A stretch of DNA of 64,000 bases from an uncultured Acidobacteriota bacterium. GTDB lineage: Bacteria > Acidobacteriota > Thermoanaerobaculia > UBA5066. Position numbers and translations under genes: made by a program. Numbering within the stretch: the stretch's first letter is position 1; each line of letters begins with the position of its first letter. The stretch is from assembly GCA_963839295.1 (NCBI GenBank), contig CAWIUK010000015.1, positions 43,347-107,346 on the forward strand, read 5' to 3'. Of the stretch, positions 1 through 64,000 are shown piece after piece. The notes under the pieces were generated by a model that made no database searches, was not told the origin of the DNA, and worked only from the letters and a program-made list of their open reading frames with translations.

Positions 1-1776
1 GCGCTCGCGAACCTCCTCTGGAACGAGCCCGACCGGCCGGCGAAGGAGGAATCGCTCGCTCTCCTGGACCGGGCGATCGCGCTCAAGCCGGAGATGCCGC
101 GCCTGCTGCGCGAGGCGGCGGACCGCTGGGCGGCCTGGGGAGACCCGGCTCGGGCGCTCGAGCGGCTGGACGCGTGGCGGGCCTCCGCGACTCCCGCGGG
201 GCGTCAGGCGACCGACGCGTTCCGGGAGAAGCTGGCCGCGAGCCTCGCGCGTCCCGCCGGGCGCGCGACGGGCGCGGGACCGGCCGTGGAGGCGTCGCCC
301 GCGGCGCCCTCCTTCCGGCTCGCGCAGGTGTACCTGCGCCGCGGCGACGCGTCCGGCTCGGAGCACGCGCGCCGCGAGCTCGAGGAGGCCGTGCGCCTCG
401 ATCCCGCGTTCGTGCCGGCCTGGGAGCTCCTCGCGACCGTGCGCGGACAGGAAGGCGACGCGGCCGGCTCCGAGGCGGCCCTGAAGAAGGCGCTGGACGT
501 GGACCCGTCGCGCGCTTCCGCGTGGGAGCGGCTGGCGGCCCTCCTGGAGGCCGAGCCGGACCGCGCGGCCGACGCGAAGGCCGCGTGGCGAAAGGCCGAG
601 CAGGCGGGCTCGCTCGAGGCTCTCTGGGCGCTCGGGCGTCTCTCCGCGGCCGACGGCCGGGAGCTCGAGGCGATCCGGTGGTGGCGGCGGTACGTCGGCG
701 AGGCGCCGGACGGCCTGCACGTCGACGAGGCGCGCGCGGCGGTGGACCGGATGGACCGGCGTTTTCAGACGCTGCGCGGCGCGGGAATCGGCCTCGCGGC
801 CTTTGCCGTCCTCCTCGGAGCGGGGCTGCTTCTCAGGCGGCGGCGGGGCCTCACGCTGGCCGCGTGGCTGCGGCGCGATCCCGGAGCGACGCGCGAGGTG
901 CGGCCGGTCGTCGGCCGCCTGTCGCACGAGGTTTTCAAGCACGGGGGGTTGCTGCTCGGAGACGCCGAGGCACGCCTCGCGTCGGGCGAGGACTTCCGGC
1001 CCAGCGCCGAGATCCTCGCCGCCCGCCTCTACGGGTCGGGCGCCGGGCCCGGCCTAGTGGCCGAGGGCCGCGCGGCGCTCGAGGACCTCTCGGCCGTCGC
1101 GCGCCGCCGCGGCGCCGCGCTCAACCTCCGTCACAAGGACGCGCTCTTTTCGACCGTCGCCGCGGGGCTCGACGCGCTCGACGCCGCTCACGACGACCTC
1201 GTGTCCCTCGCGGCCGGGCGCCCGCTGCCCGAACGGCGCCGGGCGGCCCTCGCGTCGCGGCTCGGCAGGGCGGCCGGGGCGCTCAACCCGCACGCCGCCC
1301 AGGAGCTCAGCAGGCTCGTCGACGCGGCCGGCTCGACGGACGCCTCGTGGGAGGCGCTCGTCGGCCTCCTCGCGTCCGTCGCGCGCGAGAACAAGGCGGC
1401 CGCTCCCGGACTCGAGCCGCTCGGGCTCTTCGCGGAGCGCGGCGCCCCGCTGCGCGTGAAGCTCCCCGTGGCGGACTGGGAGACGATCTTCCGGAATCTC
1501 TTCGCGAACGCGCTCGGCTCGCCGCAGCTCGGGATTCTCGCCGAACGGAGGCGCGATCCCGTGACGGGGCAGGCGCAGGGCCGCTTCGTCCTCTACGACG
1601 TCGACCCGAGGCCGCTCACGGCCGAGATGATCCGGGGACGCGCCGCCGAACGCGGCCTCGGCGTCGTCGCCGACGTCGTGCGGCGGTGGGACGGAATCGT
1701 GGACGTCGTGCCGGGCGCGCCCGGCTGGGCGAAGGGCGTTGCCGTGGAGTTCGCGGTCGTCGAGGAGGCGTCGTGA
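1..1776 (+). CDS. TPR-repeat membrane sensor protein with a C-terminal GHKL/HATPase-like block (5' partial, runs off the window start)
   Basis: ORF 94..1776 continues in-frame to position 1. It has TPR-like helical repeats, one TM helix (GIGLAAFAVLLGAGLLL), an H-box-like RLSHEVFKHG, and a C-terminal ATPase-like segment (WETIFRNLFANALGS...RFVLYDVDPRP). Its stop TGA at 1774-1776 overlaps the next start. Confidence 0.55.
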   Translation, partial: ALANLLWNEPDRPAKEESLALLDRAIALKPEMPRLLREAADRWAAWGDPARALERLDAWRASATPAGRQATDAFREKLAASLARPAGRATGAGPAVEASPAAPSFRLAQVYLRRGDASGSEHARRELEEAVRLDPAFVPAWELLATVRGQEGDAAGSEAALKKALDVDPSRASAWERLAALLEAEPDRAADAKAAWRKAEQAGSLEALWALGRLSAADGRELEAIRWWRRYVGEAPDGLHVDEARAAVDRMDRRFQTLRGAGIGLAAFAVLLGAGLLLRRRRGLTLAAWLRRDPGATREVRPVVGRLSHEVFKHGGLLLGDAEARLASGEDFRPSAEILAARLYGSGAGPGLVAEGRAALEDLSAVARRRGAALNLRHKDALFSTVAAGLDALDAAHDDLVSLAAGRPLPERRRAALASRLGRAAGALNPHAAQELSRLVDAAGSTDASWEALVGLLASVARENKAAAPGLEPLGLFAERGAPLRVKLPVADWETIFRNLFANALGSPQLGILAERRRDPVTGQAQGRFVLYDVDPRPLTAEMIRGRAAERGLGVVADVVRRWDGIVDVVPGAPGWAKGVAVEFAVVEEAS

Positions 1777-2231
1777 CGGCTGCGCGGATCCTCGTCGTCG
1801 AGGACGGACGCGAGTACGTGGACGGGTTCGCGCGCCTCGCGGCGGCGAAGGGAGTCGAGGCGGCGTTCGTGCGCGCGGGCAGCCTCGCCGAGGCGCGGGA
1901 GGCGCTCCGGGAGGGAAGGCCCGACGCGGTCTTCCTCGACGTCGTCTTCGACCGGACTCCGGAGCCCGATCTCGCGGGGGACCTCGACGCGCTCGTCGCG
2001 CGCACCGGCGGCGACCGCGAGCGCGCCGTCCGGCACCTCGCGACGAACCAGGGCTTCTACGTCCTCGACGCGCTCGCGGACGAGCTCGCGGGCGTCCGCG
2101 TCGTTCTCGCGTACGACTTCACGGGGGAAGAGAAGAGGCTGGCTTCGCTCCAGGAGCGCTTTCCGATGCTCAGCGGCCTGCCGGATGGAGCCTCTCTGGG
2201 CGCCGCGCTGGACGATCTGCTTCGGAAATAG
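1773..2231 (+). CDS. response-regulator receiver (REC) domain protein
   Basis: GTG start at 1773 overlaps the upstream stop (GTGA). Translation is VTAARILVVEDGREYVDGF...AVFLDVVFD, a REC-like fold. It sits inside the artefactual long frame 174..2231. Stop TAG is at 2229-2231. Confidence 0.5.
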   Translation: MTAARILVVEDGREYVDGFARLAAAKGVEAAFVRAGSLAEAREALREGRPDAVFLDVVFDRTPEPDLAGDLDALVARTGGDRERAVRHLATNQGFYVLDALADELAGVRVVLAYDFTGEEKRLASLQERFPMLSGLPDGASLGAALDDLLRK

Positions 2232-2370
2232 AAGACGAAGAGGAAGAGTTCTTAGAAGGTAATTGCAGCCCGGGCGCCGGCGGCCCCCGCGAGTTGCGGC
2301 GCGGCCGATGCCCTCTTAACCTTCTAAGAGAATCTTCTCTTCGGTTCTTCTCTCGGTCTCTCTTCTTTCG
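2231..2370. repeat. inverted-arm repeat unit 1 (forward arm, GC-rich core, reverse arm), intergenic, filling the whole gap between two convergent stop codons
   Basis: Forward arm GAAGACGAAGAGGAAGAGTTCTTAGAAGGTAA at 2231-2262. A GC-rich palindromic core lies at 2263-2311. Reverse arm CCTCTTAACCTTCTAAGAGAATCTTCTCTTCGG... at 2312-2368. The unit starts at the last base of the TAG stop of the receiver gene and ends 1 bp before the stop of the GAPDH-like gene (2372). Confidence 0.75.
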
Positions 2371-2371
2371 C

Positions 2372-3433
2372 CTAGATTTCCGTGAAGACGAAGCGCTTGA
2401 GGACCTGGATGCGCTGGTTCGCGTGCTCGGGGTCCATGAGCCAGATCGCTCCCGCCACGGAGGAGAGCAGCGAGTTGCCGTCCTGCGGCGTGAAGCAGAA
2501 GCCCACGATCTCGCGCCCCTCGTCCGCGACGGCGAGCGTCGGCGTCGAGATGACGGTCTGGGAGAGGATGCGGCCGTAGTAGCCGTGGTCGCGCCCGAAC
2601 GAGAAGACCTCGTTCGCACTCTTGCGCTCCGTCAGCGCGACGAGAGGGTTCGCCTTCAGCCGCTCGAGGACGCGCTTCTTGTCGGTCTTTTCCTTGAGCT
2701 CGAAGTTGAACCAGACCGAGTGCATGTACTGCGTGTTGAGCTTGATCGCCGAGGAGAAGACCTTCGGCTTGAGGTGAAGCGTCTCGTAGAGGTGGTAGAC
2801 GTCGTGCGCGTGGTGCGTGCCGAACTCGTCGTCGTCGTGCTTGCCGACGGTCGGCGCGGGCGAGTAGTCCTTCGTCTGGGAGATGTCGTTCGAGCGCCGC
2901 ATGCACACGAACTGCGCGCGCTCCATCGTGAGCTTCCCGGCGTCGTCCATCCCGAGCGTCTTGATGAGGATCGCGAGGTTGTGCGTGTTGCACGAGACGA
3001 TCTGGAGGAACTTGTCCTCGCCGGGGACGAGCGTCGCGTCGTTGATCCCGCGCGCGTACATCTTCCCGAACCCGAATTCGGAGCCCTGCGCGAGGAACCC
3101 GACGGGGCCCTTGAGGCTCTTGTAGACCTGTTCCTTGTTGTCGTTGCCGGCCGGCGTGCAGTCGAGGACGACGGTCGCGCGCTCGAGGGCCTCCTGCGCC
3201 GTGTACGACACCTTGTGGCCGAGGGCCTCGAAGTCCGCGACCTTGTCCTCGTCCGCCGCGAGGTGCGCCCCGCGCGTCATGAGGTGGTTCACCTTCGCCC
3301 GTTCCGTCTTCATCGGCGTGCGCTTGTGGAACGTGACCTCGTCGATTCCGAGGTGCTGCTTGAAGTCGGTGAACAGCCCGATCAGCGGTTCGCCGATCGT
3401 GCCGGTGCCGACGATGTGGACGATGTTCTTCAT
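2372..3433 (-). CDS. type II (archaeal-type) glyceraldehyde-3-phosphate dehydrogenase-like NAD(P) oxidoreductase
   Basis: MKNIVHIVGTGTIGEPLIG Rossmann N-terminus, VVLDCTPAGNDNKEQ, and an active-site-like IVSCNTHNL (compare archaeal GAPDH VSCNTTGL). Overall architecture matches type II GAPDH. Confidence 0.55.
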   Translation of the reverse strand: MKNIVHIVGTGTIGEPLIGLFTDFKQHLGIDEVTFHKRTPMKTERAKVNHLMTRGAHLAADEDKVADFEALGHKVSYTAQEALERATVVLDCTPAGNDNKEQVYKSLKGPVGFLAQGSEFGFGKMYARGINDATLVPGEDKFLQIVSCNTHNLAILIKTLGMDDAGKLTMERAQFVCMRRSNDISQTKDYSPAPTVGKHDDDEFGTHHAHDVYHLYETLHLKPKVFSSAIKLNTQYMHSVWFNFELKEKTDKKRVLERLKANPLVALTERKSANEVFSFGRDHGYYGRILSQTVISTPTLAVADEGREIVGFCFTPQDGNSLLSSVAGAIWLMDPEHANQRIQVLKRFVFTEI

Positions 3434-3446
3434 GCAACGCTCCTCG

Positions 3447-3485
3447 CGCGGTGGTCCCGGGGGCCGCTCAGTTTATAGGAGCGGC
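3447..3485. promoter_or_regulatory. palindromic stem-loop (GGCCGCTC-AGTTTATAG-GAGCGGCC) in a divergent promoter region, a candidate operator
   Basis: 8-bp perfect inverted repeat with an AT-rich 9-nt loop. It lies in the 87-bp gap between divergently transcribed genes (starts at 3433 on the minus strand and 3521 on the plus strand). Confidence 0.3.
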
Positions 3486-3520
3486 CCGCGGGCCTCCTCG
3501 ACGAGGCCGATGAACGACGC

Positions 3521-4183
3521 GTGCTAACGTCGCCGGCCGTGACGCCCGCCGCGGACGCGACGCTCGTTTCCGTGGAGATCCAGGGGCCCGCGGGACCGCT
3601 GGAGGGCATTCTGCGGGCGCCGGCTCTTCCGGCCGGCGCCGCGGTCGTCGCGCACCCCCACCCTCGCCACGGGGGGACGATGCACACGAAGGTCGTCCAC
3701 CGCGCGGCGAAGCTCCTCTCCGAACGGTTCTCCCTCGCGGCGCTGCGGTTCAATTTCCGGGGCGTCGGGGCGTCGGGCGGCTCGTACGACGAGGGCCGCG
3801 GGGAGACCGAGGATCTCGTCGCGGCCGGCGAGTGGATCAGGCGACGCCAGCCGGGAGGGCCGTTCGTCCTCTCGGGCTTCTCGTTCGGCTCGCTCTGCGC
3901 CCTTCGGGCCGCCGCGCGCCTCGTGCCTGACGTCCTTCTCCTGATCGGCCTCCCCGTGGACCGCTGGGACGGCGCGGCCCCCGCAACTCTCGCGGCTCCC
4001 GTCGTCTGGATCCAGGGCGACCGCGACGAATTCAGCCCGCCGGAGAAGTCGCGCGCGATCGCGAAGGCGCGGGGCTGGACGTTTCTCTCCGTTGCCGGCA
4101 CGGACCACTTCTTCGCGGGGAAGCTGGACGAGTTCGAAGCCGCTGCCGGTGACGCGCTCGAGAAGGCTCTCGGGAGCGCGTGA
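3521..4183 (+). CDS. alpha/beta hydrolase fold protein
   Basis: HPHPRHGGTMH...LSGFSFGS nucleophile-elbow-like motif, 220 aa. Its stop overlaps the next start (ATGA). Confidence 0.55.
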   Translation: MLTSPAVTPAADATLVSVEIQGPAGPLEGILRAPALPAGAAVVAHPHPRHGGTMHTKVVHRAAKLLSERFSLAALRFNFRGVGASGGSYDEGRGETEDLVAAGEWIRRRQPGGPFVLSGFSFGSLCALRAAARLVPDVLLLIGLPVDRWDGAAPATLAAPVVWIQGDRDEFSPPEKSRAIAKARGWTFLSVAGTDHFFAGKLDEFEAAAGDALEKALGSA

Positions 4184-4758
4184 TGTTCGAGGAGAACGAA
4201 CGGGATTTGCTTAGAAAGGTCGCGAGGGAGGCGGCGGCCCGTGCGATGGGGCTGCGTCTCGCGCCAGCGGCCGCTCGACCCGCCGCGCAGCCGGCCGCGG
4301 CCTTCGCTCCGCCTGCATCCCCTCTTTCACTCGAAGAAATCTCCGGTCTCTTCGTCACATGGCTGAAGGACGGCCGGCCTCGCGGAAGAAGCGGGACTCT
4401 CGCCCCGGATGCGCCCCTCTTTACACTCGTAGAAACTCTCGCGGTGGACGCGCTCCTGCACGACCCGCGCGTCCCGCCCGCAACCGCGAAGGAGCTCCCG
4501 CGCTACTCGCCCCGCATCTCCGTCCTCTCCGCCTTCGAAGAAATCTCCTCTTCCTCCACCGTCGTCGTCGGCACGCACGGCGTGATCGCGGAAAAGGGGA
4601 AGCGGTGGGGAGTCGTCCTTCCCCAGGACGCGGACGGGCTGGGATGGGACGGCGACCGCCTTGTCGGGCAGGCCTGCCTCAGGGCCGGCCTGCCGGAAGA
4701 GAGCTGGAGGGCCGCCGGGTCGGTCCGACTCCGCCGCTTCACGGCCGAGACCTTCTGA
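4180..4758 (+). CDS. AMMECR1 domain protein; carries repeat arms in-frame
   Basis: AMMECR1-like blocks GLFVTW...RDPRVPP...VGTHGVIAEKGKRWGVVLPQ...LRRFTAETF. Codons 3-16 (EENERDLLRKVARE) are written by a diverged forward arm GAGGAGAACGAACGGGATTTGCTTAGAAAGGTCGCGAGGGAG. Confidence 0.7.
   Translation: MMFEENERDLLRKVAREAAARAMGLRLAPAAARPAAQPAAAFAPPASPLSLEEISGLFVTWLKDGRPRGRSGTLAPDAPLFTLVETLAVDALLHDPRVPPATAKELPRYSPRISVLSAFEEISSSSTVVVGTHGVIAEKGKRWGVVLPQDADGLGWDGDRLVGQACLRAGLPEESWRAAGSVRLRRFTAETF
4189..4352. repeat. inverted-arm repeat unit 2, inside AMMECR1 and in-frame
   Basis: Forward-type arm at 4189-4230. Reverse-type arm CCCTCTTTCACTCGAAGAAATCTCCGGTCTCTTCG at about 4319-4352. Rare codons (TTG, CTT, AGA, AAG, AGG) are used. 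Confidence 0.55.
4521..4558. repeat. solo reverse-type arm inside AMMECR1 (GCCTTCGAAGAAATCTCCTCTTCCTCC)
   Basis: Shares an exact 20-mer CCTTCGAAGAAATCTCCTCT with the reverse arm at 42551-42570. Encodes SAFEEISSSS in frame. Confidence 0.6.
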
Positions 4759-4761
4759 CGC

Positions 4762-4784
4762 GGGCGGCCCGACGGACCGTCCGG
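4762..4784. terminator. GC-rich hairpin between convergent genes, a possible bidirectional terminator
   Basis: GGCCCGACGG-A-CCGTCCGGCC, an imperfect 9-10 bp stem, between the AMMECR1 stop (4758) and the FKBP stop (4786). There is no clear T-run. Confidence 0.25.
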
Positions 4785-4785
4785 C

Positions 4786-5529
4786 CTACTTCTTCGCCTC
4801 GGGGGGCTTCGGCGCGTCCTTCTCGATCGAGAGGAGCTGGACGTCGAACACGAGCGTCGCGCCGCCCTTGATGCGCGGTGGGCGGCCCTCGTCGCCGTAG
4901 GCGAGGTCGGACGGGCACACGAGACGGGCCGATCCGCCCACCTTCATGAGCTGCACGCCCTGCGTCCAGCAGGGGATGACGCCGTTCAGGGGGAAGGTGA
5001 CGGGCTCGTTGCGGTCGATCGAGCTGTCGAAGACGGTTCCGTCGATCAGCGTGCCCCGATAGTGGACCTTGACCTTGTCGGTCGCCTTCGGCGTCGCGCC
5101 CGTGCCGGCCTTCGTCTCCTTGTAGAGGAAGCCCGAGGGCTGCTTCTTCGTGCCGGGCTGCGCGGCCTCCTTCTCGAGGAACGCGGCGCCGGCCTTCTTC
5201 TCGGCGGACGCCTGCGCCGCCATGCGGCTCTTGGCGAGGTCGTTCAGTTTCGGGCCGTACGTCTCGAGGTCGACCTTGGGCGTCTTCCCGAGGACGCCGT
5301 CCGAGAGCCCCTGCTCGACGACGGCGAGCTCGGCGGCCGAGAGCTTGAAGCCCGTCAGGTTGCGCGAAATCACGAGACCGAGCGCGTAGAGTGTCTTGTC
5401 TGCTTCGCTGGCGGGCGCGCCGGCGACGGCCCTGGCGGGCGCCTTCGGGGCCGCGGGCTTGGTGTCCTGGGCGGCGGCCGGGAGCGCCAGGGACAGGGTG
5501 AGACCGGAGGCGATGAGGAATCGCCGCAT
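4786..5529 (-). CDS. fkpA: FKBP-type peptidyl-prolyl cis-trans isomerase (FkpA-like, secreted)
   Basis: Signal peptide MRRFLIASGLTLSLALPAAAQ, an N-terminal dimerisation helix, and a C-terminal FKBP domain (KVKVHYRGTLIDGTVFDSS...GVIPCWTQGVQLMKVGGSARLVCPSDLAYG). Confidence 0.75.
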   Translation of the reverse strand: MRRFLIASGLTLSLALPAAAQDTKPAAPKAPARAVAGAPASEADKTLYALGLVISRNLTGFKLSAAELAVVEQGLSDGVLGKTPKVDLETYGPKLNDLAKSRMAAQASAEKKAGAAFLEKEAAQPGTKKQPSGFLYKETKAGTGATPKATDKVKVHYRGTLIDGTVFDSSIDRNEPVTFPLNGVIPCWTQGVQLMKVGGSARLVCPSDLAYGDEGRPPRIKGGATLVFDVQLLSIEKDAPKPPEAKK

Positions 5530-5593
5530 GTGTGTGTCCTCGCTTTCTGGTGTGGGCGGCCGGCAGGGCGGCCGATCCGGGATGGTAACCCCG

Positions 5594-6412
5594 TCAGGCC
5601 CGGCTGAGAACGAAAAGGAGGAGCCCCGCCGCCACGGCCGCGTTCAGCGATTCCACGCTCCCGCCGAGCGGGAGCGTGAGCCGCCGGTCGAGCGCGGCCT
5701 CGATCCCGGGCGAGATCCCGTGTCCCTCGGAGCCGACGACGAGGACGAGCGGGCGGACCTTCGCGGCCCGGTCGGGCGGCTCTCCGCCGTGGGCTTCGGC
5801 GCCGGCGAGGATGGCGCCGAAGGAGCGCGCCCACGCGATCGCCTCGGGCTGCGCGACGCGGGCCGCGATCGGCACGCGCAGGGCGCTCCCCGCCGACGCG
5901 CGCAGCGCACGGGGCGAGTACGGAAAGGCGCAGCCGGGCGTCGCGACGACGCCGGCGACGCCAAACGCCTCGGCGCAGCGGACGATCGCGCCGACGTTCG
6001 CGGGGTCCTGGATTCCGTCGAGGAGAAGAAAGAGAGAGGACGAAGAAGGGGATTTCTTCGAAGGTGAAGAGAGGGAAGACAGCGTTCGGTGCGGGGGCGG
6101 AGCGAGAGCCGCGATGCCGCGCGTCGACGGGAGATTGGAAAGCCTCTTCAGGACGCGGGGCGAAACCGTCGTTACGCGAGGGGGCGGCGTCGCTCCGCCG
6201 CCTCCCGGCGCTCCTTCCCCTCTTACCCTTCTAAGAAAATCCGCGTTCTCTTCGGACTTCTCATCGATGACGAACATTTCTTCCAGAGGCACGCCCGCGT
6301 CGAGGGCTTCTTCCACCATCCGTCTGCCCTCGAGGAGCATGCGGTCGCCGGCGGCGACCGCGCGGGCGGCCGCGACGATACGCGGGTTGGAGGGGGAGTC
6401 GATCCGGGACAT
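5594..6412 (-). CDS. TrmH/SpoU-family RNA 2'-O-methyltransferase carrying an in-frame repeat unit
   Basis: SpoU blocks LFLLLDGIQDPANVGAIVRCAEAFGV, LVLVVGSEGHGIS, LPLGGSVESLNAAVAAGLLLF. A roughly 65-aa low-complexity segment (SEENADFLRRVRGEG...SSPSKKSPSSSS) is encoded by repeat unit 3. Confidence 0.7.
   Translation of the reverse strand: MSRIDSPSNPRIVAAARAVAAGDRMLLEGRRMVEEALDAGVPLEEMFVIDEKSEENADFLRRVRGEGAPGGGGATPPPRVTTVSPRVLKRLSNLPSTRGIAALAPPPHRTLSSLSSPSKKSPSSSSLFLLLDGIQDPANVGAIVRCAEAFGVAGVVATPGCAFPYSPRALRASAGSALRVPIAARVAQPEAIAWARSFGAILAGAEAHGGEPPDRAAKVRPLVLVVGSEGHGISPGIEAALDRRLTLPLGGSVESLNAAVAAGLLLFVLSRA
6021..6262. repeat. inverted-arm repeat unit 3, inside the trmH-like CDS and in-frame
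   Basis: Forward arm GAGGAGAAGAAAGAGAGAGGACGAAGAAGGGGATTTCTTCGAAGGTGAAGAGAGGGAAGAC at 6021-6080. Core of about 135 bp. Reverse arm CCTCTTACCCTTCTAAGAAAATCCGCGTTCTCTTCGGACTTCTC at 6217-6262. Confidence 0.8.
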
Positions 6413-6455
6413 GCGGGCGGAAGTCTAGCCCGCGCCGTGCTGTAATCCGGCCCCG

Positions 6456-7640
6456 ATGAAACAAGGACTCCCCGAAGCCGGGGCGGCGATCGTCGCGAAA
6501 GCGTCTCCGCTCGCCGCGCTCTGGACTTTCCCGGCCGTCCTCTTCTCGGCGTTCCTCGTCGCGTGGGGCGCCGAGGCCGCGCAGTTCCTCGTCTCGCAGG
6601 GGCTGGCGCTCGCGATCCTCGCGTGGCTCCAGACGCTGCCCGAATTCGCGGTCGAGGCGGTCATCGCGTGGGAAGCGGGGAAGGACCCGGCGAAGGTCCA
6701 CCTCGCGATCGCGAACTTCACCGGCTCGATCCGGCTCCTCGTCGGCCTCGGCTGGCCGCTCGTCTACTTCGTCGCGGCGTTCTTCGCGCGCCGGACGGGG
6801 ACTCGCAAGACCTGGATCGCGATCGAGTTCGACGACGAGCACGCGCTCGAGGTCATGGGCCTCCTGCCGCCGCTCGCGTGGTTCACCGTGATCTGGTGGA
6901 AGGGGACGCTCGGCCTCTGGGACGCGCTGATCCTCTCGCTCTGCTACTTCGCGTACCTCTTCGCGCTCCTGCGCCTCCCGCCGCGCGAGGGAGACGTCGA
7001 GGAGATGGAGGACCTGCCCGCCGTCTCGAAGTGGGCGCTCCGCCAGGGCCCGGGGCGGCGCGGGTGGGCGATCACGGGGATCTTCGTCGTCGGCGGTCTC
7101 GTGCTCCTCGTGTCCGCGCACGCGTTCGTGGAGTCCATGCTCGCGCTCGCGATCGCGGCGGGCGTCGCGCCGTTCGTGTTCGTCCAGTGGGTCGCGCCGT
7201 TCCTGTCCGAGTTCCCGGAGAAGTTGTCGGCGTTCAACTGGGCGCGCCAGATCACGAAGGCGCCGATGGCGGTCATGAACCTCGTCTCGTCCACGATCAA
7301 CCAGTGGTCGATCCTGTCGGCCCTGATCCCGGTCATCTACTCGTTCTCGAGGGGGACGCCGTCGGCGATCGTCTTCGACGAGCACCAGCGCCTCGAGATC
7401 CTGCTCACGATCCTCCAGAGCTTCCTGGGCTGGCTCCTCCTCGTGAACCTCGACCTGAGGGCCTTCGAGGCGGGCATCCTGTTCGTGTTCTGGCTCGTGC
7501 AGTTCGCCATCCCGTCGACGCGCGAGGTCATGGCCGGCGTCTACGCCTCGTGGTGCGCCGTCGAGATCCTCATGATCGCGACCGGCCGGCGGAAGCCCCG
7601 CGCCGTCGCCGCCCTCTGGAGGGTCCTCAAGAGATCATGA
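6456..7640 (+). CDS. Ca2+:cation antiporter (CaCA/YrbG-like) family membrane protein
   Basis: Polytopic membrane protein with two alpha-repeat signatures (LQTLPEFAVEAV and VAPFLSEFPEKLS). Its stop overlaps the next start (ATGA). Confidence 0.55.
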   Translation: MKQGLPEAGAAIVAKASPLAALWTFPAVLFSAFLVAWGAEAAQFLVSQGLALAILAWLQTLPEFAVEAVIAWEAGKDPAKVHLAIANFTGSIRLLVGLGWPLVYFVAAFFARRTGTRKTWIAIEFDDEHALEVMGLLPPLAWFTVIWWKGTLGLWDALILSLCYFAYLFALLRLPPREGDVEEMEDLPAVSKWALRQGPGRRGWAITGIFVVGGLVLLVSAHAFVESMLALAIAAGVAPFVFVQWVAPFLSEFPEKLSAFNWARQITKAPMAVMNLVSSTINQWSILSALIPVIYSFSRGTPSAIVFDEHQRLEILLTILQSFLGWLLLVNLDLRAFEAGILFVFWLVQFAIPSTREVMAGVYASWCAVEILMIATGRRKPRAVAALWRVLKRS

Positions 7641-8839
7641 AATTCGCCGCACGCGCGTCCCGCGTCGCCGGGTCGGCGACGCTCGAAGTGATGAGGACGG
7701 CCGCCGCCCTGAAGGCGAGGGGCGTGGACGTCATCGACCTGGGCCCCGGCGAGCCGGACTTCCCGACGCCCGAGTTCGTCAAGGAGGCCGCGATCCGGGC
7801 GATCCGGGCGAACGTCACGCGTTACACCGACACCGTCGGCACCGCCGAGCTGCGCGCCGCCATCGCGGAGCGCTACGCCCGCGAGTGGAACGCGCCGTGG
7901 GGGCCGTCCGACGTGGTCGTGACGAACGGCGGCAAGCAGGCGCTCCACACCGCGATCCTCGCGCTCTTCGAGGAAGGGGACGACGTCCTCGTTCCCGTGC
8001 CCTACTGGGTGTCGTTTCCGGAGATGGTGAAGCTCTCCGGGGCGCGTCCCGTCTTCGTGCCGACGTCGCCCGCGCGGGGCTTCCGCCTGACCGCGGCGGA
8101 CGTCGAGGCCGCGGCGACGCCCGCGACGCGCGGCATCCTCGTGAACACGCCCACGAACCCGTCGGGCGCCGTCATGGACCCCGCGGAGATCGAGAAGATC
8201 GTCCGCCTCTGCGCCGCGCGCGGCTGGATGTTCCTCTTCGACGAGTGCTACGACCGCTTCGTGTTCGAGGGGAGGCACCTCTCGGCGGCCGCCCTCGCGG
8301 CGGAGTTCCCCGAAACGGTGGTCCTCGCGGGCACGTTCAGCAAGACGTACGCGATGACGGGCTGGCGCATGGGCTACGCCTGCGCCGCGAGGCCCGTCGC
8401 CGAGATGATCGGGCGGCTCGTGGGCCACGCGACGTCGAACGTCTGCTCCGTGACCCAGGCCGCGGCGCTCGAGGCCCTGAAGAGGCCCGACGAGAGCGCT
8501 CGGGCGATCGAGGCGATGCTGGACGAGTACCGGCGCCGCCGCGCGTGGCTGATCCCGGCGCTGAACGCGCTGCCGGGCTTCGCGTGCCCGGCGCCGGGCG
8601 GGACGTTCTACGCGTTCCCGGACGTCTCCGCGCACTACGGCCGGACGATCGCGGGCGTCGCCGTGAAGGACTCGGCCTCGTTCGCGAAGGCGCTCCTCGA
8701 CGGCGTGGCCGTCGCGGTGACGCCGGGCTCGGCCTTCGGCGAGGACCGCTGCGTGAGGATCTCGTTCGCCATGTCGCTCGACCGCCTGAAGGAGGCCGTG
8801 CGGCGCCTCGACGGGGCCCTCGCGGCCGGTCAGCGGTAG
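7637..8839 (+). CDS. aspC: pyridoxal-phosphate-dependent aspartate/aromatic aminotransferase (class I)
   Basis: MKFAARASRVAGSATLEV...NGGKQAL...SFSKTYAMTGWRMGY (PLP lysine region), 400 aa. This is the real gene inside the artefactual long ORF 6563..8839. Confidence 0.8.
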   Translation: MKFAARASRVAGSATLEVMRTAAALKARGVDVIDLGPGEPDFPTPEFVKEAAIRAIRANVTRYTDTVGTAELRAAIAERYAREWNAPWGPSDVVVTNGGKQALHTAILALFEEGDDVLVPVPYWVSFPEMVKLSGARPVFVPTSPARGFRLTAADVEAAATPATRGILVNTPTNPSGAVMDPAEIEKIVRLCAARGWMFLFDECYDRFVFEGRHLSAAALAAEFPETVVLAGTFSKTYAMTGWRMGYACAARPVAEMIGRLVGHATSNVCSVTQAAALEALKRPDESARAIEAMLDEYRRRRAWLIPALNALPGFACPAPGGTFYAFPDVSAHYGRTIAGVAVKDSASFAKALLDGVAVAVTPGSAFGEDRCVRISFAMSLDRLKEAVRRLDGALAAGQR

Positions 8840-9810
8840 ACGACCTCGGAGGCCTCGCCCGCGCGGGGCGGGCCCTCGACCATGACCTTGTTGCGGCCGC
8901 CCTCCTTCGCGGCGTAGAGCGTCGCGTCGGCGCGGGCGACGAGCCCCTCGAGCGTCGCGCGCTCGAACCGGGGCTCGTGGACGGCGATCCCGGCGGAGAT
9001 CGTGACGGGCCTCTCGACGCGCGGGGGCTCCAGGGCCGCGACCGCCTTCCGCAGGCGCTCGAGGGCGCGGACGGCCGCGACCGCGTCCGCCTCGACGAGG
9101 AGCAGGACGAACTCCTCGCCGCCGTAGCGCCCCGCGAGGTCGATCGCGCGGATCGTCCTCGTGATCGCATCCGCGACGGCGCCGAGCGCCGCGTCTCCCG
9201 CGGGATGCCCGTGGGCGTCGTTGAACGCCTTGAAGTGGTCGAGGTCGAGCATCGCGAGCGAGAGGCAGCGGCCCGTCCGCTCGGCGCGGACGAGCTCGGC
9301 GCGCGCCCGCTCCCGGAAGGCGGAACGGTTCAGGAGGCCCGTGAGCGGGTCCGTCGTGGCGCGGGCGAAGAGGCGGCGCTCCTCGTCCACGACGGTCGGC
9401 AGGAGGAGGACCGTGAAGAGGAGAAAGCCGGCGCCGAGCGGCGGCACGACGGTCCTCGCGAGGAGGATCGCGTGCCGCTGCGCGGTTTCCGCGAGGCCAG
9501 CCAGGAGAAGGCAGCTCGCGGCGGCGAAGACGAACGCCCGGGTCCGGCGGGACCCGTGGCGGAGGTCGAAGAGAAGGAGGCAGGCGAAGAGAGCGAGAAG
9601 CGCGGCCGCACCCGTGTCGAGGGGATGGGGCGCCCCCGGGGCGGCGAGCGGAAGGGCGAGGACGAGCGCGGCCGAGAACGCGAGGCCCGCGTAAAGGCCG
9701 AGCGTCCGGCGGCTCCGGGACGCGACGAGGAGCGTGAGCGCGACGAGGCCGAATGCGGCGGCCGTGAGCGCGCAGAGGAGCGCGGCGACCTGCGCGGCCG
9801 TGAGCGTCAT
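8830..9810 (-). CDS. membrane-anchored GGDEF diguanylate cyclase
   Basis: N-terminal TM helices followed by a GGDEF domain (LDLDHFKAFNDAHGHPAGD...RYGGEEFVLLL). It overlaps the aspC-like 3' end by 10 bp (convergent). Confidence 0.75.
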   Translation of the reverse strand: MTLTAAQVAALLCALTAAAFGLVALTLLVASRSRRTLGLYAGLAFSAALVLALPLAAPGAPHPLDTGAAALLALFACLLLFDLRHGSRRTRAFVFAAASCLLLAGLAETAQRHAILLARTVVPPLGAGFLLFTVLLLPTVVDEERRLFARATTDPLTGLLNRSAFRERARAELVRAERTGRCLSLAMLDLDHFKAFNDAHGHPAGDAALGAVADAITRTIRAIDLAGRYGGEEFVLLLVEADAVAAVRALERLRKAVAALEPPRVERPVTISAGIAVHEPRFERATLEGLVARADATLYAAKEGGRNKVMVEGPPRAGEASEVVYR

Positions 9811-9861
9811 GCCGGAGACGATTCTACGTTCGCCGTGCCATCATCGCGCCGGGAGAATCCG

Positions 9862-12265
9862 ATGAAGCGTTTCGTCCTTGCGGCCGCCGCGGCGGCCCTC
9901 GTCCTGGCCCCGTCCTCCTTCGCCGCGACCTCGTACAAGCTGCCGCCGAAAGAGGTCGTCGAGATCCTCGACGCCGCCGTTCCTCCACAGGTGCGCCTCA
10001 GTCCGACGGGGGACGCGGCCCTCCTCGTCGACGTCGAGCCGAACCCGCCGCTTTCGGTCGTGGCCGAGCCGTTCCTCAGGCTCGCGGGCGTCCGGCTCGT
10101 GCCCGCGCGCGGCGCCCTTCAGCACCTGTTCTACGCCTCCGGCCTGTCGGTCCTGTCGCTGCCGGAGGGACGGAGCGCGCGGGTCGCGGTGCCGGCCGGG
10201 TCGCGCCTCGGGATGCCCGTTTTCTCGCCGGACGGCTCGGCGTTCGCGTTCACCCGCGACGCGGACGACCGGATGGAACTCTGGCTCGGAGAGACGAAGA
10301 CCGGCCACGCGGCTCCGGTTCCCGGAGTCCGGCTGAACGACGTGGCGGCCGAAGCGCTGCGGTTCTCGGCCGACTCGCGCACGCTGTGGCTCCTCGCGAT
10401 CCCCGCCGATCGCGGGCCCGCGCCGCCCGAGCCGGCCGTCCCGCAGGGGCCGGTCGTCGAGGAGACGTCCGGGAGGAAGGCCCAGGTCGCCACGTTCGAG
10501 GACCTCCTCAAGAGCTCGCGCGACGAGGACCTGTTCGGGCACTACGCGACCTCGCAGGTCGTCAAGCTCGACGTCGCGTCGAAGCGGACGGCTCCCGTCG
10601 GCGCCCCCGGGTTTTACACGCGGCTCGACCCGTCGCCGGACGGGCGTTACCTCCTCGTCGCCCGGATGCAGCGGCCGTTCTCCTACCGCGTGCCGTTCCA
10701 GGACTTCCCGCACGCGCTCGAGAGTCTGGGACGGCTCGGGGCGGGCCCTCGGCGTCGTGGCGGACCTCCCGCTCGCGGACCAGACGCCGCGGCAGGGCGT
10801 CCCCACGGGCCCGCGCCACGTCGAGTGGCAGCCGATGGAGGAGGCCTCGCTCTTCTGGACCGAGGCCCTCGACGGCGGCGACCCGCTCCGGAAGGTCCCG
10901 TTCCGCGAATCTCTCCGGACGATCCGGGCGCCGTTCGCGGGCGAGGCCCGCGAGGTCCGCCAGCTCGTCCACCGCTTCCAGGACGTCCAGTGGACCGTGA
11001 CGCCCGGGACGGCGATCGTGACGGAGTACGACCGCGCCCGCCGCTGGCGGACGACTTCCGTGATCGACCTCGACAACGCCTCGACGCCGCCGAAGGTCCT
11101 GTTCGACCTCTCGGCGCAGGACGCGTACAAGGACCCGGGTCGCTTCGTCCTCGCGACGTCGCGCCGCGGCCGCCGCACGATCGTGCAGGAAGGCGTCGTC
11201 GCGTTCCTCTCGGGAGAGGGCGCGACGCCCGGAGGCGCGCAGCCGTTCCTCGACGCCGTCGACCTCTCGACCGGCGAGACCCGCCGCCTCTTCCAGTCGC
11301 CGGACGGCGCGCTCGAGCGCTTCGTCGGGTTCCTCGGGGAGAGCCGGATGAAGATCGTGACGCGCCGCGAGACGCCGTCCGACCCCCCGAACCTCTGGCT
11401 CGTCGACCTCGCGCAGCACCAGCGCACGAAGCTCACGGACTTCAAGGACACCGCGCCGAAGTTCGCCGGCGTCAGGAAGGAGATCCTCAAGTACACGCGC
11501 GCCGACGGCGTCGCGCTCTCGGGGACCCTCTACCTGCCCGCGGGCACCGAGGCCGGCACGCGGCTGCCCTGCCTCATCTGGGCGTACCCGCTCGAGTACT
11601 CGGACGCGGGCACGGCCGGGCAGGTCCGGGCCTCGCCGAACGCGTTCACTCGGCCCCAGGGAGCCTCGCCCCTGTTCTTTCTGACGCAGGGCTGGGCCGT
11701 CCTGATGGACGCGACGATGCCCGTCGTCGGCGACCCCGAGAAGATGAACGACACGTACGTGGACCAGATCACGGGGGCCGCGAAGGCGGCGATCGACGCG
11801 CTGGACGCCCGAGGCGTCGTCGACCGCAGGAAGGTCGTCGTGGCCGGCCACAGCTACGGGGCCTTCATGACGGTGAACCTCCTCGCGCACAGCGACCTGT
11901 TCGCCGCCGGCATCGCGCGGAGCGGGGCCTACAACCGGACGCTGACGCCGTTCGGCTTCCAGACCGAGCGCCGGACGTACTGGGAGGCGCCCGAGACGTA
12001 CCTCAAGGTGTCGCCGTTCACGTACGCGGACAGGATCAAGACGCCGCTCCTTCTCATCCACGGCGAGGCCGACAACAACTCCGGCACGTTCCCGATCCAG
12101 TCCGAGCGCCTGTACGCCGCGATCCAGGGGAACGGCGGGACCGCCCGGCTCGTCCTTCTTCCGGGCGAGGCGCACGGCTACCGCGCGCGCGAGAGCGTCC
12201 TCGACGTACTGGCCGAGATGCTGGAGTGGGGGAAGCGCTGGACGGCGGAGAGCCCGGCTCCGTAG
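9862..12265 (+). CDS. S9-family serine peptidase (prolyl oligopeptidase / dipeptidyl peptidase-like), reading frame interrupted by an apparent +1 frameshift near 10720-10760
   Basis: Signal peptide MKRFVLAAAAAALVLAPSSFA and beta-propeller segments in frame 1 up to ...FQDFPHALE. The protein continues in frame 2 (VWDGSGRALGVVADLPLADQ ... GHSYGAF ... HGEADNN catalytic triad region) to the stop at 12265. Confidence 0.7.
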
Positions 12266-12270
12266 GCGTT

Positions 12271-13848
12271 TCAGCCGGGGGGAAACATGCTCGTGAGGAG
12301 GTGCTTCTGCACCTTCCCGAGTGCGTTCCGGGGCAGCTCCGCGACGGCGATGACGTCGCGGGGCTTCTTGTAGTCCGCGAGGTTGGCGGCCGCGAAGGAG
12401 GCGACCTCCGCGCAGGCCGCCGCGGGCTCGCAGCCCGCGGCGAGGACAAGGGCGGCGGCGACGCGCTGGCCCCAAACGCGGTCCTCGACGCCGACGACGG
12501 CCGCGTCCCTCACGGACGGGTGGCGCCGGAGGACGTCCTCGATCTCCCGCGCGGCGATCTTGTAGCCGCCGCTCTTGATGATGTCGACGGACTTCCGGCC
12601 CGCGATCGTGATGTAGCCGTCCGCGCTCCTGCGCGCGACGTCGCCGGTCAGGAACCAGCCGTCGCGGAAAGACGCGGCCGTTTCGGCTTCCCGGCCCCAG
12701 TAGCCGTTCATGATCCCGTCGCTCTTCACGACGATCTCGCCCAGCTCGCCGTCCGCGACGTCGCGCCCCGCGTCGTCGACGATGCGGACGGCGCCGCCCG
12801 GCGCCGGCAGGCCGACGGTGCCGGGCCGGCGCTCGCCGTCGTACGGGTTTGAGAGCGTGAACAGCGTCTCGCTCATCCCGTAGCGCTCGAGGATCGCGTG
12901 CCCCGTCCGCGCGCGGAAGGCCTCGAAGTCCGCCGCGGGCAGGGGCGCGCTGCCGGCGGTGAAGAGGCGCGCCCGCCGCAGGGCCGCGGCGGCCTCCGGG
13001 TGCGCGTCGAGGTGCTCGAGGAGCCGCACGTACATCGTCGGGACGCCCATGAAGACCGTCGCGCCCTCCTCCGCGAAAGCCCGGACCACGCGGGCCGCGT
13101 CGAAGCGCGCCTCGAGGAGGAGCGTCAGGCCGTTCACGAGCATCCCGGCGACGCCGAGGACGAGCCCGTGCACGTGGAAGAGCGGCAGCGCGAGGACGAG
13201 ACGGTCTTCCGGCGTGAAGCGCCACAGGCCCGTCACCGACGCCGTGTTGTCCGCGAGCGCCCTGTACGACAGCGCGACGCCCTTGCTCTTGCCGGTCGTG
13301 CCCGACGTGTAGATGAGCATCGCCACGTCCCCGTCCCGGGGTGCCGTGGCTCGAGCGGGGTCCGAAGAGAGATTCTTCCTGGAAGGTGAAGAGGGGGAGC
13401 CCGCAGCGGCCGCGGACGGCGGTCCCGCCGGGAACGCCTCTCGAAGCGCGATCACGTGCTTCAGATGCTCCGGGCACCTTCCAAGAATCTCTCTTAGAAC
13501 CCCGGTGCATTCTTCATCTTCGCCGCCCACGAGCACCGCCGCCGCCCCCGAGTCCTCGAGGATGTGCCGGGCCTCGTCCGCCTTGTAACGCGTGTTGATC
13601 GGGACGTGGACGACGCCGGACTCCAGGTGGGCGACGAACGCGGCGACCACCTCGGGGCACGTCTCGGCGAAGACGGCGACGCGGTCGCCGCGGCGGATGC
13701 CGAGGGACCTCAGCCTGTCAGCGTAGTGATTCGCGAGACGCTGTATCTCCTCGAACGTGTAAGAGCGCCCGTTCCACACCACGGCCGGATGCGCCGAGCG
13801 GCTCTGCAGGCAACCGAGGAGGCGATCGTGCGCAGCGGCAGTGGTCAT
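12271..13848 (-). CDS. AMP-dependent synthetase/ligase (acyl-CoA synthetase family) carrying an in-frame repeat unit
   Basis: AMP-binding motif [14 protein letters not shown], a C-terminal ...GKVQK block, 525 aa. The most likely start is ATG at 13846-13848 (MTTAAAH); the track start at 13866 is a TTG inside a repeat arm. Confidence 0.8.
   Translation of the reverse strand: MTTAAAHDRLLGCLQSRSAHPAVVWNGRSYTFEEIQRLANHYADRLRSLGIRRGDRVAVFAETCPEVVAAFVAHLESGVVHVPINTRYKADEARHILEDSGAAAVLVGGEDEECTGVLREILGRCPEHLKHVIALREAFPAGPPSAAAAGSPSSPSRKNLSSDPARATAPRDGDVAMLIYTSGTTGKSKGVALSYRALADNTASVTGLWRFTPEDRLVLALPLFHVHGLVLGVAGMLVNGLTLLLEARFDAARVVRAFAEEGATVFMGVPTMYVRLLEHLDAHPEAAAALRRARLFTAGSAPLPAADFEAFRARTGHAILERYGMSETLFTLSNPYDGERRPGTVGLPAPGGAVRIVDDAGRDVADGELGEIVVKSDGIMNGYWGREAETAASFRDGWFLTGDVARRSADGYITIAGRKSVDIIKSGGYKIAAREIEDVLRRHPSVRDAAVVGVEDRVWGQRVAAALVLAAGCEPAAACAEVASFAAANLADYKKPRDVIAVAELPRNALGKVQKHLLTSMFPPG
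13362..13520. repeat. inverted-arm repeat unit 4, inside the acyl-CoA synthetase CDS and in-frame
   Basis: Forward arm CCGAAGAGAGATTCTTCCTGGAAGGTGAAGAGGGGGAG at 13362-13396. Reverse arm CACCTTCCAAGAATCTCTCTTAGAACCCCGGTGCATTCTTCATCTT at 13475-13520. On the coding strand the arms encode GEDEECTGVLREILGRCP and GSPSSPSRKNLSSD. Confidence 0.8.
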
Positions 13849-13849
13849 G

Positions 13850-13896
13850 CCCTCTTCACCTTCCAAGAAAATCTTCTTCCGTTCCGTTCTTCGTCT
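13850..13896. repeat. solo arm filling the whole 48-bp gap between the livF stop and the acyl-CoA synthetase start; it supplies a Shine-Dalgarno-like GGAAGGTGAAGAG 4-7 nt upstream of the ATG
   Basis: CCCTCTTCACCTTCCAAGAAAATCTTCTTCCGTTCCGTTCTTCGTCTC. On the minus strand this reads ...GATTTTCTTGGAAGGTGAAGAGGGC-ATG. Confidence 0.75.
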
Positions 13897-14616
13897 CTAG
13901 ACCGACGCGTACCCGAGGTACCGGTCGCGGACGCCGTGGTCGTTGCGGAGGTCCTCGGCGCGGCCCGAGAGCGTGATCGTGCCCGTCTCCATCACGTACG
14001 CCCGGTCCGCGAGCGCGAGCGCATGCGGGACGTTCTGCTCGACGAGGACGATCGTGACGCCGCGCCCGCGGATGGCCCTGAGCGACGCGAACACCTCCTT
14101 GACGAGGAGAGGGGAGAGGCCGAGGGCGGGCTCGTCGAGGAGGAGGAGGCGCGGCTGCGCCATCAGGCCCCGCCCGATCGCGCACATCTGCTGCTCGCCG
14201 CCCGAGAGCGTGCCCGCCTTCTGGTGGATCCGGCGCTTCAGGACCGGAAACATCGCGAAGACCTCCTCGAGCGTCGCGTCGGCCTTCGCGCGCGCGGCGC
14301 GCGGGTAAGCCCCCATCCGGAGGTTCTCGAGGACCGACATCCCCGGCCAGAGCTGGCGGCCCTCGGGAACGAGGACGAGGCCGCGGGCCGCGAGCGCGTG
14401 CGCCGGCGACCCGCCCACGACGTCGCCTTCGAAGACGACGCGCCCCGCGCGCGGCGCGAGGAGGCCGGCGACGGTCTTGAGCGTCGTGGACTTGCCGGCG
14501 CCGTTCGCGCCGACGAGCGTCACGACCTCGCCTTTCTCGACGGAGAAGGAAAGGCCGCGCACGGCCTGGACGTCGCCGTAGAACACGTCGACCGCTTCGA
14601 CGGAGAGGAGGCTCAC
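13897..14616 (-). CDS. livF: branched-chain amino-acid ABC transporter ATP-binding protein LivF (operon 1)
   Basis: Walker A GANGAGKST, signature LSGGEQQM, Walker B LLLLDEP. The GTG start overlaps the livG stop (GTGA). Confidence 0.85.
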   Translation of the reverse strand: MSLLSVEAVDVFYGDVQAVRGLSFSVEKGEVVTLVGANGAGKSTTLKTVAGLLAPRAGRVVFEGDVVGGSPAHALAARGLVLVPEGRQLWPGMSVLENLRMGAYPRAARAKADATLEEVFAMFPVLKRRIHQKAGTLSGGEQQMCAIGRGLMAQPRLLLLDEPALGLSPLLVKEVFASLRAIRGRGVTIVLVEQNVPHALALADRAYVMETGTITLSGRAEDLRNDHGVRDRYLGYASV

Positions 14617-15353
14617 GAGGCGGCCTCCTCGTCGCCGAGGTAGGCCGAGACGACGGCCGGGTCGGAGAGGACCTCGCGGGGCGCACCCTCCGCGATCTTC
14701 TCGCCGAAGTTCAGGACGAGGATGCGGTCCGTGACGCCGGCCACCGCGTGGACGTGGTGCTCGATCATGAGGACGGTCACGCCCGCGTCGCGGATGCTGC
14801 GGACGAGCCCCATCGCGGCCACGATCTCGGAGGGGTTCAGGCCGCCCATGACCTCGTCGAGGCACAGGCAGGCCGGCTCGGTCGCGAGGGCGCGCGCGAT
14901 CTCGAGGCGCTTGAGGTCGCCGATCGGGAGAGTGCCCGCGAGCGCGCGGGAGCGCGGCGCGAGGCCGGTCCGCTCGAGGACGTCCGCGACGAGCCGCCGG
15001 GCCTCCGCCCCGCGGCGGCGGCCCGCGCCGAAGTGCGCGCCGATCGAGACGTTCTCCTCGACCGTCATGTCCCGGAAGGGCCGGACGATCTGGTGCGTGC
15101 GGGCGAGGCCGCGACGGACGACGACGTTCGTCGGGAGGCCGTTCAGGCGATCGCCCCGGAACCGGATCTCGCCGGCCGTGACCGACTGCGCGCCGACGAG
15201 GCACGAGAAGAGCGTCGTCTTGCCCGCGCCGTTCGGCCCGATGACGCCGAAGATCTCCCCGGACGCGACGTCGAACGACACGCCCGTGAGCGCGGTCAGG
15301 CCGCCGAAGCGCTTCGTGACGCCGCGGACGGAGAGGAGCGGCTCAGCCGGCAC
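14613..15353 (-). CDS. livG: branched-chain amino-acid ABC transporter ATP-binding protein LivG (operon 1)
   Basis: GPNGAGKTT, signature LPIGDLKRLEIARALA, LCLDEVMGGL. Confidence 0.85.
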   Translation of the reverse strand: MPAEPLLSVRGVTKRFGGLTALTGVSFDVASGEIFGVIGPNGAGKTTLFSCLVGAQSVTAGEIRFRGDRLNGLPTNVVVRRGLARTHQIVRPFRDMTVEENVSIGAHFGAGRRRGAEARRLVADVLERTGLAPRSRALAGTLPIGDLKRLEIARALATEPACLCLDEVMGGLNPSEIVAAMGLVRSIRDAGVTVLMIEHHVHAVAGVTDRILVLNFGEKIAEGAPREVLSDPAVVSAYLGDEEAAS

Positions 15354-16299
15354 GCGCGGCCTCCGGCGGCGGGGCCGGCGTGCGGCGCACGCGCGCGCCG
15401 AAGCGGCGCGCGAGGCCGACGAGGCCCTTCGGCTCGTAGAGCATCACGAGGATCAGGAGCCCCCCGTAGAGGAAGAGGTACGAGTCGCGGAGCGCGGGAA
15501 TCGACAGCAGCTTGATCTGGAGCGTCGAGAACACGATCGCCCCGAGTACGGGCCCGGCCACGGTCCCGACGCCGCCCACGATAGGCGCGAGGACGATCGA
15601 GAGGCTGAGGCGGAAGTCGAAGACCGAGCCCGGCGCGATGTACTGGAAGTTGATCGCGTAGAGGGAGCCCGCGAGCGCCACGAGCGCGGCGGACAGCGCG
15701 TGCGCGCCGAGCTTGAACCGCGTCGAGCCCACGCCGAGCGCCTCGGCGGCGTCGATGTCCTGCTTGATCGCGGCGAGCGCGTGCCCGAACGCGCTCCTCT
15801 TCACGAGGGCCGAGATCGCGACCGTGACGACCGCGAGGGCGGCCATGGCCTCGTAGTTCAGCGTGAAGTCGAACGACCCCGGGGGCATCCTCAGGCCGCT
15901 CGAGCCGCCCGTGAACGAGACGCTCGAGGCCACGACGCGCACGGCCTCGCCCACGCCGATCGTGGCGATCGTGAAGTACGGCCCGCGCAGCCGGAACGCG
16001 GGAAGGCCGATCGCGACCGAGAAGAGGGCGGAGAGGACGGCTCCGAGCGGCAGCGTCCAGAACGGGTTGACCCCCTGCAGCGACAGGAGGACCGTCGTGT
16101 ACGCGCCGATCCCGAGGAACGCCGAGTACCCGAGCGAGACCTGTCCCGCGAAGCCGCCGAGGATGTTCCAGGCCGCGGCGAGGATGACGGCGAACGCGAG
16201 GTTCCAGACGTCGTTCAGCGTGCCGCGCTCGAGGAAGAGCGGGGCGGCGAGGGTCCACGCGGCCAGGGCGGCGCCCGCGGCGAGCGGAAGCCGCTTCAT
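15343..16299 (-). CDS. livM: branched-chain amino-acid ABC transporter permease LivM (operon 1)
   Basis: Polytopic permease (MKRLPLAAGAALAAW...). Its ATG overlaps the livH stop (ATGA). It is the C-terminal 319 aa of the artefactually extended ORF 15343..17538. Confidence 0.8.
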   Translation of the reverse strand: MKRLPLAAGAALAAWTLAAPLFLERGTLNDVWNLAFAVILAAAWNILGGFAGQVSLGYSAFLGIGAYTTVLLSLQGVNPFWTLPLGAVLSALFSVAIGLPAFRLRGPYFTIATIGVGEAVRVVASSVSFTGGSSGLRMPPGSFDFTLNYEAMAALAVVTVAISALVKRSAFGHALAAIKQDIDAAEALGVGSTRFKLGAHALSAALVALAGSLYAINFQYIAPGSVFDFRLSLSIVLAPIVGGVGTVAGPVLGAIVFSTLQIKLLSIPALRDSYLFLYGGLLILVMLYEPKGLVGLARRFGARVRRTPAPPPEAARAG

Positions 16300-17195
16300 C
16301 TGAAGGCCGCTCGCGCGCGCGCGACGAGGCCGGGAAGGCCCTGCGGAAAGACGACCAGCGCCACGAAGAGGAGCGTGAACGAGGCGGCGTCCTCGAGGGA
16401 CGTCGGGAGCGTCGTCCACGCGCCGAGGGCGTTCTCGAGGAACGCGAGGACGAGCGCGCCCGCCGCGACGCCGGTGACGCTCTCCATGCCCCCGAGGACG
16501 ATGATGCAGAACGCCTTGAGGAGGAAGCTCCGGCCGAAATCGGGCGTGAACGCGTAGAGCGACGACAGCATCCCGCCGGCGACGCCCGCGAACGCGGTCC
16601 CGAGCCCGAAGGCCGTCGCCGAGATGCGGTCCGCGTCCACGCCCGCGAGGAGGGCCGCGTCGCGGTTCTGCGTGACGGCGCGGATCGCGCGCCCGAGGTA
16701 CGTGGCCCGGAGCACGACGTTCAGGAAGACGAGCGAGAGGACGCTGCCGAGGAAGACGAAGAGCGAGGGGACGCCGACCCTGACGCCGAAGACCGGGAGG
16801 GACTTCATCGTGTACGGCGTCAGGATCGACTGCGTGTCGCCGCCCCAGACCGCGTACGCGAAGTTCTGGAGGACGAGCCAGACGCCGAAGAGGAGGAGGA
16901 GGGACTCCATCGACGGCGTGGCTCCGGAGCGGGGGAGCCGGCTCACGACGAGGCGGTACAGGACGACGCCGAACAGGAAGAAGAGCGGGCCGACGACGAG
17001 GAGCGAGAGAAACGGGTCGAGCGCGAAGCGCGAAAACAGCGCGAACGTCGCGTAGGCGCCCAGCATCATGAGGCCCGCGTGCGCGAGGTTGATGATCCGC
17101 ATGACGCCGTAGATGACTGCGAGGCCGTACGCCATGGTCGCGTACAGCGCCGCGGAGATCACGGTGTTGACGAGGACCCCGGCAACGTCCGTCAC
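16296..17195 (-). CDS. livH: branched-chain amino-acid ABC transporter permease LivH (operon 1)
   Basis: 299-aa polytopic permease with LivH-like blocks (INLAHAGLMMLGAY...). Confidence 0.85.
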   Translation of the reverse strand: MTDVAGVLVNTVISAALYATMAYGLAVIYGVMRIINLAHAGLMMLGAYATFALFSRFALDPFLSLLVVGPLFFLFGVVLYRLVVSRLPRSGATPSMESLLLLFGVWLVLQNFAYAVWGGDTQSILTPYTMKSLPVFGVRVGVPSLFVFLGSVLSLVFLNVVLRATYLGRAIRAVTQNRDAALLAGVDADRISATAFGLGTAFAGVAGGMLSSLYAFTPDFGRSFLLKAFCIIVLGGMESVTGVAAGALVLAFLENALGAWTTLPTSLEDAASFTLLFVALVVFPQGLPGLVARARAAFR

Positions 17196-17239
17196 GGAGG
17201 CGAGAGCGTAGCAGGCCGGGGCGGGAGGCGTAACCTTCC

Positions 17240-18088
17240 GTGCGGCGGAAGATGAAACGCGGACTCCTCGGCGGACTCCTCGGATTCCTCGGGCGCGACG
17301 GCGGGGCGCCGCACGGCGACCCCGTCGCGCTCGCCCGGCCCGACGCCGGGAGCGCCGTCGCCCTGCACCTCGCCGCCGAGCCGCGCAGGCAGGAGCTCTT
17401 CCGGAGGCTCAACCGCGCGCCCGGCGGCACCGCCGGCCTCGTCCGGATGCGCGAGGATCTGCTGCACCTGCTCGGAGGCCACCCGCAGCTGGAAGCCGTC
17501 GACGCCGACTTCGTCCACCTCTTCTCGTCGTGGTTCAACCCGGGCCCTCGACGACGATCCGCTCATCTTCGTGGAGGTCGCCCTCACGGAGGACGTCCCG
17601 GGCGCGATCGCGCCGCTTCTCGCACACGACCTGCGCCCGCTCCCGCTCCGCCGCGCCGCGACCGCCGTCTTCTACTCGACGTCGAACTGCCAGGCCGGCC
17701 TCAGGGGGATCACCTGACGCCCGCGGACCGGCAGGCCCTGCGCGCCCTCGACGCCGACCCCGGACGCGGCCTCGAGTCGGCGCCCCGGCCGCTCCGGAGG
17801 CTCCTCACGGCCGCCGTCGCGCACTACCTCCTCGCCGCGTGCGCCGGCCCGCGCCGGCCGGCGGATCCCGTGGCACGATTCCATTTCGGGAACGGCGCGC
17901 GGCTCGAGGCCGTCCACTGGATGGGCGACCCGTCGCCGCACGGCCTCGAGACCGCCGCGGGCTTCATGGTCAACTACCGGTACGACCTCTCGCGGATCGA
18001 GCGGAACCATCAGCTCTTCGAGAACCGCGGCGAGCGCGTGGCGTCGCACGCCGTCCGGCGCCTCCTGCGCCGGGGGGACGCGGGCTAG
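17240..18088 (+). pseudogene. malonyl-CoA decarboxylase-like gene remnant (N-terminally truncated, two internal frameshifts)
   Basis: MCD-like blocks lie in frame 2 (LVRMREDLLHLL...FVHLFSSWFN) and then in frame 3 (PLIFVEVALTEDVPGAIAPLLAHD...AVFYSTSNCQAGLRGIT followed by a stop). The sequence returns to frame 2 for ...YLLAACAGPRRPADPVARFHFGNGARLEAVHWMGD...MVNYRYDL. Only about 280 codons remain, against about 430 expected. Confidence 0.5.
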
Positions 18089-19131
18089 AGGCTCGCCGCG
18101 TCGATCACGAAGCGATAACGCACGTCGCTCTTCAGCATCCGGTCGTAGGCCTCGTTGATCTTCGCGGCCGGGATGACCTCGACGTCCGCCGTGATCTTTT
18201 TCGTCGCGCAGAAGTCGAGCATCTCCTGCGTCTCGGCGATTCCGCCGATCATCGAACCCGCCAGCTTCTTGTTGCCGAAGATGACGGACATCGCCGAGAG
18301 GCTCGCGGGGACCGGCGGCACACCGACGATCACCATCGCCCCCGACGTCCGGAGCATCCCGAGGTGCGCGTTCAGGTCGTGCGGGACCGAGATCGTGTCG
18401 ACGACGAGGTCGAACCGCCCGGCCAGCTTCTTGAACGTCCCCTTGTCGCTCGTCAGCTCGAACGCGTGCGCGCCGAGGCGCTTCGCGTCGGCCTCCTTCG
18501 AGCGGGAGGTCGAGAGCATCGTGACCTCGGCACCCATGGCGGCGGCGATCTTCACGGCCATGTGCCCGAGGCCGCCGAGGCCGACGACGCCGACACGGTC
18601 GCCGGGCTTGCAGTTCCACTGGCGGAGCGGGGAGTACGTGGTGATCCCGGCGCACAGGAGCGGCGCCGCGGCGGCGAGGTCGAGGCCCGCGGGCACCTTC
18701 AGGGCGAAGCGGTCCTTCACGACGACGCGCTGCGAGTACCCGCCGTAGGTCGGCGTCGTGCGGTCCATCTCGGTCCCGTTGTACGTGAACGCGGCGCCGT
18801 TCAGGCAGAACTGCTCGAGGTGGCGGGCGCAGGGATCGCACGCGAGGCACGAGTCCACGAAGCAGCCCACGCCCGCGAGGTCGCCGGCCTTGAACCTCGT
18901 CACGCGGTCGCCGGTCCGCGACACGCGGCCGACGATCTCGTGGCCCGGGACCATCGGGAAGAGGCCCTTGCCCCATTCGTCCCGCACCTGGTGGACGTCG
19001 GAGTGGCAGACGCCGCAGAAGAGGATGTCGATCTCGACGTCGTGCGGGCCGGGCTCGCGGCGGTCGATCGTGTGGGGGACGAGCGGCGCGCCCGGGGCGG
19101 GCGCCGCGAAGGCGTGAACGTTGGCGGACAT
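18085..19131 (-). CDS. NADP-dependent zinc alcohol dehydrogenase (cinnamyl-alcohol-dehydrogenase-like, YjgB/AdhA-like)
   Basis: Zn ligands GVCHSD...GHEIVG, structural-Zn motif CLACDPC, NAD(P) fold GVVGLGGLGH, 348 aa. Confidence 0.8.
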   Translation of the reverse strand: MSANVHAFAAPAPGAPLVPHTIDRREPGPHDVEIDILFCGVCHSDVHQVRDEWGKGLFPMVPGHEIVGRVSRTGDRVTRFKAGDLAGVGCFVDSCLACDPCARHLEQFCLNGAAFTYNGTEMDRTTPTYGGYSQRVVVKDRFALKVPAGLDLAAAAPLLCAGITTYSPLRQWNCKPGDRVGVVGLGGLGHMAVKIAAAMGAEVTMLSTSRSKEADAKRLGAHAFELTSDKGTFKKLAGRFDLVVDTISVPHDLNAHLGMLRTSGAMVIVGVPPVPASLSAMSVIFGNKKLAGSMIGGIAETQEMLDFCATKKITADVEVIPAAKINEAYDRMLKSDVRYRFVIDAASL

Positions 19132-19197
19132 GGGGAGCTCCTTCTCGAGGCGGCCCGGGGAGGGCGGCCTTCGGCCGAGTCTAAGCCCGGCGCCCCC

Positions 19198-19617
19198 TCA
19201 GGACCCTGCCTTCCTCGGAGGTTTCGACCTGCTGGAACCGTTGAGGCTGACCGCCTGGCGAATGAGAGCCTTGAAGGCGGACGCGTCGACCTTTTCCCCC
19301 TCGTGGATGTCGATCGCGCGGCGCGTGTTCCCGTCGAGACTCGAGTTGAAGAGGCGGGCCGGATCCTTCAGGGACGCGCCCTTGTGGAAGGTGAGCTTGA
19401 CGACGTTCTTGTAGGACTCGCCCGTGCAGAGGATGCCGTCGTGCGACCAGACCGGCGTGCCCATCCACTTCCACTCCTCGAGGACGCCCGGGTCCGCTTC
19501 CTTGATGAGCCTGCGCATCCTGCCGAGGGTCTTCCCGCGCCAGTCCGCGAGTCCTTCGATCTTCTTCGAGATGAGCTCGGATGCCGACTGGCGTTCGCTC
19601 GCGCCCGACGTCTTCAT
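19198..19617 (-). CDS. DUF1801 (YdhG-like) domain protein
   Basis: MKTSGASERQ...EEWKWMGTPVWSHDGILCTGESYKNVVKLTFHKGASLKDP, a YdhG-like fold. The upstream leader resembles a repeat-arm RBS (GGGAAGAGAAAC-ATG). Confidence 0.5.
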   Translation of the reverse strand: MKTSGASERQSASELISKKIEGLADWRGKTLGRMRRLIKEADPGVLEEWKWMGTPVWSHDGILCTGESYKNVVKLTFHKGASLKDPARLFNSSLDGNTRRAIDIHEGEKVDASAFKALIRQAVSLNGSSRSKPPRKAGS

Positions 19618-19657
19618 GTTTCTCTTCCCGCCTTTCCCTTCGCGGCCGACTTCGGGC

Positions 19658-20164
19658 TTACCTCTTCTTTCCCCCCACACCGGGCACGGCTGCGACTTGC
19701 TTCATCCATGCGGCGATCTGGCGCTCGTCGAGGTCGTCCGGGGATTTGAGCTCCACGCCCCGCGTAGACTTGCCCATCGCCGCCGGCGTCACTGGGGGTA
19801 CCGGCTGGAGCGCTGCGCCGTTTACGAACATGAGCTTCACGTGGTCGGCGAATCCACCGCAACAGAAGCACCAGCCATCGCCGACGCCGTAGTACGACAT
19901 GCCCCATTTCACGGAGCGCTGCAGGCCGGGAAGCGTCTTAGCCGCAAGAGCATCAACACTCTCCGCGATCCCGCGCTGCGGTTGCGGCAAGCTGGCGATG
20001 TAGGCGAAGACCGGCTTGTCGCCGACCTCAGCCTTCGCCGGGCTTGCCTTGCCGGTCACCATGGATTCCGGCAGCAGCGTGGCCGCCTTGCCTACTGCCG
20101 GCGTGCGCTTGGCCGGCTTCCGGCCTGCAGGCCTGGAAGTCTTGTCTGTCTTGCGGGCGGGCAT
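19658..20164 (-). CDS. DUF1801 (YdhG-like) domain protein, paralogue
   Basis: AYIASLPQPQRGIAESVDALAAKTLPGLQRSVKWGMSYYGVGDGWCFCCGGFADHVKLMF. Confidence 0.5.
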   Translation of the reverse strand: MPARKTDKTSRPAGRKPAKRTPAVGKAATLLPESMVTGKASPAKAEVGDKPVFAYIASLPQPQRGIAESVDALAAKTLPGLQRSVKWGMSYYGVGDGWCFCCGGFADHVKLMFVNGAALQPVPPVTPAAMGKSTRGVELKSPDDLDERQIAAWMKQVAAVPGVGGKKR

Positions 20165-20189
20165 GGTGGTCTCCTGCAGCTCGGAAGTG

Positions 20190-20280
20190 TGTCCGTCTAA
20201 CGATATCGAGTTCAGCGGCGAGAGGGAAGGAGCGCAGCGACTGACGCCGAGTCCGCGACAATGAGGTGTTAGCCGCCGCT
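20190..20280 (-). repeat. attC-like site 1 (about 85-bp family)
   Basis: GTCTAAC at 20195-20201, internal imperfect palindrome, GTTAGCC at 20268-20274. It abuts the TAG stop of the toxin gene. Confidence 0.55.
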
Positions 20281-20581
20281 AGCGAGTGAGCGCGTTCTGG
20301 ACGGCCGCTGGCCCTCGATGCTGATGCAGACAGGCCAGAACCCGAATGCGATCGGGAAGCACAACGTAGAACAGCGCGTACGGAAAGCCAGGGACGAGCG
20401 CGCGCCGAGCCTCACGGTGAGCCAAGGGACAGGCGAGCGGGTGCTCGGCGATGAGATGCACGACGAGGTCGAGTGAAGCCCTGAACCGACCCCCGAGGCC
20501 GACCTGCCGTGCCTCGTACCAGGCTTGGATTTCGTGAACCTCGCGATCGGCGAGGCCGCGAAAAACGACCGGCAGGCTCAC
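20279..20581 (-). CDS. parE: type II toxin, RelE/ParE family
   Basis: ALVPGFPYALFYVVLPDRIRVLACLHQHRGP C-terminal signature. Overlaps the upstream antitoxin by 4 bp. Confidence 0.65.
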   Translation of the reverse strand: MSLPVVFRGLADREVHEIQAWYEARQVGLGGRFRASLDLVVHLIAEHPLACPLAHREARRALVPGFPYALFYVVLPDRIRVLACLHQHRGPAAVQNALTR

Positions 20582-20799
20582 CGGCTACGTTCGAGAGACG
20601 AGCGAACCTCGGGCCACGGCCGTTCGTCTGAGGGGTTTGAGGCCGCATCGACGAGCCGCCGGTCGATTTCGGCGCGCTGCTCGTCCGTAACCGATACCGA
20701 AGCGGATTCCGCGACGACGCTGTCCCAGATGGCTTGGACGAGCTCAATTCGTTCCGGGACCGGGAGGCGAAGGGCATCGTCGAGTACTGGCGTCGACAT
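20578..20799 (-). CDS. antitoxin (putative addiction-module component, TIGR02574-like)
   Basis: 73 aa: LPVPERIELVQAIWDSV...TDEQRAEIDRRLVD...WPEV. Confidence 0.55.
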   Translation of the reverse strand: MSTPVLDDALRLPVPERIELVQAIWDSVVAESASVSVTDEQRAEIDRRLVDAASNPSDERPWPEVRSSLERSR

Positions 20800-20811
20800 G
20801 CAGTGATTATA

Positions 20812-20942
20812 CGGCGCCTAACGATCAAGACGATCGTCCCCGTCCCGGTGAAGACGGTCGAGCAGCAGACCATCTGTTCGCTCCAGAGACCGCACGCACT
20901 TGATCCCAGGGAGGAGTCCAGATACGCGTTGTTAGACCCCGC
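20812..20942 (-). repeat. attC-like site 2 (longer variant, about 125 bp)
   Basis: GCCTAAC at 20816-20822, GATCAAG/CTTGATC inner inverted repeats, GTTAGAC at 20931-20937. The TAA stop of the upstream cassette gene lies inside the core. Confidence 0.45.
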
Positions 20943-21393
20943 GGTTACTGGTTGGGCCGGGGCCGAGCGTGGCGTTCAGCTCGTGGTCGCTGAGCCAGTT
21001 CTTGGCTACGGACCTCATGCGGTCATCGTGGTACCGGAACCACTGTGCACGAAGAGCCGGAAATGCCGTGAGGACCGACTTGAAGTCCCGAAACGGGTGC
21101 CGACCGTCGAGTGCCGCGAGAAGCCGCCTGCGAGCGAGACCAGGAGGAACGTCGGCCGCGAAGCCCTCCATGATGCGACGCCCCTCCCGTGAAGAAATGG
21201 GTTCGATCGGGAGGTATCGTTCCGGCTCCTGTTCCAGCTCGGCCTGAACCGTGGAGTCGCCGGTGATCGCTGGGTTGATGACAGGAATGACCTCGCCGGT
21301 GCGCAGGTCGAGGACCCATTCGGTTTCAGCCTCGTGACTTTCGAGAGCCACGATCAAGGCATCTGGGTCGACGGTGATACGAGCCGTAACCAT
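20932..21393 (-). CDS. hypothetical cassette-encoded protein
   Basis: The likely start is MVTARITVDPDAL (ATG 21391-21393). About 150 aa. No confident family assignment. Confidence 0.4.
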   Translation of the reverse strand: MVTARITVDPDALIVALESHEAETEWVLDLRTGEVIPVINPAITGDSTVQAELEQEPERYLPIEPISSREGRRIMEGFAADVPPGLARRRLLAALDGRHPFRDFKSVLTAFPALRAQWFRYHDDRMRSVAKNWLSDHELNATLGPGPTSNRGV

Positions 21394-21397
21394 GTTT

Positions 21398-21490
21398 GCG
21401 GGGTCTAACGATATCGAGTTCAGCGGCGAAGAGGAAGGAGCCAAGCGACTGACGATGAGTCCGCTGCAACGAGGGGTTAGGCGGCGCCTA
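21398..21490 (-). repeat. attC-like site 3 (about 85-bp family)
   Basis: GTCTAAC at 21403-21409 through GTTAGGC at 21476-21482. Nearly identical to sites 1 and 4. The TAG stop of the upstream gene overlaps its end. Confidence 0.55.
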
Positions 21491-21967
21491 CTGCTTTCGG
21501 AACAGGAATGCGCCGGTGGTGGTGCCGTAGCTCCAGACGATGATTAGGTCGGTCGCTTTCAGGGCTTCGCGGACGCCACCGAGAGCGTTGTGGAGCATGT
21601 AGTTGCCCTCAAGCGTAGCGTTCGACTGCAATGCCACCTCGCCGACAACTGGGTCATCGACGGGGTAGGAAGGAGGTAACGGCTTGCCGGTGGGGCGTAT
21701 GCCCAGCACGTTGATTGAGTAGGCGTTGCCCCAAGGAAGACCGGATGATGCGAGCGACAGCGGTGCCGAGGAAATGTTTGTGACGGTGAAGTGGAGCGCG
21801 GGCTCACCCGCGACCACGATGCCGGTTGCCTCCACCCGAATTCGAGCGGGCGAGCGAGCTACTGCCGCCCGTTTTGAGTGCTGGAGCCATAGCGCGAAAG
21901 GATCCTCGGCCTGAGCCGCAGCTACGGCTGTGACCGCCAGCGAGACGATTGCGATGAACATGCGCAT
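21488..21967 (-). CDS. secreted hypothetical protein (signal peptide)
   Basis: MRMFIAIVSLAVTAVAAAQA signal peptide. 159 aa. Confidence 0.45.
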   Translation of the reverse strand: MRMFIAIVSLAVTAVAAAQAEDPFALWLQHSKRAAVARSPARIRVEATGIVVAGEPALHFTVTNISSAPLSLASSGLPWGNAYSINVLGIRPTGKPLPPSYPVDDPVVGEVALQSNATLEGNYMLHNALGGVREALKATDLIIVWSYGTTTGAFLFRKQ

Positions 21968-21977
21968 GGCGCTTCTG

Positions 21978-22068
21978 TAGCCGCCTAACGATATCGAGTT
22001 CAGCGGCGAGAAGGAAGGAGCGCAGCGACTGACGCCGAGTCCGCGGCAATGAGGTGTTAGGCGGCTGT
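21978..22068 (-). repeat. attC-like site 4 (about 85-bp family)
   Basis: GCCTAAC at 21983-21989 through GTTAGGC at 22056-22062. Confidence 0.55.
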
Positions 22069-22078
22069 CCGGGAGCAG

Positions 22079-22453
22079 CTACTCAGCGCCTTCGAGATAG
22101 CGAGGGGCCGATTCTTGAATTCCGCGAAGAAGGGACGCACCGAGGACGCGTGAAATGCGGCTCTTGCCAGGCGGCACCACGACAAGAAAGCCCTCGCTCT
22201 CGACTACCCGAGCCATGCTCTGGAACTTCTTTGCCGGGTAGGCGCTGCTTTGAAACACCGTAAGGCGGGATGAGGTGTGCGCGCGCTCTGTGATGCGTGG
22301 ATGCGGATAGGCACCCGACTCAAGAAAGTGGACTTTGCCGGGAAAGGTGCGAGTAAGGACGTCGATGGCTGCGAGCGCATAGGCTTCGGCCGTGCGTGCA
22401 GATACAGGGATGGTGATGTTCTCGTCCGAGACAGAGATGCGCGCGCCCGACAT
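22079..22453 (-). CDS. hypothetical cassette-encoded protein
   Basis: 124-aa ORF. Its ATG lies 12 nt downstream of GTTAGGC, with a GAAGG RBS. Confidence 0.4.
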   Translation of the reverse strand: MSGARISVSDENITIPVSARTAEAYALAAIDVLTRTFPGKVHFLESGAYPHPRITERAHTSSRLTVFQSSAYPAKKFQSMARVVESEGFLVVVPPGKSRISRVLGASLLRGIQESAPRYLEGAE

Positions 22454-22461
22454 GTGCCTTC

Positions 22462-22490
22462 AGCCGCCTAACTAGTATTAGACGGCATCG
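22462..22490 (-). repeat. truncated attC-like or attI-like recombination core
   Basis: GCCGCCTAAC-TAGTA-TTAGACGG. Inverse core and core are only 5 bp apart. An AT-rich region follows at 22490-22580. Confidence 0.3.
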
Positions 22491-22497
22491 GCGGTTC

Positions 22498-22947
22498 TCA
22501 TTTCCATGAGCTTTTCCGCCGAAATCGCGTCCTGTTTTGTACGGGTAGTGATTTTCGTGTACCTACATCTGTAGAGGTTTTCGAGGCGTGCGGGACGAGG
22601 AACGACATGCGCTCGGCGAGGCCGAGCGCGGTGGCCCGGTCGTGGCGCATTTGCCAGCGCATCGCGTTCGGCACCCATCGCCCTCCCGCGGCCTGCACCT
22701 TCGCTCGCAGCTCGGGTTCCCACGACTTTACGTCCACCAGCACCTGCCGGGCCTTGGAGGGCTTCCACGGACCGGCGGCGACGACGAGCTCGACGGTGGT
22801 GAAGCGCGTCGGCGGCGAGTCGCTGTACCGGTAGCGGACCGAGACGAGTCGGTCGCCCCAGTCGCGTGCGAGACGGGCCGTGCCCGGGGCGCCCGGCCGC
22901 AAGGTCGAACCGACGGCGCTGTCGAAGACCTGATCGAATCGGCCCAT
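22498..22947 (-). CDS. hypothetical protein
   Basis: MGRFDQVFDSAVGSTLRP...VLVDVKSWEPELRAKVQAAGGRWVPNAMRWQM. No integrase motifs. The 3' end is AT-rich and uncertain. Confidence 0.25.
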   Translation of the reverse strand: MGRFDQVFDSAVGSTLRPGAPGTARLARDWGDRLVSVRYRYSDSPPTRFTTVELVVAAGPWKPSKARQVLVDVKSWEPELRAKVQAAGGRWVPNAMRWQMRHDRATALGLAERMSFLVPHASKTSTDVGTRKSLPVQNRTRFRRKSSWK

Positions 22948-23021
22948 GCACCTCAGCGTATCGCGATCCCCCGTTCGTGCACCAGGCAGGCGTCCAGCCG
23001 GTTCCCGGCTTCCCGGCGGCC

Positions 23022-23372
23022 CTAGCGATCCGGCGTGAGCGTCTTCACGAACCGCGAGGTCGCGAGGGCCGCGACGAGCGTCGGCGCGACGAGGACGACG
23101 AGGGACACGGGCAGGAACACGTCGGGCGGGAAGGGCCTGGTGACGTAGAGCGCCCACGCGGCCGCCGCTCCGCAGAGGGACGCGACGATCAAGCGGCTGC
23201 CGAAGTACGCGTTCGCGTCGTACCAGACGTCCTCGCTCGCGAGCGTCGCCCGGGTGCGATAGCCGTACACGACGTTCGGGCCGACCTTCCGGAGCGCGAG
23301 CGGGAGAGCGACGAGGATCAGGCCGAGCGAGAGACCGAGGATCGTGAAGAAGCCCTTCTCGAAGACGGTCAT
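23022..23372 (-). CDS. SdpI/YhfL-family small membrane protein
   Basis: MTVFEKGFFTILGLSLGLILVALPLALRKVGPNVVYGYRTRATLASEDVWYDANAYFG. The start overlaps the upstream stop (ATGA). Confidence 0.5.
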   Translation of the reverse strand: MTVFEKGFFTILGLSLGLILVALPLALRKVGPNVVYGYRTRATLASEDVWYDANAYFGSRLIVASLCGAAAAWALYVTRPFPPDVFLPVSLVVLVAPTLVAALATSRFVKTLTPDR

Positions 23373-23908
23373 GCGCTGCTTCCGGTCTTCTTCGGCGGCC
23401 CGGGCGGCTGGGGCGGCTGGTCGGGGCGCCACCAGGGGTCGGGCGCCGCCGGCTCGGCCTGGTCGGGGCCGACGTTTTCGGCCGACACCGTCGCGAAGAT
23501 GAAGTTCTCGGACGGCACGGGCCGGCCCGCGAGCCTGCGGAGCATCGCGAGCTGGCCGGCGTGCGTCATCGCGTCCGAGAGCGGACCCTGGAGGAACTGC
23601 TCGTCGGAGATGCGGGCCTCGAGGCCGGAGTCCGCGAAGTCGTCGCGCAGCGCCGCGAGCGTCGCGTGGAAGCGCGCGACCTCCTCGCCGAACGTCGCGA
23701 GGCGGGGCGGGGCGAAGTCGCCGCCGTGGAGCATCGTCCGCGCGTAGCCGACGACGCCCGTCATGTGCCAGACGAGCTCGTGGGGCGTCCGCACGTTCGG
23801 GCCCGCCCGGAACTCGCCGAAGCCAGCCGGCGCGCCGCGGAGCGCTTTCTGCGTGCGGTAGGCGAGGGCGGCGAGGAAGTGGCCCAGGAGGCGCCGGGAC
23901 TCGCTCAT
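23369..23908 (-). CDS. DinB/YfiT-like (DinB_2) metal-dependent hydrolase-fold protein
   Basis: MSESRRLLGHFLAALAYRTQKAL...HELVWHMTG...MTHAGQLAMLRR. Confidence 0.55.
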   Translation of the reverse strand: MSESRRLLGHFLAALAYRTQKALRGAPAGFGEFRAGPNVRTPHELVWHMTGVVGYARTMLHGGDFAPPRLATFGEEVARFHATLAALRDDFADSGLEARISDEQFLQGPLSDAMTHAGQLAMLRRLAGRPVPSENFIFATVSAENVGPDQAEPAAPDPWWRPDQPPQPPGPPKKTGSSA

Positions 23909-23915
23909 CGGCCCG

Positions 23916-24260
23916 TCACGCCATGAGCCGGCGGATGTGCTTCGAAATCGCCCGCAGCTGGGCGGCGTCGGCCCCACCGAGGACCGAGCGGACGATCGGC
24001 GACATGACGCGCATCGCCCCCCCGACGCCGAGGCTGGCGGTCTGGCGCGCGACGAATCCCAGCTTCGCGTCGCGGACCGCCTTGAGGAAGTAGAAGTCCA
24101 TCCCGGACTCGGTCAGGGCGAGGACCAGCGAGCACAGGTCCTCCGTGTGGCGCACGGGGTCGGGATCGCCGTCGATCTTCGCGAGGAGCTTGAGGGTCCG
24201 CGTCCGGAGCGCGGCCGGGAGCGTGAACCGGAGGGACGTCGGCGGGGCGGGGGCGGCCAT
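23916..24260 (-). CDS. hypothetical protein
   Basis: 114-aa ORF with normal composition. No family recognised. Confidence 0.3.
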   Translation of the reverse strand: MAAPAPPTSLRFTLPAALRTRTLKLLAKIDGDPDPVRHTEDLCSLVLALTESGMDFYFLKAVRDAKLGFVARQTASLGVGGAMRVMSPIVRSVLGGADAAQLRAISKHIRRLMA

Positions 24261-24300
24261 GGAGGGAAGTCTAGACCCCGGCCGCCGCCGACGACGGGCC

Positions 24301-25512
24301 TCAGCTCCTCGGGATCGGCGCGACGGGCGGTCCCGTGCGGTCTTCCTTCGGCCACACGAGGTCGAGCTTGTCGTTCGGCTTGTTCTGGGTGACGACGAAC
24401 GGCAGGACGGCCTGCCCGGTCTTGCTGAACTTGTACACGCCGCCCGGGAGGATCGAGTCCCTGAGCTCGAGCGACGCGAGCGCGGCGCGGATCGCCTCGG
24501 GCTTGAGCGAGCCCGCCTTGTGGATCGCCGCGAAGATCGCGCGGACGGTCTCGTACGCGCAGGCGTGGTACCACTGCGGCGTCGTCCCCGTGGCGGCCTT
24601 GTACTTCTGGCTGAAGGCCTTCACCTGCGGGTAGGGGAGCAGGTCCGACCACCAGCCGCTCGCGAAGATGTAGTCGGTCGCGGCGCCGAGCCCCTTGCGG
24701 GCCGCCTCGTCCGAGCCGCGCGCGCCGTAGGTGACCATCTGGTGGCTGAGGCCCATCTGCGTGTAGAGGCGCTGCATCGAGATGTAGTCCTCGAGGTGCG
24801 CGTCGGCCATGAAGAGGTCGGCCTTCGCGTTCTGGACCCGCGAGAGGAGCGGCTTGAAGTCGGCCGCGTACATCTCGAAGCTCTCGTCGAGCGCGACCGA
24901 GAATTCCTTCGGGTGGGCTCTGACGTAGTCGTGGATGCCCTTCTGGAAATCCTTCCCGTGCTCGGTGTTCTCCCAGACGATCGCGATCTTCAGGGGCGGC
25001 TTGAGCTTTCCCTCCCGGACGAGGTCGTCGAGAAACTCCATCTGCGTCGTCGCGAGGTTCTCGACGGGGGAGAGCGTCCCGAAGACCCACTTGCTGCGCC
25101 CGTAGATGCTCGTCGCGCCCGCGCCGCCCGCCACGTACGGGATGCCGTAGCGGTCCGGGACGACGCTCTGGGCCTGGACGAGCTGCGAGCCGTAGCCGCC
25201 GACGACCGCGTGGACCTTCTGCTGGGCCATGAGCTGCTCGACGAGCTGGGCGCTCTTGCTCGCCTCGGACGTGTCGTCGAGGAGGCGGAGGTCGACCTTC
25301 ATCTTCTTCCCGCCCACGTCGAGGCCGCCCGCGTCGTTCACTTCCTTGACGGCGAACTCCGTGGCCTGCTTGTAGGCGCCGCCGATCTTCGACTCCTTGC
25401 CCGTGACGGGCAGAACGGCGCCGAGACGGATCTCGTCGTCCGACCGGACGGGGGACGCGGCGAGGAGCGCGGCGGCGAGGACGGCGAGCCGGGAGCGGCG
25501 GAATGGCGACAT
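24301..25512 (-). CDS. ABC transporter periplasmic substrate-binding protein (Leu/Ile/Val-binding, PBP1 family), orphan
   Basis: Signal peptide MSPFRRSRLAVLAAALLAASPV. Type-1 PBP blocks IRLGAVLPVTGKES...VHAVVGGYGS. Confidence 0.7.
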   Translation of the reverse strand: MSPFRRSRLAVLAAALLAASPVRSDDEIRLGAVLPVTGKESKIGGAYKQATEFAVKEVNDAGGLDVGGKKMKVDLRLLDDTSEASKSAQLVEQLMAQQKVHAVVGGYGSQLVQAQSVVPDRYGIPYVAGGAGATSIYGRSKWVFGTLSPVENLATTQMEFLDDLVREGKLKPPLKIAIVWENTEHGKDFQKGIHDYVRAHPKEFSVALDESFEMYAADFKPLLSRVQNAKADLFMADAHLEDYISMQRLYTQMGLSHQMVTYGARGSDEAARKGLGAATDYIFASGWWSDLLPYPQVKAFSQKYKAATGTTPQWYHACAYETVRAIFAAIHKAGSLKPEAIRAALASLELRDSILPGGVYKFSKTGQAVLPFVVTQNKPNDKLDLVWPKEDRTGPPVAPIPRS

Positions 25513-25590
25513 CTGCTCTTCTCCTCCTGGACGGTTTCGAGAGGATAGTCCAGCGCGACGGCGTGTCAATCCGGCGCCCGGCGGCCACGT

Positions 25591-26826
25591 TTATGCGCAG
25601 AGAAAGACGACGGCGAGGAGTCCGGCCGCGAACGACGCCACGCACGAGGCCACGACGCCCGGCCAGCCCCAGGCCTGCCACGCGTAGCCCGGGAGGACGG
25701 AGCCGAAGGTGGCGCCGAGGTAATAGAACGTGGCGTACAGGGCGCCCGCGCCGCCCTTGGCCTCGCGCGCGGTCGCGTTGACGAAGGCCGGGGCCGTCCC
25801 CTGCACGAGGAACATCCCTACGCACAGAACCACGAGGGACGCGAGGATGGACGGGACCGAACGCGCGAGCGTCCCGGCGGTGGCGACCGCGGCCACGAGG
25901 AAGCCGGCGGCCATGATCGGCCGCCGCCCGAACCGCTCCGACGCGCGGCCCGCGGCCCAGGAGGTCGCGATGCCCGCGACGTAGACGAGGTAGACGCCGG
26001 AGACCCTCGCCGTCGAGAGCCCGAAGGGCGGCGCCGTGAGGTAGTACGGCAGGTACGTGAAGACCGCGATGAACCCGAAGAAGACGGTGAATCCGATCGC
26101 GAGGCCGCCGACGAGGCGCCGGTCGCGGACGTGTCCCGCCATCTCGCGGAACGCGTGCGTCAGCCGGCGACGCCGGCCCGGCGGGGTCGCCGGGAGGTAG
26201 AGGGCCATGCCGAGCGAGCCGAGGAACGTCAGGACGCCGAACACGAGGAAGGGCGTCCGCCAGTCGAAGCGGCTCGCGATCCAGCCGCTCACGACGCGGC
26301 CCGTGAGGCCGCCGAGGACGGACGCCGCGACGTAGCTGCCCACGGCGGGCCCCAGCGCGGCGCCCGCGTACTCGTCCCCGAGGTACGCGACCGCGACGGC
26401 CGCGACGCCGGGCATGAGGAGCCCCTGCAGGGCCCGGAGGGCGACGAGCGCGGGGAACGTCGGCGCGACGGCGCAGAGGAGCGTCGGGACCGCGAGGGCC
26501 GCGCAGCTCCCGACCATCACGGGCTTGCGGCCGTACGCGTCCGCGAGGGGGCCCCAGGCGTTCGAGACGAGGGCGATCATGAGGACGACGACGGACACCG
26601 TGAGCGCCGCCGTCGGCGCGCTCACCCCGAATTCGCGCGAGAGGAGCGGCAGGATCGGCTGCGTGACGTAGAGGTCCGAGAAGACCGCGACGGTCGCGAA
26701 GAAGAGGGCGAGGAGCGCCGCCTGGGAGCCGGGCCGCGCCGCCGTCACGTCGCGGTCCCGGGGGGCGAGCCGCCGTCGCTGCGCATTCGACGAAAATCTT
26801 CTCACGTACACTTCCACCGCCCGCAA
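25591..26826 (-). CDS. MFS transporter
   Basis: 12-TM-like hydrophobic profile (LALFFATVAVFSDLYVTQPILPLL...). The true start may lie downstream of the track start. Confidence 0.7.
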   Translation of the reverse strand: MRAVEVYVRRFSSNAQRRRLAPRDRDVTAARPGSQAALLALFFATVAVFSDLYVTQPILPLLSREFGVSAPTAALTVSVVVLMIALVSNAWGPLADAYGRKPVMVGSCAALAVPTLLCAVAPTFPALVALRALQGLLMPGVAAVAVAYLGDEYAGAALGPAVGSYVAASVLGGLTGRVVSGWIASRFDWRTPFLVFGVLTFLGSLGMALYLPATPPGRRRRLTHAFREMAGHVRDRRLVGGLAIGFTVFFGFIAVFTYLPYYLTAPPFGLSTARVSGVYLVYVAGIATSWAAGRASERFGRRPIMAAGFLVAAVATAGTLARSVPSILASLVVLCVGMFLVQGTAPAFVNATAREAKGGAGALYATFYYLGATFGSVLPGYAWQAWGWPGVVASCVASFAAGLLAVVFLCA

Positions 26827-26837
26827 GGAGTCCGCAC

Positions 26838-27650
26838 ATGCTCGCGCAGAAGAAGATCGCCGTCATCGGATCGGGAACGATGGGCCGGAGCATCGCCTCG
26901 GGCCTGCTCCGCTCGGGGAAGGTCGGGCCGAAGGCGCTCCGCGCGACCGCGCGCACGAAGGCCAGCGCCGAAAAGGTCGCGGGGGAGCTCGGCATCCCGT
27001 GCACCACGGCGAACGCCGAGGCCGCTTCGGACGCCGACATCGTGATCCTGTGCGTGAAGCCGAAGGACGTGGCGAAGGCCGTCGAGTCGATCAGGGGCAA
27101 GCGCCGGAAGGCTCCGCTCGTGATCTCGATCGCGGCGGGCATCAGCACCGGCTTCATCGAGGGCCACTTCGGCGACGCGACGCCCGTCCTCCGGGCGATG
27201 CCGAACACGCCCTGCCTGATCGGCAAGGGCATGACGGTCCTCTCGAAGGGGAGCCACGCCACGGACGCCGACGTCGCGCTCGCGACGGAGATCTTCGAGC
27301 CGCTCGGGAAGGTCCTCGAGCTCGAGGAGAAGCACATGGACACGGTGACGGGCCTCTCGGCCAGCGGCCCGGCCTTCATCTACATCATCATCGAGGCGCT
27401 CGCGGACGGCGGCGTGATGCGCGGCCTGCCGCGGAGCGTCGCGACGACGCTCGTCGCCCAGATGACGATGGGCGCCGCCGAGATGGTCCTGACGACGGGC
27501 CGGCACCCGGCGGCCCTCAAGGACGACGTGACCACGCCGGCGGGCTGCACCATCGCGGGGATCCTCGCCCTGGAGGACGGGCGCATCCGTTCGGTTCTCG
27601 CGCGAGGCGTCGAGACGGCCGCGAAGGTGGCGGGGGAGCTCGGGAAGTAG
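26838..27650 (+). CDS. proC: pyrroline-5-carboxylate reductase
   Basis: KIAVIGSGTMGRSIASGLL NAD(P) fold and a ProC C-terminal domain (SPGGTTIAG-like TTPAGCTIAGILALE). Confidence 0.85.
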   Translation: MLAQKKIAVIGSGTMGRSIASGLLRSGKVGPKALRATARTKASAEKVAGELGIPCTTANAEAASDADIVILCVKPKDVAKAVESIRGKRRKAPLVISIAAGISTGFIEGHFGDATPVLRAMPNTPCLIGKGMTVLSKGSHATDADVALATEIFEPLGKVLELEEKHMDTVTGLSASGPAFIYIIIEALADGGVMRGLPRSVATTLVAQMTMGAAEMVLTTGRHPAALKDDVTTPAGCTIAGILALEDGRIRSVLARGVETAAKVAGELGK

Positions 27651-27663
27651 CGGGCCGTCCCGT

Positions 27664-28113
27664 TCAGACCAGGGTCAGGTCGTCGAGGATCGCGAGGGCG
27701 ACTTCCTCGACGGCCCCGGCGACGGCGGGCGTGACGCCGGAGCCGGGGTCGACCTGCGCGGCCTCGATGCCGTAGACGGTCAGGGACGCCGGCAGGCGGC
27801 CGAGGACGCGCGCGGTCTCGATTCCCTCGGCGACGCCGGGCGAGTGCGAAGAGACCCAGCCCGCGTCGCCCGGGACGGGCCCTTCGGTCGCCTCGAAGCG
27901 GAACACGGTGCCCGGCGGGTGGCCGGAGCAGAGCGCGTCCACGACGACGACGTGGTCCGTGGGGCGCCAGTGCTCCATCAGGGAGAGCCCGTCCTTCGTG
28001 TGCTCGACCGTCCGGACGCCGCGGCAGGCATGCAGCCGGCGGGCCGCGAGGAGGCCCGCCGCGTCGTCGCCGCGGAACTCGTTGCCGACGCCGATGACGA
28101 GGACGGTCTGCAC
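27664..28113 (-). CDS. hydrogenase maturation endopeptidase (HyaD/HybD/HoxW family)
   Basis: VLVIGVGNEFRGDDAAGL...GHPPGTV...SHSPG. 149 aa, immediately downstream of the large subunit. Confidence 0.8.
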   Translation of the reverse strand: MQTVLVIGVGNEFRGDDAAGLLAARRLHACRGVRTVEHTKDGLSLMEHWRPTDHVVVVDALCSGHPPGTVFRFEATEGPVPGDAGWVSSHSPGVAEGIETARVLGRLPASLTVYGIEAAQVDPGSGVTPAVAGAVEEVALAILDDLTLV

Positions 28114-28114
28114 G

Positions 28115-29407
28115 TCAGTCCCTCTCGATCCTCAGCTTCAGGAAATGCGTCGCGCACGAGATGCAGGGGTCGTGGTTGCGGACGACCTGCTCGCAGAGGA
28201 GCGTGAGGCGCTCCTCGGCGACGTCGAGGTGGTCCTGGACGAAGCCGCGGAGGTCGGCCTCCATCGCGCGGAGGTTCGACGCCGTCGGCGGCACGATCCG
28301 GGCCTCCTGGATGAGGCCGTCGCCGCCGATCCGGTAGCGGTGGAAGAGCAGGCCGCGCGGCGCCTCGGTGGCGGCGGCGCCCACGGCCTCGCGCGGGACG
28401 AGCTCGACGAACGAGGGCTCGGGCGGCTCGTACGACCGGAGGATCCGGAGCGCCTCGTCGACGGCCCAGAGCGTCTCGACGCAGCGGACGAGGATGCTCT
28501 TGAACGGGTTCCGGCACTCCTTCCCGAGCCCGGCTTCCCGCGCGGCGGCCTGGATGGGGGCGCCGAGGCGGTCCCAGTTGAGCGTGTAGCGCGCGAGCGG
28601 GCCGGTCTGGATGATCCCGCCGCCCTTGCGGCGGGCGTGGAGGGCGTTCGAGCGCCGGACGTGCTCCTCCTCGAAGTGCTGCTCCCAGTCGGAAGCGGCG
28701 ATGTCCAGGCCCTCGCTCGAGACGATCCTGCCCTCGTTCAGCGGGTACTCGGTCGGGTGGCGCAGGCAGACGAGCTCGTGGTGGAGGTCGAGCTCGGGGA
28801 ACGTGAACCCGGAGGCCCACTTCAGGAGCGCCTCGGCCTCGCCGCGCGCCGTCTCGAGCTTCGGGACGAGCGGCGCGAGCTCCTCGGCCGAGGGCGCGCG
28901 CCAGAAGCCGCCGACGCGCACGTTCACGGGGTGGATCTCGCGCCCGCCGACCGCCGTGACGATCTCGTTGCCGGCCTTCTTCAGGCGCAGGCTGAGCGTC
29001 ACGGCCTCCGGATGGTCCTTCGCCATGTGGAGCGCGCTCTCGTATCCGAGGAAGTCGGGCGCGTGGAGCATCGCGGCGTGGAGGACGTGGCTCTCGATCC
29101 ACTCGCCGCAGTAGAGGAGGCGCCTGAGCGCGCGCACGCGCGGGCCGGGGTCCGCCGCGCAGGCGGCCTCCATCGCGTGGACGGAGCTCATCTGGTACGC
29201 GACGGGGCAGATGCCGCAGATGCGCGCCGTGAGGTCCGGCGCCTCGCCGAGCGCGCGGCCCTTCAGGAAGGCCTCGAAGAAACGCGGCGGCTCGTAGATG
29301 TCGAGCCGGACCTCCTGGACCTTCCCGGCGCGCACCCGCACCTTCAGGCCGCCCTCGCCCTCGACGCGCGCGAGCGCGTTCACCGTGATCGTCCGGACGT
29401 TACTCAT
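28115..29407 (-). CDS. [NiFe]-hydrogenase large (alpha) subunit, group 3b-like bidirectional enzyme
   Basis: N-terminal [10 protein letters not shown] and C-terminal DPCISCATH nickel-binding motifs. 430 aa. Confidence 0.9.
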
Positions 29408-30173
29408 GGAGCTCGCTTTCCCTGCGGAACGCCTCGGCGCTCGCGTTGAACGAGCGGAACGCGCGCACGAGGCCCGCGGGCGGGACGCCGAGCCCGCTCC
29501 AGAGGGCGGCGAGGGAGGCCGTGTTCGGCGACTCCATCGGGCCGAAGCACGCGAAGCAGCCGCGGCCCCAGGACGGGCAGAGCGCGTCGCAGCCCGCCTG
29601 CGTGACGGGCCCGAGACACGGCGTCCCGTGCGCGACCATGACGCACGGCGTGCCGCGCCTCTTGCACTCGAGGCAGACGCTCGACGCAGGCGTCACGGGC
29701 TTGCGGCCCGCGAGGAACGCGCTCACGACCTCGAGGAGCTGGACCTTGCTGATCGGGCAGCCGCGCAGCTCGAAGTCGACAAAGACGTGGTCGCGGATGG
29801 GCGTGGATTTCCCGAGGACTTCCAGGAACTGCGGCGACGCGTAGACGGCTTTCGCGTACTCGCGCACGTCCGTGAAGTTCCGGAGCGCCTGGATGCCGCC
29901 CGCGGTCGCGCACGCGCCGATCGTCACGAGAAACTTCGCCTTCCGGCGGACCGCGTGGATGCGCTCGGCGTCGTGCGGCGTCGTGACGGAGCCCTCGACG
30001 AGGACGAGGTCCCACGGCCCCTTGCCGACGGCGCGCGAGGCCTCGAGGAAGTTGTCGATCGAAACGGCGCCCGCGACCGCGAGGAGCTCGTCCTCGCAGT
30101 CGAGGAGGGAGAGCTGGCAGCCGTCGCAGGAGGCGAACTTGAAGACGGCGAGCTTCGGCTTCGCGTTCTGCAT
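29400..30173 (-). CDS. [NiFe]-hydrogenase small (delta) subunit
   Basis: [15 protein letters not shown] proximal-cluster motif and multiple Cys clusters ([26 protein letters not shown]). Confidence 0.85.
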
Positions 30174-30986
30174 TCAGAGCTCCCGCCGGGACATGAGGTC
30201 CCAGACGTCGGCGCACGGGAAGACCGGCCCGTCCCGGCAGACGAACTTCGGCCCGCACTGGCAGTGGCCGCACAGCCCGACGCCGCACTTCATGTTCCGC
30301 TCGAGCGAGAGCCACACCCTCGAGGGCGGGACGCCGCGCCGCTCGAGCTCGAGGACGGTGAACCGCATCATCGTCTCGGGGCCGCAGATCATCGCGACCG
30401 TGTTGTACGGGTCGAACGGGACGCGCGGGATGAGCGTCGTGACGACGCCGACGTTGCCGCGCCACGCGCTCGTCGCCCGGTCGACCGTCACGTGGACGTC
30501 GAGGTCGAAGTCCCCGCGCCAGTCGTGGAGCTGCCCGCGGTAGAGGATGTCGTCGGGCGTGCGGGCGCCGTAGAGGAGGACGACGCGCCCGTAGCGCTCC
30601 CGGTGCGAGAGGATCTCGTAGAGGGCCGGGCGCAGCGGCGCGAGGCCGATCCCGCCCGCCACGACGACGACGTCGCAGCCCTCGGCTTCCTCGACGGGCC
30701 AGCCCGTGCCGAACGGGCCGCGGACGCCGATCGCGTCGCCGCGCCTGAGCGCGCCCATCCCCTTCGTGACGGCGCCGACGGCGCGCGTCGTGTGGACGAG
30801 CTTCCGGGGGAACGCCGGGTCGCCGCTGATCGAGATCGGCACCTCGCCGATCCCGAAGACGTAGAGCATGTTGAACTGGCCGGGATCGAACGGAAACGCT
30901 CCGCCCCCCTGCGGGAGGAGCTCCAGCGTGAACGTGTCCGCCGTCTCGCGCTGCGTCCGCTCGACGACGTACGGCACCGGGAGCAT
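30174..30986 (-). CDS. hydrogenase gamma subunit (FAD/NAD(P)-binding, PyrK-like, with C-terminal 2Fe-2S)
   Basis: FNR-like fold plus [17 protein letters not shown] cluster motif. 270 aa. Confidence 0.75.
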
Positions 30987-31045
30987 CAGGTCCGCGCCGG
31001 AATGTGCGGCCCCGACGGTTCTCGGCGGCGTCTCGAGAACGGACG

Positions 31046-31522
31046 TCACAGGTGTCTCGCCGCCGGTTCGTTCGCGTAGAGGTCGAGGAGCTGCAGGTAC
31101 GTGAGGTCGAGGCGCCGCGCGAGGATGTCGGCGAAGCTCCTGAGGAGCTCGTAGCCGAGATCGTGGTCCGCCTCGCACTTCTGCCGCAGGCACTTGCCGT
31201 CGAGGGCGATCACGCGCGTGAGCTCCGTGGCCTTCGCGCTGCAGCGCCAGCGGTACGGCGGCAGGAGCCAGGACCAGCCGAGGATCTCGCCGTCCGTCCA
31301 CGTCTGGATCGTCACGACGCCCCGCGGGGGCGCGCCGATCTCGACGGCGACCTTCCCGTGCCGGATCACGAAGAACTGGTCGGCCTCCTCGCCCTCGCGG
31401 AAGAGGAACTGGCCGGCCTCGAAGCGCTCGTTCTTCGCGCAGCCGGCGACGGTCCGGATGTGCGCGGGGCTGACGCTCCTGAGGAAGGGGTGTTCGGCGA
31501 GCAGGGGGTCGAGGCCTTCCAT
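31046..31522 (-). CDS. cyclic-nucleotide-binding (cNMP) domain protein embedded in the hydrogenase operon
   Basis: [30 protein letters not shown], a cNMP-binding fold of about 158 aa with no DNA-binding HTH. It sits between the beta and gamma subunit genes. Confidence 0.6.
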
Positions 31523-31533
31523 TCGTTCCTCCG

Positions 31534-32682
31534 TCAGGCGGCCGGCGCGGGCCGGCCGTCCTCGAGTGCGCGGGCTTCTTCCGTGAGGTCGATCCCCGCG
31601 GGGCACCACGTGATGCAGCGGCCGCAGCCGACGCAGCCGGTCTCCCCGAACTGGTCGATCCACGTCGCGAGCTTGTGCGTCATCCACTGGCGGTAGCGCG
31701 AGGAGACGCTTCTCCGGATGCTGCCCCCGTGGATGTACGAGAAATCGAGCGTGTGGCACGAGTCCCAGCGCCGCCAGCGCTCGGCGGACGCGCCCGCGAG
31801 GTCCGACGAATCCTCGACGGTCGCGCAGAAGCACGTGGGGCAGACCATCGTGCAGTTCGCGCACGACAGGCACCGGGCGGCGATCTCCTCCCAGCGCGGG
31901 CTCTCGGCGCTCGCCTCGAGGAGGTCCTTCAGCCCCGCGACGTCGAGCGTCCGGCCCATTCCGGCCCCGGCGTGCCGCGTCGCCGCGAGCGCGGCCTCGA
32001 GGTCGGAGGGGTTCGCGGGGCGCGACGGGGTCTTCGCGAGGAGGGCCGCGCCCCGTTCCGTGCCGGTCTCGACGAGGAAGTCGTGGCGTCCGCCGTCGAG
32101 GAGCTCGGTGAGGGCGAGGTCGAAGCCGGAGGCGGCGCGCGGGCCCGTCCCGAGGGACGCGCAGAAGCACGTGCTCTCCGCCTCGCCGCACTGGACGGCG
32201 ACGAGGAGCGCCTTCTCGCGCCGGGCCCGGTACGCGGGATCGGAGTACGGCCCGCCGAGGAAGACGCGGTCCTGCCGCGCGATCGCCGCGAGATCGCACG
32301 GGCGGACGCCGAGGAACGCGTCGGGCCTCGGGTCCGCGTCCTGGCCCTCCACGACGAGCGTCTTCTTCGCCCGGGTCGCGCCGAAGAGCCGGAGCGAGGC
32401 GGGGAAGAGATACTTCTTCCACGCGTGCGGCCCGACGGTGTAGCCGAAGAGCGCGCCGTCGCCTCGCGGGCGGAGCCGGTAGCGGCCGTTCGTCTGTTCC
32501 TGCCCGACTCCCGCGGGGAGCCGGGCCGCGGAGGAGATCTCGTCGTAGACAATCGCGCCGTCCTTCACGGTCGGACCGAGGAGCCGGTAGCCCGAATCGA
32601 GGATGGCGGCGAGGAGCGCCGAAATGTCAGGCGCCTCGACCACGCGGGACGAGGCGCCGGGCGCCTCCTCGGAGGCAATCAT
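31534..32682 (-). CDS. hydrogenase beta subunit (4Fe-4S ferredoxin-like, NAD(P)-side)
   Basis: [16 protein letters not shown] and [14 protein letters not shown] cluster motifs. 382 aa. Confidence 0.75.
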
Positions 32683-32697
32683 GCAGTCCCTCCCTCA

Positions 32698-32731
32698 AAT
32701 CGATAGGGCCGGGGAGGGCGAGGTGTCAAGA
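32698..32731 (-). promoter_or_regulatory. putative sigma70-type promoter of the hydrogenase operon
   Basis: Minus strand: TTGACA, 18-bp spacer, TATCGA, then GAGGGAGGG RBS, then the ATG of the beta subunit at 32682. Confidence 0.35.
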
Positions 32732-32764
32732 GATGCAGGGGCACGGAGCCGCCCGCTTCGGCGG

Positions 32765-33469
32765 TCAGACGCCGAGGTAAGCCTTCCTGACGTGCTCGTC
32801 GTTCAGGAGGTCCTTCCCCGTGCCCTCGAGCACGATGCGCCCGTTCTCGAGGACGTAGGCGCGGTCCGCCACCGCGAGCGTCTTGAACACGTTCTGCTCG
32901 ACGAGGAGGACGGTCACGCCCGCGGCGTGGACCTCCGCGATGACGCGGAAGATGTCCGAGACGAGGATCGGGGAGAGGCCGAGCGACGGCTCGTCGAGCA
33001 TCAGGAGGCGCGGCTTCGACATGAGCCCGCGGGCGATCGCGCACATCTGCTGCTCGCCGCCCGACATCGTGCCGGCCGCCTGCTTCTCGCGTTCCTTGAG
33101 CCGCGGGAAGATCCCGTACACCTTCTCGAGCATCTCGGGCCGCGACTTCCTCGCGTCCGGCGTGAGCGCCCCGAGGAGGAGGTTCTCCTTGACGGTCATC
33201 TCCGGGAAGAGCCGCCGCGCCTCGGGGACGTGGGCGATTCCGAGCCCGACGAGGTCGTGGGTCTCTCGCGTGTGGAGCGGCTGCCCTTCGTACGTCACCG
33301 CGCCCTTCCGGGGCCGGAGGATCGAGGAGACGGTGTTGAGGCTCGTGGTCTTGCCCGAGCCGTTCGCGCCGATGAGCGCGACGATCTCGCCCTTCTGGAC
33401 GTTGAACGACACGTCCCACAGCACCTGGACGTCGCCGTAGAAGACGTCGACGTTCCGGACCTCAAGCAT
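32765..33469 (-). CDS. livF: LivF-type ABC ATP-binding protein (operon 2)
   Basis: GANGSGKTT, MSGGEQQM, LLMLDEP. Confidence 0.85.
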   Translation of the reverse strand: MLEVRNVDVFYGDVQVLWDVSFNVQKGEIVALIGANGSGKTTSLNTVSSILRPRKGAVTYEGQPLHTRETHDLVGLGIAHVPEARRLFPEMTVKENLLLGALTPDARKSRPEMLEKVYGIFPRLKEREKQAAGTMSGGEQQMCAIARGLMSKPRLLMLDEPSLGLSPILVSDIFRVIAEVHAAGVTVLLVEQNVFKTLAVADRAYVLENGRIVLEGTGKDLLNDEHVRKAYLGV

Positions 33470-34181
33470 GCGCGGCTCCCAGGTACGCCTCGATCACGCG
33501 CGGGTCGTTCGCGACCTCGGCCGGGGAGCCCTCCGAGATCCTCTCCCCGTAGCAGACGCACAGGAGGCGCTGCGAGATCGACATGATGACGCGCATGTTG
33601 TGCTCGATGATGAGGATCGTGACGCCGCTCTCGTGGATCTTGCGGACGATCGTGATCGTCTTCTCGACCTCGGAGGGGTTGAGCCCCGCGAAGTTCTCGT
33701 CGAGGAGAAGGAGGTCCGGCTTCGTCGCGAGGGCGCGCGCCATCTCGAGGCGCTTGCGCATCCCGAGGGGCAGGCTGCCCGCGAGGCGGTCGCGCCAGGC
33801 TTCCATCTCCGTGAAGGCGATCGCCTCGAGGGCGATGCGGCTCGCCTCGCCGCGGTGACCGGTGCGGGAGAACGCCGAGACCATGACGTTCTCGAGGACC
33901 GTGAGGCGCGCGAGCGGCTTGACGACCTGGAACGTCCGCGCGAGGCCGCGCCGGCAGACCTGGAAGGGCTTGAGGCCGTCGATCCGCTCGCCCTTGAAGA
34001 GGATCTCGCCCTCCGTCGGTGGGATGTAGCCGTTGATGAGGTTGAAGATCGTCGTCTTCCCGGCGCCGTTTGGGCCGATCAGGCCGAGGATCTCGCCTTT
34101 TTCGATCCGGAACGTCATGCCCCCGACGGCCTGCAGGCCGCCGAAGCGCTTCGTGACGCCCCGGAGCTCGAGGAGGCTCAT
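33462..34181 (-). CDS. livG: LivG-type ABC ATP-binding protein (operon 2)
   Basis: GPNGAGKTT...LPLGMRKRLEMARALA...LLLDENFAGL. Confidence 0.85.
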   Translation of the reverse strand: MSLLELRGVTKRFGGLQAVGGMTFRIEKGEILGLIGPNGAGKTTIFNLINGYIPPTEGEILFKGERIDGLKPFQVCRRGLARTFQVVKPLARLTVLENVMVSAFSRTGHRGEASRIALEAIAFTEMEAWRDRLAGSLPLGMRKRLEMARALATKPDLLLLDENFAGLNPSEVEKTITIVRKIHESGVTILIIEHNMRVIMSISQRLLCVCYGERISEGSPAEVANDPRVIEAYLGAAHA

Positions 34182-35143
34182 GCGGCCCCCTTCGACGTCG
34201 CCGGGGAGGCGGCCCGCAGGCGGCGGCCCGCCCAGCGCTCGCGGAGGGTCCCGACGATCCCCTGCGGGAAGAAGATGATGATGACGATGATGAGGATTCC
34301 GAAGAAGAGCAGGTGCCCCGACTTCAGGAAGACGCGGAACGCCTCGGACATCAGGATGTAGAGGACGGCGCCGACGGCCGGGCCCTCCATCGTCGCCGCG
34401 CCGCCGAGCATCGTGACGAGGATCATCATGATCGAGATGTCGGGGAGCGAGAAGACGATGCCCGGGTCGATGAACCCCATGTAGTTCATGTAGAAGCTGC
34501 CCGCGACGCCGGTGAAGAAGGCGCTGATGAGGAGCGAGATGAGCTTGTACTTCGTCGTGTCGATCCCGAGCGACTCGGCGCAGTCCTGGTCCTCGCGGAT
34601 CGCGAGGAAGTAGAACCCGAGCTTGCTGCGCATGACGGCGCGGATCGTCAGGAAGCTCGCGGCGGCGAGCGCGAGAATGATCCAGTAGTACGCGGCCTTC
34701 GAGTTGAAGGCGGGGATGTAGAGGATCCCCTCCGCGCCGTTCGTGAGGTCCTTCCAGTTCACCGCGATCAGCCTGAGGACCTCGGAGAGCGCGAGGATCG
34801 AGAGCGAGAAATACGGTCCGCGGAGGCGGAAGCAGATCCAGCCGAGGACCGCCCCGACGAGCGCCGCGAGGATTCCTCCGAAGAGCAGTCCCCACCAGGC
34901 CGTCGCGGGCGAGAGGCCCGACTTGACCATGATGGCCGTCGTATAGGCGCCCACGCCGAAGAAGGCGGCGTGGCCGTACGAGACCTGGCCGGTGTACCCG
35001 CCGAGGAGGTTCCAGGCCTGCCCGAGGAGGACCCACAGGAAGACCATGACGAGCATGTGGAGGACGTACGTGTTCGAGACGAACAGCGGGACCGCCGCGA
35101 GCGCGGCGGCGCACGCCGCGGCCGGGAGAAGGCCCTTCGTCAT
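34178..35143 (-). CDS. livM: LivM-type permease (operon 2)
   Basis: Polytopic permease with AT-richer codon usage than the flanking sequence. Confidence 0.85.
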   Translation of the reverse strand: MTKGLLPAAACAAALAAVPLFVSNTYVLHMLVMVFLWVLLGQAWNLLGGYTGQVSYGHAAFFGVGAYTTAIMVKSGLSPATAWWGLLFGGILAALVGAVLGWICFRLRGPYFSLSILALSEVLRLIAVNWKDLTNGAEGILYIPAFNSKAAYYWIILALAAASFLTIRAVMRSKLGFYFLAIREDQDCAESLGIDTTKYKLISLLISAFFTGVAGSFYMNYMGFIDPGIVFSLPDISIMMILVTMLGGAATMEGPAVGAVLYILMSEAFRVFLKSGHLLFFGILIIVIIIFFPQGIVGTLRERWAGRRLRAASPATSKGAA

Positions 35144-35146
35144 CGC

Positions 35147-36070
35147 TCAGGCCCGCCCTTTTCCGAGGAGGCCCCTGGGCAGGAAGATGAGGACGAGGAC
35201 GAAGATGATGAAGCCGAACGCGTCCTTGTAGCCGAGGGAGACGTAGACAGACCCGAGCGACTCGGCGAGGCCGAGGACGAGGCCGCCCAGCACGGCGCCG
35301 GGGATGTTCCCGAGGCCGCCGAGGACCGTGATCACGAACGCCTTGCTCGTGAACGGCCCGCCGATCTGCGGGTACAGATAGTAGACGGGGTCGAGGAGCG
35401 CGCCGGCGGCGCCCACGAGCGCCGAGCCGAGGCCGAACGTGATGTACGTGATCCGCTTCGTGTTGATCCCCATGAGCGACGCCGCGCGCTTGTCCTGTGC
35501 CGTCGCGCGGATCATCCGGCCCGTGTCCGTCATCCCGAGGAACACGAAGAGGGCCGCGCCAAGGGCCACGGCGATCCCGAACGCGACCAGGAACGGGTAG
35601 CTGAAGGAGAGCGAGATCGTCTGCCCGCCCATCTTCACGTCCCAGTAGATCGTCTTCGAGGCGTACGAGACGGGCACGGACCGGTAGTTCGCCGTGAAGA
35701 GGAGGAGCGCGAGGTTCGACAGGACGAGGCCGATGCCGACCGTGAGGAGGACCTGGTTCTGCGGGAGGACCGAGTCCGCGTTCATGACCGGCGTGATGAG
35801 GAACTTCTGGATCGCGACGCCGAGCAGGAACATCGCCGGGCAGACGACGAGGAGCGAGACGTACGGGTCCACCTTCCAGAGCGTGAACATCCCGTACGTC
35901 ATGTACATCGCCACCATCATCAGCTCGCCGTGCGCGAGGTTGATGATCTTCATGACGCCCATGATCAGGGACATCCCGAGCCCGATCAGGGCGTAGAGGC
36001 CCCCGAGCAGGATCCCCGAGATGAGGACCTGCCCGAGGAGCTCGATCTGTCCGGCGACCTGCGGCGACAT
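35147..36070 (-). CDS. livH: LivH-type permease (operon 2)
   Basis: [17 protein letters not shown] block. 307 aa. Confidence 0.85.
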
Positions 36071-36091
36071 GCGCTCCGTCCGCGGGGCCGG

Positions 36092-37291
36092 TTACTTGCG
36101 GTCGCGCCAGCGCGGAACCGGGTATACGTACTTCGCCGTGGCGGCCTCGGGAGGCCACACGGTCTCGTACTTGCCCTTGATGACCTGCAGGACGAGCGTG
36201 TCCATCCTGTTCTGGTTCGTGAACTTGCCCCAGGAGACGAACTTCACGGGTCCGAAGGCCGTCGTCGTGTCCGTGGCGGCGAGGGCGGCGCGGAGGTCTT
36301 CCGGCGTCGTCGACTTCGCGCGCTTGAGGACGTCGGCGAGGACGTACGCGGCGGCGTAGGCCTCGACGCCGTGGTAGTCGGGTTCCTTGCCGAACTTCTT
36401 CCTGAAGTTGTCGAAGAACTCCTTCGCGCCGGGGTACTTCGCCTGCGGCGTCCAGAGGGTCGCGGACATGCAGAGCTCGGAGGCGTCGGCCGCGTTCTGG
36501 AGGAACTCGGGGAGCGTGTGGCCCGCTCCGCCGCCGATGAACGCCTGCGCGTTGAGGTCGAGCTCCTTGGACTGCCGCATGAGGAGCGAGGCGTCCATGA
36601 GGTACGAGACCATGTAGACGATGTCGGGGCGGAGGGACTTGACCTTCTGGAGGATCGGCTTGAAGTCGACGCCGCCGGCCTGGTAGCCCTCGGAGAGGAC
36701 GACGTTCACGCCGTGAGCGTCGCAGTAGTCCTTCATCGCCTTGCTGGTCGAGTTCCCGAAGTCGGTGTTCTCGTAAAGGATCGCGATCGACCTGGGCTTC
36801 GCGACCTTCTCGAAGAACCCGAAGACGCCCATGTTGTAGAGACTCGCGGGCGGATTCAGGCGGTAGACGTACTTCCAGCCTTCCTGGGTAATCTTGTCGG
36901 CCGCCCCGGTGACGACGAGGTACGGGACCTTGTATTTTTCCGCCACGCCGGCGACGGCGTACGAGCACTGGCTCGAGTACTCGCCCACGACGATCGGGTA
37001 CTTGTTCGTCCCGATGAACTTCTCCACGATGGCCGTGGCCGTCTCGGGCTTGCCGCCCGAGTCCTGGATGTCGAGAGCGAGCTTGACGCCCTTCACGCCG
37101 CCCTTGGCGTTGATCTCCTCGACGGCCATGTCGTAGGCCTGCTTCTCCATCTCGCCGAACTTCGCTTCGGCGCCGGTGAGGGGCAGGGGCACCCCGACGG
37201 TGAAGGTCTTGCCCTGGGCGAGGAGGGGAGAGGCCGCGAGGGCCGCGATCGCCGCCACCGCGACCAGTACGGACGTGCGCCGGATCGTCAT
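36092..37291 (-). CDS. livK: LivK/LivJ-type periplasmic branched-chain amino-acid-binding protein (operon 2)
   Basis: Signal peptide MTIRRTSVLVAVAAIAALAASPLLA. PBP1 blocks KTFTVGVPLPLTGAEAKFG...PIVVGEYSS. Confidence 0.85.
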   Translation of the reverse strand: MTIRRTSVLVAVAAIAALAASPLLAQGKTFTVGVPLPLTGAEAKFGEMEKQAYDMAVEEINAKGGVKGVKLALDIQDSGGKPETATAIVEKFIGTNKYPIVVGEYSSQCSYAVAGVAEKYKVPYLVVTGAADKITQEGWKYVYRLNPPASLYNMGVFGFFEKVAKPRSIAILYENTDFGNSTSKAMKDYCDAHGVNVVLSEGYQAGGVDFKPILQKVKSLRPDIVYMVSYLMDASLLMRQSKELDLNAQAFIGGGAGHTLPEFLQNAADASELCMSATLWTPQAKYPGAKEFFDNFRKKFGKEPDYHGVEAYAAAYVLADVLKRAKSTTPEDLRAALAATDTTTAFGPVKFVSWGKFTNQNRMDTLVLQVIKGKYETVWPPEAATAKYVYPVPRWRDRK

Positions 37292-37357
37292 GAAAGGTCC
37301 TCCTATGGTGTGTTCCCGGGTTCGGGCCGCCCTGTTATGTCGAGAATCGGTCGCATC

Positions 37358-37380
37358 TTCGATGATTCGAATGTATCAAT
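37358..37380. promoter_or_regulatory. shared motif copy 1 (CGATGATTCGAATGTATCA) inside a palindromic stem CGCATCTT...AAGATGCG, upstream of livK (operon 2)
   Basis: 18-20-mer repeated at 38157-38178. Located about 70-90 bp upstream of the livK ATG on the minus strand. An adjacent 12-mer TGTCGAGAATCG recurs at about 51456. Confidence 0.35.
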
Positions 37381-37458
37381 TCGGAAAAAGATGCGCCGGG
37401 GCGGGGGCCCCGGCGCGGAGAGAGGCGGGGGCCCGGCGAAGGGTCCCTGCCCCGGGAA

Positions 37459-38130
37459 TCAGTCTGCTTCGACCCGGACGTCCTCGTAGGCCTTCGCGAG
37501 CTCGGCCCGGAGGGCGTCGGGTTTCGCGCACTCGACGCGCATGATGAGCTCGCGCTTGCCCGCCGGGACCCTCGCGTAGGAGCCGAGGATCGAGAAGATC
37601 CTGCCCCCCGCCGTCCGGCAGAGATCGGCGACCTCGCGGATGGACCCGGGCTTGTCGGGGATCAGGAGGTCGACGCGGAGCCGGCCCTTGCCGACGCCCG
37701 TGATGTCGACGAGCGCCCGGAAGACGTCGCCCTCGGTCAGGATCCCGGCGAGGGCGCCCTTCGCGTCGAGGACCGGGAGCCCCTCGACGCGCTTGTCCAT
37801 CATGATCTGGGCGGCGCGCTCGATCGGCGTGTCGGGCGACACGGTGACCGGCTTCTTCGTCATGATGTCGCCGATCTTCAGCTTGTCGAGGACGTAGTGG
37901 AGCTCCCAGATGTCGAGCGTCGTCGCGCGCGAAGGGGAGACGTCCTTGAGGTCGCGGTCGGAGACGATGCCGACGAGCTTGCCGTCGCCGTTCACGATCG
38001 GGATCCGCCGGATCTTCTTTTCCTTCATGAGGTGGATCGCGGCCGACAGCGAATCCGTCGGCTTGAGCGTGATCACCTTCGGGGTCATCCATTTGTCGAC
38101 GCGCATCGTCCGGGCCTCCAGACCGGCCAT
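37459..38130 (-). CDS. CBS-pair plus ACT domain protein (AcuB-like)
   Basis: Two CBS motifs (MTPKVITLKPTDSLSAAIHLMKEKKIRRIPIV...GIVSDRDL and MTKKPVTVSPDTPIERAAQIMMDKRVEGLPVL) followed by a C-terminal ACT-like segment. Confidence 0.7.
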   Translation of the reverse strand: MAGLEARTMRVDKWMTPKVITLKPTDSLSAAIHLMKEKKIRRIPIVNGDGKLVGIVSDRDLKDVSPSRATTLDIWELHYVLDKLKIGDIMTKKPVTVSPDTPIERAAQIMMDKRVEGLPVLDAKGALAGILTEGDVFRALVDITGVGKGRLRVDLLIPDKPGSIREVADLCRTAGGRIFSILGSYARVPAGKRELIMRVECAKPDALRAELAKAYEDVRVEAD

Positions 38131-38156
38131 TATTACGGTCCCGGGTCGCCCGCGGG

Positions 38157-38178
38157 GCGATGATTCGGATGTATCAGG
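38157..38178. promoter_or_regulatory. shared motif copy 2 (GATGATTCGGATGTATCAGG) in the 43-bp gap upstream of the CBS gene
   Basis: Overlaps the TGA stop of the GGDEF-EAL gene. 19 of 20 bases match copy 1. Confidence 0.35.
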
Positions 38179-40624
38179 CGCCGGCCGGGCGCGGGAGGAG
38201 GCCGAGCGACTTCTCCACGTCTTCGGCGGGAGCGGGGCGCGCGAAGAGGTAGCCCTGCACGTCCTCGCACGCGAGGGCGGCGAGCAGCGCGGCCTGCTCC
38301 TCCGTCTCGACGCCCTCGGCGGTCACCGCCAGGCCGAGGTTCCGCGCGATCGAGATGACGGTCGCGACGATCGCGTGGTCCTTGTCGTGGCTCGCCATTC
38401 CGGCGACGAACGACTGGTCGATCTTGAGCCGCCGGATCGGGAAGTGCTTGAGGTAGTTCAGGGACGAGTGGCCCGTCCCGAAGTCGTCCATCGAGATCTG
38501 GATCCCGAGGTCCGCCAGCTCGGCGAGGACGCGGCCCGTGTGCGCGACGTCGTGCATCGCGATCGACTCGGTGATCTCGATGTCGAGGGACGAGGGCTGA
38601 AGGCCCGTTTCCTTGACGATCCGCCGGATGTTCGCGGTGAAGTCGCGCTGCTGGAACTGGCGAGGCGAGACGTTCACGGACACGCGCATCGGCGGCGCCC
38701 CCTGCGACTGCCAGGACCGCATCTGCTCGCAGGCCCTCCGGAGGACCCACTCGCCGACGCGGGCGATGAGCCCGACGTCCTCGGCGAGGGGGATGAACTC
38801 CCGCGGGGAGAGGATCCCTTTCTCCGGGTGGCGCCAGCGCACGAGGGCCTCGACTCCGACGATGGAGCGGTCGCGGAGCCGGAGGATTGGCTGGTAGTGG
38901 AGGAGGAACTCGCCGCGGGGCAGCGCACGTCTCAGGCCGGACTCGAGGGCGGCGCGCTCCTGCGACTGCTCCTGCATCTTCCGGGTGAAGAACTGGAAGC
39001 TGTTCCGCCCGGTCTCCTTGGCGCGGTACATCGCCGTGTCGACGTTCGTGACGAGCGTCTCGGCGTCGGCCCCGTCCCCCGGGTAGATCCCGATCCCGAT
39101 GGACGCCTCGACGAAGAGCTCGCGCTTCTGGATCAGGAACGGGTCGGCGAGGATCGCGAGGATCTTGCGGGCCATGCTCGCGGCGTCCGCTTCGCGGGTG
39201 ATCCCGTTCAGGAGGAGGAGGAACTCGTCGCCGCCGACGCGGGCGACCGTGTCGTCCTGCCGGACGCACCGGCGGAGGCGGTCGGCGACCTTCACGAGGA
39301 GCTCGTCGCCAGCCGAGTGGCCGAGCATGTCGTTCACCCTCTTGAAGTGGTCGAGGTCGAGGAACATGACGACGAGCGCCTGCTTGCGCCGCTGCGCGTG
39401 GAGGATCGCGAGCGAGAGCCGGTCGTTGAACAGCACGCGGTTCGGGAGGTCGGTCAGGGCGTCGTGATTCGCCTGGTGCCAGCTCTGCTGCTCGGCGCGC
39501 TTGCGGTCCGTGATGTCGATCAGGCTGCCGTCCATCACGGAGAGGCCTCCCGGCTCGTCCATGAGGCTCTCGTTCGCGAGGACCCAGACCGGGCTTCCGT
39601 CGAGACGCCGCAGGCAGATCTCGAAGTTCACGAGGACCCGCTGCTGCGCGAGGCGCGACAGGAAGGACTCCCGGTCGCCGGGGTCCGAGTAGAGGTCGAG
39701 CGCCGAGACCTTCAGGACGTCCTCCCGGGACGGGTAGCCCAGGATGCGCGCGAACGCCGAGTTGCAGTCGAGGATCCTGCCGTCCACCGTCGTGCGGTAC
39801 AGGCCGGCGAGGTTCCGCTCGAACAGCAGGCGGTAGCGCCGCTCGGAGGCGCGCAGCGCCGAGTCGGCCCGCTTCAGGACGCGGGCGACGAACACGGACG
39901 CGCCGACCCCGACGCCGACGAGGAGGAGCGACATGGCGCCGACCACGACGTGCAGCCGCGTGCGGAACGCCCGGGAGGCCTGGCCGAGCGTCCCGGAGAA
40001 CGCGTCCTCCAGGTCCGCGGCCTGCACGTTGAGCCGTTCGAGCCTCAGGTCGTAGCCGGCGCGCGCGTCGGGCGTCAGGCGGCCGGCCTCGACGTCCTGG
40101 TGCACGACGATCCCGAGCGCCTCGAGCTCGTCGACGACGGCGTCGCTGCGCTCCCAGATCCGGAGCGCGCGCTGGATGTGCTCCGAGTCGCGGAAACGGA
40201 CGAGGACGGAGACCATGTCGTCGGCGTCCGCGGGGGAATTGAGGCCCTCGAGGAAGCCCTGGAGCGCGGCCCGCGGGTCGGGCACGGCGCCCGACATCGC
40301 GAGGCGCGCCTTGCGGTCGCCGCGGGGCACGGTGAGACGCGCGTGGAAGTTGCGGTAATACGTCTCGTCGCCGGTCTCGAGGTACCGCGAGAGGGCGTAG
40401 ACGGCGTCCTTCTGCGCCTTCGACCAGTTCGCCTGGCCCGCGACGAAGGACCGGAAGCCCGAGAGCGCCGACATCCCCACCGCTCCGGCCGCGATGATCG
40501 AGACGATGATCGCGACGAACACGACGACGAGGAAGGCGACGAGGCGCGTCGGCTGGACCGGGCTGTCGCCCGGGACCCGCAGGCCCTGCGGCTCCCGGCC
40601 CTGTTCACGCGTGTCGCGGGGCAC
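38174..40624 (-). CDS. membrane sensor with PAS, GGDEF and EAL domains (diguanylate cyclase/phosphodiesterase)
   Basis: TM segment, PAS region, GGDEF (DHFKRVNDMLGHSAGDELL...RVGGDEFLLLL), EAL (QPILRLRD...EALVRW..., DDFGTGHSSL). Confidence 0.8.
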   Translation of the reverse strand: MPRDTREQGREPQGLRVPGDSPVQPTRLVAFLVVVFVAIIVSIIAAGAVGMSALSGFRSFVAGQANWSKAQKDAVYALSRYLETGDETYYRNFHARLTVPRGDRKARLAMSGAVPDPRAALQGFLEGLNSPADADDMVSVLVRFRDSEHIQRALRIWERSDAVVDELEALGIVVHQDVEAGRLTPDARAGYDLRLERLNVQAADLEDAFSGTLGQASRAFRTRLHVVVGAMSLLLVGVGVGASVFVARVLKRADSALRASERRYRLLFERNLAGLYRTTVDGRILDCNSAFARILGYPSREDVLKVSALDLYSDPGDRESFLSRLAQQRVLVNFEICLRRLDGSPVWVLANESLMDEPGGLSVMDGSLIDITDRKRAEQQSWHQANHDALTDLPNRVLFNDRLSLAILHAQRRKQALVVMFLDLDHFKRVNDMLGHSAGDELLVKVADRLRRCVRQDDTVARVGGDEFLLLLNGITREADAASMARKILAILADPFLIQKRELFVEASIGIGIYPGDGADAETLVTNVDTAMYRAKETGRNSFQFFTRKMQEQSQERAALESGLRRALPRGEFLLHYQPILRLRDRSIVGVEALVRWRHPEKGILSPREFIPLAEDVGLIARVGEWVLRRACEQMRSWQSQGAPPMRVSVNVSPRQFQQRDFTANIRRIVKETGLQPSSLDIEITESIAMHDVAHTGRVLAELADLGIQISMDDFGTGHSSLNYLKHFPIRRLKIDQSFVAGMASHDKDHAIVATVISIARNLGLAVTAEGVETEEQAALLAALACEDVQGYLFARPAPAEDVEKSLGLLPRPAGA

Positions 40625-40630
40625 GCGCGA

Positions 40631-41374
40631 TTATAGGGACGCGCGGGCCGGCGCCTCGCCGACGTTGAGGCCCATCGTGCCGAACATCCGGTCTTCGTAC
40701 CGGGCCGACGCGAGGCCGGCCTGCTCCATGAGGTCGCGGACGCCCCGCTGCGCGGGATAGCGCTCGAGGGACTCCGGGATGTACCGGTACGTGTCCGCGT
40801 CCCCGTGGAACAGCCACCCGACGACGGGCATCGCCGTCCGGAGAAACGCGCCGTACGCGGCGTTCGTGACGGGGTGGGCGGGCTTTCCGAAGTCGAGGAC
40901 GACGGCGCGGCCGCCCGGGGCGAGGACGCGGCGGACCTCCCTCAGGCAGGCGAGCGGGTCCGCGACGTTCCGGAGCCCGTACCCCATCGTCACGGCGTCG
41001 AACGCCTCGTTCGCGAAGGGGAGCCGGAGCGCGTCGCCCTGCGCGAACGCGGGCGTGCCGGGAGCCCCGGTCCGGCGGGAGCGGGCGACGCCGAGCATCG
41101 GGAGGGTGAAGTCGAGTCCGACGACGTGCGATCCCGCGGCCGCGGCCGCGCCGGCGAGGAACGCGAGGTCGCCCGTGCCGCAGCAGAGGTCGAGCACGCG
41201 AAAGCGGCGGGCCGTCCCGGCGAGCGCGAGGTCGACGGCGTCCCGCTTCCAGAGGCGGTGCAGGCCGATGCTCATGACGTCGTTCAGGAGGTCGTACCGC
41301 CCGGCGAGCCGCGAGAACATCGCCCGCACCTTCGGGCCCCGCTCGCCGTCGTACGAGAGATACTTGTTCGGCAC
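40631..41374 (-). CDS. ubiE: demethylmenaquinone/ubiquinone methyltransferase UbiE/MenG
   Basis: YDLLNDVMSIGLHRLWKR and the SAM motif VLDLCCGTGD. Confidence 0.85.
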   Translation of the reverse strand: MPNKYLSYDGERGPKVRAMFSRLAGRYDLLNDVMSIGLHRLWKRDAVDLALAGTARRFRVLDLCCGTGDLAFLAGAAAAAGSHVVGLDFTLPMLGVARSRRTGAPGTPAFAQGDALRLPFANEAFDAVTMGYGLRNVADPLACLREVRRVLAPGGRAVVLDFGKPAHPVTNAAYGAFLRTAMPVVGWLFHGDADTYRYIPESLERYPAQRGVRDLMEQAGLASARYEDRMFGTMGLNVGEAPARASL

Positions 41375-41388
41375 GGGAGGGATTGTAG

Positions 41389-42021
41389 GTGGAGCGCTTC
41401 CTCGTCGACGGCCCCGCGCGCGCGCCTCTCACGCTCGTCCTCGCGCACGGCGCGGGGGCGCCGATGGACTCGCCCTTCATGAACGCCGTCGCGTCCGGTG
41501 TCGCGAAGGAGGGATTCCGCGTCCTGAGGTTCGAGTTCCCGTACATGCACGCGCGGCGCGGGGGGAAGAGGAAGCCGCCGGACCGCGAGCCCGTGCTCCG
41601 GCACGCGTGGCTCGACGCGATCGGCGAGGCGGCCGGGAAGAAGGGGCCTTCGTCCGTGGCGATCGGCGGCAAGTCGATGGGCGGCCGGATCGCGAGCATG
41701 GTCGCGGACGAGGCGGGGGTCGCGGGTCTCGTCTGCCTCGGCTACCCGTTCCATCCGCCGGGCCAGCCCGACAAGCTGCGCGTCGCGCACCTCGAAGGCC
41801 TCGGCACTCCCGCCCTGATCGTTCAGGGCGAGCGAGACACCTTCGGAAACCGCGAGGAGATCGCCCGCTATCACCTTTCAAAGAAGATCCGGATCTTCTT
41901 ACTCCCCGATGGTGACCATTCGTTCAAGCCGCGCGCGTCGTCGGGCCGGACGGAGAAGCAGAACCTCGACGAGGCGATCGCGATCGTCAGCGGGTTTCTC
42001 GCGTCTCTCCGATCCTCATGA
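41389..42021 (+). CDS. alpha/beta hydrolase (KANL3/Tex30-like)
   Basis: GTG start. LTLVLAHGAGAPMDSPFM...GGKSMGGRIAS...GERDTFG...DGDHS. Confidence 0.6.
   Translation: MERFLVDGPARAPLTLVLAHGAGAPMDSPFMNAVASGVAKEGFRVLRFEFPYMHARRGGKRKPPDREPVLRHAWLDAIGEAAGKKGPSSVAIGGKSMGGRIASMVADEAGVAGLVCLGYPFHPPGQPDKLRVAHLEGLGTPALIVQGERDTFGNREEIARYHLSKKIRIFLLPDGDHSFKPRASSGRTEKQNLDEAIAIVSGFLASLRSS
41868..41906. repeat. solo palindromic arm-like segment inside the hydrolase CDS (TCACCTTTCAAAGAAGATCCGGATCTTCTTAC)
   Basis: Contains a perfect 20-bp palindrome AAGAAGATCCGGATCTTCTT. Encodes LSKKIRIFLL using a TTA codon. Weaker family member. Confidence 0.35.
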
Positions 42022-42808
42022 CCCACGCCCGCTCGTCCGGATAGCCCGCGGCGCGTGCGGCCGCGCGGAAACGGACGGGGGGCTCGAACGGCGGCTCGTC
42101 CGTGAGGACGATCGTGCCCCAGTGCATCGCGACGAGCGTCGCGGCGCGGAGGTCGCGTCCGGCCGCGACGGCCTCCTCGGGATCGAGGTGGACCGGCCGC
42201 ATGATCGACGCCGGCTCGTACGCGCCGATCGGCAGCAGCGCGGCGTCGAACGGCCCGTGCTCGCGGCCGAGGTCTGAGAAAACCGGTCCGTATCCGGTGT
42301 CACCCGCGAAGTACAGCGAGAGGGACGGCGACTGGATCTTCCACGAGCACCAGAGCGTCGCGTTGCGGTCGAACGGCGTCCGGCCGGAGAAGTGGATGGC
42401 GGGAAGACAGGTAAGCGAGATCGAAGAGGAAGAAGAAGGATTTCTTAGAAGGGTGCCCTCTCCCCAGACCAGCTCCCGGACATCCGAGTAATGCCGCGAC
42501 GCGAAGAACGAACCGAGCCCGGAAGGCACAATGGCTGCCGCCGCCCCTCTTACCTTCGAAGAAATCTCCTCTACGGATCTCGCATCGAGATGGTCGTAAT
42601 GATTGTGGGAAATCAGGACCGCGTCGATGGGCGGCAGCGCGTCGATCGACAGGCCCGCCGGGACGTAGCGCTTCGGGCCGAGGCCGGGGACCGGGCTCGC
42701 GAAGTCGGAGAGGAACGGATCGGTCAGGATCGTGAAGCCGCCGGTGCGGACAAGGAAGCAGGCGTGACCGAGCCATGTGAGGCTCTCGGGGCCGGCGGCG
42801 GCGAGCAT
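41987..42808 (-). CDS. MBL-fold metallo-hydrolase (NAPE-PLD-like, Lactamase_B_2) carrying an in-frame repeat unit
   Basis: LISHNHYDHLD...IVPSGLG...ELVWGEG...LPAIHFSGRT...LWCSW...YFAGDTGY...FGPFDAALLPIGAYEP. The convergent 3' overlap with the hydrolase gene is 35 bp. Confidence 0.7.
   Translation of the reverse strand: MLAAAGPESLTWLGHACFLVRTGGFTILTDPFLSDFASPVPGLGPKRYVPAGLSIDALPPIDAVLISHNHYDHLDARSVEEISSKVRGAAAAIVPSGLGSFFASRHYSDVRELVWGEGTLLRNPSSSSSISLTCLPAIHFSGRTPFDRNATLWCSWKIQSPSLSLYFAGDTGYGPVFSDLGREHGPFDAALLPIGAYEPASIMRPVHLDPEEAVAAGRDLRAATLVAMHWGTIVLTDEPPFEPPVRFRAAARAAGYPDERAWVMRIGETRETR
42403..42578. repeat. inverted-arm repeat unit 5, inside the MBL-fold CDS and in-frame
   Basis: Forward arm GGAAGACAGGTAAGCGAGATCGAAGAGGAAGAAGAAGGATTTCTTAGAAGGGTG at 42403-42456. 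Reverse arm CCCTCTTACCTTCGAAGAAATCTCCTCTACGG at 42545-42576. The arms encode ARSVEEISSKVRG and GTLLRNPSSSSSISL, in loops whose length equals the loops in NAPE-PLD homologues. Confidence 0.8.
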
Positions 42809-43031
42809 CGCCTTTGCCTCCTGGTGCGGGACGACGTGGCCCGCAGGCACGGCGGGCGGGCGGCCCGTCGCCCGGCGGAGGAAGAACGGCCCGAAGTCGG
42901 AGGGGCCGGCGGTCTGCCGGGGACTGCCTGGCGGGTTCCGGAAGCGCACGCGGCAGGATAGCGGCCCGCCGGCGGGTTAGCATCCGCCACATGACACGCG
43001 ATCGAGCGGCCGCGGGTCCCGCGGCGGCTCC

Positions 43032-43790
43032 ATGACCCCGGCCACGATCGCGCTCCTCTCCGGCTCGGCCCTCGCGGCCGGGGTCATGAACGCTCTCGCG
43101 GGGGGCGGGACGATCCTCACGTTCCCGGCGCTCCTTCTCGCGGGCATTCCCGCGATCCAGGCGAACGCGACGTCCACGGTCGCGCTCGTCCCGGGCGCGC
43201 TCTCGAGCCTCGCGGGCTATCGCCGCGAGGTCCTCACGCACCGCGAGTGGTTCCGGCGGCTCATCGTCCCGAGCCTCCTCGGCGGCGCGCTCGGGTCGGT
43301 GCTTCTTCTCATGACGCCCGAGGCGACGTTCGCCCGGCTCGCGCCTTACCTCGTCCTCTTCGCGACCCTCCTGTTTATGTTCCAGATCGTCTGGTCCCGC
43401 CGCCAGGCGAAGGCAACCGGCCCGCGCACGAGCTGGGGCTTCGCCGCGATCGCGCAGTTCTTCGTCGCGATCTACGGGGGCTACTTCGGGGCGGGCGTCG
43501 GAATCCTGATGCTCGTGATCCTCGGGTTCCTCGGCCTGGAGGACATCCACGCGATGAACGGCCTGAAGAACTTTTTCGGGATCTGCATCAACGGGGTCGC
43601 GTCCGCGTGGTTCATCATCCGCGGAGTCGTGAACTGGCCGCTCGCACTCCTCATGATGGCGGGCGCCATCGCGGGGGGCTGGATCGGCGCGGGGTTCGCG
43701 CGGCGCATCGGCAAGGAAAAGGCGCGCATCGCCGTCGTCGTCATCGGGCTCGGAATCACGATCGTCTTGTTTCTGCAGCAGCGTCACTGA
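43032..43790 (+). CDS. TauE/SafE (DUF81) family anion/sulfite exporter
   Basis: Two-fold repeated 4-TM blocks with glycine-rich motifs (ALAGGGTILTFPALL; YGGYFGAGVGILMLVIL). Confidence 0.75.
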   Translation: MTPATIALLSGSALAAGVMNALAGGGTILTFPALLLAGIPAIQANATSTVALVPGALSSLAGYRREVLTHREWFRRLIVPSLLGGALGSVLLLMTPEATFARLAPYLVLFATLLFMFQIVWSRRQAKATGPRTSWGFAAIAQFFVAIYGGYFGAGVGILMLVILGFLGLEDIHAMNGLKNFFGICINGVASAWFIIRGVVNWPLALLMMAGAIAGGWIGAGFARRIGKEKARIAVVVIGLGITIVLFLQQRH

Positions 43791-43807
43791 CGCGAAAGGA
43801 GTTCCAC

Positions 43808-44233
43808 ATGCCGGCACGCACCGCCAGCGCCGTCTGGACCGGAGACCTCAAGAGCGGAAAGGGCACGATGAAGCTCGGGAGCGGGGCCTGGGAAGGCGCC
43901 TACTCGTTCCAGTCGCGATTCGAGGAGGGCACGGGCACGAACCCCGAGGAGCTCGCGGGCGCCGCCCACGCGGGCTGCTTCTCGATGGCGCTCTCGGCCG
44001 AGCTGTCCAAGGCGGGCTTCGCCCCGACCCGCATCGCGACGACCGCGAAGGTCCACCTCGAGAAAGGCGACGCGGGCTTTTCGATCACCCGCATCGACCT
44101 CGCGACCGAGGCGCAGGTCCCCGGGATCGACAACGCGAAGTTCCAGGAGATCGCGGCCGCGGCCAAGAAGGGCTGCCCGATCTCGAAGCTCTTCACGGGC
44201 GCTCAGGTCAACCTCGACGCGAAGCTGATCTAG
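43808..44233 (+). CDS. osmC: OsmC-family peroxiredoxin
   Basis: AAHAGCFSMALSAELSKAG...AKKGCPISKL. The two conserved Cys are present. Confidence 0.8.
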   Translation: MPARTASAVWTGDLKSGKGTMKLGSGAWEGAYSFQSRFEEGTGTNPEELAGAAHAGCFSMALSAELSKAGFAPTRIATTAKVHLEKGDAGFSITRIDLATEAQVPGIDNAKFQEIAAAAKKGCPISKLFTGAQVNLDAKLI

Positions 44234-44242
44234 GAGGCATCC

Positions 44243-44863
44243 ATGATGAAACCGCGCCGCAGGATTCTTACTCTCAAAGGAACTCTCATCTGCGCGCTTG
44301 CCGCCGGCGCGCTCGCCGCGATGGCGGACGACAAGGCCGCTCCGGCCGCTCCCAGCCAGGACGAGATGATGAAGGCCTGGATGGCGCAGGCGACGCCCGG
44401 CCCGACGCACAAGGCCCTGGAGGCCGCGGTCGGATCGTGGGACGTGAAGACGAAGATGTGGATGTCGCCGGGCGCTCCGCCGGCGGAGTCGACGGGGACT
44501 TCCGAGAACAGGATGATCCTCGGCGGCCGGTTCCTCGAGCAGCGCTACGAGGGCACGATGATGGGGCAGCCGTTCAGCGGCATCGGGATCACCGGCTACG
44601 ACAACTACAAGAAGAGAGTCGTCGCGACGTGGATCGATTCGGCCTCGACCTCCATCATGGAGATGGAGGGCTCCGCGGACAAGGCCGGGAAGGTCATCAC
44701 GTGCACCGGCACGATGAACGACGTGATCGCAAGGAGAGCCATGAAGGTGAAATCGCGCGTCACGATCGTCGACGCGGACCACCACACGTACGAGTCGTGG
44801 CATACCGGCCCGGACGGGAAGTGGTCGCAGGACCTCGAGATCTCCTACACCCGGAAGAAGTAG
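44243..44863 (+). CDS. DUF1579-family secreted protein
   Basis: Signal peptide. HKALEAAVGSWDVKTKMWMSPGAPP...ENRMILGGRFLEQRYEG. Confidence 0.5.
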   Translation: MMKPRRRILTLKGTLICALAAGALAAMADDKAAPAAPSQDEMMKAWMAQATPGPTHKALEAAVGSWDVKTKMWMSPGAPPAESTGTSENRMILGGRFLEQRYEGTMMGQPFSGIGITGYDNYKKRVVATWIDSASTSIMEMEGSADKAGKVITCTGTMNDVIARRAMKVKSRVTIVDADHHTYESWHTGPDGKWSQDLEISYTRKK

Positions 44864-44864
44864 C

Positions 44865-46595
44865 TCACAGGTGCTTCAGCGCCTCGAGCGCGGGCTCGAG
44901 GCGCTGGCGGCGTCCGAAGAAGTCGGCCCACGGGTCGCGCCTTTTCAGGCGCGCCGCGAAGTTCCCGATCGTGAAGTCCTCGGCGCGGAGCGACGGAGTC
45001 ACCTCGCTCCACGCGAGGGGCGTCGAGACGGGCGCGTGCGGGCGGCGCCGCACCGAGTAGGGCGAGACGACCGTCTGCCCGAAGGCGTTGCGGAACGAGT
45101 CGAGGAAGACGCGCCCCTTTCGCGCCGCGATCCGCATCTCCATCGTGAGGTCCTTCGGCCATGCGGCGGCGAGCCGCGTCCCGAGCGTCTTCGCGAACCA
45201 CGTGACGGCCTCGGTGCCCGGGCCGCGCACGATCGGGACGAAGACGTGGAGGCCCTTTCCGCCGGAGGTCTTCACGTACGAGACGAGCTCGAGGGCGTCG
45301 AGGGCCTGCTTGACCTTCAGCGCCGCGGAGGCGGCGTCGGAGATCAGGCCAGAGTCGGGGTCGAGGTCGAAGCAGACCCAGTCGGGCCTGTCGAGGTCGT
45401 CGGCGCGGCTGCCCCAGACGTGGACGGCGATGCAGCCGAGGTTCGCGAGGGCGAGCTGCGTCTCGAGCGCACCGCCCACGACCGTGTTCGTGATCTTGCG
45501 TTCCTCTCCGTGGCGCACGGCGACCGTCGGCGTCCCGGGAGGCATGCTGCCGGGCTTTTCCTTCTGGTAGAAGCACTCTCCACCGAGGCCGTCCGGGCAG
45601 CGCTCGAGAGAGAGCGGCCGGTCCTCGACCCACGGACGCAGCCGCTCGAAGACGCCCGCGTAGAACGCGACGAGATCGCCCTTCGTCCATCCCTCCTCGG
45701 GCCAGAAGACCTTGTCCGGGTTGGAGACGGGCACGGGGAAGACGCGGGAAGAAGACGAAGAGGGACGGGGGGATTTCCTGGAAGGTGAAGAGGGCGGATC
45801 ATCCGCGGCTGCGCGCGGCGGCGACACAATGCGCGCCGGCGTCGCCTTCGCCCTCTTACCATTCGAAGAGATCTTCGGTTTCTCCTCGGACCCTGAATTT
45901 CGAGGCCGCGAGTGCCATACGGCCGGGGAGTCTTTCTTCTTTCGCTCGAGGAGTTTCGGGTTCGCGAGGAGCTTCTCGACCTCGGCGACCGGGTCGCCCG
46001 TGGAGGCCTTCTCGACGTCGCCGCCCTCGTCGATCGCGATCTGCGTCAGGAGGCGGTTCGACGCGACCGATCGCGGGCGCGTGCCGGCGACGTCCTCGTC
46101 CGAGGCGAAGTCGTCGCGGTGCTTGATGAGGAGCCACGCCGGCTTCGCCGAGCCGCCCCAGCCCTTCGTGCGAACGAGGACCCACGAGCCCTTCAGCTTC
46201 TCGCCGTGGAGCGTGAACTTGAGGTCGCCTTTCCCGAGTGCGGCGTCGACGTCCGGCGACTCGGGCGTCCACGTCCCGCGGTCCCAGACCATCACCGTGC
46301 CGCCGCCGTACTCCTCGGCCGGGATGATCCCCTCGAAATCCGCGTACTCGAGCGGGTGGTCCTCCACGTGGGAGGCCATCCTCCTGACCGCCGGGTCGAG
46401 GGACGGGCCCTTCGGCACCGCCCACGAGAGGAGGACGCCGTTCCATTCGAGCCGGAAGTCGTAATGGAGCGCGGTCGCCCGGTGCTTCTGGACGACGTAC
46501 AGGAGGCCGCGCCGCCGGCTCTTCGGTTTCGCCGCGCCCGGCGGCTCGGGCGTGACGGCGAACCGGCGTTTCCGGCGGTATTCGTCGAGCGGCAT
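44865..46595 (-). CDS. ligD: LigD-type 3'-phosphoesterase (PE) plus polymerase/primase domain protein, with no ligase domain
   Basis: PE domain DEYRRKRRF..TPEP...VVQKHRATALHYDFRLEWNGVLLSWAVPKGPS. Pol domain CFYQKE...VCFDLDPDSG...SGGKGLHVFVPI. The low-complexity interdomain linker carries repeat unit 6. Confidence 0.8.
   Translation of the reverse strand: MPLDEYRRKRRFAVTPEPPGAAKPKSRRRGLLYVVQKHRATALHYDFRLEWNGVLLSWAVPKGPSLDPAVRRMASHVEDHPLEYADFEGIIPAEEYGGGTVMVWDRGTWTPESPDVDAALGKGDLKFTLHGEKLKGSWVLVRTKGWGGSAKPAWLLIKHRDDFASDEDVAGTRPRSVASNRLLTQIAIDEGGDVEKASTGDPVAEVEKLLANPKLLERKKKDSPAVWHSRPRNSGSEEKPKISSNGKRAKATPARIVSPPRAAADDPPSSPSRKSPRPSSSSSRVFPVPVSNPDKVFWPEEGWTKGDLVAFYAGVFERLRPWVEDRPLSLERCPDGLGGECFYQKEKPGSMPPGTPTVAVRHGEERKITNTVVGGALETQLALANLGCIAVHVWGSRADDLDRPDWVCFDLDPDSGLISDAASAALKVKQALDALELVSYVKTSGGKGLHVFVPIVRGPGTEAVTWFAKTLGTRLAAAWPKDLTMEMRIAARKGRVFLDSFRNAFGQTVVSPYSVRRRPHAPVSTPLAWSEVTPSLRAEDFTIGNFAARLKRRDPWADFFGRRQRLEPALEALKHL
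45748..45890. repeat. inverted-arm repeat unit 6, inside the ligD interdomain linker and in-frame
   Basis: Forward arm GAAGAAGACGAAGAGGGACGGGGGGATTTCCTGGAAGGTGAAGAGGGCGG at 45748-45797. Reverse arm CCCTCTTACCATTCGAAGAGATCTTCGGTTTCTCCTCGG at 45851-45890. Confidence 0.8.
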
Positions 46596-46739
46596 CCTCC
46601 GGACGATACGGGCAAACCGGGCTTCGCCGCCAGATCCGCGAGGGCTTCTGCGTGCTAGCATCGTGCGCTCCGAGGACGTTCGCGGCTCCTGGATGAGGCT
46701 TGTCACGGGGGCCGGCGGAGGAGGTCTAGGGCCGGGCCG

Positions 46740-49295
46740 ATGGACGACAGCCAGCAGCCGCTCGACCCGGACGTGAAGGAAGCGCTGCTCGAGCTTCAGC
46801 GTTACCTGTCCGACAGCCTCGCGCCCCTGATGGTCGCCGAGTCGGTCAACCTCCTTCTCGACTATCCGGCCGACCTCACGGCGAACGAGATCCAGGCGTG
46901 GGTGGTCGCCCAGTTCCGCGGCCGCGGGCAGAACGTCCCGATCGCCGACTTCCTCTACCACGCGGTCGAGAAGCTCCACGCCATGGGCCAGTACGAGCTC
47001 GTGCCGCGCGACCCGCTCCGCCGCTACACCGACGACCTCGGGCAGAGGCTCCTCGCGTTCTGCCCGCCGGCGGACCGCGAGATCCTCCGGCAGAACCTCG
47101 CGCGCCTCGGGCAGGCGGAGAGCGTTCTGGCCGCCCCGGTCGAAATGCTGCGCCGGCAGGGCGGGACGGGCGGGGCCCAGGCCGCGATGAAGACGGTCTC
47201 GGGCGAGAACGCGATCCCGCTCTCGCCCGGAGCGGTTTCCGACCTGAAGCATCTCTCGATGCTCCTCGAGCGTCTGGGGCCGCTCGACGCGGGCGGGGCG
47301 CTGTCGTTCGGATCCCGGAGCACGCCCGAGGCTCCGCCGTTCCCGTCCGCCGCCCCGTCGGCGCCGGCGCCTCCGAGGGTCGCGCCCTTCGGGGCGCTCG
47401 TCCAGTCCCCGCGCGAGGCCCTCGTTGCCCAGATCCTGGCCGTGGCCGCGGTGGCGGCGCGCTCGGAGGGAGAGCTCGACGCGGCGCTCGAGCGGCTGCG
47501 GGCCGCGGGCGTCGACGTCCCGTCCGGCGAGGTCATCCGGACCCTCGGGCGCTCGATCCCGCCGTGGCCGCTCTCGCTCCCGCCGGAGCCGGTCGAGCAG
47601 GCGCTGTCGTCGGCGCGCGCGTCCGCGACCGCGGCGATCCGCCGCGTCGTCACGCTGCCGCACGACCAGGAAGAGGTCGGCAAGCGCTTCCACGAGATGG
47701 TGGCCGCAGCCGTCGAGCAGCTGAACCAGGGCTCCCTGACCCGCGCGTCGCGTATGTTCGACGTCGCCGAAAAGCTCGTCGTCGAGAACAAGGTCAGCCC
47801 GCTTTCGCTCGACTCGACGCGCCGGAAGGCCCAGGAGGCCGTGGACCTCGAGCGCGTGCGGAGCCTCGGCGAGGACGCGCGGAACCAGCAGCCGCTCGCG
47901 CGCATCCTCTCGTTCTTCCCGGGCCTCTCGGTGGGTGCCCTCGTCGAGGAGCTGCGGGTCGAGGAAAAGCGCGAGCGCCGCCGGCTCCTCCTCTCTCTCC
48001 TCGAAATCTACGGCGCCGAGGCGCGCGTAGCCTCCCTCGGCATCCTCGGGAAGCTCGCGGCCGACGGAACGCCCGAGCAGGACTGGCACTTCAAGCGGAA
48101 CCTCCTCTACCTGCTGCGCAAGACGGCACGCGCGCCCGACGCGCCGCCGGACGCCGAGCTGGACGCGCTCGTCCCGTTCGCGGACCCCTCGCTCCCGCCG
48201 CCGCTCGTCAAGGAGGCGGTCGCGGGCCTCGCCGCGATCCGGCACGAGCGGTCGGAGGCGGCCCTCGCGAGCCTCGTGCAGGGGCTCGAGACGATGCTCG
48301 CGAAGCGGGGCGACGCTCCCTTCGACGAGGCGGAGCTGCAGCCCCTCCTCGACCGCGCGGTCGCGGCGCTCGCGCGCTTCGGAAGCCCGACGGCGCGGCG
48401 CGTGGTCGTCGAACACGGCCTCAAGCGGAAGGCCGGCCTCGGCGACGCCGGCGCGCGCCTCGCCGAGCTCGCGAGCCAGGACCTCTCGGACGACCCGGAC
48501 CTCGTCGCCCTTCTCCTCAAGACGGGGCGCGCCGAAATTCCCTTCAAGGTCTTCGGTCTCACGCTCAAGAAACGCGAGGACCGGCTCGCGCCGATCGTCG
48601 AAGCGCTCTCCGGCACGCCGACGCCGGCCGTCCGGAAGTTCCTCGAGGAGATCGTCGAGCGCCACGGCGACACGCCTGCCGCGAAGTCCGCCGCGCGCGC
48701 TCTCGGCGCGTTCGACGCGCCGAAGGACGCGGACCAGGTCCCGGCGAGCCTCATGGGCGACCTCGCGATCTTCGAGCTGCCGGCGCTGCTCCAGAGCCTG
48801 GCGTCGACGGAGGTGACGGGCAGCCTGGCGCTGCGCGACACCACGGGCGGCGTCGTCGGGAAGTTCGTGCTCGAGAACGGCCGGATCCGGTCCGCGGAGA
48901 CGGGATCGCTTCGCGGCGACGACGCCTGCTATCAGCTGTTCGAGAGGCCGACGGGAGGGACGTTCTCGTTCGTGCGCCAGGCCACGCTGCCGCCCGCGCG
49001 CGAGGGCGAGGAGCCGCGCGAGGTCGTCTCGATCCTGCTCGAGGGGATGCGCCGCTACGACGACTTCCAGCGTTTCTCGGCGCTCGTCCCGGACGACCTC
49101 GTTCTCGTTCCGACGGACCGCAAGCCGTCCACCGAGCCCGAGGAGAAGGACGGCGCGCTCCAGAAAGCGGTCTGGACGAAGGCCTCGGCCGGGGCCACCG
49201 CAAGATCAATCGAGTCGGCCGTGGCCGCCGACGCGTACCGGGTGCGCAAGCTGCTCGTGAGATGGGTCGAAGAGGGGAGCCTGAAGGCCGCCTGA
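46740..49295 (+). CDS. large hypothetical protein (851 aa) with a C-terminal DUF4388 domain
   Basis: A long Ala/Leu-rich helical N-terminal region. The C-terminus DLAIFELPALLQSLASTEVTGSLALRDTTGGVVGKFVLENGRIRSA matches DUF4388 (PatA-N-like). Confidence 0.55.
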   Translation: MDDSQQPLDPDVKEALLELQRYLSDSLAPLMVAESVNLLLDYPADLTANEIQAWVVAQFRGRGQNVPIADFLYHAVEKLHAMGQYELVPRDPLRRYTDDLGQRLLAFCPPADREILRQNLARLGQAESVLAAPVEMLRRQGGTGGAQAAMKTVSGENAIPLSPGAVSDLKHLSMLLERLGPLDAGGALSFGSRSTPEAPPFPSAAPSAPAPPRVAPFGALVQSPREALVAQILAVAAVAARSEGELDAALERLRAAGVDVPSGEVIRTLGRSIPPWPLSLPPEPVEQALSSARASATAAIRRVVTLPHDQEEVGKRFHEMVAAAVEQLNQGSLTRASRMFDVAEKLVVENKVSPLSLDSTRRKAQEAVDLERVRSLGEDARNQQPLARILSFFPGLSVGALVEELRVEEKRERRRLLLSLLEIYGAEARVASLGILGKLAADGTPEQDWHFKRNLLYLLRKTARAPDAPPDAELDALVPFADPSLPPPLVKEAVAGLAAIRHERSEAALASLVQGLETMLAKRGDAPFDEAELQPLLDRAVAALARFGSPTARRVVVEHGLKRKAGLGDAGARLAELASQDLSDDPDLVALLLKTGRAEIPFKVFGLTLKKREDRLAPIVEALSGTPTPAVRKFLEEIVERHGDTPAAKSAARALGAFDAPKDADQVPASLMGDLAIFELPALLQSLASTEVTGSLALRDTTGGVVGKFVLENGRIRSAETGSLRGDDACYQLFERPTGGTFSFVRQATLPPAREGEEPREVVSILLEGMRRYDDFQRFSALVPDDLVLVPTDRKPSTEPEEKDGALQKAVWTKASAGATARSIESAVAADAYRVRKLLVRWVEEGSLKAA

Positions 49296-49322
49296 GGCGT
49301 CTTCGCGGCTCCCCCCGGGAAT

Positions 49323-51332
<2,010 letters not shown>

Positions 51333-51699
51333 GGCGTGTGCTCCTTCGGCTTATGACCGCTGTGCGGTGACGTCGCCGCCTTCTCGCGGCAGGGACATTT
51401 GGCGCATGCGACTCGAAAAATACGCAGCCGGCGGATTCCGCGTCAACGGAAATCGCTGTCGAGAATCGATCTCTTCCATGGCCGCGCGGCCCCGGCGTTA
51501 ACGCTAAATCGGGTTTCTGCTTGACATCCGTGCGGCTTCTGAAAGACTTCCGTCAGATTTCCGACGATTTGGGGGAAGCAGCGTCCGCGAAAGCTCGACG
51601 AGCAGGCGATGTGATTCCGAAAGCGCACTCGGGGCCGCCGCGCGGCGTGCGCCAGGGTAATTTCAACCGGCCACAGGCCGTATGACAGGGAGGAATTGG
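51333..51699. promoter_or_regulatory. 370-bp divergent intergenic region upstream of acs and the MHS transporter
   Basis: TTGACA at about 51522. A 12-mer TGTCGAGAATCG is shared with 37338-37350. There is a GGGAGG RBS before ATG 51700. Long for this gene-dense window. Confidence 0.3.
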
Positions 51700-53316
51700 A
51701 TGAGCACAGCGGCACCCGCGGAATCCGGGAAAAGGGTTATCTCCTCAGCCGAGGAACGGCGCGTCATCGTCGCGTCGTCGGTCGGCACCGTCTTCGAGTG
51801 GTACGACTTCTACCTCTACGCGACCCTCGCCCCGTTCTTCGCGACCCTCTTCTTCCCGAAGGGGAACGCGACGGCGGCCCTCCTCTCCGCCTTCGTCACC
51901 TACGCGGCGGGCTTCCTCGTCCGTCCGTTCGGCGCCCTGATCTTCGGCCGCGTCGGCGACCTCGTCGGACGGAAGTACACGTTCCTCGTGACGATCGCCG
52001 TCATGGGCGGCGCGACCGCAGCCGTCGGCTTCCTTCCGACGTTCGCCCAGGTCGGATGGTTCGCGCCCGCGATTCTCGTCCTCCTGCGCCTCCTGCAGGG
52101 CCTCGCCCTCGGCGGCGAATACGGCGGCGCCGCGACGTACGTCGCCGAGCACGCCCCGGACCACCGCCGCGGCTACGCGACGAGCTGGATCCAGACGACG
52201 GCCACCGTCGGCTTCTTCATGGCCCTCATCGTCATCTACGTCAGCCGCGCGTCGATCTCCGCGGCCGACTTCGCGTCGTGGGGATGGCGCATCCCGTTCA
52301 TCCTCTCTCTCGTTCTTCTCGCGATCTCCATCTACATCCGTCTCAAGCTGCAGGAGTCGCCGATCTTCCAGCGCCTGAAGGCGCAGGGGAAGCGCTCGAA
52401 GTCGCCCATCAAGGACAGCTTCTTCAAGTACCCGAACAACAAGTACGCGTTCCTCGCGCTGTTCGGCGCGACGGCGGGCCAAGGCGTCGTCTGGTACACG
52501 GGCCAGTTCTACGCCCTCTTCTTCCTGACGATCACGCTCAAGATGGACTGGCAGACGGCGTATACGCTCATCGCGCTGTCCCTGCTTCTCGGGACGGGGT
52601 TCTTCATCGTGTTCGGCGCCCTCTCGGACAAGATCGGACGCCTGAAGATCATCCTTTTCGGCTGCGCGATCGCGGCCGTCACGTATATCCCGCTCTTCAA
52701 GGGCCTCACCCACTACGCGAACCCGTCCCTCGAGAAGTACCAGGACGCGACGCCCGTTTCGATCGCGGGGACGAACTGCGAGATGCACATCTTCGTGACG
52801 CCGTTCACGAAGTTCTCGGCGTGCGACAAGGCCCAGGACTTCATGTCGAAGCAGGGGCTGTCCTTCACGACTCTCCCGCCGCAGGGAGACGACGTCGTGA
52901 TCAAGGTCGGCAGCGTCGAGATCAAGGGCTACGACGAGGCGAAGCTCAAGGAGGCCATGAAGACGACGGGCTACCCGAGCCCGGCGTTCAAGAAGGACGA
53001 GATGAACTTCGGGATGGTTCTCCTCATCCTCTTCATCATGGTCATCTACGTCACGATGGTTTACGGGCCGATCGCGGCGTTCCTCGTCGAGCTGTTCCCG
53101 GCGAACATCCGGTACACGTCGATGTCGCTGCCCTACCACATCGGCAACGGGTGGTTCGGCGGCATGCTCCCGCTGATCGCGACGGCCTGGGTCGCCGCGT
53201 CCGGCAACATCTACCAGGGCCTCTGGTACCCGATCATCGTCTCCGTCATCACGGTCGTCGTCGGCGGCCTGTTCCTGCGCGAGACGAAGGACGTCAAGAT
53301 CCACGAAGAGGTCTGA
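51700..53316 (+). CDS. MFS transporter, metabolite:H+ symporter (MHS, ProP/KgtP-like) with a long inserted hydrophilic loop
   Basis: VGTVFEWYDFYLY...GRVGDLVGRK MHS signature. An extra roughly 90-aa soluble segment lies between TM8 and TM9. Confidence 0.8.
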   Translation: MSTAAPAESGKRVISSAEERRVIVASSVGTVFEWYDFYLYATLAPFFATLFFPKGNATAALLSAFVTYAAGFLVRPFGALIFGRVGDLVGRKYTFLVTIAVMGGATAAVGFLPTFAQVGWFAPAILVLLRLLQGLALGGEYGGAATYVAEHAPDHRRGYATSWIQTTATVGFFMALIVIYVSRASISAADFASWGWRIPFILSLVLLAISIYIRLKLQESPIFQRLKAQGKRSKSPIKDSFFKYPNNKYAFLALFGATAGQGVVWYTGQFYALFFLTITLKMDWQTAYTLIALSLLLGTGFFIVFGALSDKIGRLKIILFGCAIAAVTYIPLFKGLTHYANPSLEKYQDATPVSIAGTNCEMHIFVTPFTKFSACDKAQDFMSKQGLSFTTLPPQGDDVVIKVGSVEIKGYDEAKLKEAMKTTGYPSPAFKKDEMNFGMVLLILFIMVIYVTMVYGPIAAFLVELFPANIRYTSMSLPYHIGNGWFGGMLPLIATAWVAASGNIYQGLWYPIIVSVITVVVGGLFLRETKDVKIHEEV

Positions 53317-53350
53317 AGAAGACGAAGAGAAGAGTTCCTTAGAAGGTGGT
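53316..53350. repeat. solo forward arm starting on the last base of the transporter stop codon
   Basis: (TG)AAGAAGACGAAGAGAAGAGTTCCTTAGAAGGTGGT, followed directly by a terminator hairpin. Confidence 0.7.
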
Positions 53351-53392
53351 ACGGGCCGGGCGGGTCTTTCCGCCCGGCCTTTTCTTTTGCGC
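53351..53392 (+). terminator. rho-independent terminator
   Basis: GGGCCGGGCGGG-TCTTTC-CGCCCGGCC followed by TTTTCTTTTG. Confidence 0.7.
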
Positions 53393-53435
53393 AGGGGATC
53401 GAGGCGGCGAACGCTGCCGGTAGACTCGACGCCCG

Positions 53436-54638
53436 ATGCCTCGCCGCGAACCGATCCGTCCGCTCGCCTTCCTGCAGGAGTTCCTTAGGACCGAGGCGGC
53501 GTCCGGGGTTCTCCTTCTCGTCGCGGCCGTCGCGGCGATCGCCCTCGCAAACTCCCCCTTGAAGGACGCGTACGTGCACGCGACACACGTCGCCATCCGC
53601 CTCGGAGTGGCGCCGTTCCGCGTCGAGACGACGCTTTCCCACGCGATCAACGACGGACTGATGGCGGTCTTCTTCCTCGTGGTCGGCCTCGAGATCAAGC
53701 GGGAGTTCCTGACGGGGGAGCTCTCGGGCAAGGGCGCCGCGATCCTGCCCGTGGCCGCGGCGTGCGGGGGAGCGGTCGTGCCCGCCATGATCTACGCCGC
53801 CTTCAACGCCGGGACGCCCGCCGCGCACGGATGGGGGATCCCGATGGCGACGGACATCGCGTTCGCCGTCGGCGTCCTCGCGCTGCTCGGGCGGCACGTC
53901 GCGCCCGTGTTCAAGGTCTTCCTGACGGCCGTGGCCGTCGTCGACGACCTCATCGCGGTCCTCGTGATCGCGTTCTTCTACACGTCGGGACTCGACGTCC
54001 GCGCCCTCGCGGTCGTGGCCGGCGCGTTCCTGGTTCTCCTCGCCCTGAACCGCGCGGGCGTCGAGGCGCTGACGCCCTACCTCCTCGTCGGGGCCGTGCT
54101 GTGGGCGGCCATGGCGACGTCCGGCGTCCACGCGACGATCGCGGGAGTGCTGCTCGGCATGACGATCCCCGCGACCGGGGCGGAGGCGTCCCCTCTCCGT
54201 CGCCTCGAGCACGCGCTCCACCCGTGGGTCGCGTACGGGATCATGCCGGTCTTCGCGCTCGCGAACGCCGGCGTGACGGTGCCCGCGGGGCAGGCGGGCG
54301 CCATGCTCGCGTCCCCGATCGCGCTCGGAATCGTCCTCGGGCTCTTCTTCGGGAAGCAGGTCGGGATCTTCGGGACGACGTTCCTCCTGGCGCGGTTCAA
54401 GGTGGGCGCGCTGCCCGTGGATGCGCGGGCGCGGCGGTCGCTGTGGGGAGTCGCCCTTCTCGGCGGAATCGGGTTCACGATGTCCCTCTTCGTGAGCGGT
54501 CTCGCGTTTCGCGTCGAGGCGATGACCGACGTCTCGAAGGCCGCGATCCTCGCGGGCTCGTTGATATCGGGTCTCGCCGGAGCGGCCGTCCTCGCGAGCG
54601 TTCCCGAGCCGGTGGCGGGAGACGGGAACGCCGGTTAG
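53436..54638 (+). CDS. nhaA: Na+/H+ antiporter NhaA
   Basis: GIPMATDIAF...VVDDLIAVLVIAF and about 12 TM helices. 400 aa. Confidence 0.85.
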   Translation: MPRREPIRPLAFLQEFLRTEAASGVLLLVAAVAAIALANSPLKDAYVHATHVAIRLGVAPFRVETTLSHAINDGLMAVFFLVVGLEIKREFLTGELSGKGAAILPVAAACGGAVVPAMIYAAFNAGTPAAHGWGIPMATDIAFAVGVLALLGRHVAPVFKVFLTAVAVVDDLIAVLVIAFFYTSGLDVRALAVVAGAFLVLLALNRAGVEALTPYLLVGAVLWAAMATSGVHATIAGVLLGMTIPATGAEASPLRRLEHALHPWVAYGIMPVFALANAGVTVPAGQAGAMLASPIALGIVLGLFFGKQVGIFGTTFLLARFKVGALPVDARARRSLWGVALLGGIGFTMSLFVSGLAFRVEAMTDVSKAAILAGSLISGLAGAAVLASVPEPVAGDGNAG

Positions 54639-54653
54639 ACTCCTTCACCGGCG

Positions 54654-55058
54654 ATGGCCATCTTCGGGAAAAGCTCGCAAGGCCCGGCACCGGCGGGCCA
54701 CGGCGAGCCGGCGCGCGGGCCGTCCGTCATCGGGCCCCACATCCGCGTCCAGGGCGAGCTTCTCGGCGACGAGGATGTCCTGGTCGAAGGCCGCGTGGAG
54801 GGCCGTGTGCTTCTCGCCCGCGAATTTCGCATTGCGCCCGGCGGCGTCGTCCTCGCGGACGTGCACGCCGGCACCGTCGTCATCGCCGGGCAGGTCACGG
54901 GTAACGTGAGCGCGACCGAACGCGTCGAAATCCTGCCCTCCGGGTCCCTCGAAGGAAACATCCGTGCCCCGAAAGTCGCCGTCGGCGAAGGGGCGCGATT
55001 CAAGGGGAGCGTCGACATGAGCGCCGGGTCCGCACCCGGCGACGGCGAGCCCCGCTGA
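54654..55058 (+). CDS. bactofilin (DUF583) cytoskeletal protein
   Basis: Beta-helical repeat pattern ([42 protein letters not shown]). Confidence 0.65.
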
Positions 55059-55077
55059 CCGAAAGGAAACTCCGCAC

Positions 55078-56604
55078 ATGGCTCCGTCCATTCCCGTCCA
55101 CGGCAACTGGATTGCCGGCAAGCACGTTCCCGCCCGATCGGGCCGCACCTTCGAAAACCGCAACCCCGCCGACGTGACCGACCTCATCGGCCGTTTCGCC
55201 GAATCGGACGAGCGCGACGTCCGAGACGCCGTGGATGCCGCGTCGGCGGCGTACGAGAGCTGGCGCCTCGTCCCTGGCCCCCAGCGCGGCGAGATCCTCT
55301 ACCGGCTCGGCGAAATCCTGCGCGACCGCAAGGAACAGTACGCGCGCGACATGACGCGCGAGATGGGCAAGGTCCTGAAGGAGGCCCGCGGCGACGTGCA
55401 GGAGGCCATCGACATGGCCTTCCTCATGGGCGGCGAGGGCCGCCGCCTGCACGGCCAGACGACGCCCTCCGAGCTCCCAAACAAGTTCGCGATGTCCGTG
55501 CGCGCGCCGATCGGCGTCTGCGCCTTCATCACGCCCTGGAACTTCCCGATGGCGATCCCGGCGTGGAAGTCCACGGCCGCGCTCGTGTGCGGGAACACGG
55601 TCGTCATCAAGCCCGCGACGGACACGCCGCTCTCGGTCGTGAACTTCGCGAAGGCGCTCGAGGACGCGGGCCTCCCGCCCGGCGTCTTCAACGTCGTCAC
55701 GGGCTCCGGCTCGAAGGTGGGGAACCCGCTCCTCAAGGACCCGCGCGTGAAGGTCGTCTCGTTCACCGGATCGACGTCGGTCGGACGGGCGATCAACGAG
55801 GCCTGCGCGCCGTCGTTCAAGCACGTGCACCTCGAGATGGGCGGGAAGAACCCGATCATCGTGATGGACGACGCGAACCTCGAGCTCGCGGTCGACGGCG
55901 CGATCTGGGGCGCGTTCGGGACGAGCGGCCAGCGCTGCACGGCTTCGTCGCGCCTCCTCGTCCACCGCAAGGTCGTCAAGAAGTTCACCGCGATGCTCGC
56001 CGAGCGCGCGGCGGCGCTCAAGGTCGGCAGCGGGCTCGACGAGAAGAACGAGATGGGGCCGGCGATCAACGAGAGCCAGCTCGACACCGTCCTCGACTAC
56101 ATCTCGATCGGCAAGGACGAGGGCGCGAAAATCGTCGCGGGCGGCAGGCGCCTCACGGGCAAGGGCCACGACAGGGGCTGGTTCGTCGCGCCCACCGTCT
56201 TCGGGGACGGCGACCGGCGGATGCGAATCGCGCGCGAGGAGATCTTCGGCGCGGTCACGGTCGTCGTGCCGATCTCGTCCCTCGAGGAGGCGATCGACAT
56301 CTCCAACGAATCGGAGTACGGGCTTTCCTCGGCCATCTTCACGCAGGACATCAACAAGGCGTTCACGGCGATGCGCGACCTCGAGGCCGGCATCTTCTAC
56401 GTGAACCTCCCGACGATCGGCGCCGAGACGCACCTGCCGTTCGGCGGAACGAAGCAGACCGGCAACGGGCATCGCGAGGCGGGGCTCGCCGCGCTGGACG
56501 TCTTCAGCGAGTGGAAGTCGATCTACGTCGATTACTCCGGGACGATCCAGAAGGCCCAGATCGACGTGCCCGCCGGCGAGGCCGCCGCGAAGAAGAAGAG
56601 ATAG
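55078..56604 (+). CDS. NAD(P)-dependent aldehyde dehydrogenase
   Basis: LEMGGKNP (catalytic Glu), [15 protein letters not shown] (catalytic Cys), EEIFGAV. 508 aa. Confidence 0.85.
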
Positions 56605-56606
56605 CC

Positions 56607-56676
56607 GCAGAGAAGAACCGGGGATTTCTTGGAAGGTGAAGAGACCGGCGCGGTTCCTCGTGAGGCCCGCGCCGGC
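56607..56676. repeat. solo forward arm plus GC hairpin filling the gap between the aldehyde-dehydrogenase stop and the convergent aminotransferase stop
   Basis: AGAGAAGAACCGGGGATTTCTTGGAAGGTGAAGAG at about 56609-56643, then ACCGGCGCGG-TTCCTCGTGAGGC-CCGCGCCGGC. Confidence 0.7.
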
Positions 56677-57908
56677 TAGGCGAGGCCGCGCGCCTTTCGG
56701 TAAGCCGGAAGCGCCGCGGCCAGGATGTCGATCGCCGCCCTCAGATCCTCTTCCTTGAGGACGTAGGCGATCCGCACCTCGTCCTTGCCGAGGCCCGGCG
56801 TCACGTAGAAGCCGCTCGCCGGCGCCACCATGACGGTCTTGCCGTCCTTCTGGAAGTCCGTGAGCAGCCACGCGGCGAAGTCGTCGCTGTCCGTGATCGG
56901 GAGGCGCGCGACGAGGTAGAACGCGCCCTCGGGCTTCCTCAGGAAGACCCCCGGGATGCCCGACAGGCCCGCGAAGAGCGTGTCCCGCCGCTTCTGGTAC
57001 TCCGTCACCACGCCGCGGTAGTAGTCGGGGCCGAGGGCCGCGGCCGCGGGCGCGATGAACTGCGCGAGGCCGGGAGGGGAGAGACGCCCCTGCGCCATCC
57101 GGTTCGTCGCGGCCGCGAGCTCCTCGTTGCGGGTGACGAGGGCGCCGAGGCGGATCCCGCAGGCCGAGAACCTCTTCGACAGCGAGTCGACGACCACGAC
57201 CTCGTGCTCGAAGCCGGCGAGGGAGAGCGCGCTCTCGGACACGCGGCCGTCGTAGAGGAACTCGCGGTAGACCTCGTCGCACACGAAGAAGAGTCCGTGG
57301 TCGCGGCAGAACTCCGCGACGAGGCGGATCTCGTCCTTCGTGTAGACCGTCCCGGTCGGGTTGTTCGGGTTGCAGAGGAGGACGACGCGGGTCTTCGGGG
57401 TCAGGGCCTTCTCCCACTCGACCCGGCCGGGCAGGTGGAAGCCGTCGCCTCCGTGCGTCACGATGGGCTTGAGCGTGAGCCCCGCCATCGCCGCGAAGGA
57501 GCGGTAGTTCGTGTAGAGAGGCTCGACGGTCAGGATCTCGCCGCCCGGGTCCGAGCAGGCCATGAACGCGAAGAGCAGCGCCTCGCTGCCTCCGGTCGTC
57601 GCGAGGATCTGCCCAGGCTCCAGCGCGACGCCCATCCGCGCGTAGTACGTCCGGAGGAACTCGAGGTACTCCGGCGTGCCGTTCGACGGCGAGTACGCGT
57701 AGACCTTGTCCTTGAGCTCGAGGAGCCGGCGCCGCATCGGTTCGGGCGTCTCGAGGTCGGGCTGTCCGATGTTCAGGTGCAGGACGTTCACGCCGCGGGC
57801 TCTCGCGTCGTTCGCCAGCGGCATCAGCTTGCGGATGGGGGAGGCGGGCATTGCGAGGCCGCGTTCGGAGACTTGGGCGGCCGTCCGGATCGTGCTCATG
57901 CGCGTCAC
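56676..57908 (-). CDS. class I/II pyridoxal-phosphate-dependent aminotransferase
   Basis: NPNNPTG and the SLSKRFSACGIRLGA PLP-lysine region. 410 aa. Confidence 0.8.
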   Translation of the reverse strand: MTRMSTIRTAAQVSERGLAMPASPIRKLMPLANDARARGVNVLHLNIGQPDLETPEPMRRRLLELKDKVYAYSPSNGTPEYLEFLRTYYARMGVALEPGQILATTGGSEALLFAFMACSDPGGEILTVEPLYTNYRSFAAMAGLTLKPIVTHGGDGFHLPGRVEWEKALTPKTRVVLLCNPNNPTGTVYTKDEIRLVAEFCRDHGLFFVCDEVYREFLYDGRVSESALSLAGFEHEVVVVDSLSKRFSACGIRLGALVTRNEELAAATNRMAQGRLSPPGLAQFIAPAAAALGPDYYRGVVTEYQKRRDTLFAGLSGIPGVFLRKPEGAFYLVARLPITDSDDFAAWLLTDFQKDGKTVMVAPASGFYVTPGLGKDEVRIAYVLKEEDLRAAIDILAAALPAYRKARGLA

Positions 57909-58912
57909 ATTAGCAAACGCGCGGGGTCGCCGAGTCCGGCGGCCGCGAGCAGGCCGGCCATGTCAGACGGGACCGGCGCCGTGAACGTCATCGGCTCGCC
58001 CGAGAGAGGGTGCCGGATCCCGAGCCGCCACGCGTGCAGGGCCTGACGCGGGAACGACTTGCACGCCTCCTGCAGCGCCTCGTCCTTCAGGCCCTTCCAG
58101 CGCGGCGAGCCGTAGACCGGGTCGCCGACGATGGGCAGGTTCAGGGCCTTGAGGTGCACGCGGATCTGGTGCGTGCGGCCCGTGACAAGCTTGCATTTCA
58201 AAAGGCTTAGGCCCGCAAGATCGCCGGAAGACTCGGAAAGAATTTCATAGAAGGTGGTCGAGGGCCGCCCCTCGGTCTTCGAGACGGCCATGCGCTTGCG
58301 GTCCTTGGGGTCGCGCAGGATGCCGATTTCTATCTTTCCCTTGCGGACAGGCGGGTGCCCGTAGACGACCGCCAGATATTCCTTCTCTAAGAATCTCTCT
58401 TTCATCGCCCGCCCAAGCACCGACATCGCACGCTCGGTCTTCGCGATGATGAGCACCCCGGACGTGTCCTTGTCGAGCCGGTGGACGAGGCCAGGGCGGT
58501 CCGCGGGGCCGGCCCAGTCCTTCGAGCGGTGGAGGAGCGCGTTCACGAGCGTCCCGTCCCAATGGCCGACGGCGGGGTGGACGACGAGCCCCGGCGGCTT
58601 GTCGAGGACGAGAATTTCGGAGTCTTCGAAGATGATCGAGAGGGGGATGTCCTGGGCGGCGAGGGAAGCTCGAGGCGGGGGAGGAGGCGGGAGGACGATT
58701 TCGATGACGTCTCCTTTCTTCACCTTCTCAGAGACTTTCTTCGGTCTCCTTCCCCCGATCGAAACCCATCCCCCTTCGATCCACTCCTGGATCTTCGTGC
58801 GGGAGGCCTCCGGCAGGTCCGTCAGGTGCCGCAGGAGGACATGGTCGAGACGCTCGCCGACGTCGCCCCGGTCGGCGCGGATCGCGCGGGCCGGCCGCGG
58901 CGCGTCGCTCAC
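57905..58912 (-). CDS. rluD: 23S rRNA pseudouridine synthase RluD (RluA family, with S4 domain)
   Basis: GTG start at 58910-58912. S4 domain (KVKKGDVIEIV), HRLDKDTSGVL, GRTHQIRVH. It is the C-terminal 335 aa of the artefactually extended ORF 57905..59488. Confidence 0.8.
   Translation of the reverse strand: MSDAPRPARAIRADRGDVGERLDHVLLRHLTDLPEASRTKIQEWIEGGWVSIGGRRPKKVSEKVKKGDVIEIVLPPPPPPRASLAAQDIPLSIIFEDSEILVLDKPPGLVVHPAVGHWDGTLVNALLHRSKDWAGPADRPGLVHRLDKDTSGVLIIAKTERAMSVLGRAMKERFLEKEYLAVVYGHPPVRKGKIEIGILRDPKDRKRMAVSKTEGRPSTTFYEILSESSGDLAGLSLLKCKLVTGRTHQIRVHLKALNLPIVGDPVYGSPRWKGLKDEALQEACKSFPRQALHAWRLGIRHPLSGEPMTFTAPVPSDMAGLLAAAGLGDPARLLM
58226..58405. repeat. arm-like pair inside rluD (weaker, and superimposed on conserved residues)
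   Basis: GGAAGACTCGGAAAGAATTTCATAGAAGGTGGTCGAG at 58226-58262 and ATTCCTTCTCTAAGAATCTCTCTTTCAT at 58378-58405. They encode the conserved TTFYEILSESS and KERFLEKEYL using TAT, GAA, ATT, CTT, TTA and AGA codons. Confidence 0.45.
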
Positions 58913-59691
58913 GCCGGTTTCGGGGCGGGCGGGATCCGGCGGCGCAGCGCGTAGATCGCGAGACCCGCGAGGACGCCGCAGAGCGCGATGAACTGCGACG
59001 TCGACATGATCCCGAGGACCTCTCCGCGCGGGTCGCCCCGGAAGAACTCGATCGTCCCGCGCAGGAGCGCGTACCCGAAGACGTACCGGGCGAACGTCTC
59101 GCCCGAGAACGCCCGCCTCTCGAAGCGGACGAGGAGGACGCAGAGGAGGAGCGTTCCGAGGATCTCGTAGACCTGCGTGGGATGGAGAGGCACGCCGAGA
59201 GGCACGCCGACGTTCTCGTGGGCGACGGGGCTCGTGAACGTGACGGCCCACGGCAGGGAGCACTCCCGGCCCCAGCAGCAGCCGGCCAGGAAGCAGCCCA
59301 CGCGGCCGAACGCCTGCCCGAGGGCGACGGACGGCGCCGCGGCGTCCGCGAACGTCCAGAACGGGATCCCGCGGCGCCTGAGGAGGATCGCGGTCGCGAG
59401 AACGGCGCCGATGAGGCCACCGTAGAAGACGCCGCCGGCCCGCGCGAGGGAGGCGAAGTCCCGCCACGAGCGGACGTACGTGGGCCACTCGACGATCACG
59501 AGGAGGAGCTTCGAGCCGAGGAGCCCCGAGAGGAGCAGCCAGACGCCGACGTCCGACGCGGCCTCCGCCTCGATGCCGAACGCGGGCGCGCGGCGCCGCA
59601 GGAGCCAGAGGCCGGCAAGGAACGCCAACGCCATCATGAAGCCGTAGCTCGGGAGCGCGAACGAGCCGATCCGGAAGAGCTCTGGGTGCAT
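58909..59691 (-). CDS. lgt: prolipoprotein diacylglyceryl transferase
   Basis: Lgt signature GRVGCFLAGCCWG and the conserved HPTQVYE. Confidence 0.85.
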   Translation of the reverse strand: MHPELFRIGSFALPSYGFMMALAFLAGLWLLRRRAPAFGIEAEAASDVGVWLLLSGLLGSKLLLVIVEWPTYVRSWRDFASLARAGGVFYGGLIGAVLATAILLRRRGIPFWTFADAAAPSVALGQAFGRVGCFLAGCCWGRECSLPWAVTFTSPVAHENVGVPLGVPLHPTQVYEILGTLLLCVLLVRFERRAFSGETFARYVFGYALLRGTIEFFRGDPRGEVLGIMSTSQFIALCGVLAGLAIYALRRRIPPAPKPA

Positions 59692-59695
59692 CGGG

Positions 59696-60196
59696 TCAGC
59701 TCCTCGCCGGCTTTCGGGCCGGCTCGGGCTCCGGTCGGCGCCAGATGTCCCACGCGAGGAGGACGACGCCCACGGAGATCGCGCTGTCGGCGACGTTGAA
59801 GGACGGCCACTCCCAGCGGTCGACGTAGAAGCGCAGGAAGTCCGTGACCGCCGAGAAGCGCACGCGGTCGATGAGGTTCCCGACCGCGCCGCCCATGATG
59901 AGGCCGAGCGCGGTCTGAAGGAGCCGGTGGTCCGGCGCCGTCTTCAGCGACCAGACGAGGACGGCCGCGAACACGGCGACGGCGAGGAGCGTGACGAGGA
60001 GCGGCCGGGCCGAGCCCGCCGCCGCGAAGGCTCCGAAAGCGGCGCCGGTGTTCCGGAGGTGCGTGAGGTCGAAGAAGCCCCGGATCACGGGAATCGTCCG
60101 GTAGAGCGGGATCTTCGCGATGACGACCGCCTTCGTGGCCTGGTCGAGAACGACGACGCCCAGCGCGAGGGCGAGATAGGGGAGGCGCCGCGTCAC
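59696..60196 (-). CDS. lspA: lipoprotein signal peptidase II
   Basis: NTGAAFG and FNVADSAISVGVVLL blocks. 166 aa. Confidence 0.85.
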   Translation of the reverse strand: MTRRLPYLALALGVVVLDQATKAVVIAKIPLYRTIPVIRGFFDLTHLRNTGAAFGAFAAAGSARPLLVTLLAVAVFAAVLVWSLKTAPDHRLLQTALGLIMGGAVGNLIDRVRFSAVTDFLRFYVDRWEWPSFNVADSAISVGVVLLAWDIWRRPEPEPARKPARS

Positions 60197-60205
60197 CGTG
60201 GGATT

Positions 60206-63172
60206 CTAACCGCCGACGACCGCACGGCAGCGGGCGCAGAGCCCGTCTTCGCCCGGCTCGACGTCCTTGCGCACCTGCCAGCACCGAGGGCACTTGGCGC
60301 CCACGGCGGGGCGGGCGAGGACGCCTTCGACGCCCGAATCCCGCACGACGGACGCCACTGCCAGGACCTCGGCGAGTTTTTCTTCTGAAAGGGAAAGAAG
60401 GGCGAGCGCTTCGTCGAGCCCGGCGCCGCGCCCGACGACGGCCTCGGCCTGCGCCGCGGACCCGACCTTGTTCTCGCGACGCAGCGGCTCGAGGGATTGC
60501 AGGAACTCCGCCCGGAGCGCGAGGACTCGTCCCCACGCCTCTCTTTCATTCGCGGAAATCTCCCGAGTCTTGAGGTCGCTCCAGCTCTTCAGGAAGAGCG
60601 CGGCCGGATCCGCCGCGTTCCCCGGCAGCGACTCGAAGATCTCCTCTGCCGTGAACGGGCAGATCGGAGAGAGGGCGACCGCGATCGTCTCCACGAGCTT
60701 CCAGGCGGCCGTCTGGGCCGAGCGGCGGACGGGGTCGCCCGGCGCGAGGACGTAGAAGGCGTCCTTGCGGACGTCGCACCAGAACGCGGAGAGGTCGGTC
60801 GTGACGAGGTCGAGGAGGCGGCGCGCCACCGCGTGGAACTCGTAGCGTCCGTAGGCGTCGCGCGCCTCGGCCGCGAAACGCGCCGCGGCGTCGAGGACCC
60901 AGCGCTCGAGCGGCTCGAGCTTCGCGTCCGGCACCGCGTCCTTCGCGGGCTCGAAGTCGAAGAGGTTCGAGAGGAGGAAGCGGGCCGTGTTCCGGATCTT
61001 GCGGTACGCCTCGGCCGTCCGCTGGAGGATCTCCTTCGAGAGCGGGTCGTCGTTCGTGTAGTCGAGCGACGCAACCCAGAGGCGGATGACGTCGGCACCC
61101 TCCGTCTTCAGGAGGTCCTGCGGCTCGATCGTGTTCCCGAGCGACTTCGACATCTTCCGGCCGTCGCCCGCGACGACGAACCCGTGAGTCAGCACGACGT
61201 CGTACGGGGCGCGGTCCGTGAGCGCGACCGAGGTCAGGAGCGACGACTGGAACCAGCCGCGGTGCTGGTCGTGGCCCTCGAGGTACATCACGGGCACCGG
61301 CGGCTGCGCCGTGTACGGGTCCGCGAGGCCGTAGTCGCCCGAGCGCAGGACCGCCGCATGCGACACGCCGGAGTCGAACCAGACGTCGAGGATGTCCTTC
61401 AGCTTCTCGAAGTTCGTCCCGCCGCAGAGGGAACACGAGGCCGAAGAGGAAGACGAAGAGGGAGAAGAAGATCTTCCTAGAAAGTAAGAGGGAGGGAAAG
61501 CGTCGTCGTACCAGGCGTTCGCTCCGTGCTCGCGGAACGCCTCTCTTACCCTTTCAAAGAAATCCTCTCTTTCTTTCTTTTCGTTCTCTCCGACGTTGCC
61601 CTCGACTCTTGGGAAATGGCTGACGATCCCCCTCTCTTTGCAGTCCACGCAGCGAAGAAACGTGATCGGCGAGCCCCAGCGGCGCTGCCGGGAGATGGTC
61701 CATTCGAGGCGGTTGTCCACCATCGCGCCGATGCGGTTCTCGCTGTACGACGGGATCCACTCCACGCGGCCGCGGATCTCGGCCATCGCGCGGTCGCGGA
61801 GGGCCCCGAGGTCGATGAACCACTGGTGCGTCGCCCGGAAGATGACCGGGTTCTTGCAGCGCCAGCAGTGGGGGTAGGAGTGGGGCGAAGATTTCTGCGA
61901 GAGGAGGACGGAGGTTCCGGCGCGTCCGTCCCGCAGGGCCTCGAGGACCGCGAGGTTCGCGTCCTCGGCTTCGCTTCGCGGCGAAACGACCCTTTTTCCT
62001 CGAAGGAATTCCGGGGCATTCACGTCGTAGGAGCCGCCCTCGTCCACCGGGCAGAGCGCCGGATCGTCGACCTTGAACCCCGCGCGCCGGACGACCTCGT
62101 AGTCGTCGCGGCCATGCCCGGGCGCGGTGTGGACGAGGCCGGTGCCGTCCGTCGTCGAGACGTGGTCGCCGAGGAGGAAGCCGAAATTGTCGTAGGGATC
62201 GGACGCGAAGGGGCGGGCGTAGCGCAAGGCCGGCAAGGCCCCGGCGATCGCCTCGCCGCTTTTCTTGGAATGGGGAAGAGGGTGTGCGTCGCGCCAGCCG
62301 AGCGCGGCCGTCACCTGCGGGACGAGCGATTCGGCGACGAGGTAGGCGGCGCCCGGCTCTGATTCCCTTCTCAGAAGAACGTATTCGATCTTCGGGCCCA
62401 GCGCGATGGCACGGTTCGCAGGCAGGGTCCACGGGGTTGTCGTCCAGATGACGGCGTAGAGTTGCCGCACGTCGCTCGACTGAGTGAGAGCGCCCCACAC
62501 ACCCTTCAAAGAATCTTCTCTTAGGGGCATCGCCACGTAGATCGACCAGTCCGTCTTGTCCTCGTACTCGATCTCCGCTTCGGCGAGCGCCGTGCGGTCG
62601 TGGACGCACCAGAGGACGGCCTTGAAGCCGAAGGAGACGAGGCCCTTCTCGACGAACCGCCCGAACGCCCGCGCGATCTCGGACTGGTACGAGAAATCCA
62701 TCGTCCGGTACGGCGCCTTCCAGGCGCCGAGGACGCCGAGGCGCATGAAGTCGGTGCGCTGGACGTCGATCCACTTCTCGGCCGAGGCACGGCAGGCGTC
62801 GCGGATCGCGACGTCCGACATCCCGCGCTTCTTCGGGCCGAGCTCCTTGTCGACCTTGAGCTCGATCGGAAGGCCGTGGCAGTCCCAGCCGGGCACGTAC
62901 GGCGCGTCGAAGCCGGCGAGCGTCCTGGAACGGACGACGAGATCCTTCAGGATCTTGTTCATCGCCGTCCCCATGTGGATACGCCCGTTCGCGTACGGCG
63001 GACCGTCGTGGAGGAGGAATCCGGGGGCGCCCTGCCGTGCGGCGCGGATGCGGCCGTAGAGATCGCCCTCCTGCCAACGCGCGAGGCGCGCGGGCTCCCG
63101 TCTCGGGAGGTCCGCCTTCATGGGGAACCCCGTCTTCGGGAGGAGGAGCGTGGATTTCCAGTCGCGGCCCAT
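60206..63172 (-). CDS. ileS: isoleucine--tRNA ligase (type 1, C-terminal Zn finger) carrying in-frame repeat arms
   Basis: [12 protein letters not shown] (HIGH region), KMSKS, C-terminal CPRCW...CARC. 988 aa. Confidence 0.9.
61443..61600. repeat. inverted-arm repeat unit 7, inside ileS and in-frame
   Basis: Forward arm GAAGAGGAAGACGAAGAGGGAGAAGAAGATCTTCCTAGAAAGTAAGAGGGAGGGAAAG at 61443-61500. Reverse arm CTCTCTTACCCTTTCAAAGAAATCCTCTCTTTCTTTCTTTTCGTTCTCTCC at 61543-61600. The arms encode [17 protein letters not shown] and [15 protein letters not shown]. Confidence 0.8.
62258..62525. repeat. inverted-arm repeat unit 8 inside ileS (about 240-bp spacing), with a further arm-like segment at about 62361-62385
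   Basis: CTTTTCTTGGAATGGGGAAGAGGGTG at 62258-62283 and CACCCTTCAAAGAATCTTCTCTTAGGGG at 62499-62526. Confidence 0.5.
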
Positions 63173-63251
63173 GTGAGCCGCGGAGGTTACATGATTCAGA
63201 TGGATCAGTCGGCCCTCGGGCGGCCCGTTCGTCCTTTACACTCCGCCGCGC

Positions 63252-64000
63252 ATGACGCCTCTCCGGACTGGCATCGTCGGGTGCGGGTATCTCGGGCGCC
63301 ACCACGCGCGCATCCTGTCGACGCTCGGGGGCTCGAGCCCCGCCGGGTTCGTCGAGACCGACGACGCCGCGGCGGCCGCCATCGAGGCCGCGCACGGGGC
63401 CGCCGGAATGGTGCGCCACCGGTCGATCCGCGACCTCCTCGACGCGGGCGCGACGGCCGTCGTCGTCGCGTCGCCGACCGTCACGCACGCCGAGGTCGCC
63501 GAAGAGCTCCTGCTCGGCGGCGCCGACGTCATGGTCGAGAAGCCGATCACGGCCACGCTCGCGGAGGCCGACCGCCTCGTGTCGGTCGCCCGGGAGAAGG
63601 GCCGCGTCCTGCAGGTCGGGCACATCGAGCGCTTCAACCCGGCCGTCGCCGCGGTGCGGCCGCTCGTGACCGACGTGAAGTTCATCGAGGCGCATCGGCT
63701 CGGCGTGTTCGTCACGCGCGCCCTCGACGTCGACGTCGTCCTCGACCTCCTGGTCCACGACCTCGACATCGCGCTCGACCTCGTGGGACGGCCCGTCACC
63801 GAGATCCGCGCCGTCGGCGTGCCGATCCTTTCGAACAAGATCGACATCGCTTCCGTGCGCCTGTCGTTCGAGGGCGGTTGCGTCGCGAACCTGACGGCCT
63901 CGCGCGTCTCCCAGGAAAAGACGCGGAAGTTCCGGTTCTTCCAGCCGGACTGGTACTTCTCGATCGACACCCAGAACCGCGACGTCACGGCGTTCCGCCT
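63252..64000 (+). CDS. Gfo/Idh/MocA-family NAD(P)-dependent oxidoreductase (3' partial, runs off the window end)
   Basis: MTPLRTGIVGCGYLGRHHARIL Rossmann N-terminus ... EKPITATLAEADRLV. No stop before position 64000. Confidence 0.65.
   Translation, partial: MTPLRTGIVGCGYLGRHHARILSTLGGSSPAGFVETDDAAAAAIEAAHGAAGMVRHRSIRDLLDAGATAVVVASPTVTHAEVAEELLLGGADVMVEKPITATLAEADRLVSVAREKGRVLQVGHIERFNPAVAAVRPLVTDVKFIEAHRLGVFVTRALDVDVVLDLLVHDLDIALDLVGRPVTEIRAVGVPILSNKIDIASVRLSFEGGCVANLTASRVSQEKTRKFRFFQPDWYFSIDTQNRDVTAFR

Follow-up and report, generated by a model that had tools for sequence, protein, structure and literature searches.

An undescribed family of convergent repeat arms within and between genes of Thermoanaerobaculia-like Acidobacteriota

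The 64,000-nucleotide stretch analysed here (the window) comes from a high-GC Acidobacteriota bacterium and is scattered with short AT-rich repeats, some between genes and others inside them. What kind of sequence can recur in both settings? The original prediction was of a single, pervasive family whose inverted arms face each other across unrelated sequence, intergenic as well as in frame in housekeeping genes, and the analysis bears this out. The arms are listed in Table 1.

Anatomy and range of the arms

The core of an arm is GATTTCTTNGAAGGTGAAGAGGG, a directional, AT-rich sequence of 23 nt in high-GC host DNA. The 3' edge of the core is sharp and its 5' side is a variable, decaying purine-rich flank; the distal GAAGA(C/G)GAAGAG, formerly regarded as a fixed module, belongs to this flank. 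With at most one mismatch, TTCTTNGAAGG matched the window 21 times against 1.85 expected, a number reached in none of 100 shuffles, and GAAGGTGAAGAG matched 7 times against 0.21 expected. The motif is thus present where it had been placed, far beyond chance. A 48-position arm profile with a cut-off of at least 13 bits gave 17 copies in the window, none in the reversed window and none in 1.1 Mb of arm-less relatives. An exact 20-mer is indeed shared between distant copies, at 4532 and 42553 rather than at 4527 and 42551, and an exact 21-mer of the core recurs at more than 120 loci from independent metagenomes. Arms occur about once per 4 kb, and ORFs hold 60% of the copies. Five reading frames, both strands and non-coding DNA carry them, the genic arms using all open frames on both strands.

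It might be thought that there is no element at all but a chance likeness among Glu/Lys/Ser-rich or low-complexity coding stretches, as the weakest listed arms (RluD, IleS and the left arm of AMMECR1) encode conserved native residues. For the strong copies this is ruled out by the shuffles, the reversed window, the relatives and the metagenome 21-mers, and for the family as a whole it is extremely improbable, the motif being far commoner than such coding sequence would make it and present in five frames and non-coding DNA. Nor is it ordinary coding sequence conserved in unrelated taxa, since it is absent from related ones. About one third of the members first listed are nevertheless weak or unsupported, and some are weakly arm-like conserved coding stretches. 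The left arm of unit 4189-4352, unit 62258-62376, a solo arm at 41868 and the weak candidates at 19618 and 26785 scored 8 bits or less or not at all. The solo arms given as 4521, 13850, 53316 and 56607 proved robust and that at 58716 borderline (12.5 bits).

The family is confined to a clade of high-GC, Thermoanaerobaculia-like Acidobacteriota from soil and sediment. No arms were found in the loci of 80 relatives, no motif in 2.9 million viral contigs and none in an integron-cassette island inside the window. Arms persist at orthologous positions in genomes with as little as about 70% protein identity, and those at about 61-64% lack them: the relative L221 (71%) has arms, whereas the outgroup L220 (64%) has none. 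In four syntenic genomes with 73-86% protein identity the arm positions are conserved, with no turnover. The family is previously undescribed and fits no known one. As had been stated, it belongs neither to CRISPR nor to MITEs with conserved interiors nor to classical REP/BIME; the literature on repeat families yielded no account of such an element, and Rfam no matching family.

Table 1. Arms in the window, with profile scores and context.
Position	Strand	Bits	Feature	Remarks
2229..2267	+	17.3	Forward arm, intergenic unit	Begins on TAG stop of gene 1773-2231(+); pairs with 2310-2352 in RNA fold, z -3.86
2310..2352	-	24.8	Reverse arm, intergenic unit	Adjoins stop of convergent gene 2372-3433(-); orthologous arm at L082 21529-21570
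4528..4557	-	15.8	Robust solo arm, AMMECR1 gene (4180-4758 +)	Encodes AFEEISSSS; stronger orthologous copy at L221 19493-19522, 19.8 bits
6034..6073	+	25.2	Arm, SpoU/TrmH-like methyltransferase gene (5594-6412 -)	Antisense to gene; encodes LSSPSKKSPSSSS; kept in L081-L084
6218..6254	-	17.5	Partner arm, SpoU gene	Sense strand; encodes SEENADFLRRVRG; core unchanged in 5 orthologues; unit fold z -5.3
13354..13395	+	18.4	Arm, AMP-binding (malonyl-CoA-synthetase-like) gene (12271-13848 -)	Antisense to gene; encodes PSSPSRKNLSSDP
13468..13510	-	16.7	Weaker partner arm, AMP-binding gene	Encodes native VLREILGR helix in rare codons (codon alignment)
13849..13880	-	22.2	Robust solo arm, operon junction	Fills gap from ABC-ATPase stop (13897) to AMP-binding ATG (13848)
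42416..42454	+	17.6	Arm, MBL-fold (NAPE-PLD-like) hydrolase gene (41987-42949 -)	Antisense to gene; encodes TLLRNPSSSSSIS; 5 inserted and about 8 overwritten codons relative to sister lineages
42543..42582	-	20.2	Partner arm, MBL hydrolase gene	Sense strand; encodes ARSVEEISSKVRG
45754..45795	+	19.4	Arm, LigD inter-domain linker (gene 44865-46595 -)	Orthologous solo arm in L087, L223
45850..45893	-	19.9	Partner arm, LigD linker	Unit fold z -3.86
53320..53356	+	19.7	Robust solo arm after stop	Directly 3' of TGA stop of gene 51700-53316; canonical intrinsic terminator next, 53353-53380 (terminator scan); orthologue in L186
56608..56644	+	21.4	Robust solo arm after stop	Directly 3' of TAG stop of gene 55078-56604; GC hairpin next, adjoining stop of convergent gene 56676-57908(-)
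58222..58261	+	14.6	Weak arm, RluD (57905-58912 -)	Encodes PSTTFYEILSESS; native codons recoded, gapless; colinear with E. coli RluD
58717..58750	-	12.5	Borderline arm, RluD S4 domain	13 codons recoded, gapless (RRPKKVSEKVKKG)
61452..61485	+	9.0	Very weak partner arm, IleS	Native FP..FLPEG recoded, plus (TCT)n poly-Ser expansion
61543..61579	-	13.7	Weak arm, IleS (60206-63172 -)	Native EERRRFFEKVV segment recoded, gapless
62493..62536	-	14.0	Weak solo arm, IleS coding sequence	

Convergent pairing and position behind stop codons

For about half of the strong arms a partner lies no more than 400 nt away, nearly always in convergent orientation. The partner lay downstream (convergent) for 49 of 90 strong arms and upstream (divergent) for 3 of 90 (Fisher p = 3e-15), and at metagenome loci the +/- order was seen in 22 of 29 pairs of close neighbours, so the forward-then-reverse arrangement first described holds. 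The window contains five robust convergent pairs (2229-2352, 6034-6254, 13354-13510, 42416-42582 and 45754-45893) and two weak ones, in RluD (14.6 and 4.7 bits) and IleS (61452-61579; 9.0 and 13.7 bits), where at least 12 had been announced. Paired arms had been put at about 105 bp apart in most cases; the measured distances run from 7 to 371 nt, with a wide peak at 45-135.

What lies between the arms is local DNA of the ordinary kind, unrelated from unit to unit, and within genes it is part of the native coding region, as seen in IleS, the MBL hydrolase and the SpoU gene. Interiors alone are not hairpins (mean z -0.4). Paired units form long predicted stems (RNA fold z -3.9 to -5.3). Because of the convergent order, the transcript or single strand of either strand can form a long stem of purines paired with pyrimidines, with a U/C-rich tract behind it. 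The two arms of a pair agree at 18.0 of 30 positions and arms of different units at 18.8; as likeness is no greater between pair-mates than between arms from separate units, stem pairing per se is not visibly selected. Among genic arms 52% are paired, and the solo ones show no strand preference (18 antisense, 14 sense).

This geometry recalls invertons, both intragenic and intergenic, in which a site-specific invertase would act on the arms and turn round the sequence between them: inverted repeats of 20-45 nt surround segments of 7-370 nt, some within genes. However, none of 29 unit-to-orthologue comparisons revealed an inverted interior, interiors code, in a single orientation, for protein segments that are native and conserved, many copies are solo, and one and the same repeat recurs about every 4 kb in housekeeping genes. 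Invertons are thus a most improbable explanation.

Intergenic arms start at most 45 nt past stop codons, ahead of GC hairpins or terminators. The arm at the operon junction provides a Shine-Dalgarno-like AAGGTGA for the AMP-binding gene, and L081, L083 and L084 keep it. The genes on either side overlap in L221 (ATGA) and are separated in L220 by a 17-nt spacer without an arm. Such observations would suit a device acting at the RNA level. The purine arm, containing the strong Shine-Dalgarno-like AAGGUGA, would pair in cis with the pyrimidine arm, which is anti-Shine-Dalgarno-like or Rho-loading-like, and the product would protect mRNA 3' ends, offer RNase III sites or act as a terminator solely on transcripts that are not translated, whether antisense or uncoupled. 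A single RNA-binding protein or small RNA that reads the arms would be the reason why their common sequence persists. We regard this as unlikely, even though the predicted stems are strong, arms lie just past stop codons ahead of terminators, each strand has the U/C-rich tract on the 3' side of its stem, AT-rich codons are kept and one arm is a ribosome-binding site in four genomes. Genic solo arms are equally frequent on both strands relative to transcription, pair-specific covariation is absent, arms that double as ribosome-binding sites are exceptions (about 3 of 157), Rfam has no match, and intrinsic terminators need no common sequence.

Recoding in place and insertion

The arm-bearing ORFs are real genes, encoding a SpoU methylase (Pfam SpoU_methylase in gene 5594-6412(-)), an AMP-binding enzyme, an MBL hydrolase, RluD, IleS and LigD (Pfam LigD_N 36-142 and Prim-Pol 304-556). 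Codons ending in A or T make up 49% of arm codons but 8.6% of those outside, and are kept in all orthologues in 58% of cases within arms against 14% outside (p = 1e-4). Arm codons of this type are therefore retained against the GC bias, a constraint at the nucleotide level. Synonymous third positions at conserved residues showed no extra conservation (0.50 in arms, 0.52 outside; n=14).

Codon alignments are gapless between the RluD arms and the arm-less L001 and L002, and likewise between the IleS arms and arm-less relatives, the arm-less proto-site at the IleS position being TTCTTCGAGAAGGTG. For MBL arm 42543..42582, homologues form a graded series (LPGKER > FSSKER > ISSKER > ISSKVR > ISLKVKR), and sister genomes with arms elsewhere have in this gene a partial arm of equal length without a partner. 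The same arm aligns without gaps to human NAPE-PLD and is a confident helix in the structure model. To judge from these alignments, several genic arms are same-length recodings of native codons that add zero residues.

Real insertions of 15-120 nt are also present. The operon-junction arm is an insertion of 45-60 nt, an arm-plus-terminator block one of 68 nt, and interior-plus-arm blocks ones of 117-155 nt; the LigD orthologue of L087 lacks the interior and arm 45850..45893 (117 nt, 39 codons). The MBL and AMP-binding genes have 5-16 extra codons, the peptide PSSPSKKxxSS of the latter occurring in orthologues to about 70% identity and being absent below about 65%. The insertions of 45-60, 68 and 117-155 nt and of 5-16 codons are beyond the reach of point substitution. 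Lineage-specific insertion thus applies to some arms, but alignment with orthologues shows those of RluD, IleS and the first MBL arm as gapless recodings. The idea that whole units inserted into genes in the manner of RPEs fails, since the interior is native.

Could the arms, or arm-loop-arm palindromes, nonetheless be a non-autonomous mobile element of the RPE, REPIN or MITE kind, copied by a putative transposase? Genic copies would then survive only in frame and in tolerant loops, and would be old enough for their positions to be fixed. This is the leading alternative, which we think possible but rather doubtful. It would account for the true insertions and the presence/absence differences at orthologous loci, the sharp arm edge, the predominance of pairs, the compact palindromes with interiors of 5-20 nt in L116, L155, L158 and L203, and the use of every open frame, as expected of DNA-level insertion followed by a selection filter. 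Against it stand the RluD and IleS arms and the first MBL arm, in which native codons were recoded without gaps, the graded intermediates, native interiors that are unrelated between units and not hairpins, the variable spacing and the zero turnover in four syntenic genomes. The sharp ends point inward, whereas those of terminal inverted repeats point outward. No target-site duplication was seen at the junctions inspected, and at the loci examined no transposase lay next to arms or between them. The family is neither cargo-carrying nor cut-and-paste.

Particular mobile families do not fit either. RPEs, reportedly described by Ogata et al. in 2000, are said to lie in frame inside essential genes and also between genes; they too are palindromic repeats tolerated as extra or altered peptide segments. 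An RPE is 100-150 bp long, conserved over its full length and adds 30-50 residues, whereas here only the arms are conserved, the interior belongs to the host and several arms add nothing. REPINs are inverted, hairpin-forming doublets of short repeats, often at gene 3' ends (PMC3116915), and are inherited vertically, persisting within one lineage (10.1101/2021.07.10.451892). The present arms resemble REP/BIME/REPIN sequences in all these respects, and their clade-limited, long vertical persistence agrees with a mobile origin. Unlike REPINs, which are extragenic, have a fixed spacing of 71 or 110 bp and accompany a RAYT gene, 60% of the arms lie in ORFs, at variable spacing, and no RAYT was seen; the REPIN spacer is itself a hairpin with compensatory changes, whereas here it is unrelated native sequence without covariation. 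MITEs (Correia, ERIC, Nezha) are small, non-coding, high-copy elements with inverted-repeat ends and hairpin-forming transcripts (PMC10969869). The arms share the inverted repeats, high copy number and hairpin-forming transcripts, but MITEs have outward sharp ends, target-site duplications and a conserved interior.

A proposed recognition motif accumulated in place

The explanation that we tentatively prefer, on the balance of these comparisons, is that the arm is a recognition motif accumulated in place in the manner of DNA uptake sequences, its paired form being a terminator-like hairpin. In-place evolution has a possible parallel in HIP1 of cyanobacteria, which according to Elhai (2015) is said to pervade coding and non-coding DNA and to evolve in place, not by transposition. 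HIP1 differs in being a true palindrome of 8 nt linked to a methyltransferase site, whereas the core here is non-palindromic, 23 nt long and found in spaced pairs. Uptake sequences are found at residues of low conservation, foreign genes lack them, and between genes they form dyad pairs that act as terminators (PMC2817400). Like USS of Pasteurellaceae and DUS of Neisseriaceae, the arms are oriented and clade-specific, occur on both strands about once per 1-4 kb, occupy weakly conserved residues within genes while leaving the length unchanged, encode peptides enriched in the proteome, form terminator-like intergenic dyads, do not occur in foreign DNA and keep their places in orthologues.

The agreement is incomplete. 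A 23-nt core far exceeds the 9-12 nt of known uptake cores, which weakens the analogy. Neither the pairing of 52% of genic arms, convergently and up to 370 nt apart, nor the strictness of the order is predicted by uptake-type drive. Real templated insertions of 15-120 nt, a difference from USS/DUS, weaken an in-place reading because point substitution cannot produce them. No reader protein was found.

If the arms did accumulate as a recognition motif, the core would be a signal recognised genome-wide, driven or selected into the chromosome through substitutions at tolerant positions. Genic arms would mostly arise where a native site already resembled the motif, by same-length recoding, with short insertions and (TCT)n expansions contributing to some and any frame that stays open being used. 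Right behind stop codons the paired form may act as a bidirectional terminator-like or 3'-end hairpin. The signal would be read in trans, candidates being an uptake receptor, a DNA- or RNA-binding protein, or an RNA.

Occurrence and anatomy of the arms

The arms, directional AT-rich repeats with a 23-nt core and a variable purine-rich 5' flank, were strongly over-represented in the window (64 kb, G+C content about 70%). With at most one mismatch, TTCTTNGAAGG occurred 21 times against 1.85 expected and GAAGGTGAAGAG seven times against 0.21. An arm profile of 48 positions was derived from 21 aligned candidate arms, 17 of which were used for building it. At 13 bits or more the profile recovered 17 arms in the window, i.e. 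about one per 3.8 kb, and none in the reversed window. The repeat family of the original prediction is therefore real, and chance resemblance is essentially excluded. A 20-mer said to be shared by distant copies indeed matched exactly at 4532 and 42553. As to the members listed, five pairs of facing arms (units) and four unpaired arms (solos) were robust by profile score and the RluD and IleS arms were weak, but the left arm of 4189-4352, the unit 62258-62376 and the sites 41868, 19618 and 26785 were unsupported by the profile.

Arms and units of the window recognised by the arm profile
Feature	Position in window	Strands	Basis
Robust pair	2229/2352	+/-	Arm profile
Robust pair	6034/6254	+/-	Arm profile
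Robust pair	13354/13510	+/-	Arm profile
Robust pair	42416/42582	+/-	Arm profile
Robust pair	45754/45893	+/-	Arm profile
Robust solo	4528		Arm profile
Robust solo	13849		Arm profile
Robust solo	53320		Arm profile
Robust solo	56608		Arm profile
Weak members	RluD and IleS arms		9-14.6 bits

The nearest matches of the window proteins were MAG proteins labelled Thermoanaerobaculia or Acidobacteriota; for IleS the nearest species-level relative (locus L001) was merely 61% identical. Scanning public metagenomes for TTTCYTNGAAGGTGAAGAGGG gave at least 120 loci (704 kb, mean G+C content 69%), and those listed carried 168 arms of 13 bits or more, with none in the reversed sequence. In other taxa nothing exceeded 11.3 bits among 80 loci covering approximately 1.1 Mb around IleS genes, high-GC Acidobacteria included. 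The 21-nt core had no copy among 2.9 million viral contigs; a 17-nt version gave 15 viral matches, single ones in low-GC contigs, which by a rough estimate is about chance level. At gathering thresholds no Rfam family coincided with any arm in the window and 144 kb of arm-bearing loci, and full-text literature searching yielded nothing relevant on the exact sequence, on repeats of Thermoanaerobaculia, on in-frame palindromic elements or on uptake sequences in Acidobacteria.

When the arms of the metagenome loci listed (at least 120) were aligned on their inner end, the conserved core was GATTTCTTNGAAGGTGAAGAGGG. The signal dropped abruptly to nothing right after GAGGG, at the 3' inner edge which we call the sharp end. 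The 5' flank (78% purine) faded over 20-30 nt and was microsatellite-like: one orthologous site read AGACGAAGAACGGAACGGAAGAAGA, AGAAGAAGAAGAAGAGGAAGAGGAAAAGAGAAGA or GAGATTTCGGATTTCGGA depending on the genome while the core was unchanged. In many pairs one arm was cut off at ...GAAGGTGAAT. A distal purine block had been predicted as part of the consensus, but GTCCGAAGAG alone was not enriched (3 occurrences against 1.5 expected) and was rejected as a separate module.

Some arms contained GC-rich hairpin-forming blocks of approximately 25-40 nt. The flank of the SpoU reverse arm carried such an insert, CTTCGGAC and GTCCGAAG separated by 38 nt, in the related loci L081, L082 and L083, and in L103 (520-600) a GC-rich hairpin lay between CGGAAGAG and the core. 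Arms thus seem to be hotspots for additions of this kind. In some SpoU and AMP-binding orthologues the reverse arm, or the peptide that it encodes (SPSKK...SPSKK), was duplicated in tandem (L084 15900-15971; proteins P0042 and P0044).

Arms within and between genes

Gene calling relied on a codon model that had been trained on the window. For 166 non-redundant arms from the loci listed, 100 lay within predicted ORFs (46 in sense and 54 in antisense orientation) and 66 (40%) were non-coding or at an edge, compared with 13% non-coding DNA (p = 1e-17), which bears out the prediction that arms occur both between genes and in frame inside housekeeping genes. Unbroken ORFs run through the arms in the SpoU methyltransferase, AMP-binding, MBL hydrolase, LigD, RluD and IleS genes, and the host genes of the window were verified by Pfam or PDB. 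Genic arms use five reading frames, the sixth invariably containing TGA, and encode the peptides DFLEGEEG (33), ISxKVKR (12), PSSPSKK (34), LFTFKE (16) and HLLRK (4). They are spread along genes and do not cluster at the termini. Disorder of the encoded peptides was rejected for the MBL hydrolase: its AlphaFold model shows arm 1 as a helix predicted with confidence and arm 2 as a strand-turn, so that both are built into the fold.

A weak reverse arm (RILTLKG / ILTFKGILLL) was also seen at 44233-44330, in the N-terminal signal-peptide-like region of a gene starting near 44243. It occurs in the window, L087, L093 and L103, a matching upstream forward arm being present only in L093 and L103.

Half of the intergenic arms with a co-oriented upstream gene start within 45 nt of its stop codon, and all five intergenic arms of the window start at or just past one. 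Two of these five run into a GC hairpin, and one such hairpin was the sole strong canonical terminator in 20 kb scanned. The intergenic unit 2229-2352 sits between convergent genes. Judged from sequence, the dyad pairs of intergenic copies resemble terminators. The arm 13849-13880 fills an operon junction and in four genomes supplies AAGGTGA 8 nt upstream of the ATG; a general role of arms as ribosome-binding sites was rejected, such an arrangement being confined to the AMP-binding orthologue group and one or two others of 157.

Arms were found at the window positions in the syntenic loci L081/L082, L083 and L084, whose AMP-binding proteins are 86%, 79% and 73% identical, respectively. The SpoU and AMMECR1 arms were present in a 71% relative (L221) and no arms were found in a 64% relative (L220). 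The arms are therefore old and have been kept vertically within the clade. AT-ending codons made up 49% of codons in arms against 8.6% elsewhere, and they remained AT-ending across all orthologues in 58% of cases in arms against 14% (p = 1e-4). This retention means nucleotide-level constraint or continuing homogenisation, and is the informative test; synonymous conservation showed no excess in arms in a test on 14 codons.

It might be thought that the genic arms are lineage-specific insertions. Alignment with orthologues gave a mixed picture: inserts of 5-16 codons or more occur at arm 2 of the MBL gene, in the linker of the AMP-binding gene and in LigD, and RluD, IleS arm 1 and MBL arm 1 are gapless. 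Codon alignment of RluD with arm-less relatives revealed stretches of 13 codons recoded without a gap, by synonymous changes (TAC>TAT, GAG>GAA, CTC>CTT) together with amino-acid replacements, in a protein that is colinear with its E. coli counterpart. The native IleS stretch ...EERRRFFEKVV... has been recoded as GAAAAGAAAGAAAGAGAGGATTTCTTTGAAAGGGTAAGAGAG; arm-less relatives already possess TTCTTCGAGAAGGTG at this position, which is therefore a ready-made proto-site. The MBL homologues form a graded series: LPGKER, FPSKER, FSSKER, ISSKER, ISSKVR, ISLKVKR. The ISSKER and FSSKER genomes (L222, L223) have GAG AAA ATT TCT TCG AAG GAA AGG, a partial arm of the same length and without a partner, and both carry arms elsewhere.

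True insertions occur as well. The Ser-rich additions in the MBL and AMP-binding genes amount to 5-16 codons. The operon-junction arm is an insertion, the two genes overlapping by ATGA in L221. A 68-nt block comprising an arm and a terminator hairpin is present in L093 and L103 and missing from the window and L087, a 69-nt block is present in L112 and L139 and missing from L180, and blocks of interior plus second arm measure 117 nt in LigD and 155 nt in L101. No target-site duplication was visible at the presence/absence junctions inspected. These insertions would suit the main rival explanation, an old non-autonomous element akin to RPEs or REPINs. Classical transposition, however, cannot yield gapless recoding with graded intermediates, and we regard such an element as possible but unlikely. 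Conversely, a pure point-mutational drive cannot give insertions of 45-150 nt or strict convergent pairing.

Separately, the strains L081 (17436-18330) and L082 (17436-18290), approximately 98% identical, differ by a 37-bp indel and dense substitutions right after the SpoU forward arm, and the SpoU gene of L081 was called as two fragments.

Paired architecture and comparison with known repeats

Pairing was tested on 90 strong arms with enough flank, a partner being a reverse-complement core with at most 6 of 19 mismatches within 400 nt. A partner lay downstream of the sharp end in 49 of 90 cases and upstream in three (p = 3e-15), so that the sharp ends of paired arms point at each other. The convergent order claimed to hold always thus holds almost always, but the predicted spacing of 90-250 bp, most often about 105 bp, gave way to a broad distribution of 7-371 nt. 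Long stems are predicted in units (z = -3.86, -3.86 and -5.32), and the 45 nt that follow the sharp end have a somewhat higher G+C content and somewhat more stable folds than controls (-17.0 against -14.2 kcal/mol). A foldback palindrome formed by the interior was rejected (mean interior fold z = -0.4). The two arms of a pair resemble each other no more closely than arms taken from different units do (18.0 against 18.8 identities in 30), and no pair-specific covariation between them was found. An RNA-level regulatory device, partly compatible with either an in-place signal or a mobile element, appears improbable.

As predicted, the interiors are unrelated between units, and there is no signal past the inner edge. 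The interior is ordinary host sequence: that of IleS encodes a conserved segment of 12 residues, that of the MBL hydrolase aligns residue for residue with human NAPE-PLD, and that of SpoU corresponds to the latter half of the substrate-binding domain. Units are therefore not cargo-carrying insertions. An autonomous element between divergent (-/+) arms in L097 was considered and rejected; no transposase was found there, merely two Zn-dehydrogenase paralogues. In both of these adjacent genes (4033-7277) the corresponding variable loop contains an arm, oriented one way in one paralogue and the reverse way in the other (EEFSLKVKR and PPVFTFKGILSS).

We rate the arms as belonging to the broad kind of genome-pervading short repeats. 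REPINs are extragenic, have a hairpin spacer showing compensation and consist of two inverted REPs whose separation is characteristic and fixed, being 71 or 110 bp in SBW25 (PMC3116915). The arms differ in all these respects, lying largely in ORFs, at broadly distributed distances and around interiors that neither fold nor are matched by compensatory changes, and no RAYT (HUH Y1) transposase, which in REPIN systems is single-copy and flanked by the repeats, was noticed within the loci inspected; the earlier exclusion of REP/BIME holds. RPEs, to which the family had been likened, are single elements of 100-150 bp conserved along their whole length. The analogy is apt for the in-frame genic copies, but only the arms are common to units. 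Compared with orthologues, an RPE would be expected as an insertion, and the arms include insertions as well as gapless recodings. MITEs have outward-facing terminal inverted repeats, a flanking target-site duplication and a conserved interior; here the sharp ends face each other, no duplication was seen at the inspected junctions and the interiors are unrelated, so the units were rightly distinguished from MITEs. The same is true of CRISPR, whose direct repeats are regularly spaced, while the arms are inverted and irregularly dispersed over 60 kb. Invertons, in which a segment occurs in both orientations, are essentially excluded by 29 unit-to-orthologue comparisons, none of which revealed an inverted interior.

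Integron attC sites are imperfect palindromes bounded by R'' (RYYYAAC) and R' (GTTRRRY) and are arrayed between cassettes; the arms lack these core sites. A lower-GC island (62-65%) without arms at 20150-22500 contains small minus-strand ORFs (two DUF1801, one UPF0158 and several without Pfam match) separated by repeats of approximately 88 nt (20188-20275, 21396-21483, 21976-22063). The repeat ends GCCGCCTAAC...GTTAGGCGGC correspond to R''/R', and from its sequence the island looks like an integron cassette array with no integrase in view. An IS110-family transposase gene in L083 (300-1700), considered as arm-associated, instead adjoins copies of this same attC-like repeat (CTAACGATA..TTCAGCGGCGAG). 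The long diverged direct repeats at 14089-15338 and 32850-34175 (61-78% identity) connect two branched-chain-type ABC transporter ATPase gene pairs, an ordinary paralogy unrelated to the arms.

Uptake sequences (USS/DUS), whose presence makes DNA a preferred substrate for uptake by competent cells, share most testable features with the arms. Both are clade-specific, strongly over-represented oriented motifs on both strands, with coding copies at poorly conserved residues without length change and, to judge by unit 2229-2352 and arms adjoining terminator hairpins, probably intergenic terminator-like dyads. The arms differ in core length, paired architecture and insertional copies.

Possible origin and significance

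Of the explanations weighed, we favour a recognition signal. By analogy with DNA uptake sequences, whose dynamics are the nearest precedent for accumulation in place (PMC2817400), the core would gather in place at tolerant positions, and occasional templated copying would give rise to insertions. The dyad form may act as a bidirectional terminator-like or 3'-end hairpin; with arms in exactly this convergent order, the stem is followed on its 3' side by a U/C-rich tract whichever strand is read. We infer a reader of this signal and a force driving it, and hold the explanation tentatively, its chance of being right falling a little short of even.

It is doubtful, though worth considering, that the arms are the footprint of an unrecognised genome-wide signal system in Thermoanaerobaculia or of a new copying mechanism. 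As a signal, they might represent an uptake-type or 'self-marking' sequence, the first such case beyond Pasteurellaceae and Neisseriaceae, in the form of a paired signal of 23 nt. As products of copying, they might be short patches templated by a linear RNA or ssDNA donor, each stopping precisely at ...GAAGAGGG and replacing native codons in DNA of partial similarity. In either case the repeat would have spread through essential genes by a route other than transposition or classical gene conversion.

For the binning of these MAGs the motif offers a sharp taxonomic marker. It also splits or extends ORFs, as in the SpoU gene of L081, and can mislead gene callers, terminator predictors and repeat annotators. 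If the core did accumulate in place, hundreds of essential genes in a lineage widespread in soil and sediment would have acquired a 23-nt signal, which reshaped codon usage there (49% AT-ending against the genome's about 9%) and seeded recurrent peptides such as DFLEGEEG, ISxKVKR, PSSPSKK and LFTFKE. Uptake-type molecular drive, known from two proteobacterial families only, would then reach another phylum and include a paired architecture; alternatively, a new copying mechanism would be revealed.

Follow-up and report, generated by a model that had tools for sequence, protein, structure and literature searches.

Here we describe a dispersed family of short sequences in an uncultured Acidobacteriota bacterium, hereafter called arms, which lie over native codons in several unrelated genes, have persisted while genera diverged, and are conserved at the level of nucleotides. 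The arms are best read as recognition sequences of a previously undescribed family in Thermoanaerobaculia, REPIN-like or uptake-sequence-like in character. The DNA studied is a 64,000-nt stretch (Thermoanaerobaculia; UBA5066; GCA_963839295.1, contig CAWIUK010000015.1, positions 43,347-107,346), here called the window, and coordinates are counted from its first letter (Table 1). A preliminary description had reported one complete arm-core-arm unit inserted in frame in a TrmH/SpoU-family gene. This observation is partly confirmed and its interpretation partly supported: two facing arms of a dispersed family do lie in frame within the gene, but they do not bound a single inserted unit. We tentatively favor, at somewhat short of even confidence, the reading that the TrmH arms are separately embedded facing copies of the family and that each arm is a candidate recognition site for a trans-acting factor.

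Table 1. Coordinates of the TrmH gene, its parts, and the other arms and arm units in the 64,000-nt window.
Feature	Position	Strand	Details
Arm / GC-rich core / arm unit between two convergent genes	2222..2357	.	nhmmer 2222-2271 (+), 2307-2357 (-)
Solo arm inside AMMECR1 gene (4180-4758, +)	4521..4570	-	nhmmer E = 5.5e-5; Pfam AMMECR1; encodes LSAFEEISSSS
TrmH/SpoU-family RNA 2'-O-methyltransferase gene	5594..6412	-	Intact ORF, 272 aa
Pyrimidine-rich arm, 3' in TrmH mRNA	6035..6079	+	AGAGGACGAAGAAGGGGATTTCTTCGAAGGTGAAGAGAGGGAAGA; encodes S112-S126 (SSLSSPSKKSPSSSS), interdomain linker
Native TrmH coding sequence between arms, aa 78-110	6083..6181	-	beta3-alpha3-beta4 of SpoU_sub_bind; part of no repeat
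Short GC-rich local hairpin, just inside 5' TrmH arm	6175..6210	.	Encodes ~A68-P77 (APGGGGATPP)
Purine-rich arm, 5' in TrmH mRNA	6212..6266	-	GTCCGAAGAGAACGCGGATTTTCTTAGAAGGGTAAGAGGGGAAGGA; encodes E54-G67 (EENADFLRRVRGEG), helix alpha2
Convergent arm pair inside acyl-CoA (malonyl-CoA-type) synthetase gene (12271-13848, -)	13352..13506	.	nhmmer
Solo arm directly upstream of acyl-CoA synthetase start codon	13847..13896	-	Exact 18-mer 13852-13869 (-); nhmmer E = 2.8e-6
Convergent arm pair inside NAPE-PLD-like metallo-beta-lactamase-fold gene (41987-42949, -)	42414..42589	.	nhmmer; flanks native sequence
Complete arm-core-arm unit, in frame, in LigD linker between phosphoesterase and primase-polymerase domains	45749..45888	.	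nhmmer
Solo arm right after stop codon, abutting canonical intrinsic terminator (53353-53380)	53317..53357	+	nhmmer E = 2.6e-3
Solo arm after stop codon, then GC hairpin, between convergent genes	56613..56648	+	Exact 18-mer; nhmmer E = 9.7e-6
Solo, partly degenerate arm in class I aminoacyl-tRNA synthetase gene (60206-63235, -)	62490..62542	-	nhmmer E = 2.8e-3

The TrmH gene had been described as intact, which the ORF list and Pfam confirm. Pfam and the alignment with Thermus thermophilus RrmA (1IPA, 274 aa in total; TrmH aa 3-268 aligned) give an N-terminal L30e-like substrate-binding domain (SpoU_sub_bind PF08032 and MRM3-like_sub_bind PF22435, aa 24-102) followed by a SpoU catalytic domain (SpoU_methylase PF00588, aa 127-267, E = 4e-30, profile positions 2-142 of 142), a domain of the trefoil-knot type. 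The protein is an ordinary member of the RlmB/RrmA-type SpoU methyltransferases (1IPA, 1GZ0), with the same two-domain architecture, full-length alignment and catalytic motifs, and it differs from them only in the nucleotide spelling of helix alpha2 and the interdomain linker and in ~14 extra residues. We found at least 120 orthologues (54-100% identity), and in an alignment of 30 of them the columns QDPANVGA, GSEG.G.S and SLNAAVA are invariant. The AF2 model (mean pLDDT 86.9) predicts H10-20, E25-28, H29-38, E45-48, H54-63, E79-83, H85-92 and E100-104 in the N-terminal domain, the last three elements lying in the stretch between the arms.

The gene contains an imperfect inverted repeat (6053-6079 and 6212-6238; 27 nt, 78% complementary, 132 nt apart), which is weak taken alone, yet both arms match the dispersed family (nhmmer arm profile, E = 6.7e-6 for 6035-6073 on the + strand and 6.4e-4 for 6217-6266 on the - strand). 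The 3' arm carries an exact 18-mer match (6054-6071, +) and the 5' arm one with two mismatches (6220-6237, -), and GC content over the arms is 57-63% as against 70-80% around them. In the AF2 prediction the 5' arm coincides with helix H54-63. In reading frame, it departs from the family consensus at TGAAG, which has become GTAAG; this change removes the TGA stop that the consensus gives in that frame. The 3' arm shows pLDDT below 50 at aa 117-123. With regard to the suggested disordered surface linker, the model predicts low-confidence surface loops at aa 68-73 and 117-123, within aa 64-78 and 115-126, and places domain helix alpha2 at the arm-encoded aa 54-63. The local hairpin just inside the 5' arm is an inverted repeat with 15-nt arms (80% complementary) and a 6-nt loop. 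It makes up most of the net insertion at its site, has pLDDT below 50 at aa 68-73, and varies in length among orthologues, being shorter or absent in four of them (L003, L157, L158, L156).

What stands between the arms is native. The segment had been read as a low-complexity stretch of ~65 aa, but aa 78-110 (RVTTVSPRVLKRLSNLPSTRGIAALAPPPHRTL) match 1IPA residue by residue (VSprVLKrLS...GiaALAppPhRTL in TrmH versus VSEAVLKKLS...GLIALARMPERTL), and the MRM3-like_sub_bind match extends into this sequence, to the end of its profile. Eight of its columns (V83, L88, S92, R98, A102, A104, P106 and P107) are invariant, and its synonymous variation is ordinary (codon identity 0.51). Nor is the linker clearly longer than in homologues, as had been proposed: in the alignment, the only excess over 1IPA is a gain of 8 residues at aa 53-77 and another of 6 at aa 112-117.

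These results bear directly on the idea that a single mobile palindrome, RPE-like or MITE-like, entered a TrmH surface linker in frame and in one piece, and that the protein tolerated it. Consistent with such an event, the arms belong to a dispersed family and are inverted relative to each other, the TrmH frame is kept, a whole arm-core-arm unit does occupy the LigD interdomain linker, and some TrmH orthologues (P0077, P0060) carry tandem duplicated arms. Minimal units with 2-5 nt between the arms also occur in metagenome loci, and a compact palindrome may therefore have been the original mobile form. However, a 240-nt unit would add ~80 residues rather than 8 + 6, the 33 inter-arm residues are native and structurally required, and the 5' arm is helix alpha2 itself. 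Arms flanking native sequence recur in two other genes (those for acyl-CoA synthetase and the NAPE-PLD-like protein), the arms are ancient, occupying syntenic sites rather than being polymorphic, and the cores between them (2-250 nt, GC-rich and variable) share no common sequence of the kind that a MITE interior would have. No target-site duplication was evident, flank direct repeats being 0, 1, 2 or 3 nt long in 22, 19, 2 and 4 of 47 non-redundant pairs, a spread that is chance-like by eye and whose weight is lessened by the loose element boundaries. Block insertion in TrmH is already contradicted by the 1IPA alignment, and we consider it very improbable. The TrmH arms lie over native coding sequence and were not inserted as one block.

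Rickettsia palindromic elements (RPEs) are whole-unit insertions of ~100-150 bp that add a contiguous peptide. The likeness to RPEs drawn in the preliminary description stands only insofar as a repeat lies within a gene with the frame kept. Both are dispersed palindromic families in many unrelated, even essential genes, with old copies common to related genomes, and the peptides encoded here are predicted to lie partly at the protein surface. The likeness fails for the insertion of one contiguous whole unit, given native aa 78-110 and the small gains on either side. In contrast to RPEs as generally described, the arms here flank native sequence and mostly replace native codons, belong to an Acidobacteriota lineage of 70% GC, and are used in several frames. 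Our literature search on RPEs returned only Rickettsia and general MITE papers.

The family extends well beyond TrmH. Its members are ~25-40 nt long, with a conserved core (GATTTCTTNGAAGGTGAAGAGGG) and a purine-rich outer flank. The 18-mer core TTCYTNGAAGGTGAAGAG has nine matches at ≤3 mismatches in the window versus 0.12 expected, a number reached by none of 100 shuffles. The shorter core TTCYTNGAAGG occurs 13 times versus ~0.07 expected (our estimate from base composition); nearly all of these occurrences lie within a full arm, and we saw no cloud of core-only sites among them. Arms occur at ~0.25 per kb, and 10 of the 16 window arms, or about two thirds, fall within ORFs with Pfam or PDB homology. 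The arm-bearing genes encode TrmH, acyl-CoA synthetase, a NAPE-PLD-like protein, LigD, AMMECR1 and an IleRS-like protein, and all of these ORFs are open.

Chance or composition, through purine-rich and Ser-rich coding sequence of low complexity in a genome of high GC, could in principle generate such matches. The outer flanks are indeed low-complexity purine or pyrimidine runs in loose register, and a few metagenome matches are clearly unrelated (a conserved FLEGEEGESLLSP coding motif on the lower-GC contigs L045, L055 and L065). This explanation is already refuted by the shuffle controls and by the count of pair polarities given below, and it retains practically no probability; against it also stand exact arm 18-20-mers, found repeatedly both between genes and in three reading frames, and the conservation of rare codons.

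Beyond the window, an exact arm 20-mer was found in at least 120 metagenome loci (median GC 69%). All Thermoanaerobaculia loci, like the window, contained arms, and the six outgroup loci contained none; the family is specific to a clade of Thermoanaerobaculia (Acidobacteriota). A scan of 2.9 million viral contigs gave no match, and the low-GC, cassette-like region of the window (19.5-22.5 kb) is free of arms. Literature searches on the arm motif, Thermoanaerobaculia repeats and Acidobacteria MITEs found nothing relevant.

Within the window the arms occupy diverse settings. Intergenic units lie just after stop codons and around terminator hairpins; the terminator scan gives the one at 53353-53380 a 12-bp stem, of which 10 pairs are GC, and then TTTCTTTT. 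One arm of the intergenic unit at 2222-2357 is kept at the syntenic site in L002, L005, L006 and L030, while its core and flanks diverge. In the acyl-CoA synthetase gene (PDB matches 3NYQ and 4GXQ), both the internal pair and the solo arm upstream of the start codon are syntenic in L002, L004, L006 and L030, and the latter arm (GGAAGGTGAAGAGGGCATG) places the motif GGAAGGTGA at the Shine-Dalgarno position, 7 nt before the ATG. The AMMECR1 arm is syntenic in L001, L002, L004, L005, L006 and L157. Pfam places LigD_N at aa 304-410 and LigD_Prim-Pol at aa 572-824 of the LigD translation (47399-44865), with the arm-core-arm unit at ~aa 504-550. The aminoacyl-tRNA synthetase gene (Pfam tRNA-synt_1 and Anticodon_1), which we take to resemble IleRS, reads its arm as a 12-residue peptide.

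Arms overprint the NAPE-PLD-like, acyl-CoA synthetase, IleRS-like and AMMECR1 genes with little or no change in length. Compared with human NAPE-PLD (4QN9), the first arm region of the NAPE-PLD-like protein (ARSVEEISSKVRGAAAAIVP) has the same length (20 aa versus 20 aa) and the second arm adds only 3 residues. The first arm peptide of acyl-CoA synthetase, REILGRC, aligns with native DEILRKQ of L157 with only a 1-residue gap, just after it, and some of the differences between the two genes there are synonymous (ATC to ATT, CTC to CTT). The IleRS-like gene, whose arm codons were read, is a further case. In TrmH, the orthologue L156 has its 5' arm ~10 codons upstream and in another frame (KEIFFEGEEG), with no length change versus 1IPA. 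Its native alpha2 (EADLLRQAAERG), which has no arm there, aligns gap-free with the arm-encoded helix of the window (NADFLRRVRGEG). Either a native helix became an arm or an arm decayed to ordinary codons; the change could have run in either direction.

The TrmH arms are old: orthologues as distant as 57% identity still carry them, in one subclade at a different position, with an arm over beta2, and in a different reading frame. The arm peptides occur across the 30 aligned orthologues and in most of the at least 120. Syntenic arms in TrmH, acyl-CoA synthetase, AMMECR1 and one intergenic spacer are each shared by 5-8 genomes. We found no close TrmH orthologue that lacks the arm motif and has the same linker; every close orthologue carries arms, so this is not a recent insertion.

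The arm nucleotides themselves are also constrained. The TrmH arms have a GC3 of 0.44, versus 0.88 elsewhere in the gene, and A/T-ending codons make up 15 of 26 codons in the arms versus 32 of 246 elsewhere (p = 9e-7). Synonymous-codon identity among orthologues was only mildly raised in the arms (0.755 vs 0.657, sd 0.077) because codon bias already makes most GC-ending codons identical; we therefore examined the A/T-ending codons instead. In 76% of orthologue comparisons these codons keep their third base within the arms, versus 29% elsewhere (p = 2e-13), statistics that treat related genomes as independent. The retained codons include TTT CTT AGA AGG GTA AGA GGG GAA GGA in the 5' arm and TCA CCT TCN AAG AAA in the 3' arm. 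A single TrmH orthologue, L159, has arms that are degraded at the DNA level; it keeps the peptide EDFLKRL, spelled in ordinary GC-rich codons.

Across the family, arm pairs less than 300 nt apart have a fixed polarity: 28 are '+-', none '-+', 3 '++' and 1 '--', and there are many singlets besides. The order within a unit is always purine-rich arm, GC-rich core, pyrimidine-rich arm, so that inverted arms face each other family-wide as terminal inverted repeats would. Five further '+-' pairs are 0.3-4 kb apart, and no long '+-' pair enclosing a transposase was seen in the window or the relatives' loci. An intragenic inverton was considered for TrmH and set aside, the inter-arm sequence being colinear in the 30 aligned and 41 further orthologues and the arms only 78% complementary.

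Facing arms could instead be held by selection at the RNA level, pairing in mRNA as a long stem that may serve, for example, as an RNase III or decay-control site or as a translation-pausing structure. The 5' arm has a Shine-Dalgarno-like AGAAGGUGA, and the 3' arm resembles the anti-Shine-Dalgarno tail of 16S rRNA. Such a role agrees with several predictions: the 256-nt TrmH segment folds as one long hairpin with the arms paired (z = -5.3, matched by 0 of 200 shuffles), the intergenic unit at 2222-2357 as a single hairpin (z = -2.8), and the solo arm before the acyl-CoA synthetase gene would supply its ribosome-binding site. The purine-rich 5' and pyrimidine-rich 3' polarity is likewise that expected of a terminator-like or RNA hairpin module. 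Against it, the resemblance between partner arms does not exceed that between random arms (20.5 vs 21.0 of 38 positions), with no partner-specific covariation in 47 non-redundant pairs in ungapped registers. Mismatches number ~10 per 38-nt arm pair and are mostly non-wobble, and among 13 strand-assignable pairs we found no G-U bias on the transcribed strand relative to A-C mismatches (27 sense, 23 antisense and 98 non-wobble). Furthermore, solo arms are common, the TrmH arm pair sits at different places and in different frames in two orthologue subclades, and a scan of the whole window at gathering thresholds matched no Rfam family. We regard an RNA-level element as quite improbable, while a structural role through arm pairing is possible since the TrmH arms can pair in the predicted hairpin.

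In the reading that we favor, the TrmH copies are superimposed on coding sequence, one on helix alpha2, with the small GC hairpin added beside it, and one on the Ser/Pro-rich interdomain linker. Most intragenic arms take the place of native codons, in a frame whose peptide can be tolerated, and deviate from the consensus at positions that would otherwise yield a stop. Selection or drive acting on nucleotides, rather than on the protein or on pairing with the partner, would hold each arm to the consensus, and the arm is therefore most likely a sequence-specific recognition site for a trans-acting factor. Such a putative factor might come from the host or from a resident element, might read duplex DNA, folded single-stranded DNA or RNA, and would use the arms in facing pairs, the logic of REP/REPIN sequences and their RAYT transposase. 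A motif of at least 23 bases is long for a protein-binding site, which counts against this explanation. As other candidates for the arm, an IS5-family end (which begins with GGAAGGTG) was rejected, the conserved arm extending well outside it and lacking a YTAR target duplication, and sigma-54, CodY, LexA and CIRCE operators, by their consensus sequences, do not fit.

REP/REPIN elements are extragenic. The arms resemble them in unit length (~25-40 nt) and high copy number with each copy conserved to a family consensus, in inverted doublets of fixed polarity with variable spacers alongside singlets, and in long persistence at orthologous sites and placement in 3' intergenic regions beside terminators. 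They differ in that 10 of the 16 window arms lie within coding sequence and in that no transposase or RAYT gene was found in the window or in the relatives' 20-kb loci, a small part of any genome. REPs are characterized as imperfect palindromes or stem-loops with a GTAG or CGTC tag (PMC3733652), whereas the arm is not itself a stem-loop: by eye its consensus shows a 9-bp mini-palindrome (TTCTNAGAA) at most, and neither tag is present. With bacterial MITEs (Correia, ERIC, RUP) the arms share terminal inverted repeats, a short non-coding interior, many copies and effects on neighboring transcription; they differ in lacking target-site duplications, in interiors that are not conserved between copies, in showing no presence/absence polymorphism among the sampled relatives, and in lying around native coding sequence.

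The arm could also be a DNA uptake or recombination signal spreading by molecular drive, like the USS of Pasteurellaceae and the DUS of Neisseriaceae. Point substitutions would create copies in situ wherever the protein tolerates the resulting peptide, and these copies would persist as arm-carrying DNA is preferentially taken up and recombined, with facing pairs doubling as terminators. Overprinting that leaves length unchanged and starts from native peptides already similar to an arm translation fits this, as do the intragenic majority of window arms in several frames, essential genes included and stops avoided, and the retention of arms at orthologous sites across genera. The arms thus share with USS/DUS a lineage-specific motif that accumulates intragenically by substitution in tolerated frames and is stable at orthologous sites. 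Intergenic arms at terminators recall the inverted USS/DUS pairs that serve as terminators between genes, and the lack of arms in viral contigs and in the low-GC region also agrees. Yet the strict '+-' polarity of close pairs, intragenic ones too, is unexpected for independent uptake signals, the density is several times below that of USS/DUS, and the motif is much longer, with hardly any core sites outside full arms. On balance we consider an uptake signal unlikely.

A broader form of the favored reading is that this lineage writes arms into its own genes, which we hold possible but doubtful. A motif of at least 23 bases, with a putative trans-acting reader (an uptake receptor, a domesticated transposase or a guide RNA), would spread by substitution or templated short-patch conversion rather than insertion, overprint helices and linkers of essential proteins in tolerated frames, and be kept while genera diverge. 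If true, it would be a new kind of genome-wide signal, combining uptake-sequence-like dynamics with REPIN-like paired architecture, in an uncultured Acidobacteriota class. Intragenic repeats are usually read as tolerated selfish insertions, whereas the evidence here is of an overlay on codons followed by nucleotide conservation across genera, which implies a genome-wide signal competing with protein-coding constraint in perhaps one gene in ten. Finding the reader, for which an uptake system, a RAYT-like enzyme, or a nucleoid or RNA factor are candidates, would open a directly testable question in a lineage with almost no genetics. For annotation of these metagenome-assembled genomes, peptides such as 'SPSKKSSSSS' and 'EDFLRRVRGEG' in unrelated proteins should be taken as DNA motifs, not protein motifs. 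As a separate observation, GC hairpins follow the solo arms at 53317 and 56613, as one does the 5' TrmH arm.

The preliminary description had taken the TrmH/SpoU methyltransferase ORF to be intact at 272 aa, and this was borne out. By sequence, its product is an ordinary RlmB/RrmA-type SpoU methyltransferase, alignable over aa 3-268 to T. thermophilus RrmA (PDB 1IPA). Metagenome-assembled genomes with the label Thermoanaerobaculia or Acidobacteriota are the closest relatives. Within the gene lies an imperfect inverted repeat (6053-6079 / 6212-6238; 27 nt, 78% complementary, 132 nt between), and GC content falls to 57-63% over the two arms in a genome of ~70% GC. At two relatives' loci, L006 (10001-10844) and L030 (10001-10892), from isolates MFD05942.bin.2.82 and MFD04428.bin.1.167, the TrmH orthologue is frameshifted early while adjacent orthologues are intact; our guess is that these are assembly errors, the alternative being real pseudogenes.

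Coordinates and make-up of the TrmH gene, its supposed linker and related features
Feature	Position	Strand	Remark
TrmH/SpoU ORF	5594-6412	-	intact, 272 aa
SpoU_sub_bind / MRM3-like_sub_bind domain	aa 24-102 of TrmH		Pfam
SpoU_methylase domain	aa 127-267 of TrmH		Pfam
First TrmH arm	6212-6266	-	
Second TrmH arm	6035-6079	+	
TrmH segment, part 1			helix spelled by first arm
TrmH segment, part 2	6175-6210		~10-residue loop, small GC hairpin
TrmH segment, part 3			33 residues, native
TrmH segment, part 4			~15-residue Ser/Pro linker, spelled by second arm
Arm unit	2222-2357		between convergent genes
Solo arm	13847-13896	-	GGAAGGTGA seven bases before ATG of acyl-CoA synthetase gene
Extra TrmH block	L001 5623-5673; L002 10368-10418; L030 10381-10434		
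Extra TrmH block, proteins			P0003, P0005, P0012, P0019, P0023, P0029, P0062, P0096

The core between the TrmH arms had been proposed as an inserted segment, but the 1IPA alignment, Pfam profile, invariant columns and AlphaFold2 model all show it to be native. Residues 78-110 (RVTTVSPRVLKRLSNLPSTRGIAALAPPPHRTL) match LEVSEAVLKKLSVRDNPAGLIALARMPERTL of 1IPA with high posterior probability, carry the Pfam substrate-binding profile through to the last position and include eight invariant columns among 30 TrmH orthologues. In the AlphaFold2 model (mean pLDDT 86.9, pTM 0.85), the core comprises E79-83, H85-92 and E100-104. The first arm codes for E54-G67, of which aa 54-63 are predicted to form helix alpha2, and the excess over 1IPA comes to only 8 residues in aa 53-77 plus 6 in aa 112-117. 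Because the core is native, the first arm is predicted to form a helix and the gain is this small, the supposed 65-aa low-complexity linker is actually an arm-spelled helix, a hairpin-encoded loop, 33 native residues and an arm-spelled Ser/Pro linker. Where a disordered surface loop had been expected, only aa 68-73 and 117-123 have pLDDT <50 and are predicted low-confidence loops. The object first noticed is real, although its anatomy was misread. For TrmH, block insertion of one RPE- or MITE-like element is contradicted, and we consider it very improbable. Target-site duplications were looked for at arm pairs and none were seen.

The TrmH arms exceed chance: with up to 3 mismatches allowed, the 64-kb window contains 9 matches to the 18-mer TTCYTNGAAGGTGAAGAG where 0.12 would be expected, and no shuffle came to 9. 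A profile made from 13 arms and applied to the window, eight Thermoanaerobaculia loci and six outgroup loci detected 16 arms in the window, arms in 8 of the 8 Thermoanaerobaculia loci fetched via TrmH, and none in the six outgroup loci (Sumerlaeia, Gemmatimonadota, Geobacter, a beta-proteobacterium, Chloroflexota). Scanning metagenome contigs, whose taxonomy was judged by GC and gene content alone, for an exact 20-mer yielded at least 120 loci with a median GC of 69% among the matches listed; a few listed matches are unrelated (a conserved FLEGEEGESLLSP coding motif, lower-GC contigs). The conserved part of the arm reads GATTTCTTNGAAGGTGAAGAGGG, with the positions TTCTT.GAA.GG >90% invariant, and its outer flank is purine-rich, looser and frequently begins GTCCGAAGAG. 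No arm copy was found in 2.9 million viral contigs, no Rfam family matches, and our literature search found no paper mentioning the motif. Across the sequence covered, 64 kb of this genome and loci no longer than about 20 kb from relatives, the best-supported account is that the arms are a lineage-specific, high-copy family, about 25-40 nt each, used in facing pairs.

Arm pairs <300 nt apart in the window are ordered purine-rich first and pyrimidine-rich second in 5 of 5 cases, and all sequence examined held 28 such '+-' pairs, no '-+', three '++' and one '--'. Spacers range from 2 to 250 nt and are GC-rich, without conservation between copies; single arms are common. Since polarity is fixed and the spacer is not conserved, the arm-core-arm architecture described earlier is real, but only the arms are conserved. 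The predicted fold of the 256-nt TrmH segment is a single long hairpin (-120.6 kcal/mol, z = -5.3), that of the intergenic unit at 2222-2357 is likewise a hairpin (z = -2.8), and by these models the arms can pair with each other. Partner arms were no more alike than random arms (20.5 vs 21.0 ± 0.4 identities of 38), nor did they have an excess of deviations from consensus in common (127 vs 131 ± 10 expected). Among the 13 pairs whose transcribed strand could be assigned with confidence, sense G-U showed no excess over antisense G-U (27 vs 23), and the majority of mismatches (98) were non-wobble. A purely structural RNA role for the arms is without covariation support, and we regard it as distinctly unlikely. 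A further 13-nt inverted repeat (6093-6105 / 6190-6202, 92% complementary) pairs the inserted GC hairpin beside the first arm with native ALAPPP codons just before the second arm, so that the predicted arm stem continues further inward; in GC-rich sequence such a repeat may arise by chance.

It is established that arms inside genes are largely superimposed on native codons. In a NAPE-PLD-like gene (41987-42949, minus strand), the first arm region ARSVEEISSKVRGAAAAIVP equals that of human NAPE-PLD in length (20 aa), the second arm adds three residues, and the sequence between them is native. REILGRC, the arm peptide of the acyl-CoA synthetase, lines up with DEILRKQ of the orthologue at L157 and is followed directly by no more than a 1-residue gap; the differences include the synonymous ATC to ATT and CTC to CTT. 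A second TrmH subclade (L156, P0111, P0113-P0116, P0118-P0120) carries the first arm ~10 codons upstream in another frame, as (K/R)EIF(F/L)EGEE over strand beta2, with a length equal to that of 1IPA. The native alpha2 of L156, EADLLRQAAERG, aligns opposite the window's arm peptide NADFLRRVRGEG, and its second arm occupies the same site, read as LHLSKSL after two compensating 1-nt indels. The gene of a class I aminoacyl-tRNA synthetase contains a solo arm that spells a 12-aa peptide, at a place where E. coli IleRS presumably has a helix of similar length. Arms deviate from consensus where the consensus would make a stop codon: GGTGAAG became GGGTAAG in a TrmH arm, removing TGA, and where the frame would give TAG or TAA the central N is not A. 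LigD carries an entire unit in the linker that joins LigD_N to the primase-polymerase domain, and this one may truly have been inserted.

In two relatives, at L002 (~14110-14140) and L005 (~8675-8703), the last codons and stop of the gene converging on the intergenic unit are spelled as an arm, GAA GAT CTT CTT AGA AGG TAA (EDLLRR*). The same C-terminus in the window (2205-2231) reads GAC GAT CTG CTT CGG AAA TAG (DDLLRK*), with a separate arm downstream. These C-termini are another case in which native codons and arm sequence are interchangeable.

Conservation of each arm to the family consensus at the nucleotide level is likewise established. Arm peptides E[DE]FLRRVRGEG and SPSKKSSSS persist in TrmH orthologues down to about 60% identity, and a codon alignment of seven orthologues showed that the arms retain unusual A/T-ending codons (first arm, TTT CTT AGA AGG GTA AGA GGG GAA GGA; second arm, TCA CCT TCN AAG AAA). 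Such codons make up 15 of 26 in the TrmH arms versus 32 of 246 in the rest of the gene (Fisher p = 9e-7), and GC3 is 0.44 versus 0.88. A/T third bases were retained in 76% of orthologue comparisons in arms versus 29% elsewhere (p = 2e-13), these comparisons not being phylogenetically independent. In contrast, L159 keeps the peptide EDFLKRL but has lost the arm spelling (TTC CTC AAA CGG CTC) and has a truncated second arm. Elsewhere, the arms that are syntenic across genomes are the AMMECR1 arm, the pair inside the acyl-CoA synthetase gene, the solo arm upstream of it and an intergenic unit; in that unit the core and flanks have diverged around one arm that hardly varies.

An uptake-sequence-like molecular drive, the strongest rival, gives the best account of overprinting but leaves the strict pair polarity unexplained, and we judge it improbable. 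We tentatively favor, at somewhat short of an even chance, a REP/REPIN-like system in which arms serve as sequence-specific recognition sites for a putative trans-acting factor. Intergenic units might then take part in 3'-end formation, and copies inside genes would be tolerated overprints; candidate origins for new arms are substitution in steps, templated conversion of short patches from the many other copies, or template switching at quasi-palindromes. Among intergenic copies, many arms begin at or just past a stop codon, followed by a GC hairpin, and the arm at 53317 adjoins a canonical terminator (12-bp stem, TTTCTTTT tail). We infer that, with the fixed polarity, the hairpin would be followed by a pyrimidine-/U-rich tract whichever way transcription runs.

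The solo arm upstream of the acyl-CoA synthetase gene is also its apparent ribosome-binding site (GGAAGGTGAAGAGGGCATG). The bases that follow, ATGACCACTGCCGCTGCGCACG, are similar to the core starts of units at 45793 and 2300, and similarity therefore extends past the arm into the first acyl-CoA synthetase codons.

Three 88-nt direct repeats (20188-20275, 21396-21483, 21976-22063; 80-93% identical, spacings 1208 and 580 nt) lie in a region of lower GC (61-66%) with no arms. They begin ..GTCTAAC or GCCTAAC, end GTTAGCC or GTTAGGC, and resemble the attC sites of integrons, with small minus-strand ORFs between them that include one for a DUF1801 protein. No integrase domain was found in neighbouring ORFs, and the region may therefore be an attC cluster without an integrase.

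Tandem arm peptides occur in two proteins of the TrmH orthologue alignment A1, P0077 (EDFPRRVRGEG then ERFLRRGRGAG) and P0060 (LLPSRKFPSS then LLPSQKSSSS), which suggests that local duplication of arms is possible. Some TrmH orthologues also carry an extra in-frame block of ~50-60 nt directly 3' of the second arm, coding for ~20 aa (e.g. SSDATRRAPTTSLRGSEAES). The block is patchy across the orthologue set, occurs at this locus only in the sequence examined, and has at its boundaries the inverted 8-mers CTTCGGAC and GTCCGAAG, the outer-end motif of the arms.

Follow-up and report, generated by a model that had tools for sequence, protein, structure and literature searches.

Uptake sequences and related motifs, namely USS in the Pasteurellaceae, DUS in Neisseria and HIP1 in cyanobacteria, are clade-specific, occur on both strands and lie within coding sequence where the peptide permits. 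They are kept at orthologous sites and form inverted pairs at gene ends. MIRU elements consist of direct repeats of 40-100 bp arranged in tandem, together with small coupled ORFs. The palindromes of the REP class measure 20-40 nt, lie outside genes and carry GTAG/CGTC heads, and the spacers of REPINs are short and family-conserved. The Rickettsia palindromic elements (RPE) are 100-150 bp in size, conserved over their full length and simply inserted. They are known both between genes and within ORFs, in which case they are translated in frame into hydrophilic loop peptides (PMC10969869).

The window analysed here is a 64,000-nt stretch of DNA from an uncultured Acidobacteriota bacterium, with a GC content of ~70%. 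It carries a repeat family whose members ('arms') combine a polypurine tail with the core TTTCTTAGAAGGTGAAGAGGG. A 20-mer of the core was matched eight times in the window, against 0.01 matches expected, and a profile built from the copies identified 10 arms at E <= 6.5e-6, together with several weaker ones (Table 1). Each arm is comprised of a variable, purine-only tail (GAAGAAGACGAAGAG...) that is prone to slippage, followed by an AT-rich core of ~23 nt (GATTTCTTAGAAGGTGAAGAGGG). Conservation ends abruptly after GAGGG; this sharp end faces inward and the outer end is the variable tail. The core logo showed only a TTCTnAGAA mini-palindrome and no GTAG/CGTC head, and the arm is not itself palindromic. 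A known RNA family was rejected: nothing reached the gathering score in Rfam 15, and no arm gave a match at E <= 0.1. The searchable literature contained nothing on the arm repeat.

Table 1. Arms of the repeat family and the features beside them in the 64,000-nt window (positions counted from its first nucleotide).
Feature	Position	Strand	Description
Solo arm	13849-13896	(-)	Polypurine tail and core GATTTTCTTGGAAGGTGAAGAGGGC; profile score 28.6 bits
livF stop codon TAG	13899-13897	(-)	ABC ATPase (Pfam); gene 13897-14616
Acyl-CoA synthetase start codon ATG	13848-13846	(-)	Gene 12271-13848; Pfam AMP-binding and AMP-binding_C
SD-like AAGGTGA within the arm	13862-13856	(-)	7 nt upstream of the synthetase ATG
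Intragenic arm in synthetase	13360-13398	(+)	In-frame reading SPSSPSRKNLSS; ~20 aa before YTSGTTG
Weak arm in synthetase	13468-13492	(-)	GAGAGATTCTTGGAAGGTGCCC, encoding REILGR; 7.7 bits; nearer partner of the 13360-13398 arm
Paired element	2227-2370	arms 2227-2270 (+), 2307-2370 (-)	Occupies the full gap between convergent stops
Three weak arms of the same orientation	4318-4360, 4412-4440, 4523-4557	(-)	Inside the AMMECR1 gene
Arm pair	6025-6265		Inside the TrmH/SpoU methyltransferase gene; flanks native VSPRVLKRLSNLPSTRGIAALA
Arm pair	42421-42575		Inside the NAPE-PLD-like metallo-beta-lactamase (MBL) hydrolase gene
Arm pair	45740-45894		LigD linker, from the phosphoesterase to the primase-polymerase domain
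Solo arm	53307-53357	(+)	Immediately follows the TGA that ends an MFS transporter gene; intrinsic terminator 53353-53380
Solo arm	56598-56647	(+)	End of an aldehyde dehydrogenase gene; GC hairpin 56646-56676 follows
Arm pair	61442-61593		Inside the isoleucyl-tRNA synthetase (IleRS) gene; flanks a native 15-residue stretch

Other repeats were also noted in the window. At 20188-22063 (also ~20817-20937), an 88-nt repeat is present in three copies, alongside a fourth element that differs from it, each bounded by RYYYAAC...GTTRRRY (for example, GTCTAAC...GTTAGCC). Each of these elements is found a short distance downstream of a small ORF on the minus strand (DUF1801, UPF0158 and unknowns), in a region of low GC (0.63). 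The arrangement resembles a gene-cassette array of the integron type, with attC sites; the ORFs tested included no integrase.

The distribution of the family was analysed by scanning the core sequence TTCYTNGAAGGTGAAGAG over one genome per species, which identified at least 116 loci. Of the 116 matches listed, ~86 belonged to Thermoanaerobaculia/Acidobacteriota MAGs, more than 20 in number, and other taxa were represented by single matches among those listed. Relatives of the window IleRS are annotated as Thermoanaerobaculia, and the repeat family is specific to this group of the Acidobacteriota. A total of 201 arms scoring at least 10 bits were found in 698 kb, compared to two in the reversed decoys. 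The density is approximately one arm per 3-7 kb. Three 23-kb loci that had not been picked for their arms showed one arm per 3-4 kb. A phage-borne element was rejected; 2.9 million viral contigs showed no enrichment, with 26 single matches and no clusters.

The arms follow a strict pair arrangement. Among adjacent arms less than 300 nt apart, 47 of 54 faced inward, with the cores towards each other ('+-'), and the remainder were '-+' (one), '++' (four) and '--' (two). The centre-to-centre spacing has a sharp onset at ~71-75 nt, a peak at 74-77 nt and a tail to ~200 nt, and an inward-facing partner 40-200 nt away was present for ~70% of the strong arms, even for those inside genes. The interiors of the pairs share no sequence between loci, with the exception of homologous kinase coding sequence. 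Interior folding showed no excess over shuffled sequence, and a terminator hairpin in the interior was rejected on this basis. On a single strand, the arms of a pair hybridise with each other in the minimum free energy (MFE) structure (median of 23 bp, ddG ~-9 kcal/mol). Partner-arm identity was equal to that of random re-pairing in all four segments tested, with no co-variation, and a template-switch or hairpin co-evolution of partners was rejected accordingly. As a mate is no more complementary than arms elsewhere, each arm conforms independently to the family consensus. The lack of compensatory change between partners argues against a pure hairpin role, and the lower limit of ~40 nt for the interior is odd for an RNA hairpin. 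A 10.5-nt periodicity was absent from the pair spacing, contrary to what a rigid DNA loop predicts, and helically phased DNA looping was therefore rejected. An autonomous arm-bounded element was rejected for the 0.7 Mb analysed, in which no arm pairs at IS-like spacing and no arm-flanked units of transposase size were found.

The junction of livF and the acyl-CoA synthetase gene provides the clearest view of a single arm. The sequence-only reading had proposed that a solo arm fills the entire 48-nt gap between the two genes and places an SD-like segment 7 nt before the synthetase start. Both were verified: the 48 nt read AGACGAAGAACGGAACGGAAGAAGATTTTCTTGGAAGGTGAAGAGGGC on the minus strand, the livF TAG and the synthetase ATG flank them directly, and AAGGTGA stands at the distance described. 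The livF TAG shares its frame with the synthetase ORF. AAGGTGA agrees with the extended SD sequence GGAGGTGA at seven of eight positions; this consensus is a general one, and the likeness to an anti-SD complement rests on it rather than on the 16S 3' end of the host, as no rRNA end lies within the loci compared. An SD-like 4-mer precedes 49% of the called ATG starts in the lineage, compared to 18% in a control window, and the Thermoanaerobaculia lineage thus uses SD sequences.

Twelve loci were compared at this junction. In 10 orthologous metagenome loci (58-82% identity), livF and the synthetase gene are joined by an ATGA stop/start overlap; L117 and the window have lost the overlap and contain an arm of ~50 nt between GT and ATGA. 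No target-site duplication was observed at this filled/empty site, where GT/ATGA became GT-arm-ATGA, and the new livF stop is supplied by the outer edge of the arm. In L117, the arm carries AAGGT 9 nt before an in-frame TTG. The N-terminus of the synthetase is conserved in the orthologues (MTTAAAHDRLL in the window, MTTGGAHDRLL in L118), which identifies the ATG at 13848 as the orthologous start, in agreement with the start codon assumed by the sequence-only reading; it is the same ATG that overlaps the livF stop in the 10 orthologous loci. These alignments show the junction arm to be an insertion into an ancestral ATGA coupling of livF and the synthetase gene, and it probably now provides the ribosome-binding site (RBS) of the latter. 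With ATGA in ten loci and the arm inserted in two, use as an RBS is plausible, yet it is an exaptation and does not represent what the family does in general. A contribution to synthetase translation from re-initiation, or from the TTG at 13866, is conceivable. Two paralogous LIV-type ABC transporter operons (livHMGF-like) are present in the window, at 13897-17195 and 32765-36070, with 73-78% nucleotide identity over several stretches.

The loop arm inside the synthetase gene (13360-13398) is kept in orthologues down to 68% identity and is missing from those at 58-64%. When the first 561 nt of the mRNA (13340-13900, minus strand) were folded, the MFE and centroid structures alike were predicted to pair the junction arm with this loop arm, its complement 450 nt downstream (z = -4.4). 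Such a stem would possibly sequester the SD-like segment once the downstream arm had been transcribed. In the synthetase orthologues of L119 and L120, the loop before YTSGTTG appears to contain the in-frame core in tandem, as CCTTCTAAGAAATTTCTCTC and then CTTTCTAGAGAATTTCTCTC, a local arm duplication.

Further copies had been placed by the sequence-only reading exactly at gene boundaries, and those it cited are where it described them. The paired element lies between a TAG (2229-2231) of the plus-strand gene and a CTA (2372-2374) of the convergent gene. The arm at 53316 follows a TGA (53314-53316) and precedes a canonical terminator (a 12-bp stem and a T tail) that adjoins the arm and is not the arm itself. 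The arm at 56609 follows a TAG (56602-56604) and precedes a GC hairpin that lacks a T tract. The polypurine tail of this arm contains the TAG stop and codes for the C-terminal KKKR of the aldehyde dehydrogenase. A lysine-rich aldehyde dehydrogenase tail, AKKKR or AKKKK followed by a stop from the arm tail, is conserved in four genomes (56590-56604 in the window; 17762-17780 in L197; L198; L199). For the family as a whole the boundary claim does not hold, the cited copies being a selected subset. Further arms lie in frame within ORFs, and six genes of the window contain in-frame, stop-free arms flanked by Pfam domains (TrmH/SpoU, MBL, LigD, IleRS, AMMECR1 and the acyl-CoA synthetase).

Gene calls were made using a home-made codon-usage caller and cross-checked with public gene calls at three loci. 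The arm cores were located inside genes in 57% of cases, between genes in 39% and across a gene end in 4%, compared to 86%, 8.8% and 5.2%, respectively, for random 23-nt segments; these proportions are approximate, since the loci were picked for a perfect core and the gene calls were home-made, and orthologous kinase loci inflate some of the counts. According to the public gene calls of three 23-kb loci, 18 of 22 arms (at least 8 bits) were intragenic. The arms show no preferred sense relative to the gene: of the 109 cores inside called genes, 57 were purine-sense and 52 pyrimidine-sense, and all frames were used. Core variants such as TTCGAA or GGTAAG were observed where the consensus would make a stop codon.

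Intergenic arms favour the 3' ends of genes. Their density was highest in convergent gaps (2.46 per kb), followed by tandem (1.13 per kb) and divergent gaps (0.69 per kb), and their outer side faced a gene tail in 45 cases and a gene head in 35, the corresponding background counts being 276 and 352. Where the arm faced a tail, the core was preceded at 14-43 nt by a stop codon in half of the cases, with the polypurine tail starting right after the stop. The proximity to stop codons suggested by the sequence-only reading is thus real for the intergenic copies; it arises partly because a purine-only tail cannot hold a stop codon and partly because the intergenic regions are compact. The corresponding proximity to start codons does not extend to the family, as only three of 191 arms (the window locus, L035 and L096) have an SD-like segment that is followed, at 4-12 nt, by the start codon of a good ORF. 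In tandem gaps, solo arms have the tail at the upstream stop and the core toward the next start in ~5-7 cases, against two in the opposite orientation. The termination role that had been suggested was not borne out: the terminator at 53353-53380 is the only canonical one beside an arm in the window, and terminator-like sites were not above the shuffled expectation. In three relatives, an arm pair lies near the 5' end of a PNP_UDP_1 phosphorylase gene (L197, 8774-8954; L198, 8837-8950; L199, 7744-7898). The called length of this protein is 307, 339 and 354 aa among the relatives, which could reflect a variable N-terminal insertion or starts miscalled through the arms.

Comparison with orthologues and solved structures showed two kinds of intragenic arm. 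Additional sequence was evident in some genes. The LigD orthologue in L051 lacks one arm and the interior and has the second arm alone, and IleRS and TrmH contain extra residues at the arm tails when compared to their homologues in the PDB. The poly-Ser stretch encoded by the IleRS arm tail (61442-61486) ranges from 0 to ~20 residues among relatives at 75-88% identity; this length variation among close relatives points to slippage of the tail. The stretch has the appearance of microsatellite-type slippage in an essential gene, and the MBL orthologue in L038 varies similarly. The LigD ORF (44865-49205, minus strand) can be extended upstream by 2.5 kb of open frame, antisense to a plus-strand gene with a strong coding signal (46740-49295); this extension is typical of the spurious long ORFs of high-GC DNA and may mislead gene callers.

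At other positions, the arm is laid over native protein sequence. The first MBL arm aligns without gaps to human NAPE-PLD, equal-length native sequence having been replaced, and the three arms of AMMECR1 leave the domain length unchanged, with 150 residues aligned to 150 positions of its profile. In IleRS, the cores code for the native motifs FFERV and FL, and the sequence between the arms is native as well. Arms in the kinase genes encode KVLPEEF.. and I(Y/H)SFEE with the spacing unchanged, and an arm in IspE encodes IHLSKRIP beside GLGGGS with the length unchanged. A simple MITE- or RPE-like insertion was rejected, given the native interiors and the overlay without length change in the PDB and orthologue alignments. 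We infer that arms arise both by insertion and by the tuning of compatible native sequence.

The arms are inherited at orthologous positions over considerable divergence. The MBL arms are kept in the L038 orthologue at 80% amino acid identity, and the IleRS arm peptides persist down to ~66% identity. Solo intergenic arms persist as well: those at 53307 and 56598 are found in relatives whose IleRS is 87-89% identical, the former, with its terminator, having an orthologue in L197, and the latter being kept in L197, L198 and L199. At the nucleotide level, the IleRS cores are near-invariant in four genomes (GAT TTC TTT GAA AGG GTA AGA GAG and TCT TAC TTT CTA AGA), compared to 63-74% identity at the 4-fold sites in the rest of the gene. 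The third codon position was A or T in 52% of the codons in cores and in 12.6% of those in the rest of the same genes. Intragenic arms are thereby kept at the nucleotide level through rare AT-ending codons, against the GC pressure of the genome. Locus-specific deviations from the consensus are inherited, which indicates that no genome-wide homogenisation takes place. The nucleotide-level conservation bears the hallmark of purifying selection, or else a persistent drive, acting on the nucleic acid.

With moderate confidence, we interpret the family as a selectively maintained, hairpin-capable cis-element, the arms of which are read sequence-specifically as inward pairs, with the local exaptation of one arm as an RBS. 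Each arm would be the recognition site of a hypothetical sequence-specific factor, the arms working in pairs. Such a pair may fold into a hairpin when it is transcribed or single-stranded, or it may serve as two sites on duplex DNA. The whole would constitute a REP-like housekeeping cis-element that is vertically inherited. At the livF/synthetase junction, the two genes were ancestrally coupled via ATGA until an arm of ~50 nt was inserted there; with the overlap lost, the AAGGTGA of the arm would drive initiation of the synthetase, and base-pairing to the complementary arm 450 nt further along the mRNA may modulate it. It is possible, if somewhat doubtful, that the arms are paired sites for a hypothetical dedicated factor that have been tuned through synonymous and loop codons at hundreds of places per genome, essential genes included, since the radiation of the clade at family level.

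The nucleotide-level conservation could also stem from drive and not from a benefit to the host. Two alternatives were considered. The arms may be purely selfish, non-autonomous mobile DNA of the MITE or RPE type, inserted at random, of which the harmless copies survive (in intergenic gaps, surface loops and stop-free frames) and the RBS and terminator effects are accidental. In-frame palindromic elements in Rickettsia provide a precedent (PMC10969869). The clear insertion at the livF/synthetase junction, the presence and absence of an arm with its interior in the LigD linker, the insertions in IleRS and TrmH relative to the PDB homologues and the synthetase loop insertion that is missing in distant orthologues all agree with such an origin, as do the hydrophilic, low-complexity arm peptides and the use of every open frame. 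We nevertheless regard it as unlikely. A mobile element of this type should have a conserved interior and a target-site duplication, and neither was observed, the latter at the one clean filled/empty site; the arms are sharply bounded on the inner side and run out into a variable tail on the other, partner arms are alike only as much as the arms of unrelated loci, and there are no arm-flanked transposase-sized units and no enrichment on viral contigs. Native peptides overlaid without a change in length (MBL, kinases, IspE and AMMECR1), and orthologous arms retained with their rare AT-ending codons across family-level divergence, are likewise difficult to reconcile with random insertion. An iterated motif under molecular drive, in the manner of USS and DUS, would account for the overlay on peptide-compatible coding sequence at constant protein length, and for the lineage-wide occurrence on both strands, at one per few kb, with orthologous positions conserved together with their locus-specific deviations. 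Arm-bearing fragments would be favoured in uptake or recombination, and the pairs would double as gene-end hairpins, in keeping with the enrichment in convergent gaps. Uptake through a single motif, however, does not predict an inward partner 40-200 nt away for ~70% of the strong arms, and the true insertions and expanding polypurine tails are also foreign to it; we consider this explanation improbable.

Two further explanations carry considerably less weight. The sequence-only reading had viewed the arms as dedicated translation-initiation or termination modules at gene boundaries. This stands for the junction locus, where the SD geometry is ideal and the start is orthologous, and two more such cases were found (L035 and L096); the orientation of solo arms in tandem gaps (~5-7 vs. 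two) and the stop codon that precedes the core by 14-43 nt in half of the arms facing a tail are also in its favour. For the family, RBS-usable arms number only three of 191, most cores are intragenic (57%), pairs dominate, both orientations relative to the gene are equally common, and one arm in the window adjoins a canonical terminator, with terminator-like sites at the shuffled level. The positional statistics thus largely refute this view, and we hold it to be very improbable. The shared inverted repeats flanking short variable segments, within genes as well, would also be expected of invertons, in which small segments are flipped by a site-specific recombinase. The interiors, however, have the same orientation and are functional in every orthologous comparison (IleRS in four genomes, MBL, kinases and IspE), and pairs are carried by essential genes such as IleRS, with hundreds of sites per genome implied; the likelihood of this explanation is negligible.

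The livF/synthetase junction represents a clean natural case in which the insertion of a repeat breaks translational coupling and brings a replacement ribosome-binding site. The clade is uncultured but widespread in soil and sediment, and its genomes carry one arm per few kb, mostly intragenic and with a strict pair grammar, which points to a sequence-specific and so far undescribed process acting on the whole chromosome or transcriptome. Protein lengths are altered via poly-Ser and Glu/Lys-rich loop insertions, and the arms will mislead gene callers, as well as codon-based analyses, in Thermoanaerobaculia MAGs. If the paired-site reading is true, the arms would constitute a genome-wide nucleic-acid signal superimposed on the protein code, with an inward-pair grammar that is without parallel among the described bacterial repeats, uptake sequences and iterated motifs. 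The identity of the factor that reads the arms would distinguish a new housekeeping system from a new selfish drive.

When compared to the known systems, the family shares features with several of them. As in MIRU, as these are generally described, an intercistronic repeat exactly fills an operon gap and has a stop and a start at its edges; here, the repeat is a lone arm from a family of inverted repeats, and its insertion broke an existing ATGA coupling instead of creating one. The arms resemble uptake sequences in being clade-specific, strand-symmetric, orthologously conserved and overlaid on coding sequence, and differ from the general descriptions of USS, DUS and HIP1 in their obligate inward pairing at a distance of at least 70 nt, their expandable polypurine tail and their true insertions. 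With MITEs such as Correia/NEMIS, ERIC and RUP, the pairs have in common the inverted terminal arms, a total size of 90-250 bp, some clear insertions and the occasional donation of expression signals to neighbours. In contrast to MITEs, there is no target-site duplication, the interior is not conserved, the outer end is variable and the inner end sharp, vertical conservation is deep and a matching transposase was not found in the 0.7 Mb analysed.

The likeness to the RPEs lies in short repeats that occur between genes and within ORFs, where they are read in frame and are stop-free. Whereas an RPE is conserved as a whole, only the two arms are conserved here, the interior is unrelated or native coding sequence, and the cores overlay residues without a change in length. 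Without a target-site duplication, a conserved interior or a sharp outer end, the family is neither a MITE nor an RPE. REP, BIME and REPIN sequences are similarly numerous, hairpin-capable, present as inverted pairs and enriched at 3' ends (convergent over tandem over divergent gaps); here, unlike in REPs and REPINs, the arm is not a palindrome, the spacers of 40-200 nt are unrelated and most cores are intragenic. Being neither extragenic nor self-palindromic, the arms are not REPs. The family is REP-like, RPE-like and uptake-sequence-like, yet a member of none of these classes.
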